Shown here one piece after another: positions 1 to 64,000 of a stretch of 64,000 nucleotides of DNA. The notes beneath the pieces were generated by a model, which saw nothing but the letters and a program-made list of their open reading frames with translations, was not told the DNA's origin and did not search any database. Source of the stretch: Moniliella sp. 'wahieum'. Taxonomy: Eukaryota. How positions within the stretch are numbered: the stretch's first letter is position 1; each line of letters opens with the position of its first letter. The stretch covers positions 1-64,000 of the forward strand of contig RSEE01000027.1 of the NCBI GenBank assembly GCA_003971905.1. The letters are read 5' to 3'. The position numbers and the translations under genes were made by a program.

Positions 1-557
1 GAGAATCCGAGTTCCTTGCGGTGCGAGATGCGAGCCAAGCCCCAGGGGGCACCTTTCTCGACCACGTGTGGTCTTGGCCTGGTTGGCAGGGAGCCAGCGC
101 CACTCGGTATCGGGTTGGATCTCTTGGTGGTTACGATCGAGTCACGCTCGACGTACTCCACTTCCGGCTGGGCGCGGATAAAGGCGAGTACATCGTCTGT
201 GAATTGGCCTGCATAGCCTTGCAGGTGGTGGTCGAGGTCGTAGACGTGACGGATGCCATGTTCGGCGTGGCAGCTGCAGGGAGACCGAGGAACACATTTG
301 CCTCGACTGGGCAGCGGAGATAAGCTGTTGGTGGGCAAGGAAGGCAGTGCTGGAAACGCCGGGCTTCAGCTTGATCATGTAGCGACCGGGAAGCTCGGCC
401 AGCGGGTTCTCAGCGCTGCGCAAAGCGGCGAGCACAGGCACGCCAGTCCCGAGGACCTGCTGCTCGGCGCCGGGAACGAAGCGGGGCGCGGGGCGGGCGC
501 TGGTGGTGGCGGCGACAGCCATCAGAGCCAGCCCGAGGCGGAGGGGGAGAGACGCAT
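1..557 (-). CDS. PRB1: Subtilisin-like serine protease (vacuolar proteinase B/cerevisin type), N-terminal part; runs off the window start
   Basis: Signal-peptide-like start (ATG 557), I9 prodomain-like segments (PGRYMIKLKPG, GIRHVYD, GYAGQFTDDVLAFIRAQPEVEYVERDSIV), then the mature-domain start EKGAPWGLARISHR. Read across frameshifts. Confidence 0.85.
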
Positions 558-1174
558 AAGAAAAGAAGGGATCGTAATGGGGCTTGTAGGGGTGGTGGGG
601 GCGGTGGAGGTGGTGGGGGCGATGGCAGACCAGCGAGATAAGATGACTGATGCTGATAGCTGGGGGGAGCGGTGCTGCGTTGTCAGTCTATCGTGGCTCT
701 GCTGCGCACCTGCTGAGCCTCAGCAGTGCGCGTGCTACAGTAGGGTTGGGGGCAGGGGGCAGTTTCGCGTCGTGGTCCGATTGCCACGCACAGCGCCTGT
801 CTGGGGGGCGGCAGGCGGCCATTGCGTCATCAGCGCCACGGCGTGCGTGCAGGTGCGTGCTCGCGAGTATATTTTGGGGGATGTAGGATGGCCGAGGTGG
901 CCTGTGCTGCTGGGGCATCTTATCAGCGCGGCGGCGAGGGCCCCAACACACGCGCTGTGCTGGGCACCAGCGCCACGCCAGCCAGCGCTTGTAGTATGCT
1001 GCCCCTGGACATCGCCCGACCCCAACGACCACCTCCTGCCGAGGACTCGCAGCTCCTGCCCACCGTCCATCACCCCCCACCATCTTCTCTCCTCCGTCTC
1101 CATCATCCCCAATGAACCCCACCCCTCTGCCGCAGTTACATTCTGGTAGCCCCCTCTCGCCGCCGCCGTCATCC

Positions 1175-3458
1175 ATGCCACCGCCACCGTCTCTCCCCGT
1201 CATCACCCCTGGGCCCAATGGGCTGCCCAGCACCTGCGCCCCTCCCCCACCCCCCCGCGGCACCCACTCTCACCCTCGTCTTGGCAACAGCCGGTGCAGC
1301 CGGCCTTGCCACCCTTCTCATTCGCCGTGCGTATGTCCCCGCCGCCTGCGCCGTGTCCTTGCCGCCCACACTCGTGCCACGGCGCTCTTGCACAAGCAAA
1401 TAAACACGAACGCATGTTCCGTGCCCAAGCAGAGAACCAACTCAAGCGTGTCGAGCACGAAGCCAACTTGGCCGCTCGCCATTACACCCACACTCTGCTT
1501 GAAGCTCAAAGGCACTCCCAGCCTGCTCGCGCTCGTCCGACTGTGGATTCGGCCACTGTGAACACATCACCCGGGTCCCTGTTGCGACACCGACGCCACC
1601 TTCTCCTTCTGTTAGCCAACCCATGATCCCGCCTTTGACTGCATCCGTTTCTGGCGACAACGGTTCCTCGCCGCACGCTTGTAAGTGGCTGTCTTGCCCA
1701 TTCTTTGTTGACACATGACTTGTTATTGACTTGGTGTTATCCATTCGATAGCTACATTGTCACCAGACCAATTTGGTCGCCACAATTCCCGCCTCGGACC
1801 CGCTTTCACTTCGTCTCTCGTGACGGATCGCCATGCCCATCTGCGCGGGTCGCAGTGGTTGACCGTCACGGGAACAAAGAAAAGGCAACTCTTTTTCCTA
1901 TTCATACGCCTGTCTCTCGTCCCGACCAATCAAGCAATCCAACGGACACAATCCCAGATCAACATGTTGAGGAAGAGGTGGTCGTCAAGACCGCCAGCCC
2001 TACCATTTTTCGCCCCCACAGCCGATCGTGCTGAGCCGTGGAGATGAAGTTCAAGAACAGGCCAAGATGGCTGATGCATATGATGACCGCCCTACTACTT
2101 CTGTATGCGAACCCAGCACCGCTCCTCCTCCACTCTCGTACTCTCAAGCATCCTGTAACAGTGGTGCATACTGATGCCAACAAGGCCAGCGGCACCACCC
2201 TACCCTTTGCACCCATCACTCCAGCTTCCCAGAACATAGGAGTTGAAACCGAGCCTACCGTTCTCCCGTTGACGCCCCTGCCGTACCCCTCTCGGAAATT
2301 ACGACCTCTCCCCAACCGCCAATCGTGGTTCGAGCAGCGTCGCGCCCAAGACAAAGGAACTGAACACCCCTGCGGCAGCTGATTCCACACCCATTACGGT
2401 CAAGAGCGACACCGATTCGCTTCGTCTGCTCAACGGCGCCGTCTTCAATTCCGTTGAATCGCCAGAAGCGGTTCAACTGGAGCCAAGGGCTGAGGAAGCG
2501 AAATCGGCAATCCCACAACAGACGGTTCCACCCCCAACAAAACTGTCCCTCGTCCAGTCGCTCAATCCGATCTTGGACAACGGCCGTTGAGATCGTACAG
2601 CACCGAGTCCGAGGCGGAGAAAGCGGAGACCCCGGCAACGGCCGGTTTCACTGTAAAGTCTGTCAAGGACAAAACGGACTCAACTCCCGTCCGTCCAGCG
2701 GCTCCGACCAATCCCAGTCAGGCATTTGCGACTGCATTTGCGGCGGACAAAAAGAGTTCGACTCCCGTGCGTCCTGCGGCTCAAGCCAATCCAGAGAAAG
2801 CATACGCTGCAGCTTTGGCAGCAGATGGGAAGGCACGCTCAGGAGCTGGTTCTTCGACTCGGGAGAAGTCTCCCGGCCAGGACCATGCCCACGTTTCTTC
2901 TGCATCGGATCAAGAGCGACTGAAACACCTGGGACAGACCTTCTTCTCTGCCATGGCCAGCAAACGATGCGCAGTTGGCTCGATGGCAAGAAGAAGGGCC
3001 CCACCACCCACGACAGAACGGATCTGCAAGGCGATTGACCAACTTCTTCATCGGTCAACTGTCCTCACTCCACCACAAGCAGTGGTTCAAGTTGGAGCAA
3101 CGGCGATGGCGATTGAAGGAGGCGCTAAAGGAGCGATACAGCGTGCCCAATCCGCCTGGCTCACCCTCCTCGACAGACCCACTCCTGACCCGCAGTTGGC
3201 TTTTGCGCGAGGGTTCGGGGGCACAGGTTCGGTCCCCGCCTCCCCCGCGTCCACGACTTCGGCGTGTTTTGGTGTGACAAGCACCATGTGCCCCCTTTTG
3301 GACGTACCCCGTTGCGGCCAGAGGATGGTACGGCCACAGACAAAACGAAGACGCTTGCTGAAATGATGCGGAAGCACCGAAGTCAGTTGGAAAAGAAGGC
3401 TGACCGACGGAGCATTCGGGCCCGTGGACAGGACAAGCACGGCAAGAGGCCTGAATGA
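1175..3458 (+). CDS. Hypothetical protein, Pro/Ser/Ala-rich, possible N-terminal hydrophobic segment
   Basis: Chain of overlapping + strand ORFs with a GTAAGT...TAG intron at 1681-1751, ending in ...RGQDKHGKRPE*. No family recognised. Confidence 0.5.
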
Positions 3459-3608
3459 AGAGGACTTCCTTTTTGGGTGGTACCTTCTTTCTCCATTGCC
3501 CCGTAGTATTGTGACTTCCCACCACTTTTGTCTTTCCCCCTTCGAGATTGTAGCTGTAACAATTGATTGTCTATACGTTTTTTCATTAGCAGCATGGACA
3601 AGAAGCGA

Positions 3609-6086
3609 CTAATTGCGCCCAGGTTGAAGAGAACCAATAAGTGAAGCGCACAAATATCAAATGTGCTGCGCTGGGGATAGTGGGGGGGGTACTGGTGAAG
3701 GGCGCGGTATCCTGTTGTGGCAATCAGTGCAGCGTAGCAGCCAGGCATGCTTGAGTGGCCAAAATCGCCATTTCGTCCATGGCCTGACTGAGACCTTTCT
3801 GGGACAAAGCAAGGACCCGTTGACCCGCGCGGACCATCGTATCCAAATCTACGTCCTTCTCGTGAACTGCCGCTTTCTTCGATTTCGCTTCCTTCGCCCT
3901 GGAGGGCGCATCTGAGTCCGAATCCGCATCCACATCCGACTCCGACTCCGAGTCGTCCGAATCCGACTTGACCTGCCCGTGGACACGCTTGTTGGTCCCT
4001 GTTCCGAGACGAAGAACGTCGGGCACATCGAGCGGGTCCCAAACCTTGGCCTCCGCACGGGCACGTTGCAGTCGTTGCATGATTAGGCGCCAGGAATCCC
4101 GGGTTGGTTGGGCCATTGGGCCAATGTGCCAAAGGGGGGCCTAACTCAGCGGGGCGCTGGTACACTCAGAGATGGCCAGGCCAGCCGTACGAAGGAGACC
4201 GATCTGCAAATAGTATACGTGATCCCCCTTCCACCATGCCTCGGCCACAGCGGCTAACAGACTCTGAGCTGGGGCCTTGAATTCCTCTGCGCATTGGTCC
4301 CTGACGGGCTCTTTGGCAACGCCACGGGAACGCGAGGTCCTTCGAGAGGGCTGGGCAAGTGGTACGTTCTTACGTGCCGTCTTGCGCGCCGAGGGCGTAA
4401 TAGGGCTAACGAACAGTCTTCCCACAAGGCATCCACAAATCCAGTGCATCTTGCGGATCCAGGGGAACCGCTGCCTCCTCGCGGCCAAGGCTCTTGTGTC
4501 CGCTTCCTCCATTTGACGGGAAGGTCAACAAAGGGCCAGTACCGAGGTGAGCCATAGCCAGCTGGAATTTGCGTGTGCCCATAGTTTGGCCCAAGACGCG
4601 TGCTGGGCGTGGCAGCAAGGCACTAATCAACCCAATTGCCGGTTGGTGGACTTGGCCCAAGACAGTATACCGGTCCTTAAGCGGCGTCTCCAAAGGTATC
4701 CGACCACTGGACCGACGCTGTCCTTGCCTGCCGGTTGCTGCACACCTCCAAATCCATTGGTGCTCATCCCACTCTTCTCCACCATATCCATCTCTTCGGG
4801 TATCAGGCAAAGCGGCAGGGCCTGGGACAGGGCAAGGTGGACAACCCGATGCAGCTGAGCTGCTTTTGCTTGCTCTGCAGCCAAACTATCCAGGACGGAT
4901 GTGAAGATGCGCAGTTCGGGACAACTCCACAAGGACGGGCGGGGGAGTCTCTTTCTTCTTCCGACGAAGGAGGGGTAACGCACGCCGTGAGCCAATGCTG
5001 CACAGTCAGGGGGGAGAACAGGTTGGTTTCGGTAAAAAGAGGGTCTCCTTGAGCAACAACTCGGCCGTCTTCTGCCGCGAAGGAAGAACTAAGACAGCTT
5101 TCCCCCCGTCCCCGGACCAGGCGCTGCCTGGCCACCGCGCCGTTTGGCCCCCCCCGAAAATGCTTTTATTCCGGCAACATTGAGCGCCACAGGTCCCGGA
5201 TCGGCAGACGCGAGACCCGAAGACAAGGTGGCAAGCAGATCAGACAAGTGAACTGCAGGTGTCTTCCATGGGAATGGAGATGGTGCGGCCCGTACAGCTT
5301 GAGCGAGCCAGGCAAAGTCCTCGATCCAAAGGGGGATTGGGCAAGCCGGCTGCCAGGAGGCAAATGTGAGGGAACTTGTTCGCTAATCCATCGCCGGCAG
5401 CGGATCCTTGGCGTTCATAGATCGGAGCCAACGTACCCAGCACATTCCAAAATCCCGCCTCGGCATCTGGGGCAGCGGCCAACGACGTCCATGCCACTGG
5501 CATCCTTGGCGAGTTTGCGCTTTCGCCAGGTAGGAGCCTGGGAACAGAGCCAATACTCCTCGGCACCCCGTACGCAAAGATATCCCGTGCTCCCAAGAGG
5601 ACCGTGTGCCGCCAGGTGCGGAGAGGAGAGGAGGAGCCGTGAGGTCCACCGTTGCGGGCTTCCCTCTTCCGATGCAAAGGGGGGAAGGGAGCGGATTACA
5701 ACAGCAGGGAATGCGAGGCCCAGAGAGCGAGTGCTTCAAGTGCCATCGCAATATCCGCCTCGGTGGGTCCGACCGGGGCGGCGGAGCCGGCGCCCGACGC
5801 GTCATGGCCGTGAGGGGGATGGGCATGGAGACGCCTGCTTCTGAGCGGCATAAACACGCGCACGTGCAGGATCGCAGAGCGCGATTGCGACCACGATTTG
5901 TACCAGCTTGGGCAAGGGCGCTACACGGTGCGCGACAAGCTCCGGGATCAGGCAAGGGCAACGGGGAGCATGTTCTCCTCGAACGGATCGAGGGCGAGCT
6001 GGGCGAGGGAACATGGGTGCCCATGTTGTGGGAATCGGGTAGGGCCGGTCGGCCGAGGCGGTGGCGGCGCTTGCTGTGCTGACCAT
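3609..6086 (-). CDS. Hypothetical protein (about 800 aa) with an acidic D/S/E stretch near the C-terminus
   Basis: Consecutive protein-like - strand ORFs (5802-6086, 5240-5677, 4627-4995, 4141-4512, 3724-4116) joined by frameshifts. No family recognised; 3' end approximate. Confidence 0.5.
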
Positions 6087-6203
6087 TGCCGCAGATGGTG
6101 GTGGGATGGCGGAAGAAAAAATGACAGCGGGAACGATAGTGGCGCGTCGCGTGTAGAGCTATTAAGCAGCAGCACAGTATATTGAGCGCATCGCGCGTGA
6201 CAG

Positions 6204-6310
6204 GGAGGCATAGCCTAGTGGTCTATGGCATCGTATTCAAGTCATTAAGCGCTTCCGCTTAAGAGTGGATAGAACTGCGACATTCGTGGGTTCGAATCCC
6301 ACTGCCTTCA
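6204..6310 (+). tRNA. tRNA-Leu(CAA) with a 33-nt intron (6242-6274) and a short variable loop
   Basis: Acceptor stem GGAGGCA/TGCCTTC plus A73; D-arm GCC-TAGTGGTCTAT-GGC; anticodon stem TCGTA/TGCGA with CAA at 6238-6240; T-arm GTGGG-TTCGAAT-CCCAC. Confidence 0.9.
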
Positions 6311-6324
6311 TTTTTTGATTTTTT
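6311..6324 (+). terminator. RNA polymerase III terminator (oligo-T tracts)
   Basis: TTTTTTGATTTTTT immediately follows the tRNA discriminator base. Confidence 0.8.
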
Positions 6325-7142
6325 GACCCTGGACCACGTCCAGCATGACCCGCGTGACCAACAGGCCCCACTCAGATATCAGATGGCCCCCCTTGGTTGG
6401 GACAGCTAGGAAGCTGACCACGAGCATGGAGTACTTCACCTTTGAACCAACAGAGCACAACAGGTATCAAGCCGTGGATGTTTCGTTCGAGAGGAGCTAG
6501 TGGAGACAGATGGGGGAAGCCAACAACACAGAAGAGCACAAAGGAAGGGGCAGGTGGGATGACAAGGAGAGTGGCCTTGTGGCGGCCTTGTGCCAGCTTC
6601 GCCAGAGGGTCTGTCTCGGGAACAAGCCTCGTTATCTTCATGTCTCACGCCTCTCATGCATCACTTATGCCATGATTACCATGATGATTCGCCTGACGCG
6701 CGCGCGAACGGCTCTGTTACAGAGAGTCCATTGAAGGTGTCAACAGGGTCAGAAGAGTGGGCGGACAGCAAGAGATTGTAGCATTGCTAGAGGAAGATGA
6801 CTCACACACGTATAGTAAGTAGCAATGTCCGGGGCCTGTGCAGCCTGCCACAATTTTTTTGGGTATGACTTTAATCAAGACCGCGCAGGGGGGCAGTGGC
6901 CCGATTGTCAGAGAGGGATTGTATCATCGTAGCGATGCCGAGATGATGAACTTTGCCCAGCCTCTCTGCCTCCAGAGACGACGCTGGTTGGACGATGTGT
7001 GGGACGCGTTGCTGCCAGATAAAGAACCCCCCTGCTTTCGCCTCCCATGCATATATATACTAGCACTCATCACTCTTCCTGCTTCAAGCACCTAGCTTCA
7101 TTACCGCCCCCCACATCCCGACGGACTGCAACCCTCCACATC

Positions 7143-7538
7143 ATGGGATCGACTTGCGCCGGCTCGTGCCCTGTCAACGTACGTCCAGTGCTTTCCACGT
7201 TATTATTGCGAAACAATCGCTCCTATTAACCTCCTTTTTATCCCACCCCCTCCTTTTTGTATAGATGATTGCCCCGTTGATCTGCGTAAAGTGTTATGAA
7301 ACCAACTTCGAGTTTCACAGCGAATACTCACGCTCCCGTGGGAATGCGTCAATTGTGGCGCACGATACCGGACCGTAACTTCCTCGTTCGAAACTAACGG
7401 AAGGTAAGCCCTGCGAGTTAACACGAAAGCATAAAGTGGGGTTCAGTTCCACTTCGTAGGGAGGTCCTGTGTTGGGTTTGCTGGAGCAGGGCTTCAGAAC
7501 CCCACACAATCACCCAAGTCTCTATCCCCCTGGTATAG
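7143..7538 (+). CDS. Small three-exon Cys-rich putative zinc-binding protein (about 84 aa)
   Basis: TATA-like ATATATATA at about 7051 and ACATCATG start. Introns at 7179-7264 (GTACGT...TATTAAC...TAG) and 7404-7459 (GTAAGC...TAG). The spliced product has CxxxC plus three CxxC pairs and needs one frameshift in exon 2. Confidence 0.5.
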
Positions 7539-7809
7539 TATATCCATCGCTATCGTCCCTGCACCATGCGCATTCCGTATGTAGGTCCCCTTATAGCGTT
7601 CGCATCATTGTACCCCAAGGGTGCATTTTGCATGCAGGGATGGATTGCATTAGTCGAGCCCCACCATTTTGGATGAGCACGGTATCGGGCAGAATGGAGC
7701 ACAGAAGGGGGAGGGAAACGAAAGAATAAGGGACAAGACGGCGACTGGGGTGACCACACTCGAGGAGCGCCGAATCGAGAGGATGCGATGACCGACACCA
7801 GGAACACTC

Positions 7810-10800
7810 ACTCATGCCGATGGTCCCGATCCATTTGCCCTGGATGTCAAATGGATGCTGGGCGCGACCAAAGGTGTCATCGTGGCCGCGATCCGCCCCG
7901 GATTGGGACTGACGTGCCCGGGAGTGGGCGCATTGGACGGGGGGGCAGAGCGGTTGTGGGCCATATGGGCCTTGATCAGATGCCCAGCGGCAGGGCAGAC
8001 ATGAGTGACAGTTCCCGGCCATCACTGCGGCGGCAATGATGGCTGCCAGCCTGAGCGTTGGCTCCCGGCGTGGAGGGATGGGGGCCTGCAATGCCTAGCA
8101 ACTCCAGCATGGACCGCTGTGGATCCAGCACTGTCCCACCGCCCACCGTTCCAACCTCGATGGAGGGCATGGAGACAGAGATGCGCAAGTCGCCTTCGGG
8201 TGTGGCCTCCATCAGGGTCATGCAGTTGCTCGACTCGACGTTCTGCGCCGGGTCTTGCCCTGTAGCAAGGTAGATGGCAGTGAGAATGTTGGCCGCATGG
8301 GCGTTGAATCCCCAATCGAGCCAGCCATGGCGGAACCAATCAAGTTCTTCTTGGTGTTCAGGTCAACCAAGGCCGTAACCGAGGTTTTGAGAACCGAATT
8401 GACTATCTTTCCGGGCACAACAGCCTCTGCAACCACCGATTGCCGCGGCCCTCAATCCAGTTGATCGCAGCGGCTTCTTGTCAGTGCAGTAGTTGCCCGA
8501 CAAGGCGAGGACCTTCATGGTAGGGAAGTGCTTTGATTGCATCATTTCCAAAGCCGCTCAACTCCTTAGAGATCATGTTCACCCATTGCATCCCCTGTCG
8601 AGGTGGCAAAGCGAATGAACATGGTCCGGCCCGCCAAGGCAGTGCGCAGGCTGGCCAGCCGGGCAAATCGCGACGTAGAATCAAAAGCCGACTTGATTGC
8701 CGCTGCACCCTCGGTGGAATCGACCCATCGCTTGGCCTGGGCAGCCTCGGCGGCGGTAGGGAAATCGATTACTGGGCCACGAGTCATTGCATCCTGGGTC
8801 AACACCGTTGTCACTCCGCCTCCTACATTCAGAGCCTTGCACCGCGCGAGGTGGAAGCCACCAATGTGCCTTCCGTCGTGGCCATGGGGATGGGAGTCAT
8901 TGATCGTCAATGTTGAGGGGGCCGGCAATACCGAGAGGCAAAGGCAAATAGCCCACCACATTCTCGCAACAAGCGCCCATGACTTGGGAATAATTGTAGT
9001 TCTTGAACGGCAACTTTCCCGTCTCAAGTGTTTTCGTCAAACTGGCGCGCGAAACGAGGGCGCGCGGACTCGAACGGCACGCTCGGGGTCTTGCAGCACC
9101 TTTTCCAATGCGTAGGCAGGAATCTTACCACGCTGTCCAAGGAGAACCACCTCCTCATCGGCAAGGTAAGCGACACCAGCACCATTGTCGTACACCTCCA
9201 ACACCTCCTCGAATGAACGAATCTGGGAAGCGTCCACACCTGCAGTGGGGGGAGGTGTAGGTTCGTCCGGTTGGGGCACAATGGGAAGCGGAGGGGGCAT
9301 GGGCACCGCTCTGGGGTCCGGGAAGACGAATTCGCATTCACAGAGTTTGAACGGGACATCGGCATGCGAGATTCAGCTTGATCCAAGTGGGCGCCTAGCA
9401 TGCGCGCGGCGGCAAAGGCAGCAGCGCCCATAGCATTACCCCGAGCAATGGCGCGTTGCCATGAGCAACCTCGGAGCAGGTATGCATTGAGGAATATGCT
9501 TACTGCCATCGCGATTGAGAGCCATTTGGAGATCACAGGGTCGCCAACGATCGATGTCCATTCGGTCATCAGGCTACCCAAGACCTCGAGAGACTGACGA
9601 CGCGACAGGAGACCGCTCGACACGCGAGAGCTATTGGCCAAGGGGAAGAGTCAACCACCGGGTCGACGGAGTCGATGACGTGACAGATGCCGATGTTGAT
9701 GAGGGGAACAGTTCTTCAAACGCTTGAATCGATGCCTGCGCCAGATCGGTATATTCTCCGACGTCTGGTTCACGGGCGCATAATCAAACACTGAAAGCAA
9801 GACCGGATCATGAATCTGTAAGGTGGCGCCAATGGGATGCGATCGAGCAAAGTGCTCCAGCGCGGGCGCGAGTGCCAACGAGGAGGGGGTCAGGGGCAGG
9901 TTCAAGCGTGTAGCCGACAGAAGCCGTTGGTACGGCTCGCCCATTAAAAGCGTCGAGGCGGCGCCCGACTTGGACGCACGCAGATAGCGGCTGCGAGATG
10001 ACTGTGTCGTCAGGGTACCAAGCAGGTTGAGGCTGTGAAGGGTGATAAACGAAGCAATCAGCAAGAGCTTGAGCCGACCCACTGGGTTGTTTTTAGCGCC
10101 AGAGCCAACAAGGCGATGCCAGATGCCGAAAATTCCACGGGTTCGAGAGGTGTGACGATGGCGATTATGTGAATGGTGTGAGGATCCAGCCGAAGGAGGC
10201 GCAGGCACAGATGAAGAGGGTGAAATCGAAATGGAGGGACACGGCTGTTGGCTGCACTGCCATCGCCTCCCCTTACCGTAGGAGTGATGGAGCCTGAGGT
10301 TGAACCACTGGCCACGACGCTGGCCTCCGGCGCCGCAGTCTTGTCAACAGCCGACGGAGTTACGATCGAATGATGACGGCGGTTGCGCATGATCCGGATC
10401 CGCAGCACTTCACCATGACAGTAAGAATGCCAGTGTAAAACGTGTGGAGAAGGATGGCATCGAAGAAAAGAATGAGCGCGGCAAGGTGGCAAAACTCGCG
10501 AAGACCATTAGGGGCAATGCATGCACCCGCCAACAACAAGGCCAGCTCGACGGCATAGTCCCGGATGATTTCTGGGCCGACGCTGTCGTATGCGCCTACC
10601 AACACGTCACGAGCAGCAAGCGGACGGGGGAGCTCCCACTCGAGACTGTGGTTTTCACGCAAACGGCAGTCAGGGCCCGAACGAAGGCGTCTTCATTGGA
10701 CTTAGGCGCATCGGTGGAATCGCCATTGGCGGCCACTTTTGAAGGAGGCTTGAGAACATCCAGAAGCACGCTAGGTCCATCGTGCAGGTGGGATGAAGGG

Positions 10801-11839
10801 GCAAACGCGGGGTGACTAAAAACGGCTTTGGTCAATTTGTAGTGCTTGTCAAAGCCAACGGTCACAACCAAAAACGGGAGCGCCTCACTCAGCGATACAG
10901 GATCAATGCGCACGCCAAGGTAATGGGCTGATGTAAGAGCGAAGAGGAATGCACAGGTGCACGAAAGCAAGACCGAGGTTCCTAAAGAACACCGAGAGAT
11001 TTGATCAGCTGGCCAGTCGAAGCGGGGTTAAGAAAGTGGGGGACAAACGTACCAAGCCAAAAGTTGGAGCCAAAGCGGCGCATCGAAAGATACAGGTTGA
11101 CAAATGTAGCGTGCATAAAGATGTAAACGCAGAGCATGAGGAAGATATCAGCTGAATCGGCGGCGCGGATGAGATGACCAAAACGGGCGAAGAGGGCGCG
11201 AGACGCATAGACAACCAAACGAACTGAATCCATCCTTATCGCCCCAGTCGATGCAAGAGTCTGTGCCATGGGGTGCCCAATGTGTTTCCAAGTCCTAGTA
11301 GAAAGTGCAGGGGCAATGTGCCAGGTGTGGGACGGCAACGAGACATTGGATGCGGCATGAGTTGCTGCAGCAGTTCCGTCTCCTGGGGAGATCCGGCGAG
11401 GCGAACGTGGGAGTCCATGCCACCATAGACGGTTGTCCGGGCAAGGCATAAGGCGGGGCGAGGGAAGGCAAAGAAGCATGTGACTGGAAAAGGATTGGGC
11501 GAGCTGGAGAAGGTTGGGCTGCGCGAGCTGGGGTTGGGTGCCGACAGCATCGAGCCAAAGCACAGGGCGCACGACAACGGAAACGGCGTCCTCGGCGCCA
11601 GTGTCATCGAGAGACCAGCCAGCTGGCGAGGAAGCCCAGACGGCGGGCGTCGGCGCAGGGGACGAGGGCAGGGTGGCCGAGGCGGCCAGCGCGTCAATCC
11701 AATGGGAATGGGATATTGCGAAGAGAAGAGAAAAGTGGGCGAGCGTTGCGACAATGGCAACCACGACGATGCTCTCGATGGGCGTGCGGGCGGCCTGCCA
11801 GAGCAGAGCGCGCATCACACGCACCACAGGCGACAGCAT
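7810..11839 (-). CDS. HMG1: 3-hydroxy-3-methylglutaryl-CoA reductase
   Basis: N-terminal PIESIV segment and sterol-sensing membrane domain ([23 protein letters not shown]). Catalytic motifs [62 protein letters not shown]. Many frameshifts; 3' end uncertain (possible last intron near 7811). Confidence 0.95.
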
Positions 11840-13032
11840 GAAAGAAGCGGCAACCCGAGGGAGGTGGTGGCGGCTGTCAACCTGCTGCCGAGACTGGAGG
11901 CGCCAGGAAGGATGGGGCTGGCAGGCCGCACAGGTTGCGACTGGGACAGATCCTGCCGATCGCGTGCGGGCCGGGGGGCAGTGTGGCGGCGGGGGCGCTT
12001 GAAATGTTGCATCCCAACCGGCACCGCTTCGTCTGGGCAAGTGAGATCAGCCTGAGCCGGCAGAGCACAGTAGACCCGCGCGCGTGTCTTCGCCTGGGTT
12101 GGGCGCGCACAGCGGCACTGCCCCTGCGTCCCCCGCCCCAGAGCTGTCTGCTGCTCCCATTCGAACCTCCACCCGACCTCCACCATTCGCGCCGCCACTG
12201 GGTATGCATCCCATGGCCAGGGCCAGCCTCAAGCCCTCCAGCCCTCCAGCCCCCAGCCCTCCAGCCCACTGCCTCTCTTGCACCGGCCTCTTCTCATGCC
12301 CCTACCTGCTCGCACACTTCAGCCACCCAGCACCCGTACGACATACCCTGCGACATGGGAAGTACTCTCCCTGGAGTATCGCTCCGAGTCCCGCTGACAG
12401 CAAGCACTAGTCAGGCCTGAAGCGCCAAGCCCTCAGGCGCTTACATGTGCCATCTTCTGTTTGGCCCGAGACCTTCCACTTCACACTATACGACTGCTCT
12501 CTGAGCCGGTAAAGCCGAGGTGCCCGGTGCTGAGGCACTGAGGACTGAGTGACACTATGTGAGGCCAGGCCGTAGAATGGTTAACGATTCAAGATGAAAT
12601 GATCGCTTGTTATATGTAGGTCGTGTTGAGTAGCATGCAATCCCTTCCGCGGTTTGTGGAGCATCAAGCATCACCTACTGCTTTTCTCCCTCTCTAGCTG
12701 ACATCGCATTTACTCAAACCATCCTCAACGCTGAGTTCAGCAACATTCTTCGCTTGTGAAAGGACGAAAGGATGTAAGCACGCATTCCATACCGAATAGC
12801 TGCGCCGCAGCCCAGTAACTCTCATGCAGAAAACGGACCACCCAGTGTCCTCACATCTGACAAGAACACGCAATTGGGCAAAAAATAGTTTTGGTTATTA
12901 TACAAACAAAGTATTACTATCCAAGTAGTAATAGCATGCAGGGGCTGACTGCATGTGGTCGGAGCGCCACAACAGAGCATTTCATCAACCAACTCAACGA
13001 CACGCGTATGTGGCATGAGTGTTACGCGGCAG

Positions 13033-14001
13033 TCAAGCAGACTCGGATTCGCCCAGCGCCACGTCCCTCCGAGCCATCTCAGCCTCCCTGAGCTTCTTTT
13101 GCGCGATCTTCTTCAGTTGGAAGTAGTCCTTGTGCAATCCGCATTCGGTCTTGCCTTGCTTCCCAGCCCAGCGGCCAGACCGCTCCCGGCATCGCCATCG
13201 CCCGAAGGCAGCACCGTCGAGTGCCAGTCACCAATTGAACGGTACCCCATGTCAAGAAGCTCATTGTACGGCACCTGATGTTCCTTGACATACTCGTCCA
13301 CCTGCTTGAACGACCAGTTGAGCAGCGCATTTACCTTGATCAGCCGGTCTCATCTACTTCAACGGCCTGTAGAGAGGCACGATCCGCACCTTGGCTTCGG
13401 CGCCGACCTGTCAGGACAGCCGAACGTCCAGCTCCTTGTAGGCTCGCCGAGCCGGCTCAACCTTGACGAGGTAGTCGTACAGGTCCTCGTCCCGTTCCCA
13501 CAAGTTGCGCCCGTAGACATCCTCAAACTCTTTGGTCGACGCAGCACTCCCAGCAGTGAAAATGTGCATCGGAGCCTGGTACCGCTTGCTGGCGCGCTCA
13601 GCCAGATCTGTCGTTTGTGGGAAATGATAGAGGTGTCGATGAAGATGAGGGGAATGAGGTGCTGAAAGGTAGCCATATAGTAGGTCAGTACAACGTGCTC
13701 AAACTCCATGGCACGAGCCATAGTGAGGAGCAAACATCACATACCTGGAGGGGTATTGGCCTCAGCAGCACGGCGCTGAGAGATTTCAGACACCATGGCG
13801 AGGGTAGCACAGCCTGTCAGGCCAAAGGCAGTGGTTTGGTAGAGGTGCGGCAGGCTGTCCACGGCCCACTCGAGGATCTGCTGTGGCGTGGCATCTGCAA
13901 GCTTGGCGTTGATCTCGTCCAGATGAGCCACCACGTGGCCACCTGGTCGTGAACTGCGTCATGCGAAGCAGGTGCGGAAGAGTAGTAGGGACGGGAGCCA
14001 T
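13033..14001 (-). CDS. MET16: Phosphoadenosine phosphosulfate (PAPS) reductase
   Basis: LYQTTAFGLTG, PLIFIDT, VKVEPARRAY, TGRRRSQG, GYRSIGDWHST and ECGLH motifs; intron 13662-13744. Confidence 0.95.
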
Positions 14002-15008
14002 GGTAGCAGGAAAAAGAGTGGGACGGTGGTAGGTGGACGGTAGACTTTGACAGCGGTGTGGTGGAGAACAATAAAAACCACAGCGCGCTGGTGCCGTGAC
14101 AAACGTTTAACCAGAATGGCCCCGCGGCCAATCCGAGGGCAACCAACGCCGAAAGCAGCAGCAATGCTAAGCGCGGAGCCTCGCCTCAGCACACAACCGC
14201 GAGTCCGTCGCTCCTGGGATGTAGCGTCTGTAGCAAGCCCGTAGTAGGGCCTATAAGGCGAAGGATGCGCTATGGCGTGCTTGGGCTGGAGCGTGCTTAA
14301 ACCCGGGCATACTCGTCCCGTGCCATCCCCCCCTCAGCGTGCAACCTTTTTTTCCCACTCTGCGTGACTTTTCCGTCGGTCAAACTTCCGGCATCCCGAA
14401 GAAACATTGAAACCTACCAGATATACATAGGCGCGTTATCGGTTACGACAGTGTGTCTCCTTCTGAAACATGGCTTCGTCACGGCGGTGAAAAATCCGCT
14501 TCGGCCGGTAAAATTGAAATCAATTACTAATGAACCTGCAGCGTCTAATTCGCAATGTCCGATCCCTGATCGATGGTCCGCCAAACCCCGCCTTTTTCGC
14601 AACTTCCGCCATGCGGTACACCTGAGAGTGAAATTTGAGAGGGTAGTGCTGGGTAGTACTTGAAACTTAAAGACTTTGACCAGCTCCTCCACCTTCCCGC
14701 CTTGTCAGAAGTTGTATGCGCCTTGGCTTCCATTGCTCTTGGTTCTCTTCCCCATGAAAAATCGTTCCTCCTCATATTAGCCTCTCGCCCTGTATGAAGG
14801 CTATTCTGCAGCTGAGCGTTGTTGAACACGTATGATCGACCCCAAAAGTTGCTTCCCAACCGCACTTGAACCTAACAAGCACCTTGAAGGTTAAAGCGCT
14901 AAAGCTTGGAGCTTGATTGCAAGGCGGTGGTTGCACCAATGCTTGACACTTGAAATGTTTGTTTTCTGAGCCTCTGGGAACCACCAAACTGGCGACCAGC
15001 TGATGAGA

Positions 15009-15160
15009 AATAGGGTTATACCCCGGCGCAATGCACTTCCGCAGTCGTGGCACTAGTGCAGTCTTCACCAGGTCCTGGCACTGTACCCATGTCTGGGGTC
15101 TCACATGCTGGCAATGGTGTAGGCGGCGGCTAACTTGGGCAACGGCCTTGCCACCAAGCA
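15009..15160 (+). promoter_or_regulatory. RPL4 promoter/5' leader motifs shared with RPL3
   Basis: AATAGGGTTA 15009-15018, GGCACTGTA 15077-15085, CTTGGGCAA 15134-15142 and CCACCAAGCA 15151-15160 all recur upstream of RPL3. Confidence 0.55.
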
Positions 15161-15177
15161 GCGACTTCTTCAACATC

Positions 15178-16296
15178 ATGGCCTCGCGTGCGACTGTCAG
15201 TGCGCGCTGCCGACGGCAGTGCCAGCGGTGCGAGCCTCCGCTCCCCGCCGTGCTCACCGCCCCGATCCGCTCCGACGTGGTGCAGATCACTTACACTCAG
15301 GTTGCCAAGAACAAGCGCCAGCCCTACGCCGTTTCGACCAAGGCTGGTCACCAAACCTCGGCCGAGTCGTGGGGCACGGGTCGTGCTCTGGCCCGTATCC
15401 CTCGTGTGGGCGGTTCTGGCACTCACCGTGCCGGCCAGGCTGCGTTCGGTAACATGGCTCGTGGCGGTCACATGTTCGCTCCTACCAAGGTGTGGCGCCG
15501 CTGGTGGGTCAAGACCAACCAGAACCAGAAGCGTGTTGCGACCGCTTCGGCTCTGGCTGCGACTGCTGTCCCGTCCCTGGTCCTCGCTCGCGGACACCGC
15601 GTCGAGCAAGTGGCCGAGGTTCCCCTGGTTGTTCCCACTGAGGTCGAGTCGTACTCGAAGACCAAGGAGGCCGTTGCCCTCCTCAAGGCCCTCAACGCCT
15701 ACGACGACGTTCTCAAGGTGTCCAACTCGCGCAAGATCCGCGCGGGCCAAGGCAAGCTGCGTAACCGCCGCCACGTCCAGCGCCGTGGTCCCCTCGTTGT
15801 TTACAACGAGGACAAGGGCATCTACCGTGCCTTCCGCAACCTGCCTGGTGTGGAGCTCGTGTCGGTCCACCGTCTCAACCTCCTTCAGCTCGCCCCCGGC
15901 GGTCACCTTGGTCGGTTTGTGATCTGGACGGAGGCTGCTTTCAAGCAGCTCGACTCGATCTTCGGCACGTACGACGCTGCTTCCGCGCAGAAGAAGGGCT
16001 TTGTTCTTCCTCGCGCCAAGATCACCAACACGGATGTTTCGCTGCTGGCTTCTGAGGAGATCCAGGCCGTGCTTCGTCCTGCTGGCCCCAAGGCGACCAA
16101 GCGTCCCTTCACCCAGAAGAAGAACCCCCTGCGCAACAAGTTTGTTATGGACCGTCTCAACCCGTACGCCAAGGTCCAGCGCAAGATCGAGGCCGAGATT
16201 CGCGCTGCCAAGGCCGCCGGCACCTACAAGCCTGCTGCCAAGCCCGCCAAGTTGGCACTCAACCCCAAGTTCCTCGAGTTCCTCCACGCTCCCTAA
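15178..16296 (+). CDS. RPL4: 60S ribosomal protein L4 (uL4), intronless
   Basis: [62 protein letters not shown]; strong codon bias. Confidence 0.98.
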
Positions 16297-17259
16297 GTGT
16301 TCGCAGGAGTACAACTACGTGCCTGAGTTTCACTATTTCGTGGACTGGTGGGAGGACTTGCTCCTCCCTCTTCTTGACTGGGCGATCGCTTAGCGCGCAC
16401 GTGCCCGTGGCCCTGAATGATGGGGAGGATTATCAGGGTTTGGCAGCCTATGCACTCCATATGCCGCATCCCTCCAAAAATGCACCGATTTGTCTGTCCT
16501 GGGGCGTTGGCCTCCCTTCTGGTTGTTCTGCTGAATCCATTGCCCCATGCGACAAGCTTGGTCTCGTTGACGTCCATAGAAAAATACACCACGGCCAGCA
16601 GCCGGCCAGCCCGCCAGGTTGGGTGCATGTGCCCAACATTACATCCCATCCCACTCTACGTAAAATAGAGAGACGTTTGGTACGGTTCTGACCTAATAGG
16701 ACGTGCAGCGCCGTCCGCATTCGTTCGGTCCAGGTCAGCCTGAGGATCTAGTGCTTTTTACATTGTATCAACGGCATACGAGTCGGGCGAAGACAATGGA
16801 ACCAAGCCATCATAGGGAAGCGAAAGATTCATTGGTGAAGGGGTGTAGACATGGCTAGGATGGGGGTGGAGGAAGGATTGCAGATTACCTAAAGAGGACT
16901 GTGACAGGCGGTCTTCGCTGGAAGAGGGTGGCCGGTGACGACGGTGAGGGCGGAATGTAAGGAGTTGTTCACTCTCCTCCCATTCCGCCTTCTTCGCAAA
17001 TACATCCATTGCCCAAACCCTTTGAACACAGGAAGCATGTCAACGCCCTGGTTTCTAAGTCCAGCGGCTCCTGCCTCCGCTCTCGCGCATGCTCGATGAG
17101 ATTCTCAAGCAAGGAGACCCAGATGGGTGTCTCATAGATCGGAAGTGTGTCCCAGTGGTAATGGCAAATAGCATAGCCTAGCATACGATCCAACGTGGAA
17201 GAAACGGAGATGGGAGAGAGGGGGCAAAGAGTGGGTTCCTTGCTGCCTGCAGTGGTGAA

Positions 17260-17689
17260 TCACTTCTTCTTGCCCTTCTTGGCGGTCTTGACAACGGTAG
17301 CACCGCGCGTGGCCTCTTGTCCACCCGACATCCAGTCCAAGTCTTCCTCGGCAAAGGCAAAGTCATCCTGCGAGAACTTTTTCTGGAAACGACCAAGTTG
17401 GCCCTCCATGTCGACAGCCACACCCAAGGCATTCGACCGTTCCGCCAACGGATTCCAGAGGGGGTGGTTGGTTGGGTCACGCGTAAGGCGCATTGCACGT
17501 GGAGATGAGGTAAATACATCGATCGAGGAACCGTCATTAAGCACGATCGTCATGGGAAACTTGGACACGGGCTTGGGCGTGTGCAGTTTGGTCGGACGCC
17601 CCAGGGCTGGGACCGAAGTGGCCAGAGTACGGTCCGCTCCCACACGATTGGCGCGAATAAGGGGAAATATCCGTCCCGAAGTAGAGCAT
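17260..17689 (-). CDS. MRPL36: Mitochondrial ribosomal protein bL31m (MrpL36-like)
   Basis: IVLNDGSS...TSSP...LTRDPTNHPLWNP...GQLGRFQKKF; the start is uncertain because of a frameshift. Confidence 0.75.
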
Positions 17690-18847
17690 GTGCGAAGGGA
17701 ATTGTGACCACGAGCACCTTCTCAGAAAAGGAGTTGGAGGTGGTGCTGTGACAAAGCCTCGCTCGGCCCAAGATCGACTCCGGACGGAAGGGAGTTAACA
17801 TTTCAACGGCATATATTCGTGTGGGGTAATTGTATACGAGACCGTACATTGAACTTACGGAAGTTGAACGCATTTGACAGTCGAACCCGCTCGTTATAGA
17901 GGCACTTGGGGACCTTTTTGGGATGGAGCTGGTAGAAGGATGCAGTAAGGCTGCCTAGGACTCCATTATATGCTGAAAAGAGGATTACATGCACCCCACC
18001 GGGCTACCCCTAGCCTTTCGATAGATGAGCCACGCGGGTAGGTCTTCCGCGGTTGTCACGTTGTGTAAAGGATGCAGAGAAATGGGAGGTACACAGCTGT
18101 GCAACCTGGAAAAAACATACTTCGCCCATATCCCCGCGGATGGAAGTCTGGCGAGACAAAGGTTCATTGCTTTCAGCACCGACGGGTTATGATTAAGCGA
18201 CGGGGGGACTTGAAATGGGCTTGGTGGCTGTGGTTTCAATCGCAGCTTTCCGGAGAACATTTTGCGTGTCTCTTTCGACTGCATGCAGGGGAGGGCGACG
18301 CTCACTAGCCCTTATGTATTCTTAGGGATACTAATAGGCGTCTTTAAAGTCCCCTTAGCCCATGCAAAATGGGAGACCATTGCTGCTGCAATTCAATTTG
18401 ATCGCAGGGGGCATCCGCTGGGATGGTGCCAGTATCAAGCCTAACGTGAAGCTCTTGCAACGCTGCCTCGCGCAGTGATTAGTGTGTGCAGGGCCCGAAT
18501 TGTATGTGAACCTTAGAGCGTCTGAGTAGCGCAGGTAGTAGCCCAGTCTACTTGTTCATAAAACTGCTAGGGGCAAGACGCAAAGTACTATTGATAGGAA
18601 GAGACTGTGCCCTCACCCCCGACTCGGGCAAATCTCACTGTTAGGCGAAAAGTGGTGCAATCGTAGTTAACTACCCGTGGATCTGCAACAACATACGCTC
18701 AGGCGCACGCAGTGTGGGCGGTCATCAAAAGCTGCATCTGTCATGGTTGGCTCCTCGACGGTAGGACGAAGTGCTATTAGTGACTGCGGTGGCCTGCGAC
18801 TAGTGGCCTAGAGCGGCGAGTGGCCCATCAAATTCCGCCGCCCCCGC

Positions 18848-18951
18848 GCATCATGCATCATGCATCGCTTTTCTTCCGAGGGCTGGCTAGCGGTGACCGG
18901 TGACCGGTGACCGGTGACCTCACTAGTCACTGGTGACCCGTGACGCGTGAC
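18848..18951. repeat. Cluster of quasi-palindromic heptamer repeats: (GCATCAT)n, (CGGTGAC)4, TCACTAGTCAC, TGACGCGTGAC
   Basis: Read directly from the sequence; lies 60-160 bp upstream of the SEC72 start. Confidence 0.85.
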
Positions 18952-19011
18952 TGGCTACCACCCTGCTCCACGTGGCCCAGGTGAGCGTGTTTGCTGCCCA
19001 CCATCGCACCC

Positions 19012-19705
19012 ATGTCAGGTCCCAGATCGTCCAAGGCGGCCCGCCGGCCCCGACCGAAGAGCAGATGGCGTTGTCTGATGCCTCGTTCCAACGGGTGGAG
19101 CTCTCCTTTGACGACAGCGGCAAGCTCGTCTCGCCCACCCACAACCTCGACCTCATCAACCGTTTGGCCAATGCCATTGGCTCTCTGCCCCCCACCATGC
19201 CCTTCCCCCCTCCGCCCAATGTTGTACCACCCCAGCGCGCCATGGCCGTCAACTCCCTCAAAGAAAAAGGGAATGCAGCCATGAAGGAGAACGATCTTCC
19301 CGAGGCCGTCAAGTTCTACACGCTGGCCGTGGACTTGAGCGCGAACCGTCCTCGTGGGAACCAGCCGCTCTGGCGAGCGAGGAGCTTTCCATTTGCCTTT
19401 CCAACCGTCAGCTGCTCTCTACGCTGCCGGTGACTACATCGCTGCTGGCTGATGCTGATGCTGATGCTGTCGAATTGCGCCGCCCATGGCCCAAAGCTCA
19501 TTACCGCAAGGGCAAGGCTTTGGCTGGCTTGGGACGCTTTAGGGAAGCTCGGGAGGCGTACCAAGCAGGTCAACAATTCGATCCTGATAACCCGGTGCGT
19601 ACATCCTTGCCGTTTTTGTCTGTCCAATGGTACTAATGTGGGCGTGTAACTGGACAGGATTTCCTCAAGGCGTTGCAAGAGCTTCCCCGTAACGAACGGC
19701 CGTGA
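19012..19705 (+). CDS. SEC72: Translocation protein Sec72 (TPR protein of the Sec63 complex)
   Basis: PPPP...QRAMAVNSLKEKGNAAMK...AVKFYTLAV...RP(P)WE...SNRS...LRRPWPKAHYRKGKAL; intron 19595-19657 (GTGCGT...TACTAAT...CAG). Confidence 0.85.
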
Positions 19706-20615
19706 GTACTGAGTGGAGATGATGGTACCGGGGCTGGCCAATGTTTCGTTCCTTCGTCTCGTTCAATGTATGTCTGTCTGGTCCACGTCGCTCATTGTAG
19801 TCTTAGGCAGTGTTCGCTTGAGGTCGAGTGTCGACGCATTCAGGTTGCCAAGAAGACATCTTGTCATTTTTTGGACGATGGGGGCCAGGGCTAGTTGATT
19901 GGTCCTTGTAGTTTCAAGTGCGCGAAGGTGCTGTAGTGGTCCTTTGAGGCCACTGGACAGATGAGAAGGGGTTTTAGAAGTGGGTTTCCAGGCCCCACAA
20001 TCTACAGCGCCGCCATCCTATGTCAGGAAATCGTTGGGGCTTCCGCGCTATGGGTCTCTGGCTGAACCTTTGCACCAGCACGAGAACGAATCAATGGGCC
20101 GCTAGTGGGCTGGAGGTCGCACTTTTTCATGCCACTCGGCCAAGTCTTTTCGCCCCTCACTGGGGGCAATGGCCCGGTAGCTTTTGAAGATGTTTTGGAT
20201 GAAGCTGATCATGCAATAACACTATCAGCGTGACTCTCGACCTCTCTCTCCACCATGTGGGGCATCATTGTCTCGCGCTTTGCCTTCCATAGTTGTGTTC
20301 GCGTCGTCGAGCCGCACATTTTCATTCTCATCCTGGGCAATTGTCTCTCGTCTGAGGGCAGCTTGGGCACTGCTTATGAAGGACCGTATGATGCCCAGAA
20401 TCTTCTCGTTGGTGACGGCAGCACCTTCTGGCTACTCATACCCAAACCTCGACCCTCCCCCCAGCTATCACCCTCCTCTGTCCACCATCATTGGCTGTCA
20501 TAGATCTGGGATGGGAGGGGGACGGGTACAACCACGACGCGTCTAGAAAGGGAAAAGAATGGTACCTCATCGTCACCTGACCTGCTCCCAAATTCGGCCA
20601 ACATGCATTATGCAC

Positions 20616-20647
20616 ACCATGTTTAACCGCTACCATGTTTAACCGCT
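20616..20647. repeat. 16-bp tandem duplication (ACCATGTTTAACCGCT)2
   Basis: Two exact adjacent copies downstream of LEO1. Confidence 0.8.
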
Positions 20648-20720
20648 AACAATGGAAACCCAATACGATACATTGATTTTGAGGGGACGAAGAGGATCAC
20701 CCCTAGGCCACAAATTGGTC

Positions 20721-22343
20721 TCATTCCTCGTCGCTCTCAAGGACGACACGACGACGATGCTGGGAGCGGGGCTCCTCCTGCTCCTCATCAACGTCCATTG
20801 CGTCCTCATCATCTTTGGAGGGCGAAACAGAGCGGCGCGAACCCTTGGAGCGCCGGCCAGAAGCCACCCTATTACCGGTCTCTTCCTCTGCCGACCCCTC
20901 CGACTTTTCGGCCTCCTCCTCGTCACTGCTGTCAGCGCGGGCCTCCTCCTCTTCCTCATCCGTGACAACAAAGTCGTCTTGTTCGTAGTCTTCCTCCTCG
21001 CCGCCGTGTCTGTGAGCTGCACGGTGGGAACGAGCAGGGGGAGAAATTTCGCGGCGAGTGCGGTGGTACCCATCGTGAGCGGCTGCCAGGGCTGAAGTAC
21101 CGGCTCCACGTCGACGAGATGGTGCACCAAGGTCATCGTCGTACCGGTCCTCGGCTTTTTTCCGCTCTCGCTGCTTCTTGCGCTCAATTTCCTTCAAGCG
21201 ACGGTCCTCCAAGGCGGCCGACTGCTGGGTCAAGCTCCAATCCATCAGCCGTGGTGACCTGGGATCCAACCCCCAGGGGGCGTCGGTGGTGGTAACCTTA
21301 GCCACACGCTGATGTTTAACAGCTGCCGCGAGACGCCGGTGAGTCTTGCTGTTTACATCTGAAGGCTGGAATGCGAGCGCGCCCGAAATGGGTGTGCGAA
21401 CGCTCAGAACTTGTGCATCCGCATCAGGTACTACGAGGTACGCCAGTGCAGGGTTGCCCGAAGCCTCGGGGGCGGGCCCGCCATGGCTTTGCCCAAGGTT
21501 TTGTCGGTCACATTGGGAGTACCGGCTTGCATGTGCAAGTCGAACAGTTCTTTTCCCAATTGCATCGACACACTTCCGTCGGACCAAGTCACAATCCGGG
21601 CGTTCGACTCGGGAACAAAGCGCGTCTTGCCATCCGGAGTCCGCTCGTGGCGCCAACGCCAGCGGACTGTGTTCGTAGTCTTGAGCAACGAACGAAGAAG
21701 TTTGTCGTCCGCGATTTTAGCTTCGTTACCAGCCCCTGATTCGGTCGCATTCTCCTGGCTTGGGTCCCATTCGTGCTCATCAAAGGCTTGCTCGAGAGAT
21801 CCAAGAACGAAGGCAGCTTGGCAACCCAATGGCTGCGACCTTGGCGAACCGCCTGGGCCGGCAACATAAGGTTGGCATGGATTTCTTCCTCCTCCTCTTC
21901 CTCTCGGCCGCTTCTCCCTTTTGTCCCTCTTCCTCACGGTACTCGAGTGCCTCGCGACGTGCATACGACCCCTCAGACCGGGCAGGGGACCCACCCCTGG
22001 ACTGGGAACGAGAACGAGAGCGGCTCCACTCCCGCTCAGGCGGCGGAGGAGACGGAGAGATGCGGGAGGCGGGATGCTCGTCCCTTGGAAGAAACACGTG
22101 CTGATTTGGACTTTCCATGGCATGGTCATCAGAATCGGTGTCCCGCTGGCGGCGCTTGCGCGACACGATGGGGCCATCGTCATCATCCGAATCATCGCCA
22201 AAGAGGCCAGCGCTGCCGTGCGAGCTGGCTGGCGCAGGCGGTGCATCCTCCTCATTCCGAGGAGGAGAGCTGGGGGCAGGAACAGCAGAGGCCCCGTTGG
22301 CGGAGGATGGGCTCGCTGCGGGCGGAGAAGAGGGCTGCGACAT
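20721..22343 (-). CDS. LEO1: Paf1 complex subunit Leo1
   Basis: Acidic N-terminus (GLFGDDSDDDD), Leo1 core NTVRWR...ESNARIVTWSDGSVSMQLGKELFD, acidic C-terminus (DYEQDDFVV). Confidence 0.9.
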
Positions 22344-22566
22344 GGCCGGTCGAGGTGGTGTGCTGCCCACAGCGCGCGCAGGAAGCCAAGGCTCTTGTGA
22401 GGGCCCCGAGGGGAGCGAGCGTGCCCCCAAGGCGGAATGAATTCATTCCGCCCTGCGGCGCGTATTTGCTGACGGGGTAGGCTGATAGGCCTGCGAGCGG
22501 TGATTAACGAGTACAGAACGTGATTAAACATTAACCCCATGACCATCCCTCCATCCCAGCTATGCC

Positions 22567-24362
22567 ATGACCCGAGAAGCGTACGCTCTCGTGCTTGTCC
22601 AGGGACATAGTACGTTTCGTGCCGGATACTCTATCCAGGACCATTTGCTCTTCCAAACATCACGCTCGGCGCACGCGTTGGCATACCAAACACCGCATCA
22701 AGCTGGCGTGATTACATTGTTGGCGACGCCCTCGTTGCCGCCGAAAATGCTGGCTCCCCTGACCTCACTATTGTTTAACCCATCTACAACAATCACGCCG
22801 TTAACTGGAGCTCTTGTTAGTACTCCCACTTTATGGTCGTTTGGTTTTGCTGCGCTGCCCTCGTTGTCACGTTCGTCCATGTCAACAGCAACGCAATTCA
22901 TAATATGTGAGCATCTCGGCGCAGTGGGTGTTTCGATGGTCGAAACATCGCAACTGTCGACTTATGGCTACAGTGCAGCTGTCAGGACCGTGGTGGACAT
23001 CCGCTCTGAATTCACACTGGTCCAACTCGTACCACGCCCCTCACAGGCATTGCGACCGCGTGCGCTATCGGTGCATGGTAGTGTCACCACTACCTTGCCC
23101 ATCTCATTTATGAGGAAGGGGGTGCGACCCTGTCGGCTGCTCACAGAGTGGCACAACGTGCCTTGGCCAAAGGGGAAGCGAACCCCTCCGAGGAAGCGAT
23201 CCAATTCCAAACGCGTGAATTATTGATCGAGTTGTCGGAGCACTTGGCTTCCCGCGGTACAATGAGTGGTATTGGTGATCCTGACGGTGCAGACGCAGCC
23301 ACCCACGGCACAGCGGCCAAGAAGGCAGCCGCCGAGAATGATGAGCTGGATGTGGCCGCGGCGATCCTGGTTCAAGGGCATGAACGCGATTGGATCAACG
23401 GTACCAAGGGGGGTGGGGCGGCTGAAGCGAATAACGACGATAATGATAAGGGCGATGAGCCCAGTTCCACTACAGTCATTCTGCGTGGCGTACAGGTCCC
23501 TGTGGGACCAATCCGATTCCAATGGGCAGAGCCCTTGCTTAACCCACCCGTTCTACAATTTGTTCCATCATGACAAAGCGTTTCCCGCGCTCAGATCTCG
23601 TCAGCCGCTTGCCGTGGAGAACATTTCCTCTACACCAAAGCCCAGAAGGCACTGGCCGAGCGACGTACGTTGCGCTGTCGCCGGTGCCCCGTCTTGGGAA
23701 CCCACGCCCTCGGCTGATGGCAAAGTTAACTGGAATACATCCCATCTTTACTCGACGCAGTCTTGCTGCTTGTGGACCAGGTTGGGGGCCAGAGAGCGAA
23801 CGGCTCCCGCAACTGATGGACACGATTATTTTCTCCGGTGCAACACAAGGCAGACGTTATTGCTTGTCCGCGCTTCTTCTCCAGTCCATTGGCTCCCGTG
23901 CAATGGGTGACGATGAGCCACCACATGAATTGGCACAATTGCGGTCCAAAGCAGGGCCCAAACCTGGTCAGACTCCACGGCCCCGTGGCGTAGCTCTGAT
24001 GCAAGAGGAGCCCAATCCGGTGCAGCCACTCGCATGGTCCGTGCCGCCAAGTTCCCCAAATATTTCTCATTGCCTACAAAGACCATCCCGGACAAAAGTC
24101 GGCTTTTTGGCGTCTTTGTGTCTACGGAAAGGTACGTGATGTTGAAGATGGTCATGAGCACCCCATCAGACTAATCATGTTGTCTCACTCAATAGCTTGT
24201 CTTTGGCGAACCAGGGGGGAAACTCAGTACGTGACCCAGACAGCCTGCAACGACCGCGGCCCGGCCGCCGGCTTCATCATTAACATCAATGCTAAAGAGT
24301 CTACTACATTCAATTTTCACAGCTCCCATATCTCTTTCGCATCAACGCCTACACCACCCTAA
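22567..24362 (+). CDS. Nuclear actin-related protein (Arp9/Arp7-like)
   Basis: Actin-fold phosphate-1-like ALVLVQGHSTFRAG, phosphate-2-like STYGYSAAVRTVVDI, VGPIRFQWAEPLLNP, ERLPQLMDTIIFSG and C-terminal YVTQTACNDRGP; intron 24132-24195. Stop position uncertain. Confidence 0.7.
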
Positions 24363-24617
24363 CTGAACACTACTTTTCTTATAGCAAGACGTGCCTCAGC
24401 TTGATAATCACTCACATGTCACAGCCGCCATTGCCTGGGAGCCTTCATTGCATCCCTCCTGGCCTAATGAAGCGGGCGAGAGCAGAGCATGCTAGTTGAA
24501 GGCTAGGATCTACGAAGCGGCCATAATCGACATGATCAATGCGCCTACCGGACAAAGGACGACTAGCCCACCTACCAGCGAACAAAGCTGTGATGTCGAA
24601 ATGGTGTCGTGTAGCAA

Positions 24618-24692
24618 GTGACCAGTGACTAGTGACGCGTCTAGTCACTTGGTAACGCGCAGCCAGCAACCGGTAACCGGTAGCCGGTAACC
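24618..24692. repeat. Quasi-palindromic heptamer cluster (GTGACTAGTGACGCGT, ACCGGTA repeats)
   Basis: Read directly from the sequence. Confidence 0.7.
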
Positions 24693-25162
24693 TGGAGCTG
24701 CTCGCCGGACGCCGGCAGTGGCCGGCTAGCAACTCAGCCCGTTCCTGATCCAAAGCGGGCCGACTTTGACGACTGCGGCGCCCTGCTGGCAGAAAAAAAT
24801 GCTCCGCCCAAGGATAGGTGCTGTCTGCTGCCTGATGCTCGGGGCCAGCACCGCGCCACTCTGCGGGGCGGGGGCGCATGAGGAATACCGGCAAGATCCC
24901 AGTCTGCGTTGGGGTTAAGCCGGTTAGGCTGGCTGCGGGGCGCCGCCCGGGGACGGCCGGGCACCGGTCGGGCGTCCAACACTGCCCCCATGCCAGCGAC
25001 CGAACTCTCTCCATTTTGGCCCCGGCCTCCTGTTCGGGCGGCCGCGATCTCTCAAGCTGCCTCAGGTCCCCCAGCCCTCCCCCCGGTTTCGATCCACCAC
25101 CGTCGCCACTGCAAGTACTCCATCTTCTTCCCTGTCCTCATTCCCCACTCTCGCTTTCCTCT

Positions 25163-26088
25163 ATGTCGGCCGTGCACGACACCGACATCGACAGCCTCAT
25201 TGGCTCCCTCCAGACCGTTTCCGCCGGCGACCGTGGTTACGCCATCCGCCACTTACGCGACCAGCTCTTTGCGAGTCTCGGCAGCGTTGCTTTGGGCCCC
25301 AGCCTCCCGTCTGGGGAGGGGGGAGGACCGTCTCCGTATCCCCATCACCATCCCCTCCGCCTGAGGCGCCTGCCTTTCAACCCGACACGCCCTTCCCCGA
25401 CACATTTGCTCCCGGCTCCGTTTCCCGGAACACACCTATCCTGGGTCGATCCCGCGCCGGGTCCCATGGACACCGACACCCTTCATCGTCTCCTACCCGC
25501 CCACGTGTAGCACGCCAAGCTCGTTCCCGTGCCGACCCTTACAACATCAGCTGCCCTCGCGCCCACCTAGGCCCGCGCAGTGGCGTCCCCAGTGGGATTT
25601 CCTCGCGACACACCTCTCCGAGCATATGGCCGCAGCCGCTGCTCAAACTGAGTTTACCCTTACTCCGCCTCAGCAGTATCAGAGTCGTGCGTGGGTCGTC
25701 GATCTCGGTCTGGGTCGTCGGTATCTGCTGCATCCGCTCCAGCGCAAGTGCCTCTCTCCCCTCCTACTCCAAGATGGAATTGGGGGGTGCATCGGGCGCT
25801 GCGCAGGGCCCAGCTCCTTGTAGTCGCGGGCCAGCCACTCTCTCCTGGGGAGCCCAGTTTGTCTTCACCCCAATGCGCCAAGAAGGTGGCATGGCGTTCT
25901 CTGTGCCTTCGACAATGTCGATTTCCTCTGAGGAAGGTCTACTGAACAGTGAGACGACCAGCGGAAGGACCTCTGTCGTCAGCTTGGCCCCAGATGCATG
26001 TCTTGGCCACTCTCCCCCAACCACCGCTAAAGAGATGAACTCAGGAGATTCGCATACGTTTGGCCATGACCTCATTTCTCATCCTTGA
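25163..26088 (+). CDS. Hypothetical Pro/Ser-rich protein
   Basis: MSAVHDTDIDSLIGSLQ... start after a pyrimidine-rich leader, followed by low-complexity ORF fragments; end approximate. Confidence 0.5.
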
Positions 26089-27159
26089 CCCCCCCCTTTT
26101 GATCCCCGCTGTGCTGGACGTCTCCAGCCCACTAGCACCGGCTTCGTCTCAATTCGGTCGGCAGTGGTGCGACACCCGAGGACTGCTTTCTCCCCTAATT
26201 TCCCTAATTTCCCCCATCATAACTCTCGTCCTTCGACCTCATTTTCATCAATCATCTGATACCCCCATCCGCCCTCCATTCCCTCCACATTTGCCAACAT
26301 CATGTCTCCGAGAACACCACTTACGTTTGCCGAGTCACGTCTTAAATGTGCATGGACCACAACTCCCATACACGTATGACGTGTCTTTTGGAGTGCAATA
26401 AACTTGTTCGCGGTCAAGCTGTATAGCGCCGAGGATAGCCATGAGGGCATCTTGATTCTGTGGAATAGCGGTCGATGTGTCGCATAAGGAATGTCTTCAT
26501 GTACAAGGCGCACTGCTGGTAGTTCCCAGGAGGGTTGATGGGGCCGAAGGGGGAGAGGGCATACTTGTCAGCGATGATGTTGTAATGCGTATCAGCAGCC
26601 CTGCTGACCCCCCCTCACCTCCATCCTATTCAAGCCCGCCTGAAGCGAGCGGTCCGCACGACGTCTTGGTGTCCCATTGCCCCAAGTTTATTGTTCCTTT
26701 TGCTTCGCATAGTACGATGGGAGGATGCGTATCTGAGACCCTTTGTCGGATGTCCTTACCGTCAATGGGCTTGGTTTGGTGGGTTTGGTGGTTCGGCGAC
26801 ACAGTGCAGAGGCGATCCAAGATGTCATTCCTGTGTCGCAGCCGTTAGCACTACTACTAACAGCTCGCATGCCATCAGCTGTGTTGTTGCGCCTACTAAG
26901 AACCCACGCCCATCCTGTTCATCCGGCGTTTGCTGTCAGCCATGTGGTGAACTCGGTGTCTATGTAGACCCCCCGTACTTTTGTGGGAAAGGGGGTGTAT
27001 TCATGATCGATGCGACGTTAGGACATTTCGTTCAACAGTCTTTTCACATGAGAGAGAAATTCACGGGCGTTCCACAGGTTATGGGTATTGCATAGCAAAG
27101 TGAAGTAGACAGGGCTTGTGATCGACGCGAGACATAGGCTTGATTGTCATCAGTCCTCG

Positions 27160-30045
27160 TCAAGGGAAGGAGGTGTCATCAAACACCAAACGCCGTCCCA
27201 CCGCATTCACGAAGGTTGGCGACCGTGGTTCTTCCAAGGATCCTGCCAGCTCCTGCCGGGGATCAGCGGTCGTGTTGGGCGGCGGGCTGAAGCGACGCGT
27301 CGAGCCAACAGAGGGTGTTGGCGGGCCTCCACCAGAGTCAAAGAAGCCATAGCCCGTAGATCCCACATGCCTGTTCTTTTCCTCGGCCCCTTCATCAAAC
27401 ACGGCAGCCAACGCCGAAAGCGATGTTCGTGGTGAGACAATGGGCGCGGGCATACCCGTACTTACAAGATGACCAGTAGTCGTTCCGGGGGAACTGGACA
27501 GGTTGGTGGAAAAGCTGCTGGTGCGTCGGTACGACGTCGAAGAGGGCAGGTCCGATCGAATGGGAAGCCCCGTGCGCACGTCACACTCGTGCCCGAAGCA
27601 TCAATGTAGGTCCGCACCCGTCGTGTGTTGGCAGCTGCATGTACCGCCACGACCGCAGCGTGCATGCGCGCCAAAGCAGTACGAACATGGGCGAGGAAGC
27701 GCTTAGTTTGACGGTGGCGAGACGAAGCACACAAGGCCAAGCCACGATCTTGATAATGTAGCCCAATCCAAACCATGACTGCTAGTGGGGGCAAAGCCGA
27801 ACAAGCGCAAGGCAGGATTACCGCAGTTGGAGGTGCTGAGGATGGCCGCGTGTTGAGCATTGTCCAACCCGGATCGGTAAAGAGAGGTGGCACGGCAGGT
27901 TCTGAATCCTTCTTTGATTCCGCAGAACTCAAACTCATTGACGAAGGTGCTTTCCTCTCCTGTGCTGCTTGGTCTGGGTCGGACTCGTCCCCACCGTCCC
28001 CACTGTCACCATCTCCTTCCACTTGCTTGCCGTCGGCACCTTCTGGCTTGGTTCCAAGACCACGGCGCCACAGTTCGTGAAGGGCATAGAGGTGGCGGTC
28101 GCACCCTAATCCCTGAGCCGCCAGCCGGGACGAGCGGGTGTGAGTTGCACATGCTTGCCGAAGAGCCAGTACTACTTCTTGAGCAGAGCTCGCCTCTCCT
28201 CCGGCACCATGGTCAAGCCTCGCCGAAGCCGATTTCGTTTTGTTCTCCGTGGAGACCGGCTTGCTTGGTGGCTTGGACACCGAAGTCTTCAAGGAGGCGC
28301 CCTTGGTCGACTTGGAAGGTACGTCGGGCTCGTACCGAACATACGCCTTGCAAAAGTCGACACTTTGGGGCGAGACGGTACGGATTGCTTCAGTGCGACC
28401 TTGACGGAAGTGCTTGGTCATAGCTGGCTCGTAGGTCATCACGCTCCGTCCATAGAGGGAAAAGTAGGCGGCTTGCAATGCCATCTGCACCCAGGCATCG
28501 GGGCTGAATCCATGGGCAGTGATGAATGCCTTTCCGTATCCATCAAACTCGAGGACCGCACATTCGTTGGCGCACACCAGATCGCTCAGACGGGCCTCCG
28601 CATGTGCAACAGCCGACCCAAGTGACTGGTTCCATCGCCATTCGAGTGCACGGGGTGAAGTGCAATACGTTTGATCGGGTACGACGGGTGCGGTCGCACC
28701 TGATTTGCCCCCGAGCGTTTCGTAGGGCCGCCACGAGCATAAGGGGAGAGGGTGCGTTAAACAAGCTCTTGGTGCGTGCATGAATGCTGCGCGCAAAGCG
28801 CATGATCAGTTCGGTATACACATCCGCCACAAACCTAAGAACGGTATGGCCATCGAGAGCGGTGTGTTCAAAGTTGATACCTGCGCTTCCACTGGGAGTC
28901 ACAACAATCTGCAGCTTGTCCCACCAGCGATTGGTGCAGGTTCCAACTTGCCCCCGGTGTACTGGCCAAGTCGTCCTGTTCCGTTTGGTCGGGGGTGAGA
29001 ATGTTATAGGTGCCGGCCAACATGGCTTCGGCCAGCTGTGCCGGGTCCTCTGTTTCGCCACTTCGCTCTGACGAAGTCTCATCATCCAAACAAAGCACGA
29101 AGAGGGCCTCATCAATCATCTTCAGGCATGCCTGGTTGTGGGGATCCGAAATAAGCTTTTCGCGCTGGGCGTGCCAGCGCCCCCGCTTGTTGGCGGTCAA
29201 GATACCGACGGCCACACCCTCTGCCGCGGCGGGTGGCCGTGCATCTGCATCATCACAGATAGCTTGCAAGGTGCGGACCAAAGTCGCTTCCGTCCAGAGT
29301 GGCCGATGCTGGGAGTCGATGGCATCAAACCAATAGGCGTATCCGCGACGGAGAACAACCACGTGTTTTGCATCCGGCGCCACCGACATCTTGCACCCTA
29401 GGCTTGTGCCAGTGGGAATACGGGCCGTGCCGAAAAGCCAAGCATACTGGCTCATGTCAAGGGGCGTGCCTCGCACTTCGTCTGCGGGCAACTGGCCCGT
29501 ACGCAAGTCAGAAATGAAAGCGAGTGCAGCTAGAGTCAGATTAGCGGCGCGCATCAGCTGGCTTCCACGAGAAGGCGTGGGGTCGTCCCTATTACCGCGA
29601 GAACAGCGAGAAAAGAGAGTTAGAGCGGGACGATGCATGCATGCACAAGGGGGGGGGGGAGACGGAGTAACAAGGATGAGCAAAGGACATACTCGAGAAT
29701 GAAGAAGGGGTTCAGATTGAGCACAACAGAGTCGGTGGCTTGGAGGTAGGCATCGTTCCAAAATTCGGCAATATACGAGGTGCGGGTGGAAGCGTATTGG
29801 TGCAGGCGTTGCTGCAGCTGGGGGCCATCGTGGTGGAGGAAGTGTTCGACGGCACGGCGGGTGCGCTGATGCTGTTCGGGTGCTTGGAGCGGTGCGAGGG
29901 CAGCGAGGTAGCGCTGGCAGGTGTCGGCCAAGGGTGGGATGGGCAGGCGAGGCAGCTCGTCCTGGTGCGCAAATGTCTGGCCGGTAAAGACACCTTGGGT
30001 GGCCAGTGCCACCGCGTTGGGCGTAGACGCATTGGCGGCGGGCAT
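27160..30045 (-). CDS. YAT1: Carnitine O-acetyltransferase, YAT1/FacC type
   Basis: TFAHQDELPRLPIPPLADTCQRYL, SVVLNLNPFFILE|DDPTP (intron 29589-29692), TCTNRWWDKLQIVV, catalytic INFEHTALDGH, SPDAWVQMALQAAY, TYEPAMTKHFRQGRTEAIR, GCDRHLYAL. Confidence 0.92.
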
Positions 30046-30680
30046 GGCGGCGGGGGCGGGAGGAGAGAAGGCACAGGGCAGAAGGGTGGCGAGGGGCGGT
30101 GTGGCGACCAGGGGCAGACCAAGCAAGCGCGGCTTATAAGGAGCAAGGATGCCCCTCCTGCATAATTAGAACGCAGCTGCTGGGGCGGCCGGTGGAGGAG
30201 AGCGCCGGAGCAGAAACGCTGCAGGCCAAGGTGCACTGCTGGTGCAGTGTGCTGCTGGCTGCGTCGACAGCCTCGACCTCAGTCGGCTGGAACCTGGAAC
30301 CGCAGTGGCCTAGCCGATGAAAACCTCGCGTTGAGGCAGCTGAGCGCTGGGGCTGCTGGAGCCCAGGCTCACGCACCATGCGCCATGTAAACCGGTGACC
30401 TCCCTCTTCTGTGTGCCTGGTGGCTCGAAGCTTGATCGATCCTTGATCGGTTGCTGGTTATCGAGTTATCAATTGTCCATGAGCTTTGTTTACGTTTGGG
30501 GTAGGATGGTGGCAGGGCCGAGCCAGGAACAGGGGCAGTGTCCGCTACCGGCTACCGCGGTTGGCCCTGCCAGGCCCAGTCCGCTGCCCTTGCAGCCGCT
30601 GGCTTGTCCGGCAGGTGCGGGGTAGCGAGACAATGTCTGGGATACGCTCCGCCTACGCGCTATGCATTATGGCGAAGGAG

Positions 30681-31388
30681 ATGATCGATGATCGATGACG
30701 TGTGACGCGTGACGGCTGTGCTGCTGCGGTGTGTTTAGGAGGCACCAGGGACACCACGGGCACCTGCTGGATACCCCCTACCCGCTGTGCCTGCGGCCCG
30801 TGCCCAGTGCTTGCGCATAGCGGCGGCTAATATCGTGCTGGGTGCCGCGGACCGCGGTTTTCGAACATTTGCTGTGGCCCTGTCCCCCCGCGTCTGGCCC
30901 ATTGTCCCGGCTGCCCCAACCAACCCATCTGGCGTTGATGTGCTGGCTTGGCGCTGCCCGCCCTGCCCAGCCCTTGCACCCGAAACCCCCGTGGCCCAGC
31001 CTGTGCGTCATCGACTTCGGCTCCCGCCCGCCTGTCCCACCTGAGCGTGATGCATTGATGCTGCATGCATTACACATCACATGTTACACTGCCCACGGCT
31101 GCCTTCCTGTCTGCCCATCCATTTTATCGCTTGCTCGCTTCACTAGTGCACCCTTCTCCGTATCATATCTCCATCATCCGCCGGCACCGATCATCGATCA
31201 TCGACCACCCTCAGCAACTGTGGCAGGCGCCAGAGAGCAATCCCCCACTTTAATGGTGATTCATCTCACTTTTATCTCTCCTTTCCTCTGCCCCCATCCT
31301 CACAGCGAAGGGAGTGACCCACCGCACATCTCGTAGAAGAGGTGTGCATGCCAGGGTCATTAATCATTCATCATGCATCATGCATCAT
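30681..31388. repeat. Dispersed quasi-palindromic heptamers (ATCGATG, ACGCGTG, ATGCATC units) upstream of YAT1
   Basis: ATGATCGATGATCGATGAC...GTGACGCGTGAC at 30681-30713; CATCATGCATCATGCATCAT at 31369-31388. Confidence 0.7.
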
Positions 31389-31730
31389 TCACCATCCACT
31401 CCATTGTCCCCCCTCTCCCCCAGGCCACAGATATACTTACTCTTCCCGGCGGCAAGAGTGCGGGGCGTTTCACCGTCGTCGCCCCACGCCACCCCCACGT
31501 CGGGAAACAACAATCGCATCACAGTTGCTCGGTCCCCACATGCCGAGCACCGCTGTATATATCGCTTCCGAGATCCTTAATAGATGCGTTCAAGGTTCAA
31601 CGTGTTCAACGTCCACTCTTCTCGAACTTTCTTCCTTCTCTCTCTCGGGCCTAGTATTGTTAGCATACCGATCGCTCCTCTCCTAGCCGCGCCCACTGGT
31701 GCCGGCGCCAGAGCGGCAGAGCGGTATAAG

Positions 31731-32106
31731 TGTAAGGGGTGCCGTTTTTCGTTTTCGGAACTTTCGCTACTTGTCTCAGAACCCTCGCGCTTAGGCACAG
31801 GCTTTTATTGGGCCCTCTGATAGCGACCGCTGAATATACTGGTGAACTTACTGACTCGCAAAGGGAGATCGGTTGAGACGGAGATGAGAGAGGTTTGCGC
31901 TTCTTTTTTGAAGCTTTTGCTTTTTTGAAGCTTTTTTGAAGGGCGATATTTATACTTCGGAGTTGGCTACTAAGTCTCAGTGGGAATGGTTCCTCGCTCG
32001 GATGTCAACCACGTTCATCCCTGTCCACACGCGCTTCCTAGAGTACGGGACCGGAGGCGAGAACCGGAGGGTCCTGATATCCTGGTGATCCCGCTGGTTC
32101 CTTGAC
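31731..32106 (-). mobile_element. Possible solo LTR of an LTR retrotransposon
   Basis: Quasi-inverted ends TGTAAGG...CCTTGAC, TATAAATA (31947-31954) then AATAAA (31804-31809) on the - strand, internal TTTTTTGAAG repeats, about 375 bp. No perfect CA end or target-site duplication at this boundary. Confidence 0.4.
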
Positions 32107-32752
32107 CTTAGTGGCGCTTCCAAGTAACCCCCGCAAGATGAACTGTTCGGTTTAGACGTAGCGTTCCCCCTGTCCCAGCCTTAAGCTCTGTCATGATATG
32201 GATTCTCATCTTGCGGTCAAATCCATATGATCGCTTATCTCAGATCAGTCAGAAGCTTGTATCCTACTATTGATGTGCTACACCCTCTAGAACTATTTTT
32301 GGTATCTTTTGACGATGACAGGAGTAGAGGGCGGGCAAAAAGGTGGCTGAGAATCGAGCGAAGAGGAAACTCCGGGGGGGCGGAGGGGCCGGTAAGGTGC
32401 AGTCCCCAGGCATGCCAAGCCAGCGGGCCTTGTGGCGGACCCAGCCTCTGATGTGGGCGTCAGGCAGCAAAAAGCGAGTCAGCCGAACGCGTATAACGTG
32501 TGTATTTGTTCGCGTATCATTGATGACATAAGCAGGCTCCGTTTGGGCCACAAGTTGGGCAGAGCCGACATGGTTAGGCTAGGGTGTGCATGCAGCCCAC
32601 TGCAAGCGTTGGTAGTGCAGCGCGGGTCTCCTCCACCCGCGACCCATCTTCGCCATCACCATCGGGCTCCTCCCCACCTCTTCCCGCAGAGCAGACGGAA
32701 GGAACTTCTTCTCGGCCTCCGGGCACATTCAAGGACGCATGCAGTGTCGAGG

Positions 32753-34539
32753 ATGTCCATGCGCCCCCTGATCACCAGGCGGAAGTCAGAAGGTACCTGC
32801 AAGGACGATGTTGCATCCGACGTGGATCAATTGGCCTATGCGCTTGAATCCGACCTGAGATTGACTTCCCCATTCTCTCGGGATTCGCAACGTCCCAACT
32901 ACAAGCTTGGCTTTCCCGACGACGCTGAAGGCGACAGGCGGCCCCTTGGGCATGCCAAACCATTGGACGAGCTCAATACAACCCCTCTTCCTACCCGCTC
33001 TGCCCCAAAGGGCCACCAACAACCACCAGTCAGAGCCAAAGGCGGACCTGGTAGTGCCTTATCTGTCCCGATCGTACTCTCGGACGATAGCTCCGATGAG
33101 GAAGCGCCTGTGAGGACGGCCTCTCGCCCAAGACGCAGTCATTCGCCTGAACCGAGCAAGGAAGCATGTGTTGCCGATCCAGAGCGTCCCACGACCACAA
33201 AAACTAAGGATTCCTTTCCTTCCTGTCAATCTGCATCTGGACGTCATCAAATCAAGCAAGGCAAAGGCAAGACTGCCCCTTACAGGGACTACTGCTTGCG
33301 CGAGCCTGATCTACTTCACCATGTACGTCTTATTTCTACGTACCTCTGACCCCGGGAGATTGAATGGGATGCGGACTAACGTTGGGATGCAGCTTCGCAT
33401 ACAGCGAGAGGGGAGGCGTCGAAAGCAAGATCAGCTTCGTCAGGTTCGCCAATGGATTCATCATGATTCCCCGAGCAAACGGTGGGGGTCCATGCCAAGG
33501 TGGTCGATGTCATCTTGAAGGGTGGCAGCGTTCTACAGACTCTCGAAGTCCTGGGGCACACACGGATGAAGAGACTCCATCGAAGGCGGAGGAGGTCTCC
33601 CCAAGGCAGATGAAGAGGGTCTACCCAAGGCGCAGAAAGAGGTGCCCTTCACGGCAAAGAGAGAAGTGCCGTCTGATGGGAAAAAATATCTTATGTCCAA
33701 GCCAGAAGAAACTCAGCCGACTCCCCTCAAGCGCCGAAAGAGTTGGATTCTAGGTCGCCCCCCATTTCCATCCTCCTCCTGACGGATGAGCAGGAGGCTT
33801 CAGTACAGGCCGCATGGAAGGACTGCGCGTTGCTGGTGAGCATACCCGGCGCTCAAGTCACTTATCAAGATCTGCTCAGGCTTCGCCCTGGCCGTTGGGT
33901 CAACGACGAGGCGATCAACTTCTACGGTCAATTGATACTCCAGCGCTCTCAACGAGCCATGGCCTTGCGCAGCCAAGCTTTGCACTCGGGTGCTCAGGCC
34001 TATTGTGACATCCACTTCTTTTCGTCTTTTTTTGGACCAAGCTGGCCGCCCAGGGTCATGCCGGTGTAGCACGGTGGACCCGCCGAGTCAATATTTTTAC
34101 CAAAGACAAAATGCTCTTTCCCGTCGTAGGCAATTCACACTGGACGTGTGGATGCATTGACCTGCGACGCGGTCGGATTGAATATTACGACTCGATGCAT
34201 CACCGGTTCCCTGCTTTCTTTCGCAAACTCCGCCACTGGCTTGTTTCCGAACACATGGCCCAGTATGGCACACCGCTCAATCTCGACAAAGAGGGTTGGA
34301 CCGACTTTGTTCCCTCTCACTTTCCCGTCCAGACAAATGGGTCCGACTGTGGCGTGTTCACCATGGCTGCGCTGGAGCAGCTTAGTCGGCGCGACCCAAC
34401 TGTGCCGGTATCGCCAGCTGACGATAGCGGATCCGAGTCAGATGATCCACAGTTCAACTTTACGGGGAAGACCATGCGGTACCTTCGGAAACGGTTTGTG
34501 TATGAGTTAGTGCACAAAGAGCTATTGGATACGATTTAA
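32753..34539 (+). CDS. ULP1: SUMO-specific cysteine protease (peptidase C48, Ulp1 type)
   Basis: DLLRLRPGRWVNDEAINFY, HFFSSFF, catalytic SHWT, IEYYDSM and QTNGSDCGVF; long disordered N-terminus; intron at about 33323-33392. Confidence 0.9.
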
Positions 34540-35662
34540 TGGCCGCGTTCTCATCTCTTATGAACTGGGTCCAGTCCCCTTCTGTCACGGGCTGCGGCGG
34601 ACTCGAGATGGTCCCACCGAAGCTAAGGCCCGCCTGCTCCGCACATGCCCAGTAGAGCGTACTCCGCAGTAGGCCAACCAAGTGTGATGATGGTTGGCTA
34701 AATTAAGTATCGTGGCCGAAGGGCCATGCTCCGTGCGACAATACTATGACATGTCTTCCTTTCTACACCCCCTCTTGTATCAGTTTCCGTTTTGATCCTG
34801 CCTGTACCCTGGTTGATGGGGATCCTTTCCCCCCTTCCATTCTCGTCCCCACTCTCGTCTCAACCCCCTCGTCTACCCTCGCCTATCCTGTCCGACTCCT
34901 GTCCGTTTTCCAGCCAATTGATCCTGTACAGGCAGCCTACTCTTGTTAGTGTCCGACACCTCCGACCTCGTTCTCCAGCCATTCGTCAGTCCAGTCGCGC
35001 GAGCCCTCCTCTGACCGCGTCGATTTCCAGTCTCAGTTGAGGCAGTGTTTGTCCGCCGCTGTCTCCTCCCTCCCTAAGTCCCGGAGGCTTCAGACACGTT
35101 ACTACGGCCCAAGCCGGTGCAGACGCAGCCTTGCCGCACGTGCAGCTGCCCCACCAAAGGCCTCCCTCGTCCCTAGCTCCGCTCGGATACACCAACCAGC
35201 CCGACCCCAATACTACCGTGAGTCGACCTACCGTCGCCTAAGGGACTGTACCCCAAAACCCCAGGGCGGGTCCGCCTGGCGGCGCCCGCCCGTGACACCT
35301 TCCGGTTGTCGACCCCATCTATATTGTGCACCCGCTCTTGTACATTGCAAGTGTCGCGAATGCCCTGATTATTCATTGGCCATCTCACTGTTTGCCATTT
35401 ATGTTATGTTTGTGAACGCCTCCCCCAGATCGTACTCTATAATGATGTCAGAGAACGCGGGGCTTCTTATGCAACCTGGCTGAAGCCTGAACGACTATCT
35501 TGCCATTCGCGTCGATCGACGTTTTCATATAGATTCCGGGCCTCATATCTGATTGATATCTACACCCTACATATACCAGCAGACCGTTCTGCAGTATACT
35601 TTCGCATTGATCAGACCATCCCACAAGTCAAAGGCCACGTTCATGGTGCGGTCAATGGGATG

Positions 35663-37372
35663 CTACAATGGGTGCAGCAACCAAGGCGCGGCCTGGCCCA
35701 ACTCCCAAAGTGCCGCACCGGCGCCGGGCCACTGCGCCAGGAGCTCCCTCCGCTTGAGCATGGTGTAGGCAGAAGGGATGTAAGCGCGGTAGTAGATCCC
35801 TTCACGCGTACCTCCTTGGCCATTGGGCAAGGGAAGAGCGTCTTTTCCAGGGGCAATGTAGTCAAACGTGGTCTCATAGCTCTCTGGATCATTGTAAAGC
35901 AAGGGCCGACGATAACCATTGCAGCGCGTCCTGATGCGTCATCGGTTCTCCTTGGTTCCGCAGCAGCGGTACTTTGCCTCGCTCCTTTCTCTCTCCCTGA
36001 GCCCGTGCCTTGGACGCAGCAATGGACGAATGCTGGCGGGCACGGGGGGGTGCAGCAGGAGGAACCTTAGGCTGGCCTCTCCCCGACTTGGGGTCAATCC
36101 AGATAACAGGGTAGGTGTATCCATACAGTGGCATACCCACAAGCACTTTATGCGCATGTTCAGGGGATACGAGCCCACCAAAGTTGGCTCCGCTCGACTC
36201 GGTTGGGTGACGTGGCTGCTGGTCGCCGAATGCACCCGTTTCCGACAAGGGCACCCCTCCCATCCTCTTAATCTGTTCGTCAATGGTGCCCATCTCCTCC
36301 TCTTCGGGCGAAGTCTCTGGCGGAGAGCCCAGCAGGGTTTGCAGGTTTGTCTCCAGGAACGTTTTGGGTTGGTTGGGCCCAGGGACCCGCATGTGCTTCC
36401 GCATCTCGGCATCCGTGTCGGTCCGGAGTGGACTTTCGGCCGAAACGTTGTACTTGTCCAGGTCCACCAGCTCACCCGCTGCACCGACATGATCGTAGGT
36501 CATGACAGAGATCAAATCGACGTGGGGAACAACCACTTCCACAGCATGGGCCAGGACTGAAGTTGTGGATTCCTCGTCGGAACGGAAGGGAGGAAAGACA
36601 ACCACGAATGTCTTTCCCGCCTTTTCGAATGCGTCACCGATCATGGCCACCCCTTGAGGTGCACGCCATGCCGCACTGCTTTCGAATACTGCGCCATCAA
36701 ACCCTTCCCGGTTCACCACATCCAAGATGGTGCGAGCCAATTGGCTTGCTTTTTCGGGCTGGAGAAGCGCACTGTCATCGGTACCCATCCAGTTCTCCAG
36801 CAAGAAACGGGGAACCACTTGGAGGGGCGGAAGTTCTTGGCCATCGGGCGCCTCGACAGGCGTCTGCAGCCGTTTCACTCACACCACGCCCGGTCCTCCT
36901 CGGTGGGGAACCCGCCACCGACCGGGTAATCACCCTCCTTTCCCTTCCCATTCTCGGTATGTGGCTGGACAGTGTACCAAACAGGAGAAACCAGATCCAG
37001 CTTGCCGCGGTACAGCTCGGTGTTGTCTCGCCCTGTCGGCTGGTTCCAAGGGGTAACATAGCCCAGGACCGTGGCAGGCGCAGAGAGGAAGCGAGTGTGG
37101 TTTGTCCACCACGACTGGGTTGGCGGGGCGAGTTTGTCAAGGCCCCAAGAACTCTTATTGACCACCAGCTCTGCGGCTGGGTGCGGGCCGTACAAATCGA
37201 GAGGCTCTTGGGTCGAGTAGCGAGAAGAGAGGCCAAAGTGAGGAAAGTCCCCCAAATCTTCCATTGACAGGTTGAGTTGCAGGTCCTGCATCATTTGATT
37301 GATGTCTGGCGTTTGTGCCCACGAGCCGGCGACTGCACTGAGCAGATACACGGGCAAGAGAAGCGAACGCAT
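35663..37372 (-). CDS. Chitinase-domain-containing protein 1-like (GH18, CHID1 type), with signal peptide
   Basis: Signal peptide MRSLLLPVYLLSAVAGSWA; VLGYVTPWN, KLDLVSPVWY, GFDGAVFE, ISVMTYD, KVLVGMPLYGY, GAALWELGQ. Confidence 0.85.
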
Positions 37373-38962
37373 GGTGGAAATCGCAAGATGGTGGCCAAAA
37401 CCCAGAACGAAGCGTCTTCGGTGGTGTGGGGTTAAACGGCAACCGGTAAACGTTTGGGCTCCACGTCACCGTCGCCCGGCTTCTCAGTGGTTCGATCAAT
37501 TTCATCATTTCAGAAAGCTCAGACAACGCACTGGGGAATGATTCATGCAAGATCATTGATCAACCTACATTAATGAGATCAGAAAGTGGCTCGGCAGAAG
37601 TGAAAAAACGAATAGAATAGAGAGAGGGGTGGGTCTTCTGTTAGCACAGCACAGCATATGCTTTCATCGACAGACTATGCGCCTAAACGGCCCCGAAGTA
37701 CGGAAACTTGTAAGCCTCTCTCGAATCGATCATCCTTGGCAGTCACTAGTCATCAGAGGCAGAGGCCAAAACCTGCGATCTGGTTCAGGCCGTTCAGGGG
37801 AGGTGAGCATTTGGTTAAGAGCAATCCGTTGAGCCCCACAACGCTTTTATGATTTTAGGGCCGCTCAATGTGCAAACCCTGGGTACGATCCCATACAAGC
37901 TGAAGGAGGGCGCCAAGAGCACGTAAGAGATGCGAAAAAGAGAACTGTGTAGTAGTGTTACTCAAATTGGGTGAGGCCGAATGCATAAAGCCATTAGCAA
38001 ACGTCGAGTCAGAAGTTACCGAGAAGCAATGCAAAAGCGAACGAACAGTGGGTCTCATGGGGCGCATCGACTTTTGGGGGAGCATGCATCAAAATAAGTT
38101 ATTTTGGCATAAAATCAGGGAGCTTGCCCTGGGCGGCTAGCTGTGCAGAGAACTGCTTTACTTCTACCGGGGTGAGAAGAAACTTTCTGGTATGATAAGC
38201 CAGAACATGGCCTCAGGCTGCATCTCGGTTGTATCAGTCACTATCAATGCTCTGTCATTAGGCACGACCCCCTCACGGTCAGGAATGAAGTATGGGTGGG
38301 AGCGAATACCTTCATCGGCATCAAGTCCTGAACCTTCCCACAGAATGGCCTTGATACCACGCCTGTCTCCTCCGATCAGATGGCCCACCCTGCGTTCGTT
38401 CATTTTCGCATCTGAATGGGCGGTCCTAAGTTTGCTTGAGTACCGTCTCCTTCTCTCGGGCACCATCTCTCGGCGACATACGCAATCTCTTGTGGATCAT
38501 TTTGGCAGAGGCAAAACGAATGCTTGTGCCGGGCGCCGGGGCGAAAATGGCTCGCACTACGTGGAGCACAGGGACATGTGGGTGCATGAGAGAGGGGGAT
38601 GGCAAGCTAATATGGAGGGGAACGGCTGGGCGAGGGAGAGAATTAATAGCATCATCAGCGTCGGTAGAGAAAGGCAAGCGGCCGACTCCCTGCACCAGTG
38701 TTCGCACTACGTTCCTCTCGATGCTGGCTGGCTGCACAGGGGCAGTATCTGGCGCCGGCAGGGACCTGAGGCCTGAAGCTCGATGCGCCCGCCCAGCATC
38801 CTCTATGGTGCTCCCGGCGGAACATGCAAACGCGGGAAAGCGGAATCCGCGACTCGGCAGCGCACTGCCGGCGCAGAGGGAACATCGGATACCCTCCTCC
38901 TCGACGGCGGCTCGGAGAGTGTCTCTCTCTCGGCCGTCTGTTCTCACTTGCCCTCGCTCGAC

Positions 38963-40187
38963 ATGCTGCGGGCGACACTGGTGGCCCGGCGGGCCATGCA
39001 GCACATTGCGGATGCCGTGGCAGTCGATCATGTCAAATGCTCGCCTGGTCTCGATGTTTTCCGCTCCCGCTCCGACTCATTCTGGAAGCCTGCCAATGCA
39101 CGCGGCGTCTTCGGTGGCCAGGTCCTCGCTCAATCCCTCTGTTCCGCGGGCCACACGGTCCGTGAGGACATGTCCCTGCACAGCGTGCACTCCTACTTTC
39201 TTCTTGGCGCTGATCCTCGCGAGCCCATCGAGTTTGACGTTCAGCGTCTCCGCGACGGCGGGCGGTACGCCTCTCGCGCGACCCGCGCCCAGCGGGGCAA
39301 AACCATCTTCATGGCAATGTCCTCCTATCATACGGGGAGCCCGACCAACCATCCTTCCAACTTGACCTATTTGCTCCCTGGGCCGATCCTTCTGGTACGC
39401 ATTCTAAGACTAGCAACGGAACGTTGGGCGCGGCCTCTGAATACCCCCTTTTACCGTATTATCGTCACCTGGCAAGACGCCGCCACAGCACAGTAACCGA
39501 TGTGGCGCAATATACGAGCTCGCTTCTTCCACCCGAAGAAAGCAAGCCTTCGGAAGATCGTTTTCGCAACCTTTTGCTTTCCAAGCGTGAGGTGGGACGC
39601 TCCTCTGACCCACTTACGCCCAACTCACCACAAGCAATTGAGGCCTACTTAGCCGATCGCCGCGTCTCCCCCTTCGAGATTCGTGATGCGGACCCGGCCA
39701 TGTGGGACGAATTTGGGGCACCGATACCTGGCACGCGGCAAGCATTTTGGTTGCGTGCCCGTGAGTCTTTGCTGGGCGACCAGTCCAGCACGCTACGCGA
39801 CCTCAACAAGTTGGCGCTAGCGTATGCATCAGACTTTAACTTCCTTCCCACCATTACGAAAGCGCTGGGAATGCACAAAGCTAGCATGATCGTCACTCTG
39901 GACCACTCTATGCACTTTTACTCCACCGAGTTTGATGCCCATGATTGGATGCTCTTTGTTATGCAAGCTCAAGCGGCAAACAATGGTCGTGGAGTGGTTT
40001 TGGGACGTGTTTACCGCCGTGACGGTGCGCTGATTGCAGTCGCTGTAAGTATCCTCACCACATTTGTTTCTCCGGGGATGGCAACTGATTGGATGAAATC
40101 CAGACCCAGGAGGGTGTCCTGCGAACAGATACAGGCAAAGCCAAGCCGAGGGAAGCGATTGACTCGTCCGCCCCAACACCCAAGTAA
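38963..40187 (+). CDS. TES1: Acyl-CoA thioesterase II (TesB/ACOT8 family)
   Basis: ARGVFGGQVLAQ, LHSVHSYFLL, VQRLRDG, LAYASD, TLDHSMHFY, GRGVVLGRVYRRDGALIAVA|TQEGVLR (intron 40045-40103). Confidence 0.92.
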
Positions 40188-40638
40188 TTGTATGGTTATC
40201 GATCCATCCACCCCATCACTCGAATCATTACTTTGTGGGCTGTATGTACACCCTTTTCACCACTGATTTTCACCATTCCCTGTATGACTGTTTTTGTAGA
40301 TCATCCGTGGATTTCACCAGCATGTTAGTCACGAAAGGGATCGCAATATATGAGGGCACCGTCTAAGTTTCCTACACGGAGGATAGCCGCTCCCATGGTA
40401 TGGATGTGGTGCGATGAAAAAGGAGAACGAGAGCAACTTGGGTAATAAGCATGCCGTGAAAAGCCTATGTCCCAGCATGAGCTGTTTATGTGTTCTGCCA
40501 ATCCCCACACGACAGTCCCACTCATGGGGCCACCAACCCAAAGTTCAAGCAATGGAGTCGGCGGCAGCCAATCCATGTGGTCGCTCCATCAATCGCCCTT
40601 AATTTTGAGTGCCGATCATCTCTCAGTAAGGTCTAACC

Positions 40639-40660
40639 TGACTAGTGACTAGTGACTGCA
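40639..40660. repeat. (TGACTAG)n heptamer repeat between the convergent TES1 and RPL3 genes
   Basis: TGACTAGTGACTAGTGACTGCA; its first 21 bp recur at 61071-61091. Confidence 0.8.
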
Positions 40661-40828
40661 TCCCGTCTTTAATTAAACCGAAAGTCTATCAACAATACAA
40701 GGTCCCAATATGGTAGCAATGGCAATGGGATTCGCCATGCAGGCATGGTGGCATACGAGGTGGCAGAACACCAGACATATTTTGAGGTAGGTTTGCAAAG
40801 CTCAACGAGGAATGAGAAACAAAATAGT

Positions 40829-42001
40829 TTACTCGAAGACAGCCTTGAGCTTGCGGGGGCCGAGGAAGGCGTCGGCCTCCTCGCGGGTCTAACTGACCGT
40901 GACCGTGCTTGGACGAGGTGTCGATCCACTTGAGACGACGTTCTCGAGCGCAGCACGCGAGGTGTGGTGGGCCATCGACTTACGGAGGGTCACCACGCGC
41001 TTCTTGGTACCGGGGATGGAGCCCTTGAGCAGGACAAAGTCCGAGTTGACAATACCGTAGTGAGGGAAGCCACCCATGGGGGTGATGGCCTTCTTGGTGG
41101 CGTCGAACTCAGTCGAGCCAGAGCCCTCCTCCGAGCCAGTGGCAATCCGGTAGATCTTCTTGTTGAGCTCAGTACGGTGGTGGTAGCCGTCCTGACCAGC
41201 ACGGGCGACAGTGAAGCGCACGTTGGCCGGGTGCCACGCACCAATGCAGGCAACCTTGCGGAGACCACGGTGGGTCTTGCGAGGAAGCTTCTTGACACCC
41301 CAACGAGCCACGACACCCTCGTTACCGTGACCCTTGGTGATCGAGATGACGTCAACGATCTCGTTCTCGGCGAAGACCGACTTGAGGTCAACCGTCTTCT
41401 CGAAGTGCTCCTTGGCGAAGTCAACCTTGTCCGAGATGGAGCCACCGTTGACCTGGATCTCCATCAGGTGCGCCTTCTTCTGCTTCAGGCCAGTCTTGGA
41501 GAGCTGAGTGTGGGCAAGCACACGGACGACCGTGCAGTACTTGCGGATACGCTCGAGCTCCTTGCTGATCGAAGCACCGCCATCCTCAGAGTACTTCTTG
41601 GCGTAGGTAGTGAACGCCTTGCGCTTGGAGCGGTACCAGTTCTTGTAGAAGCGACGCTTGACCTCCTCCGACAGGTGCTCAGCCCAGACGGTGGTGAGGG
41701 CGCGGAGACCCTTGGGCGTCTCAATGTAGCCAACGGCGCCGACCACAACAAGAGGAGGGGCCTCGACAACGGTAGCCGACTCGACAATCTCCTTCTTGTG
41801 CATCTTCGAACCAGGCCGCTCGAGCTCACGCACAATGTGGGTCATGCCAGCCTTGTAGCCGAGGAAGGCGGTGAGGTGGACGGGCTTCTTGGGGTCGTCC
41901 TTGGGGAAGGCACGCACGCGGCCGCGCGGGTGCGCAGCACGCTTCCGGGGCAGGAAGGCCGTGCTACCGTGACGGGGGTGCTCGTACTTGCAGTGGGACA
42001 T
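40829..42001 (-). CDS. RPL3: 60S ribosomal protein L3 (uL3), intronless
   Basis: [65 protein letters not shown]-terminus reached across frameshifts. Confidence 0.98.
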
Positions 42002-42003
42002 AG

Positions 42004-42113
42004 TGCTTGGTGGTCGACGGAAGGAACAGGTCGGGGCTGCTCGGCTGCTTGCCCAAGACGCCAACAAGCCAAGAGGGTGCATAAAGAATAGGGTTAGGTT
42101 GAACTACAGTGCC
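42004..42113 (-). promoter_or_regulatory. RPL3 promoter/5' leader motifs shared with RPL4
   Basis: On the - strand: GGCACTGTA (42105-42113), CTTGGGCAA (42049-42057), CCACCAAGCA (42004-42013). AATAGGGTTA is on the + strand at 42087-42096. Confidence 0.55.
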
Positions 42114-42912
42114 CCCCCTGCGTGTTGCCGCAATTTTTAATTACTGCGGCCCGCAGCAAATTAGGTGCCTTAGGCCTTATTTGAAACCAACAACATGGTG
42201 AGACGAGAACTGTGGACGAGCATTTGCCCCACACTGCAACAACGCAACCATGTCTCGTGCCCAACAGCACCTCTTTCAAGCCCTCGGTTTGGACTTCGCG
42301 GCCGCTCCGACTGGGCAAACGCACTGTTATAACGTCCTTGGCGTACACTCATAAGACTCATGATGGGAATTCGTTCCCCTTCCCATGTAATGTCAAAGAT
42401 TATTGCACGGACAGAGACTGTGGCTTCTACTACGAGGACGTCAGAGGACAGACATTCGCGGTGTGTTAAAGGACTGAAGAGCCTCGAAAGTGTTTTTCGC
42501 TGCCATGACGAGATGACGCACAGAATGGTCAAGAGGTCACTCTGTTCAAAACGAAATTGTCGTAGGCGCTAGTGGTATATGGACGAGAATACGGGCATGC
42601 TCGACAAGTGCAACCTCTACTCTTCTATCGACGAAAAAATGCATGTAAGGGTGAGGGGGGGGGGCAGTAGGCATTCAGTCTGTGCCATAGCACGCCAGTA
42701 TAAGCAACACAGAATTGATGTAACATCAATACAGAGTGTAATCGGGTCAGGGGAATGTAAAAAGGTGTGCCAAACACAGCGGGGCCTCGGAGAGTACTAC
42801 CAACAGTGCTGCGGTATCGAGGGAGTATAGTAGGTTGCTCCATGAGATCGCGGGTGTATATAGGAGAGAGGTCGTGAAAGGGGTGAGTGAAGACAGGATG
42901 CTCTCCAAAAGA

Positions 42913-45900
42913 TTACTGAGTATTACTAGGCGAAACAGAGGAAGGGCTCTCTCGCGAGAGACGGTGGACGATTTGTTGGTGATGCGCCTGGAGTTGGTGG
43001 TGATACTGCGCCTGGCTGTTCCCCTCCTTTGGCGATTTCTCCGAGATGGGAACGGTCGGACCGGGTTCAACAGTGCGATCTGTATCGGTAGGGATGCACC
43101 ATCGGTGGAGGATCTGCTGTCCCTCTGGACGGCCACAGCGCCCAGACTCGGGGTGAGCGGAGCCGATCCCAGGCCAGACATTAACCGGGCGATGGTCCCA
43201 GGGGTTTGGGGGACAATTTCCATCGGGGTCCTAAACCCAATCCTGACGAGAGTTCCATCGGCAGTAGATCACCAAGGGCAAGTGGAACTCCCGCGACCAG
43301 TCCCCCATCTTGTCCATCTCACTCGATGGTGTGCCAGCCTTCTCCTCCGCCACCTCTTCTGGCACAGTCGCGGAGGTACCAGGGTCCTCTCTCTCGGTTG
43401 GGAATGCATATCCCTTCCTAACAGAGTTGGTGCCTGTTCTGGCGCTGCGGCCACAGCAGGGGATTTGGCAGTAAACTGAAGCACCACCGAAGCATTGTGC
43501 TGCGTCTTGACTAACGATGGAGGTGGTCGTGGGGCCACTGCCTGGGGAACAGAGCGCGATATTCCAGGGAAGGAGCGGGGGAATGAAGTTCGTTGGCGTT
43601 TTCCCGAACGACGGCGTTCGAGATTGGGCACCCAGTCGTTCGCCTCGTCGCCATCGTCGTCATCGTCATCCTCAACAGCCCATTCGGTGTCCTTTTCATC
43701 AATCACAACGCGAGGGCGAACCTTGTGGAAGCCAGAGATGGATCCGCGGCTGCGCCGGCCATGCAGAAACTCTTCCTTAGCTGGAGAAAGTGGAGAAGGT
43801 ACCATCGAATGACCGGCCATGGTGGTTGAGGATGAAATAGACGCACGACGCAGTTTACCCGTGAGAGCCGAACCAGGGGAAAGCCCTTTAGCTGGAGAAT
43901 CAGCAGAGGAACCGTCGGATTCGGACACGGCATAGGCTCCATCTGACCATCCAGGCACGGGGTCATCGTCCACCGAAATGTAGTACGGCGCCTTGTACAG
44001 ATCTTCGCGGTGCCGAGCTAACCAACAAGGGTCAAACAGAGCGGCCGGCAACCGACGACCGCGAAGGGAATGGGGAATGTCCAAATCCAATGGATAGTCC
44101 CGTCTCCACCGTCTAGGTTCGGTAGCGTCGCCTAGGTCAGGATCGACTGAAACAGGGACGCTTTTGCGCCTCCGTGTGCTCGAACCAAGGGTACGCATAG
44201 CCTGGCGATCTGCTGCCACATAGGCCCGGGTCAGGGCTGGATTGCGCCAGAGAGGGGTAACCGCTTCAACCCCCTTGGGCGAAGGTTTCTTGCCCCGCCG
44301 CCCCTTAGCACCTGAGAAGGAAGAGGGCGAGCTATCTTCAGACATGTCGAGGTGGCCGAGCTTGCGCTTTCGTTCAGCGCGCCATGATTCAACCGACATG
44401 CCATGCAGATCATCATCGCTTGCTGCGTCGTCGCTGTAGGCACCGGGAATAAGCAACTGGCGCGGGATAGGCTTGCGGAGACGAGCTGCGCCGCGTTCAC
44501 GATCGCGCTGCTTTGTTTTAGCCCGTTCCAACATACGCAAACGGAACACCTTCTGTTCTGCCGTTTCGTCCGCTGTTTGCGAAGGTTCGGCCGCACGCCT
44601 TGCCGAAAACCTGAGCGGGCACTGTCCAACAAGTCTTTCGCCACATCCTCCACATGACTGGGCTGGAGGACCCCAGGAGCCACGCCATACTCAAATGGCT
44701 GAGCACGAGTCAAGGCATGACCAACACGGATCAGCTCGTTCATCAGCGCTGAATTGGTGCGGTAGTAGTCCTTGCTCTGAAAGTCAATGTGAAAGAGCCG
44801 ATGCTCGGGAGTGACACCGAGTTGGGTTAACGCCCCCCCGCCACCGGGCAAACTAGCTAGTGCAGCTGGATCAGGGTTGGGGTGATCCACCCATTCCACC
44901 ACATCGTGCGTGTCGGTGAGCTGGCGGAACTCGGTTGTGTCCAGGAAGCGATACAGGTACACCCGCAAGTCACGCTGGATGAGTAAAACGTGTCAGTAAG
45001 ATAGAAAGCGGGAATAGGCGGGGGGAGGGGGGCAGCGATAAACTGACCAAAAGTTTGCGATTCCGATACCTCTTGTCGCTCGGTGCGATCTCTGTCACCA
45101 GCTCCGAGTCAAACTGGGGTACTGATGCGGACTTGCGGTTTCGGCGTCCGGGGAAAGGCGGCATGGGCGAGACACCAACCACATGCGTAGTAAAGGACGT
45201 AGCATTACCCTTGGGGGCACCAAAGTGGTAAGGAGCTGAGTTAGAGGATAGTGAGGGGGGTTGATAGCCCGTGGGACCCGGTTGGAGCACCGAAGCTGCT
45301 TGCGCGCTGGCTGGTTGGCTTAAAGGGAGTGGTCTCAAAGGAGACGGGGCGTTGACCGTTGAAGAATGGGTATCTCGCACGATACGAGAGTCTTGCGCTT
45401 GGTCAGGGGACGTGGCGGGCTGGTTGAACCAACCGGCCATATGAGGATGCAAGCCAATTACACTCGCCGGCATTCCCCTAGTGCTGCAGACCCTCCCACA
45501 GACGCGTTTGAACCTAACGCTGAAGCCGGACCCGAAACATTCCCCGCATCCATACTGTTTGCTTGCATCGACGCTTGCGCAAACGAAGGGATATGAGGCA
45601 TCGCGTCATCTTGGCCTGAACTGAGTCGCCGATTGGAAGCCGCCACAGGGTGGTTGAAAGAAGGGAGGATCGACGCTGATTGGCTGCGCGACTTGAGCGA
45701 GTTGGCGAGAGCGGTTATGTGCTGAGGAAGATGCAGTGTTCCGCCAAGTTGATGCTTGACCTGGTCGTGTGTTGCAGTCGGGACAAAATGAGTAGGGTGG
45801 CGAGGGGGCGAAACTGTCATGAGTTGCGCACCCAGAGAGGTGTCATCGATGGAGGGCTGTCCCTGTCGAGGTGGCGGGGGCGCAGGCTGCTGAGGAAATT

Positions 45901-46687
45901 GCTGGTGGGGTAGAGGTGGGGCCGGGGTAAAGACAGCAACGTTGTTGGGGAGCTGGGGAAGGTGATTGGAGGAGACGCTAGGGACCGAGTGGCGCTGGTG
46001 CGGCTGGTCGGTCAATTTCATGGAGGCCATCATTGTGCCAGCAGAGGGAGCAGGTACCATGCCCACACTCCCTGACCTGCTGTGGGCAGCTGACGAAGTA
46101 ATGGCGCTTCCAGAAGGTGAGTCGGGCTGCAAGCTGGGAGAGCTAGCGTGCGAGTCGGCGGTGACGACCGAGCTGGACAGATGGGGCAGCGGCGGGGGGG
46201 CGACAGGTGCATGTGACGGTCCCCACGAGGAGACGAATTGTTGCACCGAAGTGGGCCAGAGTGGAAGTCTGGGCAGACGCAACGGTTGGGGCAGCCGTGG
46301 TCGCAGGGGGTGGGCGAGAGTCGAGGGGAAGAGAGAAAATCTGGTGGGTGTTCTCTTGGATGGTCCCCATGAGTTGCCGCACAGCCGCCTCCATGGAGGC
46401 AACGTCCTGGGCAGTGAGTGTGCCATGGGCAATGCGTGCGGCAGCCATCTGGTTGGCCAGCGCACCCAGGTCGGATTGGACGGCAGTCATGAGTCCGGCC
46501 GCGCGAGAGGCAGCGTCCCAAGAGGAGCGGGGGCGTCCGGCGGCGGAGGTGGGGCCTGGGCTTGCATGCGGGGGTCCAGCCAGGGGTGAGGGACGTCGAA
46601 GGGGAGCGGGTGGGATGGGTAGGCGGCAGTGGTACGTGAGCCTGCGTCTGGCATAGGCCCATCCGAGATGGCGGGCACGAACGACAT
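42913..46687 (-). CDS. Large hypothetical protein (about 1200 aa), mostly disordered, with a coiled-coil-like segment and a central basic domain
   Basis: Chained - strand ORFs 46487-46687, 46143-46718, 45458-46465, 44970-45473, 44231-44968 and 43269-44549; intron 44975-45047 (GTCAGT...CTGAC...CAG). No family recognised. Confidence 0.6.
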
Positions 46688-47477
46688 GGCGACGGCGGCG
46701 GTGCAGACGCGGATGCACCGGTCGATGCCAATAAAAACGCAGAGCTAGCTAGCTGGTGGGGGAGCCCAAGGTGCCCGGCTGCAACCAGCGGCTCCCAAAT
46801 CCAGCAGATACGCGGCGCGGCGCCGCTGGGTCTCAGCGGTGATCTCACCCGTGACTTGGGCTGGGGCCGACGCGGGTGGGGGGCGTACACAGGCGTGGTG
46901 CGGTCGTTTGGCTGGCCGGCTCCGTGCTGCGTGCAACTAACTAACTAGCCAGAGCAGGCCAGAGCGTGCTGCAGCGGGAAGCTTGCCCTCGGCAGCCGTG
47001 CAGGCCGATGCTTGCACCGGGACCTGGCCACTAGGCACTGCAGCCGCAGGGGCGCACCATGTCTCGCCTGCTCCGTCACAGGTGGGGTGCCTTGCGGCCG
47101 CTAAGCCGCATCGGGCGGGGGGGAGGGGGCAGTCTGGGACAGTCTGGGGCAGTCTGGGGCAGCACAGAGAGCACCGCGCCGCCCGATTCAGTTCCCGACG
47201 GGGCCGCGGGTGTGATGCCTGCCGGTGCATGTGCCTGTGACATGTGATGCATGATGCATGCATGGGAACACCCGATGGGGTCTCTCGGCGCTACTCTTCA
47301 AGCTTCAGCTTCACTCCCCAGCATGCAGCACCCGGGGCCCCGAAAAAGGGTCCCGATCCCCCTTCTCTTGGAGATTGAGGCATCGCTCCGATCTGGTGGC
47401 CTACGACGATATAGGGAAGAACTGTGGCTAGGAGGGGCCAGGGCTAGTCACTCGATATGGTCACTTGTCACTTGCAG

Positions 47478-47524
47478 AGCTTCAAGCTTCAAGCTTCAAG
47501 CTTCAAGCTTCAAGCTTCAAGCTT
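47478..47524. repeat. (AGCTTCA)6.7 tandem heptamer
   Basis: Perfect tandem array; each junction forms the palindrome AAGCTT. Confidence 0.95.
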
Positions 47525-48863
47525 ATTCACGCGTTCACGGCCACTACTGTTGTTCGCCACCGACCAGCCGGTATACTGTCTAAGAAGTGGTCCGGCCAGC
47601 TTGCGTGTGATCTGAGACGCGCGTGACATTGTGGGAATGCAATATGCACCTCCGATAGCTGAGCGCTGACCAACTGACCAGGCTGACCGCGTGACGTATC
47701 GGTTGTGGCCTGTGGGGTTTGACGATGTTGACGCGTTGACGCGTGGACGTTTGGGCGTGGGCCGATGGGGCCTGGGAGCCTGGGGCCTGGGCCGGTTGGG
47801 GGGCTTGCTGGGGGGCGATGGCAGGGTTTGGGAGTGGTGATCGATGATCGATGATCTCGGTGATCGACGTTGGGGCCTCTGTTAATCCGATCGGCCGCCG
47901 GCAGGCAGAGACTGATCTCTTGGCATGCAGTGGTTGCCTGCGATGGCTACAGGGATCGGACGCACGAGATGCTGAGTGTACGCACAGGCGGCCTAATATT
48001 ACCGGTTACCACGGGCTTTACCCATTTGCCGTGCATCGCGTTTCCTGCACCCCACCCTGCTGACACATCCGGTCACCTAGGCCAACACGTTATACATAGG
48101 ATAGACAGGAGGTTTAACGCATACTGTGTGTGCTGGTGGCCATCGGTCACCGATTACCGATCATGATCATTTCATCGATCTCAGATCTCATCCATCATCG
48201 AGATCATCGGCATTCTGTGATTTGTGGGACCTGATGAGTATGAGAAAGGCCTGTACACCCATGCTCCATGCGTGTGATGCACACATCCGAAAAGACGATG
48301 CAAAAGTGATGAACGTTGTGAACCAGTATCTCAAGATCTCATCACCAGAATAAGAGGGCCAACCAGCGTCAAGCTATCCCGGATACCATCCACCCTGCGT
48401 ACCTTGAGTATGCCGTCGAGTAACTGAGACTTAGTACTCCACTCAGCTGAAGTCAGCGCTCAACCTCAGGCCTCGCCCTCACCAGTGCACTGAGCCTGAA
48501 AGCGAAACGCCGCCATACCAAGTAAAAGAGGGTATGCATAAAGGTTGTGACGCACAATCGGGGGAGGGAAGGTATATATCAACAGCTAAAATGGAGAGAG
48601 TAGAGGTTAAAACGGTTGTGTGGGCGAGACATGGGTGGTAAGAACAAACAAGAAAGAAAAAGGAAGAATTGGTGTGCGTAAAAGCAAAAACAGACAAACC
48701 ACGGAGAGAGAGAGAAGCACGGCTTACATGCTTAAAGGGGTGGCAGAGAGGGATGACATCCACAAAGAGTCCAACAGATGAGCACAAGATCAAACGGAGG
48801 CATGCAGAGTACTTGGATGGAAGTTGAGAGACAGAGGGTTGGACTCGAAGGGGGGGTGCGGGG

Positions 48864-51800
48864 TTACATGGCGATGCAGTTGCTTGGAACTGGATCTTCA
48901 GGGTGTGCGTCAGGGAGGTGGAAAGATGCAGAGCATCAAGGTCGTTGTGGGCACGGCGAGAAAAGTGGAGGTGATTGCGTGTGTGCTGCGCACTAAGCCG
49001 ACGCGAGACGCTCGAGTGGCGAAGATATGTATTCCATGCCGTTTCCCGGTTCCCACCCGGCCTAGAAAGGCAACAGGACGGTGTCCCTGAGAGTGATGAA
49101 TGAGTGTTGGTGTGTTGAAGGATGTCAAGTCTTCGGGCGCTTCACTGCGAGTGGTACGTATACTAGCCGGTTTGCACAGACTGGACCTCCGTTGCGTGGA
49201 CTCTGACAAGGACGAAGGCAAATAATGGTGGGGGGAAGGTCCGTCAGAATGGCGACGGGTGGAGTCAAGGCGTACCCGAGAGCTATGTTGATTTGGTGAA
49301 TGATATCGGGCCGGTGTTGAGTGAAGACGCTGAGTTGAAGACCTGCGACCGCGAAGCCGATGATTTCTTCGTGCAGAAGGAGTAAAGTCACTACCCGACT
49401 CGATCCATGGATTCGGGATGGAGGCATCGAGTGGAGGCGCCGAAGTACTTAGCCGTTGCAAAGACACGAGCGGGATGCAAGGCAGGGGGGCCCGAGCAAG
49501 GCAACGCCGGTGGCACACTAGCCCACACTTGGAACCGCATAGAAGCGAGTCCGACATGGGCATAATCGCCTCAAAGCACACGCTGCACTCCAAGGATTGG
49601 CTAAAGACGGCACGGATGAAGTTGTGCTGTTGTACAGCAGGTTCCGTAGTTGATACCTGGGAGGCTACGAAGACGAGTGTCGCTCACTTTAAGCTGCAGG
49701 TTCAGGGGAGGTAAGAGAAGCTTGGCCCCTGCCAGGCTCTGACATGGATGGGTGCCGGGATGAGGGTGTAGTGGCCACAGGGGAAGTAGGGGGTCCAAAT
49801 GTCACTTGAGACAAACGGCGAGCTTCGGCTGAGATGCGATGCAGGGCCGGTAATGAGTTTTGGGCCACCCTTGGGTCACTGATCCATACTTGGTCCAACC
49901 AAGGGTGCGTGCACAGATCGCTGGCAGCGGGACGGTCTGTAGGTAACTTGGAAAAACAAGACATGAGAAACTTGGTTAGGTCCTCGGATATATCTGAGGG
50001 CAGGGGAGGATGAGAATCGGTTACGATCTTATACAGAGCCTGCATAGAGTTGAGCCTTGCGTAGGGAGGATGTCCGGTCAACATTTCGATCACCAGACAC
50101 CCAGCGACCAAATGTCACTCGCTGTCGAAGCCCCTTGTAACGAAACAATTTCGGGCGGCGCATCCAGTACGGGGTGCCGATCACTTCATGGGCATGGGAA
50201 GGCGAATTCACCGACCAACGAGAGACGCCAAAGTCGGTTAGCTTAATGTTTCCCGACTTGGTGGTCAAAATGTTGGCTGCTTTCAGGTCGCAATGGATCA
50301 CACCCGCTTCATGAAGGTAGCATAGACCATCAAGAATCTTCAATGTGTACGTGGCCACGAGCGGCTCTTGGAAATGTCCGAAAGACCGTAGCATCTTGAG
50401 AAGCGAACCATTTTCAACATACTCTGTCACAATGCACAGATGGTGCTCTATCTTGACTGCGCCATAGTACCGCACTACGCTCGGGTGACTCAAACGCTTG
50501 AGCATGTCAACTTCTTGAGAAAGCGAGCGAGCCTCCTCCTGGTCCTTTCCCTTAAAGGGGATTACCTTGACCGCCAGTGTCTGGCCTGTACGCATCTCAA
50601 GTGCGACGTAGACCACACCGTATTGCCCCCGCCCAATGGGTTTCCGGCCCAGGGTCTAGACAAGGTCAATCAACCACGCGGTTCACAAACAAATTTCACA
50701 ATCAGTACATCTCAGTTTCTTCAAGAAAGAAAAGAGGAGGGGGACGTACCAGTGACAACGAAGAACCGTCCGCCTGCTGAGGATCGAGATTTAGGGGGTT
50801 ATGGACGAAAGATCCCAACGAGCTGGAATCCAAGTCGGAAACAGCCGAAGACTTGGTTGTGCCCGATGAGACATGATGCGGCGAGGAGAAGGAATGCTGG
50901 CCGTAGTATCAGAATTGCGCCGGAGCTGATGAGGGGCAAGTTCGTTCAGAGTCCGGGGGAAGAAATGGGTGGCAGAAGCACCCAGATGTCCGGATTCCAC
51001 TTCTCCCGTTGTACTAGTACTGTCAGTGATACTCCTTGGACATTGACCCTTCCTTCTTCTTAGGGGACGAGAGACGCTTAAAGCGCAGATTGCCCTGCCT
51101 TCCCGGATGAGAGGGGGAGACGAGGACAACGCAGTGCCAGATATGAGAAGTGGAAGTTCCAGTCTTTTTGAGAGGGTGTGAAACCTCGTTTAAACTCCCC
51201 TTGCTCCCATCATTCTTCCCGTTCCGTACTCCTTTCTGGCCCGATGTCATGGGCAACAAATACGATGGGTGAGGGAACGGAACCGACGATGTATCTGAGG
51301 GAAAAAACGGAGATGCGCGCCAGAGGTTGCCATCGATGGCGATCCAGTCATCGATGGCTCCACCTGAATTGCTTCCTGGGCAGATGGACTAGAAGTTGGC
51401 TCCTCCATTGAATGGGCCTGAGGAGGGTGTTTCCCAAAGGCAGGGAGAAATCCTGTGGCAGCTTGATAGTTGATGGAACTGTGGGGTGAATCGGGTTCTT
51501 CTTTGAGACTTGTCAAGACCATTTCTGTTTTGAGTGTCTCGCGACGCTCATAGGTCGTACCAGTAGAAAAGGGGGTAGGGGCTGGTCGAAGAGGTAGCAA
51601 ACTGGGGGCCAATCCCATCTGAGTCACCTCAGTGCTGGAAGAGGAACGGTGGACTTGACGATTAATGGCCCTGCTAGACCTGTTTCCCTGGATTCCCATG
51701 GGCAAACCATCGGCAGAGCCCGGTAGCCTTGATGGCTCGCTGGCACGGATCAATTCGGACACAGTTGGTTCCCTGTCCGATGTGTGGGAGACCAGTACTA

Positions 51801-52781
51801 CTTGACCTGCCACTGTATTCGATCCAGTAGTGGCATTACTCACTGCGCTGCCGGCTCGTCCTGGGGAAATGTCACTGGCGGACCGAGAGAAAGTGATGAT
51901 ACTGCTCCGGCGAGAGGGATTGGACATGGGGACGGAAGGATCCTCGCTTTCCCTTCCTACATCCAGAGAGACCGGGGTGTGCTTGAGCTACTGGCGTGCC
52001 ACACGAAGGTGACGGACTTACTAGATATGGGACTGTTCTCACTGGAGTGGTCCGAAACTTTCGGAGGAAACTGGAAACCCTCCGGCTCATCCGCTCCTCA
52101 CCGCTCCCAGGAATTGGAGTCGGATTGGTAGAATCAGTAGAACTGGTGCGTGCGTGAATGGAATGACGGATGCGATCCACCAGTCGAGCCGGGGATGGCT
52201 AGATTCTGCCTTGGAATTTGGGGGACTGGTTGAAGGGTTTTGGCCCGAACTCGGTTGCCAGAGGCGAGGTCGCGCATGGCTTGCTCTCTTTTGGCGACGG
52301 CCTCGCCGGAACGGAAAAGCTCGCTTGAGCTAGGCTGGTAACAGTCCACATCTTCCTGACCCAAGAGACGGTTTCAGAGTCTTGGATATCAGTATTATTT
52401 CTGCTATTCTGAGAATTGTTGCCCTGACGTGGACCCAGGCCTTGGAAATCTTGTCGCCCACGATATGAGAAACGTGTGAACGAGGCACCGGCGCATCTTG
52501 TGATGATGCACCATGCGATTGCACTTTGTCCTCATCCTGACGGTGGTGCGAGCGGGATGAAAGAAACGATGTAGAGCTTGACCCTTTCTAGTGGGAATGT
52601 CGATAGGAGCTGAAGGGCGGTCTGTGGTTAGGCCTGGGGGACCCGGTGAATAGTTATCCCCAGAATCCAACACGCATCCGGGGGGCGTCTCGTCGTCCGA
52701 GAAGATAATACAAGCAGAATGAGGGCGTGAACCAGTGGAAGGGGTGCGGGAGCGGGGAAAGCAGCTGCGCATTTCAGGCAT
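48864..52781 (-). CDS. Ser/Thr protein kinase, STE11/Cdc15-like, with long N-terminal extension and C-terminal C1 (Cys/His) domain
   Basis: IGRGQYGVVY, LAVK, EYVENGSL, IHCDLKAANIL, DFGVS, GTPYWM(APE), SDIWS; C1-like HNF...CSVC...CGSKCGLVCHRRC...PC; intron 50656-50749. Both ends approximate. Confidence 0.88.
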
Positions 52782-53653
52782 GCTAAAATGTAATGCACCA
52801 ACCAACAGGAGGGGAGCAGGGGTACAATGTACGAAGCGGTTGGAAACGGGGTTTTCGTTAACGTTAATGAGATGGGCACACCGCGATACCGGGTTAGGTG
52901 ATGGGGAGGGACAGAAGTATGCCACACAGCCCACGGCGAGAGCGGGGGCGGCGGCTGTGATGTCGAAGGAAGAGAACGATGATGAGCAGACCGTCAGATG
53001 GTCTTTGCAGCAGCGCCCAATGGGGGGGGGGGGGGGTCGATGGAGGTGGGGATGATAATAGTGCGATTGCAGGGGACACAGGGAATGCAAAAAAGGTTTC
53101 GAGTGGCGGCTGAGTGGAATGTGCGGCGCTGACGTACTTGCGGGGAGGGGGCTGTTATAATATAGCGCGAGGGTCGGTACTTAGTGAATATATATAGTAA
53201 TTGCCTCCTGATGTGGGTACTGGGCCACTGCGCCAGTCACCGCCCACAGCAAACTAGGAACCATATAATAAACGCCGTTATGCTCAGCCCCCCAAACTGC
53301 TCCGCGTATCCTCTTACTAGCTTTACTCCTCATCTGCCCTCCTCCCATCCGGCCCGGGACGATTCCCTCAGGCCTCAGAGGATCAGCTGCGCTCAGGCTG
53401 AGCTCGAGCGTCGTTGTCGCTTCGCGCCCGCTCGTTGCGCAACAACATTGCGAGCAATCCAGCCCATAAAACTCCTTTCCGAGACCTTCTCTCACATCCA
53501 GGAGCACCAAGGTCATACATATAGCAATCCGTGTTATACGGCATGCAAAAAAGGATTGAACATGTAATCCGCCACATCATACTTCAAGCTTTAACTCACC
53601 TTCAAACTACTTCTCATCTTCACGAGCTTCTCATCACGTATTAACCGTGCGCG

Positions 53654-53744
53654 TGATGCATGATGCACAATATGATGTACACATGGTGTACACGAGGCAC
53701 ATCATGATCTGCATGATCCATGCGTGACGCGTGACGCGTGACGC
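53654..53744. repeat. Quasi-palindromic heptamer cluster (TGATGCATGATGC, (GTGACGC)3)
   Basis: Read directly from the sequence; upstream of the kinase gene. Confidence 0.8.
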
Positions 53745-55380
53745 TCATTTAAAAACATTGCAAATGCATTCCCTTCTTTTGGACGCCGGCCGCGCACTGC
53801 CGCTCATATATCCACGAGAGAACTATAAGGACACGACCTATGAATATGACCGTTTGCAGCCTCTTTTGTGCTGAGGAATACCCACAGCGCCTTTTCTCTT
53901 AACGCTGGCGCACAGCCGTCAGATATATATACCGGCACAAAGTGGTTGCAATGGAAAATGTGGCACACAATAACTGGTCTTTGAAATTTGACACTACAGA
54001 TGTGAGGAGAAGAGAGAGGAGTTTGACAGCTGAGAGGGGAAGAGCAGCTTTTCCTTGTTTTGTCGAGCTACGGCCCACATGCTGTGGAGCTTATTATGAC
54101 CAAAAGGTCCCTTAGCTAGAGTTCGACCAGTGGGAGCACTATCACGGCCCCATTAGAGATAAAAAAAACGTACCGCAGAAGAGAGGGTGGTTAAGACACA
54201 AGTCCTCTGATGTAAGCATTTGGTGGGCGAAGGAGACGGGAGAAATCAAATAGAATAAGCGAGCTGGAAAAGCAACAAGGGGAGGGCGCAAAGCCTGATG
54301 CGGGCGGAACGAATCAGTCCAAACGAGCAATGTCACATTCACAACAGATCATCGATCAACTGGGGAGAGGACGGGGAACCCTGCCCTCTCAGATCTCACA
54401 TCTTCGGCCCTTTTCGCCGGTCACCGCCACTAGAAGCTCGCTGGGTTTTGTCTCACTTCTGTATTTTCCTCGTCTCATATCCGGTGGTGACTGGTTTTTT
54501 ATGTCGCTTGTAGGTGTCGTTGGTTGGCTTAAACCACAGCCCCTACTATCACTGGGATTGAATTTGCCTTTTGAGGGGCCATGAGGCCCAGGACTCGTCT
54601 CAAGAGCAAGACACAGAAGAATGGGACCACAGCAGGGACGAGGTCACCAAATCGCGTGTACTCCAATAATAGTATTTACCTCGGCAATCTCTTCTCCTTT
54701 TTCATTGGATCGATTTTGAGATTGCTTTGTAGGGTTAATCGTGTTAAAAGGGACCTAAAGCCCGACCAGACGAGGGAACTATAAGGAGGAAATGAGGGAA
54801 CGGACAATACTTTGAGGAGTAAAGCCACACAAACTTAGCCGCTGACAAAGGACGCTGTGGGAATACTGAAGGAGTCTGGGGTCATAAGACGAAATGGCGA
54901 AGGAAGAGAGCCAAGAACGCGAGCGTCGGTCTCGTTTTTTGTTTTCCAAAACCTCCTGTCCAACCGTAAACTCCACGTGGGGGCAGCCGTATAACCCCAA
55001 TGGCACTATATAGGCCACTGTCAGGGAGCTTCAGCCGGGCGTTAAAGAGCGGATATATCCCAATGGAGTAGAAAGAATCTAGGATAGAAAGAAGGAAGGA
55101 GAGGAGAGGACAGCCGAGACTGAGGTGTTTTTGCTATATATATATGTAATACATCCATGTACGCCAAGCACAATTAAGAACCTGCAACATCAAAAGAGAG
55201 AGAATGGGAAGCTTCAATAGACTATACATACTATATATACCAACGGAATGTAGGCAAAAGGGGAATGAGAAATGGATAAGGCATTAAGAATATACTGAAG
55301 GGAAAGTAACACCAAGAGAAAATCAAGCAAAGAACGGTAACATGATGGCGATGGTAGGCCAACAGTAGATTGATACGAGA

Positions 55381-58300
55381 CTAACGGAGGCGGCGTCCTA
55401 GACCCCCCGAAACAGCACGCCATAAGGCGCGAGCGATCATGATACCCCAGCGGTCAAAGGTGCGAGGTAAAAAATCCACACGATAAAGAGCAGGGTTGTA
55501 GCAGAGGAAGAAGTTAAGGATCATCGCAGCCCAGTACGGGAGCCCTGCAGCCAGCATCTTCAACGTCGATGCTGCCCCCACAGTCCAAAAGAGGTACCAT
55601 GGAGAAGGTAGAGCGAAAAGGCATTCCGACCGAAGATGGACCATTCGGAGAGTGAAGAGAGTCCGGACAAAGTTGCTCAAGTCGCAAAGGAGGAAGAAAG
55701 AGAAGACCCAAATACAGTCTTGTATGGCGGGTAGGTAGTAAGCAATGGGGTCTGCGTCCACCTGTTGGGAGAGCCAGTCTGGAAGTTAGCCTTGATACCA
55801 AACTCACCCCGGGGTGCGTCAAAGGTTCCATTCTGGGTGAGCCACGTAATGACGGCACCGAGAGAAGAAGAGGACCCAGGCGAAGGGTTCTAAACTCATG
55901 GTGTACTTTCCCAGCACCTTGATTCCTTGCTGAGAGTTGGCGATAATTGAGACGGTTGTCCAGGTCGGCGATCATCAGTCCACCAATGAAGAAATAGTCG
56001 TACCGGTTAGACCACCATTCCAATGTAAAGCACGCCATGTAAAACCCATAACGCTTCCACGGATTCTTGATCTCCCTAGAGATGAGGGCACATAGATAGA
56101 CCGTCCAAGACGACTGAATAATGACGGGAACGGTCCAAAGAATGCCGGTAGCGTAGTGGCGCGTGAGGGCGTGATTGAGGGGGGTTGCATAAACCAAAGT
56201 GCGGGTAATCGTTGATGAATTCGCCAGCCGACCATAGTCTTGGAAGTACGACCAGATGCTGTACGTCCGCGAGGGAAGACGAGAGACCCAGTAAAAGGCA
56301 CCCTAAAATGAAAAGAGGATAGGTTAGGATCATAGCTGCAATGAGACCAATTCAGACCACGACATGAACGTACAGATTCGATCAGAAAATAGTTAATGAA
56401 CAAAGCGGCCGTGATGGTGGTACCCAGGCGAGGAACTCGAGTGAAGATCTGCTGTGCCAAATCTTGCAGATTTCCACGTACCAAGTACCTGTTGGCAATT
56501 ACGCGGGCAGCCAGGACAAAAAAGATACCGACATTGAGCCCACCATTACATATGATTGGACCCAAGATTCGGTAGATCCACTTGTCAAACCCATAATGCG
56601 AAGCCTCATTTTCAGTCGTGAAGGCGTATTCGTAAATGAGCATCCAGTGGTGCAGCGATACAAGCAAGCAAGCAAATCCACGAAGACCATCCAGATACTC
56701 GACTCGTGCCGCGCCTGAAGCTGTCGCCCGTCCCTCTCCCTTGTGAACAAACACCTTGTACTGATACGTTCCCAGAATGTTTCCGCAACTCCTTCTCCCT
56801 TTTCCGCCTTGTCAGCCTCGGCGGCATTGGCGGGCTTGGCCAGCTTTCCCTGCTCATCGCTCTGGCTGGTTGGGGCAGCCGGCTTCCACTCGGCGATCGG
56901 TGTCACCCAGTGTACAGGCGTCGCCGAACCATCTTCCAACAGGAGTTGCGGATGTGGGTGTAAGGTGACCATATCCGGCATCGCAGGTGGCGCTCCTAAC
57001 CCGTCCTCTCCAGATACAACCGATGGCTCGTAAACCGAGAAGCCGTGGTCGCCCGATGGAATCTGATCCAAACGTTGCTGCCGGAACGAATCGGTGGTAC
57101 CCATGGCACCCGAACTAACGGCAACTGGGGTAGAGAGCGACCCAAATTGGGTCATCGTCCCTGTAGGCGTACCACGTCCCGTCGGAGTGGAAATGCCACT
57201 GCGGATCCGTGCAGCGAGGTCGGCGGTGCTTCCAGAGGGGGACATAGCGCGGCTATGGGGAGTACCGGCATGTAGTGGACCGAAGGAAGGCGATATCCGG
57301 ACTTGAGACTTGAGGCAGGCTGACCTGGGAACTAGTTTCGGCCTGGTGCTGGTAAAATGGGTCTTCGATTATGCCCTCCTCTTTTTCGTCAATGTCGGAC
57401 GAGTCATCTTCAACGTCGTCAAAATGGTCCGCCAAGAGTTCGGGGTTGTCCCAAGTAGCCATTGCCTCGTCAAACACTTTTTGATCCGCCATTTCGGCCA
57501 GCTCCACATCGGTGTAGTCGCTATCGCGGAGACGTTTGGACGGAGTTGGGTGAGACACGTCCGAGGGAGTACCAGTCTGAGAAGCCTCTTCGGCCTTGAT
57601 CTTTGCCTGTTTGTCGTTGTAGTCGTCATAGAAAATGCGACGTTTGATACGGGCCGAAATCACACGGCGAATGTAGGCGTGAACGAATAGGACAGTAAAG
57701 ATACCGATTGAGATGGTAAAACCAATCCAAGCGTATGGACGAGGGTGGTAGTGTTTGTGGGGAAAGCCTGATTTTGGGTCATCACCATGTCCACCTCAGT
57801 GGAACCGCGGAGCGTCCAGTCCTCTGTTGAGCATACTTGGGCCCCTCCAGCGGCGGAGCATTGAGTCTCAAATTGGGAGGTGCGGATGCGAGCGACGAGT
57901 TGAAAAAGAGACGAGCGTATCGGATTTGTGCAAGAGGGGAGCTGTGCCTCGGTGGACCCCGAGAACCATGGGAGAACCGTTGGACCAGTGCTTGAAGCTA
58001 AACGGTGCCGGAAGAGCAGGGATCTGGGTCCCCTTTTTCTTGGTTTCAACCACCGACGTTAGACTTGCATTGCTTCCGTCGTTGCTCCAGCTCAGCACGT
58101 TCGGGAGCCAGTCCATTCGATATTCGTGCCAAACATTGTTTTCCATACCTGGGCTAATGTTCGATTGGTTGACAAACACAGGTTTGAGCGAGTTCGAGCT
58201 GGAAGAGCCCATGGCGACAACGGCATCCGTCGCATTGTCGTTACTGAAGAAGGATGTCTGAACAACAGACGACTCATTGTACGCGAGCTCAATGTCGAAT

Positions 58301-58779
58301 TCAGTGCCAGCATTGACATCGGCTGGAGGCAAAACCATAGTGCGGAATGAACCGTACAGAATGTCCCGGCGACGCGTCTGGAACTGGCTTCCATAAACAA
58401 CGCGGTTTTTGGTGTCAGCTGGGGCAACCATCATACCCATACTGTTGTTAGTGAGAAAGGTGTTGTTGTACGACACAGCGCTGCGCCAGGTGGCGGAGAA
58501 GTCGTCCTCCCATTCATTTGTGCGTTGACTGTTGATCCAAGCTTGCTGACCTGCGCCAGCATAACCTGCACTATCCCGCCCGAATCGGTCCGCAGACTTT
58601 TCCGGAACAAAGACGACTTGGTCCGCGGCACCAGTCTCATTAAAGTAGGTGATGACTGTATCGGTAAAGAGGGCAAGCGTGGAAGGGTCTTGGTAGCCGC
58701 AAGCGCACTGAGAGCGGACGCCAGACAAGGTGGTCATCGTGGCTCCGACCAACAGCAAAGCAGTGGTAACAGCCTTCAT
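55381..58779 (-). CDS. Membrane protein: signal peptide + GH16/ConA-like domain + TM helix + linker + acyltransferase-3 (OafA-like) domain
   Basis: MKAVTTALLLVGA signal; CACGY, RRDILYGSFR, WHEYRMDW, FKHWSNG (GH16-like); RVEYLDGLRGFACLLVSLHHW, IFFVL, RVPRL, GILWTVP (AT3); introns 56303-56373 and 55762-55807. Confidence 0.85.
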
Positions 58780-59046
58780 CTGGAAGACGGGGATGAGAAA
58801 ACAGATGAACGTCAGTACAGCACCTAAGAGGGCCCTTGGGGTTTGGGACGGTAGGGGTAGGAGCAGGCGACACACCTGTGGAGCGGCGATGAGATGTTGG
58901 GTCGGTTAAACGCTTGCCGAGTATATTAGAGCGCTAGGACAACCGGGAGGGTGCGGGGGATGATACAAAGATAGAAGGAAGAAGGAATGGAAAACAGGGG
59001 ATGGTGGAGTACGGCTGGTAGAACGAGGTGGAGAAATATGGTGTCG

Positions 59047-59093
59047 GAGGGGCGAGGGGGCGAGGGGCGAGGGGGCGAGGGGGCGAGGGCGAG
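59047..59093 (+). repeat. G-rich tandem repeat (GAGGGGC/GAGGGGGC) x6, G-quadruplex-capable
   Basis: Six G3-G5 runs separated by CGA. Confidence 0.8.
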
Positions 59094-59499
59094 CTGCTGG
59101 GTGGCGACTGGCGGGCGAATGCTGGGGTCTTTAAGCCGATGTATATGGAGGGCTGCTCGCGTATCAAAATTAGCGACGACGGGCACTGTGTGGGCCGGAA
59201 CGCTTTCCATCTGTGGGTGCAGCCGGTACGGACTGATAGCGTGCTTACAGATCTCAGGAGCGGCGGCATCTGTATGTATCGGCCTGTTGCCGTCGTATAC
59301 TAGTCAAATCGCAGACATTGCGACGAGCGAAGCCGTTCGCAGAGATCGAACGGGGAGAGCAGTGCCAATGCATGTCACCTGTATAATAGAAGCGTGAAGC
59401 CAAACCTCAGAGGACTACAAGTGTTACATGTCCGTAATTCACTGTCCTCAAGCCTGGAGCCTCAGAGGCCTCACACGCTCGCATGCCATATGCCACGGA

Positions 59500-61100
59500 C
59501 CTTCGGATCTCGGCCTCACTAACGTTTAATAACGTTTAACGTACTTCACTTGGTCTTAGGTCTGAGATCAGACTGATCTATCTCTAAGATCTAAGAGACC
59601 TTCAAGCTTCAAGCTTCGGGCCTCCGAGATAATCGATAAAACGTTAAATTGTAGACTTGGTCCTACGTACTATCGGCACTCACATGGTCTTTAATTGATT
59701 TAGAAGTGGCTTTTGTGGCGCAAGCATCATCGATAATGGATAATTGTCGATGATTTAATAATCGATCCAATAGATAATCCTCGGGACGCCTTTGCCAGTC
59801 ACATGGTCACATGGTCACGATGTCACGCAGTTACGCGTTACGCGTTACGAGAGTGTGAGAGCCTTGAAGCTTGACTCAGGACTCAGGCCTGAGGCCTGAG
59901 GGCCTGTCAATGTCAAGCTTGAAGCTGAAGCTTGATAGCTTGGATAGCCTGAGGCCGCCTGTGACTTCACGCGTGATGTGTGGCGCTTGGTGTTGTCCCC
60001 CGCCCTGGGGAAGAGCGAAAGATTGACGGAAAGGTGAAAGCGGGCAGCAGCAGGCGAGCAGCTTGAAGCGTGAACCGTGAACGCGTGAACTTGAAGACCG
60101 GAATAGAAGCGCATACTTGCCCGAGGAGGAAAGTACCAGTTTTGCCAAGTAGTTAACGTTTAATGTTTAACACGCTTAACACGCTTAACTAGATAAAACG
60201 TGACGCGTGGCGCGTGAGATCTGAGATCTGAGATGTGAGAGCGCCGCTGAAGCTGAAGACAGTCGTCGTAGGCATATTGGCTCACATGTGAGTTGTGAGT
60301 ACTGAGAGTCCGTTGTATAGAGCCCTCTTTGAGTGCTAGCCCCAGGTCTCGTCACGCGTCAGACTGAAGCTGTGAGCGCTCAGGGTTATTGACCACGCGC
60401 TCGGTGCTCCAGTATACCCCGCTGCCTCTCTTTCTCTTCCCTGATACACGTTAAAAGGAGACGTGGTTCCTCGCTGAGAAAGCCGAGGTGGATCTTGCAA
60501 AACAGCGAGGGGCTTACTCTGAAAGACTGTGACGCGTGTGAGACGCGTGACGAGAGGGTGGCCACTTGGTGGCCGGTGGCGGGCGAGAGGTTCAATAAGA
60601 TTGTGCACACTGAGCAGCGCTGTGAGGCCTGTGGGGCCGCTGACGCCACAGAGCGGGGGCTATCAGTCCATGTCAGCGCTCAGCGCCAGCCGGTGAACGC
60701 TGAACAGAACGTTGAACTTTGGGTGAAAGAACCACGTGCGAGCTACTTATGCGAGTGCGAGCAGCGAATGTCGAAGCCCGCGAGATGCGCGACGGACAAA
60801 TGTATATACCCCCCGACCACCTGACCATACGCTTTCGTAGTGTAACGAAAGTTGATATGCACGAGGACTATGCAAAGACGCCACACTCGGAACAACCCCC
60901 CAGTCTCGCATTGTGGCATTCAAATTGTTATTGTGGGGAGTCACACTATGCCAGAGCCACACTGGTCACTCACTGGCACTGCTTGAAGCCTGAAGCTCGA
61001 CGGAAGCTCTTGACATGTGTGTGATATCTCAGTATAGCTTAACTACTAGTGACTAGTGACTGCATTATAGTGACTAGTGACTAGTGACTGCTCTCACGCG
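59500..61100. repeat. Island dense in short palindromes and quasi-palindromic heptamer repeats
   Basis: (CAAGCTT)2 at about 59601, (GTTACGC)n 59830-59849, (AGGCCTG)2 59885-59900, (TGAGATC)n 60215-60234, CACATGTGA, TGAGTACTGA, TCAGCGCTCA, (ACTAGTG)n 61045-61091. Confidence 0.8.
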
Positions 61101-61797
61101 GTCAACGCGAGGGGCTGGGGCTATCAAACTGAGTCCTGATCGCACTGATCTCTTGGCAGCTTCGTATCCCGATCACATGTCCCTACCGCACATCAGCGCA
61201 TGTGTATAGACCCCAAGATATGATACGGCCGCGATTACCATCAATTATTTTAGTCCGTTTAGTACCGGCTGTGTACCAGAGTTTCCTTGCTTTACCACAC
61301 GTGATGAAAAAAGATATTGTACGGGTGCAAAGAGAGCAAAAGGTGAGGGATTCTTATCTCGACAACTCTCGGCCAGTTGGGCCGTTTAGAACATATGGAC
61401 GTCGGTCACAACATTATCCCCACCTTCCAGCCCTGCCGGTGTGTGTATGGGCAAAAACATTACACCGCTTTTACAGCCGGGCCCTTGATCAGTACCATAT
61501 TAATTGTCCACACACAGCAATCCAGAGGGTATAGCATCGCCCATTCCAGTCCAGTTCCACCGCGAGAGATCATTGCGACCCCCTCTCCCGCCATCATATA
61601 TCTTCCCTAGGATTTTCCCTTGCTGCGTGCAATCTAACTCTCATCCTGCTAAAATGTGGCACCACACTGGTGTGTGTGGTGGCCCCGGTAATAGCCCAAT
61701 AAGCCCGGAGCCTTCCGGTCCCTTCTTTCCGATATTCCTTTTTCCTGGAGGACAGGAATATGCTCTAGCCTCTCTCTGTAGCTCATTGCAATATGAA

Positions 61798-62355
61798 ATG
61801 CAATACACCATCAACCGTCTGATGCTCTCTGGTCTTCTACGGCTAAGCATCGCCTCTCCCGCCTCCTCTGCCCATGCATATCCTTTGCTTCCTCCGCGGT
61901 GGTGTGTGCACAAGCACTTGCTGTGCGTCCTCTCCGTGTTTCTCGTCATCGCGTCATTCAATCCACATCTTGTCGAGCAATTCCGTATGTCACCTTGTTG
62001 ACAACCCAGTCGATAGACCACAGGTTGACACGCTCACCTGGGTTCTGTCGGCTTCCCATGCGCTCCTATACATATAATGGTGGGCCATCGATGGTGCAAA
62101 CGGTCGTCCTACTCTTCTCCATATGTTTTTACTACATCCCTTCTCTTGGCATTCTATATAACCCTTTCTTTCATCAGGATCGTTCTCTTGGTTGCCAACT
62201 ATGAGATACTTAGTTGGATTCGCAAAAGAAGACTTACTGAAAAGATGGACAACATCAGCCCTGTCTATGACCCTATGATGTTCACCTCTCCTTACTTGCC
62301 ATGGAGTACCCTGGGCGAATGGGTTCAATGCGGTTCTAGCTGGCGCTCTATATAG
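61798..62355 (+). CDS. Possible small membrane protein
   Basis: Several hydrophobic ORF fragments (LLCVLSVFLVIASF; LLLAFYITLSFIRIVLLV). No homology recognised. Confidence 0.22.
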
Positions 62356-62732
62356 TTCTCAAAAGTTTGCTTATGCTGCTGGTGGCGTTTCCCCAAGTAC
62401 ATGTTCCCAAAGATAAGAGAGAAAGCTAGTGGGTTGATACATTATACGTTGACAGAAGATGACAAGAGTCGCGTCTAAATCCGCTGGGACATTGCGGGGC
62501 AATAATGGATCATTATTCGCAGACGTTAAAGGGAAAGAATTACACCTTCGTCCTACCTGTGGCGTATCCCACGACCATCAAGAATGAAAAGCGGGGAAGG
62601 GGGACGTGCTGAAATAAGAAGAGAGTACGGCAATTGATCAAGGAGTGTCGGAGCACGCCCCCGGACGAAAATACTGGCAATAGTAATGTATCTTGTGGGT
62701 GAACATAGTAAGGAAAATCGCCCCATTCGTTT

Positions 62733-63996
<1,264 letters not shown>

Positions 63997-64000
63997 TGGC

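Follow-up and report, generated by a model that had tools for sequence, protein, structure and literature searches.

Palindromic heptamer repeats in the intergenic DNA of a Moniliella species are probably transposon excision footprints

Introduction

Small repeats are known from the smut Ustilago maydis, a statement that reportedly goes back to Laurie et al. 2012 and Schirawski et al. 2010. These 10-bp repeats are numerous, lie scattered between genes and have been proposed as footprints of past transposition (PMC4081816; papers cited by PMC number are cited for the part of their text that was available). For hAT, Transib, RAG and MULE systems, hairpins on the flanking DNA and footprints with P nucleotides have been documented (PMC5499845, PMC5873905). 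The Ac/Ds (hAT) footprints of plants, Saccharomyces cerevisiae and Candida albicans combine the target duplication with short palindromic P insertions from either flank, with one or two dominant products and microhomology at the join (PMC5873905). At RAG coding joints and in Transib, a flank hairpin (PMC5499845) is opened by the host and leaves perfect short palindromes. Among DNA transposons, the CMCT clade comprises EnSpm/CACTA, Mirage, Chapaev, Transib, Plavaka and ESTA (PMC12730594).

Here we analysed 64,000 nucleotides of Moniliella sp. 'wahieum' (the window), together with larger samples of the same genome. A preliminary description had noted tandem heptamers in its intergenic DNA, each consisting of an A..T palindromic hexamer plus one hinge base, and had mentioned similar repeats in Ustilago. 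Intergenic repeats of U. maydis are indeed in print, but the available part of PMC4081816 gives no sequence, rule, target site or element for them, and the two are likened here by description: both are small, numerous and intergenic, they come from the same subphylum, and the minimal unit here is also 10 bp.

Results

Reality of the period-7 pattern

The heptamer repeats of this smut-related fungus are a real pattern. The units named in the preliminary description were present at all 19 of the 19 window positions given for them, and the A..T hexamer grammar was followed by 117 of 119 symmetric period-7 arrays in 334 kb of the genome. Perfect period-7 runs of at least 14 bp numbered 38 in the window versus 4.4 ± 1.9 in 30 local dinucleotide shuffles, and 21 of them had the palindrome-plus-hinge form (0.20 in shuffles). 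For the same class in the window, a period-5 control was at chance (14 versus 14.8 shuffled) and a period-9 control gave 0. Among TNA-N4-TNA motifs with the same hinge in the 334 kb, 319 of 609 had a palindromic core, where chance predicts about 1 in 16; the frame controls gave 8/271 (ANT), 38/606 (CNG) and 34/798 (GNC). One 17-mer array occurred 500 times in the 69.5-Mb assembly, and its reversed control 0 times. Coding and non-coding DNA differed as well: conserved coding DNA (43.6 kb) held none of the 217 units, versus 1.2–1.4 per kb elsewhere.

The hinge had been described as usually G. C or G did predominate (96 versus 21 with A or T among the 117 arrays), but any base is allowed, and the invariant of the units is T-N-A. 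The window contains 61 TNA-core-TNA units grouped in 47 runs, two of which (6654 and 14629) fall outside the range of the preliminary description.

The core is copied from the flank

The core had been taken to be free, which our counts contradict: it repeats, in inverted form, the two bases next to a target pq-TNA-xy, from one side or the other. Of 172 informative units, 36 and 27 corresponded to the two mirror products (0.7 expected for each); in controls the numbers were 0 and 2 of 124 (ANT) and 3 and 0 of 278 (CNG). Single units showed an extension of exactly 2 nt on one side (36 right, 40 left, 6 one-and-one), while the flank extension of non-palindromic controls fell off without a 2-nt peak. 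One flank matched in 31 of the 47 window runs, both in 10 and neither in 6. The mismatched form outnumbered perfect 10-bp palindromes about 8-fold (319 versus 38 in 334 kb). In mixed-core arrays, the left flank fitted the left core in 6/11 and the right flank the right core in 9/11, compared with 1/22 in the swapped control; the hinge changed within 6 of the 11, which counts against the explanation preferred below.

Simple slippage had been judged insufficient, and this held: plain 7-bp duplications, the direct copies of adjacent bases that an ordinary slippage repeat would add, showed no excess at T.A (54, versus 60, 60 and 96 at control centres). Copy-number changes within existing arrays do fit slippage in the allelic comparison.

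Rarer forms, with a gain of 8 or 9 bp (+8/+9) instead of 7 (+7), carry the whole 7-mer twice around one or two palindromic bases; those at 47727, 60076, 31595, 37783 and 53703 had been missed previously. The spacer between the two 7-mers consisted of inverted (P) bases in 23/27 (1 nt) and 30/46 (2 nt), with 1/13, 1/19 and 6/22 in 2-nt controls. Such forms numbered 35 and 22 at T.A (both strands), and (2, 1), (4, 1) and (10, 4) at the control centres A.T, C.G and G.C. Here the target duplication is present on both sides of the scar, as we call the units in keeping with the interpretation given below, and its length and centre are those of the element family's duplication. The scars of the window are as follows (strand unassigned throughout).

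6654..6663, isolated TNA-core-TNA unit that matches neither flank; either an old scar or a chance occurrence
14629..14638, isolated unit, again matching neither flank; likewise an old scar or a chance occurrence
18848..18951, cluster of +7 scars and arrays with cores TGCA, CCGG (three times), CTAG and CGCG; the allelic haplotype differs in copy number
19703..19714, lone +7 scar, core GTAC, right-flank match
24412..24692, scars with cores CATG and CTAG; decayed CCGG array with A hinge
30680..31388, cluster with a two-core chain (TCGA left, CGCG right) and cores TCGA, TTAA and TGCA
31595..31610, +9 scar with two complete copies of the 7-mer around 2 palindromic bases; 9 bases absent from the allelic haplotype; less informative because the target is symmetric
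37741..37798, +7 scar (core CTAG) and +9 scar at 37783 (GTTCAGG-CC-GTTCAGG)
38765..38776, lone +7 scar, core GGCC, left-flank match
40639..40657, array of two units, where the allelic haplotype shows CC-TGA-CT, an empty target
42167..42179, +7 scar with T hinge, upstream of RPL3
47236..48462, large cluster of 14 units; longest array at 47478-47524, +8 scar at 47727; no unit in the diverged subgenome's orthologous spacer
48273..48279, empty target TG-TGA-TG; +9 scar in the allelic haplotype
53366..54398, cluster of 7 units upstream of a kinase gene; +9 scar at 53703 with palindromic bases from the right-hand copy
59583..61089, densest cluster, with 17 units, 9 cores and hinges G, C, T and A; +8 scar at 60076; allelic haplotypes show array differences of up to 28 bp

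Alleles and subgenomes

Empty and filled target sites were both seen across allelic haplotypes. In a 302-kb allelic alignment, whose indels may be gains or losses, the rule fitted 17 of 36 clean 7-bp and 4 of 12 clean 9-bp indels; it fitted 0 of 12 clean 8-bp indels, which counts against our preferred explanation. By our own reading of the alignments, the core was not present in the short allele in 10 of the 17. Among 547 unit alignments between haplotypes, 195 contained an indel and 287 were identical. Scar T and A differed between alleles at 30 of 1408 positions, versus 3.7% for flanking A/T; ascertainment or alignment bias may underlie this low divergence, as might weak selection. Two orthologous spacers held 14 versus 0 and 7 versus 0 units, and units were conserved in neither of 2 among the 3 comparable spacers. 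Scars were present in both diverged subgenomes, so the process is either older than the element copies described next or arose twice.

An element family with a matching duplication

The same genome contains a young inverted-repeat family of ~4.9 kb whose 7-bp duplications are centred on T-N-A. Five copies of this length differ from their majority sequence by 4–28 substitutions; a short element of 378 bp also occurs. The ends consist of 83-bp inverted repeats plus subterminal repeats, with the termini CTCACTG..CAGTGAG. An exact 7-bp duplication was found in 5 of 7 two-ended copies, the flanks being unequal in the other 2. Flank positions 3 and 5 were T and A in 17 of 18 termini that had been found without using that pattern (background ~4%), and the allele of one element site carried a single 7-mer. 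No element-versus-scar allele pair was obtained among 4 sites, at which one allele was empty, one was not found, one was swamped by a repeat and one gave no answer.

No intact transposase was found, although a CACTA-like gene on contig C34 is a candidate for one; no internal open frame of the five copies' majority sequence exceeds 184 aa. The tested frame had no Pfam match, and Transposase_21 (PF02992) matched neither this frame nor the element loci. The alignment to P0121, P0122 and a CACTA-like frame of contig C34 covers an H(3)H motif and the E after it; a C(2)C motif lies in a separate upstream frame, and the frames are broken so that the triad is unreadable. A connection to PF02992 is indirect: the element frame matched P0121 (E 3e-4 in 1.8 billion), P0121 matched the C34 frame (E 1e-16, pairwise), and the frame next to the latter reached E 2.5e-5 against PF02992, below the cut-off. 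Homolog searches with the element's frame returned no named protein.

The element recalls the CMCT clade and CNIRT6 of Cryptococcus neoformans in the CACTG of its inverted ends, its subterminal repeats, an apparent H(3)H before a conserved E and a weak resemblance to a CACTA-like transposase of the same genome (PMC12730594, PMC12810828). However, CNIRT6 ends begin with CACTG (PMC12810828), whereas the element here has CT-CACTG, and it does not share the CA..TG termini of most CMCT members (PMC12730594). Duplications are 2 to 5 bp in the clade (PMC12730594) and 3 bp in CNIRT6 (PMC12810828), against 7 bp here. Fungal hAT7 and Kyakuja (KDZ) do make 7-bp duplications in basidiomycetes, but Kyakuja is without inverted ends, and the available part of PMC12730594 mentions no T-N-A preference or footprints for either. 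The hAT dimerisation domain PF05699 had no match in the genome, in a search whose controls were equally silent. PIF/Harbinger (3-bp duplication, DDE_Tnp_4) was rejected on the length of the duplication and because PF13359 had no match.

The element's targets appear narrower than those of the scars: A/T stood beside T-N-A at 19 of 20 symmetrised positions, versus 134 of 300 for scars. Unless this preference has changed, the family is therefore not the sole source of the scars. Scars also exceed element ends by three orders of magnitude. Element-end matches numbered 23, of which 14 were retrieved and the other 9 carry 3 mismatches, near the control count of 7. A search for termini at C/G-rich targets gave 124 matches, and the 100 of them that were listed contained no additional convergent pair; blind scans of 0.76 and 0.94 Mb for inverted ends plus duplication revealed no such element.

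Discussion

Probable excision footprints

We consider it probable that the heptamer repeats are transposon excision footprints with P nucleotides, expanded by repeat hits and slippage. We infer excision from the sequence rule, the alleles with and without a filled site, and the element family with its matching duplication, all of which were seen directly. Each flank would be sealed on excision as a blunt hairpin, the geometry which, together with P nucleotides, characterises RAG and Transib. Opening a few bases from the tip would add inverted bases. The main product would keep one 7-mer intact with its 2 P bases, which replace the first 2 bases of the other copy, the join falling at a T or A common to both copies in register; the result would be pq-TNA-xy-y'x'-TNA-xy or its mirror, a net +7. 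A simple route would be opening 3 nt from each tip to give two 6-nt palindromic overhangs, A-xy-y'x'-T and A-q'p'-pq-T, which could pair at both end bases and, after ligation and replication, yield the two mirror products about equally. On this route the A..T hexamer would be the overhang and the hinge the base outside it. As a scar contains new targets, repeat hits and ordinary slippage could build arrays, hits on both sides would chain two cores, and scars in coding DNA would be removed as frameshifts.

In contrast to RAG and Transib, a duplicated 7-bp target would fix the register, so that the product is nearly always +7. Against the footprint explanation, the product is more uniform than the Ds footprints of Candida, with 28 types in 128 (PMC5873905); the excess of scars over element ends, the unequal flanks of two element copies and the missing element-versus-scar pair weigh in the same direction. 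The centre of a Ds palindrome is the complement of the flank's last base (PMC5873905), whereas the scars centre between bases, hAT-type centring being at chance level (15/235). Unlike Ac/Ds footprints, they have a 7-bp T-N-A target and pile up to ~1 per kb of non-coding DNA.

The preliminary description had proposed fold-back or template-switch synthesis as one cause. A nascent strand ending in T-N-A would fold back, copy 2 bases of itself and resume at the foot of a 7-nt mini-hairpin, a host process without an inserting element; fold-back with duplication has been described in rad27 yeast (PMC5677150). Inverted copying is indeed involved, and single-strand fold-back would yield the +7 product in both mirror forms and with the 2-nt extension. 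However, it does not duplicate pq and fails for the +8/+9 forms, which repeat the whole 7-mer and are common at T.A and rare at control centres, and it leaves unexplained both the T-N-A restriction and the match to a real 7-bp target duplication. It is largely refuted by these forms and, in our judgement, quite improbable. The same break geometry might instead have been produced by another agent, with other or older T-N-A families or a transposase-derived host nuclease making most scars and the family found being a minor or late contributor. The mismatched target spectrum, three more CACTA-like transposase loci and the scars in both subgenomes speak for this; yet no second 7-bp T-N-A family turned up in 0.94 Mb (redundant) or beside those three loci. 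This alternative, which differs from excision by the present family in the agent alone and overlaps our preferred explanation, seems unlikely.

Selection for cruciforms, a binding geometry or stop codons had also been suggested. Arrays are clustered and confined to non-coding DNA, T and A diverge less between alleles than the flanks, and some cores correspond to known factor motifs, such as the MluI box. On the other side, the core tracks the flank and not a consensus, perfect palindromes are a minority, allelic turnover is fast and two of the three spacers that could be compared show no conservation of units. That the arrays are binding sites, structures or boundary marks kept by selection is thus unsupported and very improbable, although single scars may have been co-opted later. 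A basecalling or assembly artefact might be suspected in an indel-rich assembly (1,234 clean 1-bp indels in the 302-kb alignment), but absence from conserved coding DNA and the units identical between haplotypes argue against it, and we give it almost no credence.

A bolder version of the footprint explanation, which we regard as doubtful, would involve very frequent transposition of a CACTA-related lineage not yet described, which targets 7 bp around T-N-A and forms blunt hairpins as RAG does, repair by ligation of two mismatched 6-nt palindromic overhangs, and scars that each provide better targets and form the genome's main tandem-repeat class. Promoter-side lattices might then generate palindromic factor-binding motifs, some of them co-opted, and the U. 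maydis 10-bp repeats might have the same origin.

If the footprint explanation is correct, this one eukaryotic genome preserves transposon excision and hairpin repair in tens of thousands of datable traces, a figure extrapolated from ~1 unit per kb in 334 kb, in which one 17-mer was twice as common as assembly-wide. It would also provide a route from excision scars to new tandem repeats and in-vivo evidence on flank cutting by CACTA-related elements, make the U. maydis footprint suggestion directly testable by the rule given here, and advise caution against reading these motifs as regulatory signals. Literature searches found no description of this rule, and the available parts of PMC4824034 and PMC5414199 have no passage on the repeats; if the U. 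maydis repeats follow the same grammar, the pattern is already partly in print. Flap-processing mutations, as far as the available parts of PMC13493898 and PMC12633238 describe them, fitted the pattern no better. A metagenome scan with one array matched at least 122 loci; the multi-core pattern was not above background among the matches listed, from which absence in relatives does not follow.

Other candidate elements

Large allelic insertions (13 gaps examined) showed no 7-bp T-N-A duplication. No inverted ends were detected at the three PF02992 (CACTA-like) loci, one of which has open frames of 543, 251 and 446 aa. A 3.6-kb inverted-end element on contig C18 is single-copy and without a 7-bp duplication, and a second convergent pair of ends on contig C16 was due to chance. 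At 31959-32206, a 247-bp repeat proved to be a retroelement-like fragment whose ends vary and which has no relation to the scars, and a 235-bp repeat, at first sight long inverted ends, is a solo LTR that has 5-bp duplications.

Genomic setting and allelic comparisons

The assembly holding the window comprises 69.5 Mb in 223 contigs. RPL3 encoded in the window was most similar to that of Tilletiaria anomala (82% identity), followed by Violaceomyces (78%) and Malassezia (77%), which places the host in Ustilaginomycotina. As natural comparisons for the window's contig, C27, we used its allelic haplotype, C5 (about 93–97% identical), and a diverged pair, C9 and C18, which are 69–92% identical to C27 in alignable parts and about 87–95% identical to each other. 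Across the whole window, these contigs fall into two allelic pairs, an arrangement like that of an allotetraploid or of a hybrid retaining both haplotypes. Three further copies of RPL3 lie on C95, C97, and C109. Other window genes include RPL4, Leo1, a carnitine acyltransferase, an acyl-CoA thioesterase, a protein kinase, and a GH16 protein. Many 1-bp indels, probably sequencing errors, break reading frames in the assembly.

Two window intervals differ structurally between haplotypes:
18126–18315: unrelated in sequence between haplotypes; on C5, units of about 24 bp are tandemly repeated
31959–32206: retroelement-like fragment, high-copy (748 search candidates) and polymorphic; C5 also has an insertion facing window 35434, and this copy shows a duplication of about 13 bp

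A genome-wide heptamer pattern

The heptamer pattern is real and genome-wide. All units named in the preliminary description, each a palindromic hexamer plus a hinge base (TNA-N4-TNA with a palindromic core), were present in the window, and the excess it expected over shuffled sequence was found: 21 period-7 arrays of palindrome plus hinge were observed where shuffles gave 0.20, and neither period 5 nor period 9 showed an excess. In 334 kb from C27, C9, and C95, 119 of 209 perfect period-7 arrays were of this kind; 117 of the 119 carried an A..T hexamer, and 15 of the 16 possible cores were represented. Palindromic cores were favored as proposed, being enclosed by 319 of 609 same-hinge TNA-N4-TNA. 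Palindromic N4 was near chance for the three closing pairs other than T..A, and TNA spacers of 2 (45/152; chance 1 in 4) or 6 (11/329; chance 1 in 64) showed little excess. The expected split from coding DNA also held, as none of 217 units fell in coding DNA that is conserved between the subgenomes (43.6 kb), and the density was 1.2–1.4 per kb in all other sequence, introns, UTRs, and repeats among it. The main window clusters (30680, 47236, 53366, 59583) sit upstream of neighboring genes, as judged by eye from open frames.

The core is copied from the flank

One-unit arrays made up 232 of 268. Writing the target as pq-TNA-xy, with primes for complements, the core equaled xy-y'x' in 36 and q'p'-pq in 27 of 172 isolated units with differing flanks, where 0.7 was expected for each; plain duplication (4/172) and hybrids (0–3 each) were near background. 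These matches indicate that the core arises by inverted copying of either flank, and contradict the earlier view of cores as free and interchangeable. When single units were scored for a 2-nt extension, 36 extended right, 40 left, 6 one-and-one, and 21 not at all. Clean indels between allelic haplotypes numbered 36 at 7 bp, compared with 15, 23, 12, and 12 at lengths 5, 6, 8, and 9, and 17 of the 36 fitted the flank-copy rule exactly. At window 40639, the allelic haplotype carries the bare target. In two-core arrays (n = 11), the left flank agreed with the left core in 6 and the right flank with the right core in 9, and swapped pairings agreed in 1 of 22; this is the outcome predicted for a single site that took hits on its two sides. 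C-N-G and G-N-C centers showed a slight flank-copied excess (6/31 and 6/32 right-only, about 2 expected; C27, C9, C95, and C109 samples), which may reflect looser targets.

An element family with a 7-bp T-N-A duplication

A pattern search identified a convergent end pair 4.85 kb apart on C11, with 83-bp inverted ends and subterminal repeats. As this copy was chosen by target pattern and has unequal flanks, its termini were left out of the counts. The remaining copies of this family (long copies about 4.9 kb; ends CTCACTG..CAGTGAG) were found by searching with the element end alone and by a DNA search with a short copy:
C23: exact 7-bp duplication GATCATG
C34 and C29: exact 7-bp duplication GTTGATG
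C35: exact 7-bp duplication CATCAAC
C20: 378-bp short copy, exact 7-bp duplication GATGATG
C38 (stretch L154): 174-bp copy, unequal flanks with T-N-A in register on both

The unequal flanks at C38 and C11 (stretch L141) both fit the target register, a pattern that recombination between copies or a rearrangement would leave. At the C35 site, the allele contains a single 7-mer, confirming the 7-bp duplication.

Eighteen termini were identified independently of the target pattern, and in 17 of them flank positions 3 and 5 were T and A; the 18 represent 10 insertion sites, since both ends of one copy and two allelic pairs are among them. The exception, on C8 (L149:186–200; allele on C23, L143:196–209), carries a 2-base insert separating the target from the element end and matching the reverse complement of the target's final two bases, which may reflect either an aborted excision with P bases (inverted bases from hairpin opening) or a dinucleotide slip. 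Five long copies differed from their majority sequence by 4–28 substitutions, which, against a haplotype split of about 3.7%, indicates that they moved well after the split. The coding part was broken in all long copies, and no intact transposase was found. One 184-aa frame contains an H(3)H motif and is weakly linked, via two unnamed proteins, to a CACTA-like transposase on C34.

Probable origin of the units as excision scars

P-nucleotide footprints are textbook knowledge. Given the sequence rule, the empty and filled alleles, and the element with its target, transposon excision is quite probably the best explanation of the heptamer scars. On excision, flank DNA would be sealed into hairpins, which we infer to be blunt because the palindromes center between bases and the hAT-type offset was at chance (15/235). 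The host would then open the hairpins and join the ends, steps known from hAT, Transib, RAG, and MULE (PMC5499845, PMC5873905). Joining would proceed in register through the T and A common to both copies. If each hairpin were opened 3 nt from its tip, the result would be two palindromic 6-nt overhangs whose end bases match, and this would account for the A..T hexamer, the fixed gain of 7 bases, and the near-equal mirror products. Alternatively, trimming and fill-in on 1-nt microhomology would yield the same letters, indistinguishable by these data. Arrays longer than one unit would require repeat hits or slippage.

Fixed-length fold-back of a nascent strand was our first model for the +7 scars. 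However, fold-back leaves pq unduplicated, whereas scars with the whole 7-mer twice exist; joining of two opened ends predicts just such scars, with the two 7-mers around P bases (net gains of 8 or 9). At T.A centers with the 7-mer twice, P bases explained 23/27 one-base and 30/46 two-base spacers. The corresponding values at control centers were 2/3 and 1/13 (A.T), 4/15 and 1/19 (C.G), and 10/36 and 6/22 (G.C). This type made up 4 of 12 clean 9-bp allelic indels and none of 12 clean 8-bp ones.

Several observations weigh against the excision reading. The hinge changes within 6 of 11 mixed arrays. Conversion of element to scar was not caught at four sites where an allele was sought, one being empty and three lacking a usable allele. 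A/T flanked T-N-A at 19/20 symmetrised positions in the family's ten targets versus 134/300 in scars, so that other or older families are needed for the scars. Selection for a conserved function of the arrays, as suggested earlier, is in turn disfavored by indels in 195 of 547 unit alignments between allelic haplotypes, and by unit numbers of 14 versus 0 and 7 versus 0 in two of the three most comparable same-gene-flanked spacers of the two subgenomes (17 versus 30 in the third; three further intervals of too different length were left out). T and A positions differed between alleles at 2.1%, compared with 3.7% for flanking A/T, a difference that may stem from bias in ascertainment or alignment or from weak selection; the core figure was higher, partly from misaligned indels.

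Relation to known systems

The scars represent known chemistry with an unusual target and unusual accumulation. In its workings the element resembles a flank-hairpin transposon of the CMCT/Transib type, yet it lacks the 2–5-bp target duplication and CA..TG termini of EnSpm/CMCT and is therefore not filed as EnSpm. Members of the CMCT clade are described with duplications of 2–5 bp, hAT7 and Kyakuja with 7 bp (PMC12730594); that paper's sequence data may include a related family. CNIRT6 is described with CACTG ends and 3-bp duplications (PMC12810828). U. maydis has many 10-bp repeats for which an origin as transposon footprints has been suggested (PMC4081816); these could overlap the present pattern, which would lower its novelty. 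In a literature search covering few subscription papers, we found no published account of the flank-copy rule or of footprints as a genome's main repeat class.

The CACTA-like transposase gene on C34 (L096:3262–6872) has long open frames; the element copy on that contig is some 8 kb away. The gene occurs once in the assembly, with no inverted ends detected, and is a candidate transposase source or domesticated gene. A single 3.6-kb element on C18 (L115:3489–7066) has 33-bp inverted ends of CACAG type and no clear duplication, and shares an inner stretch with a CACTA-like locus on C127.
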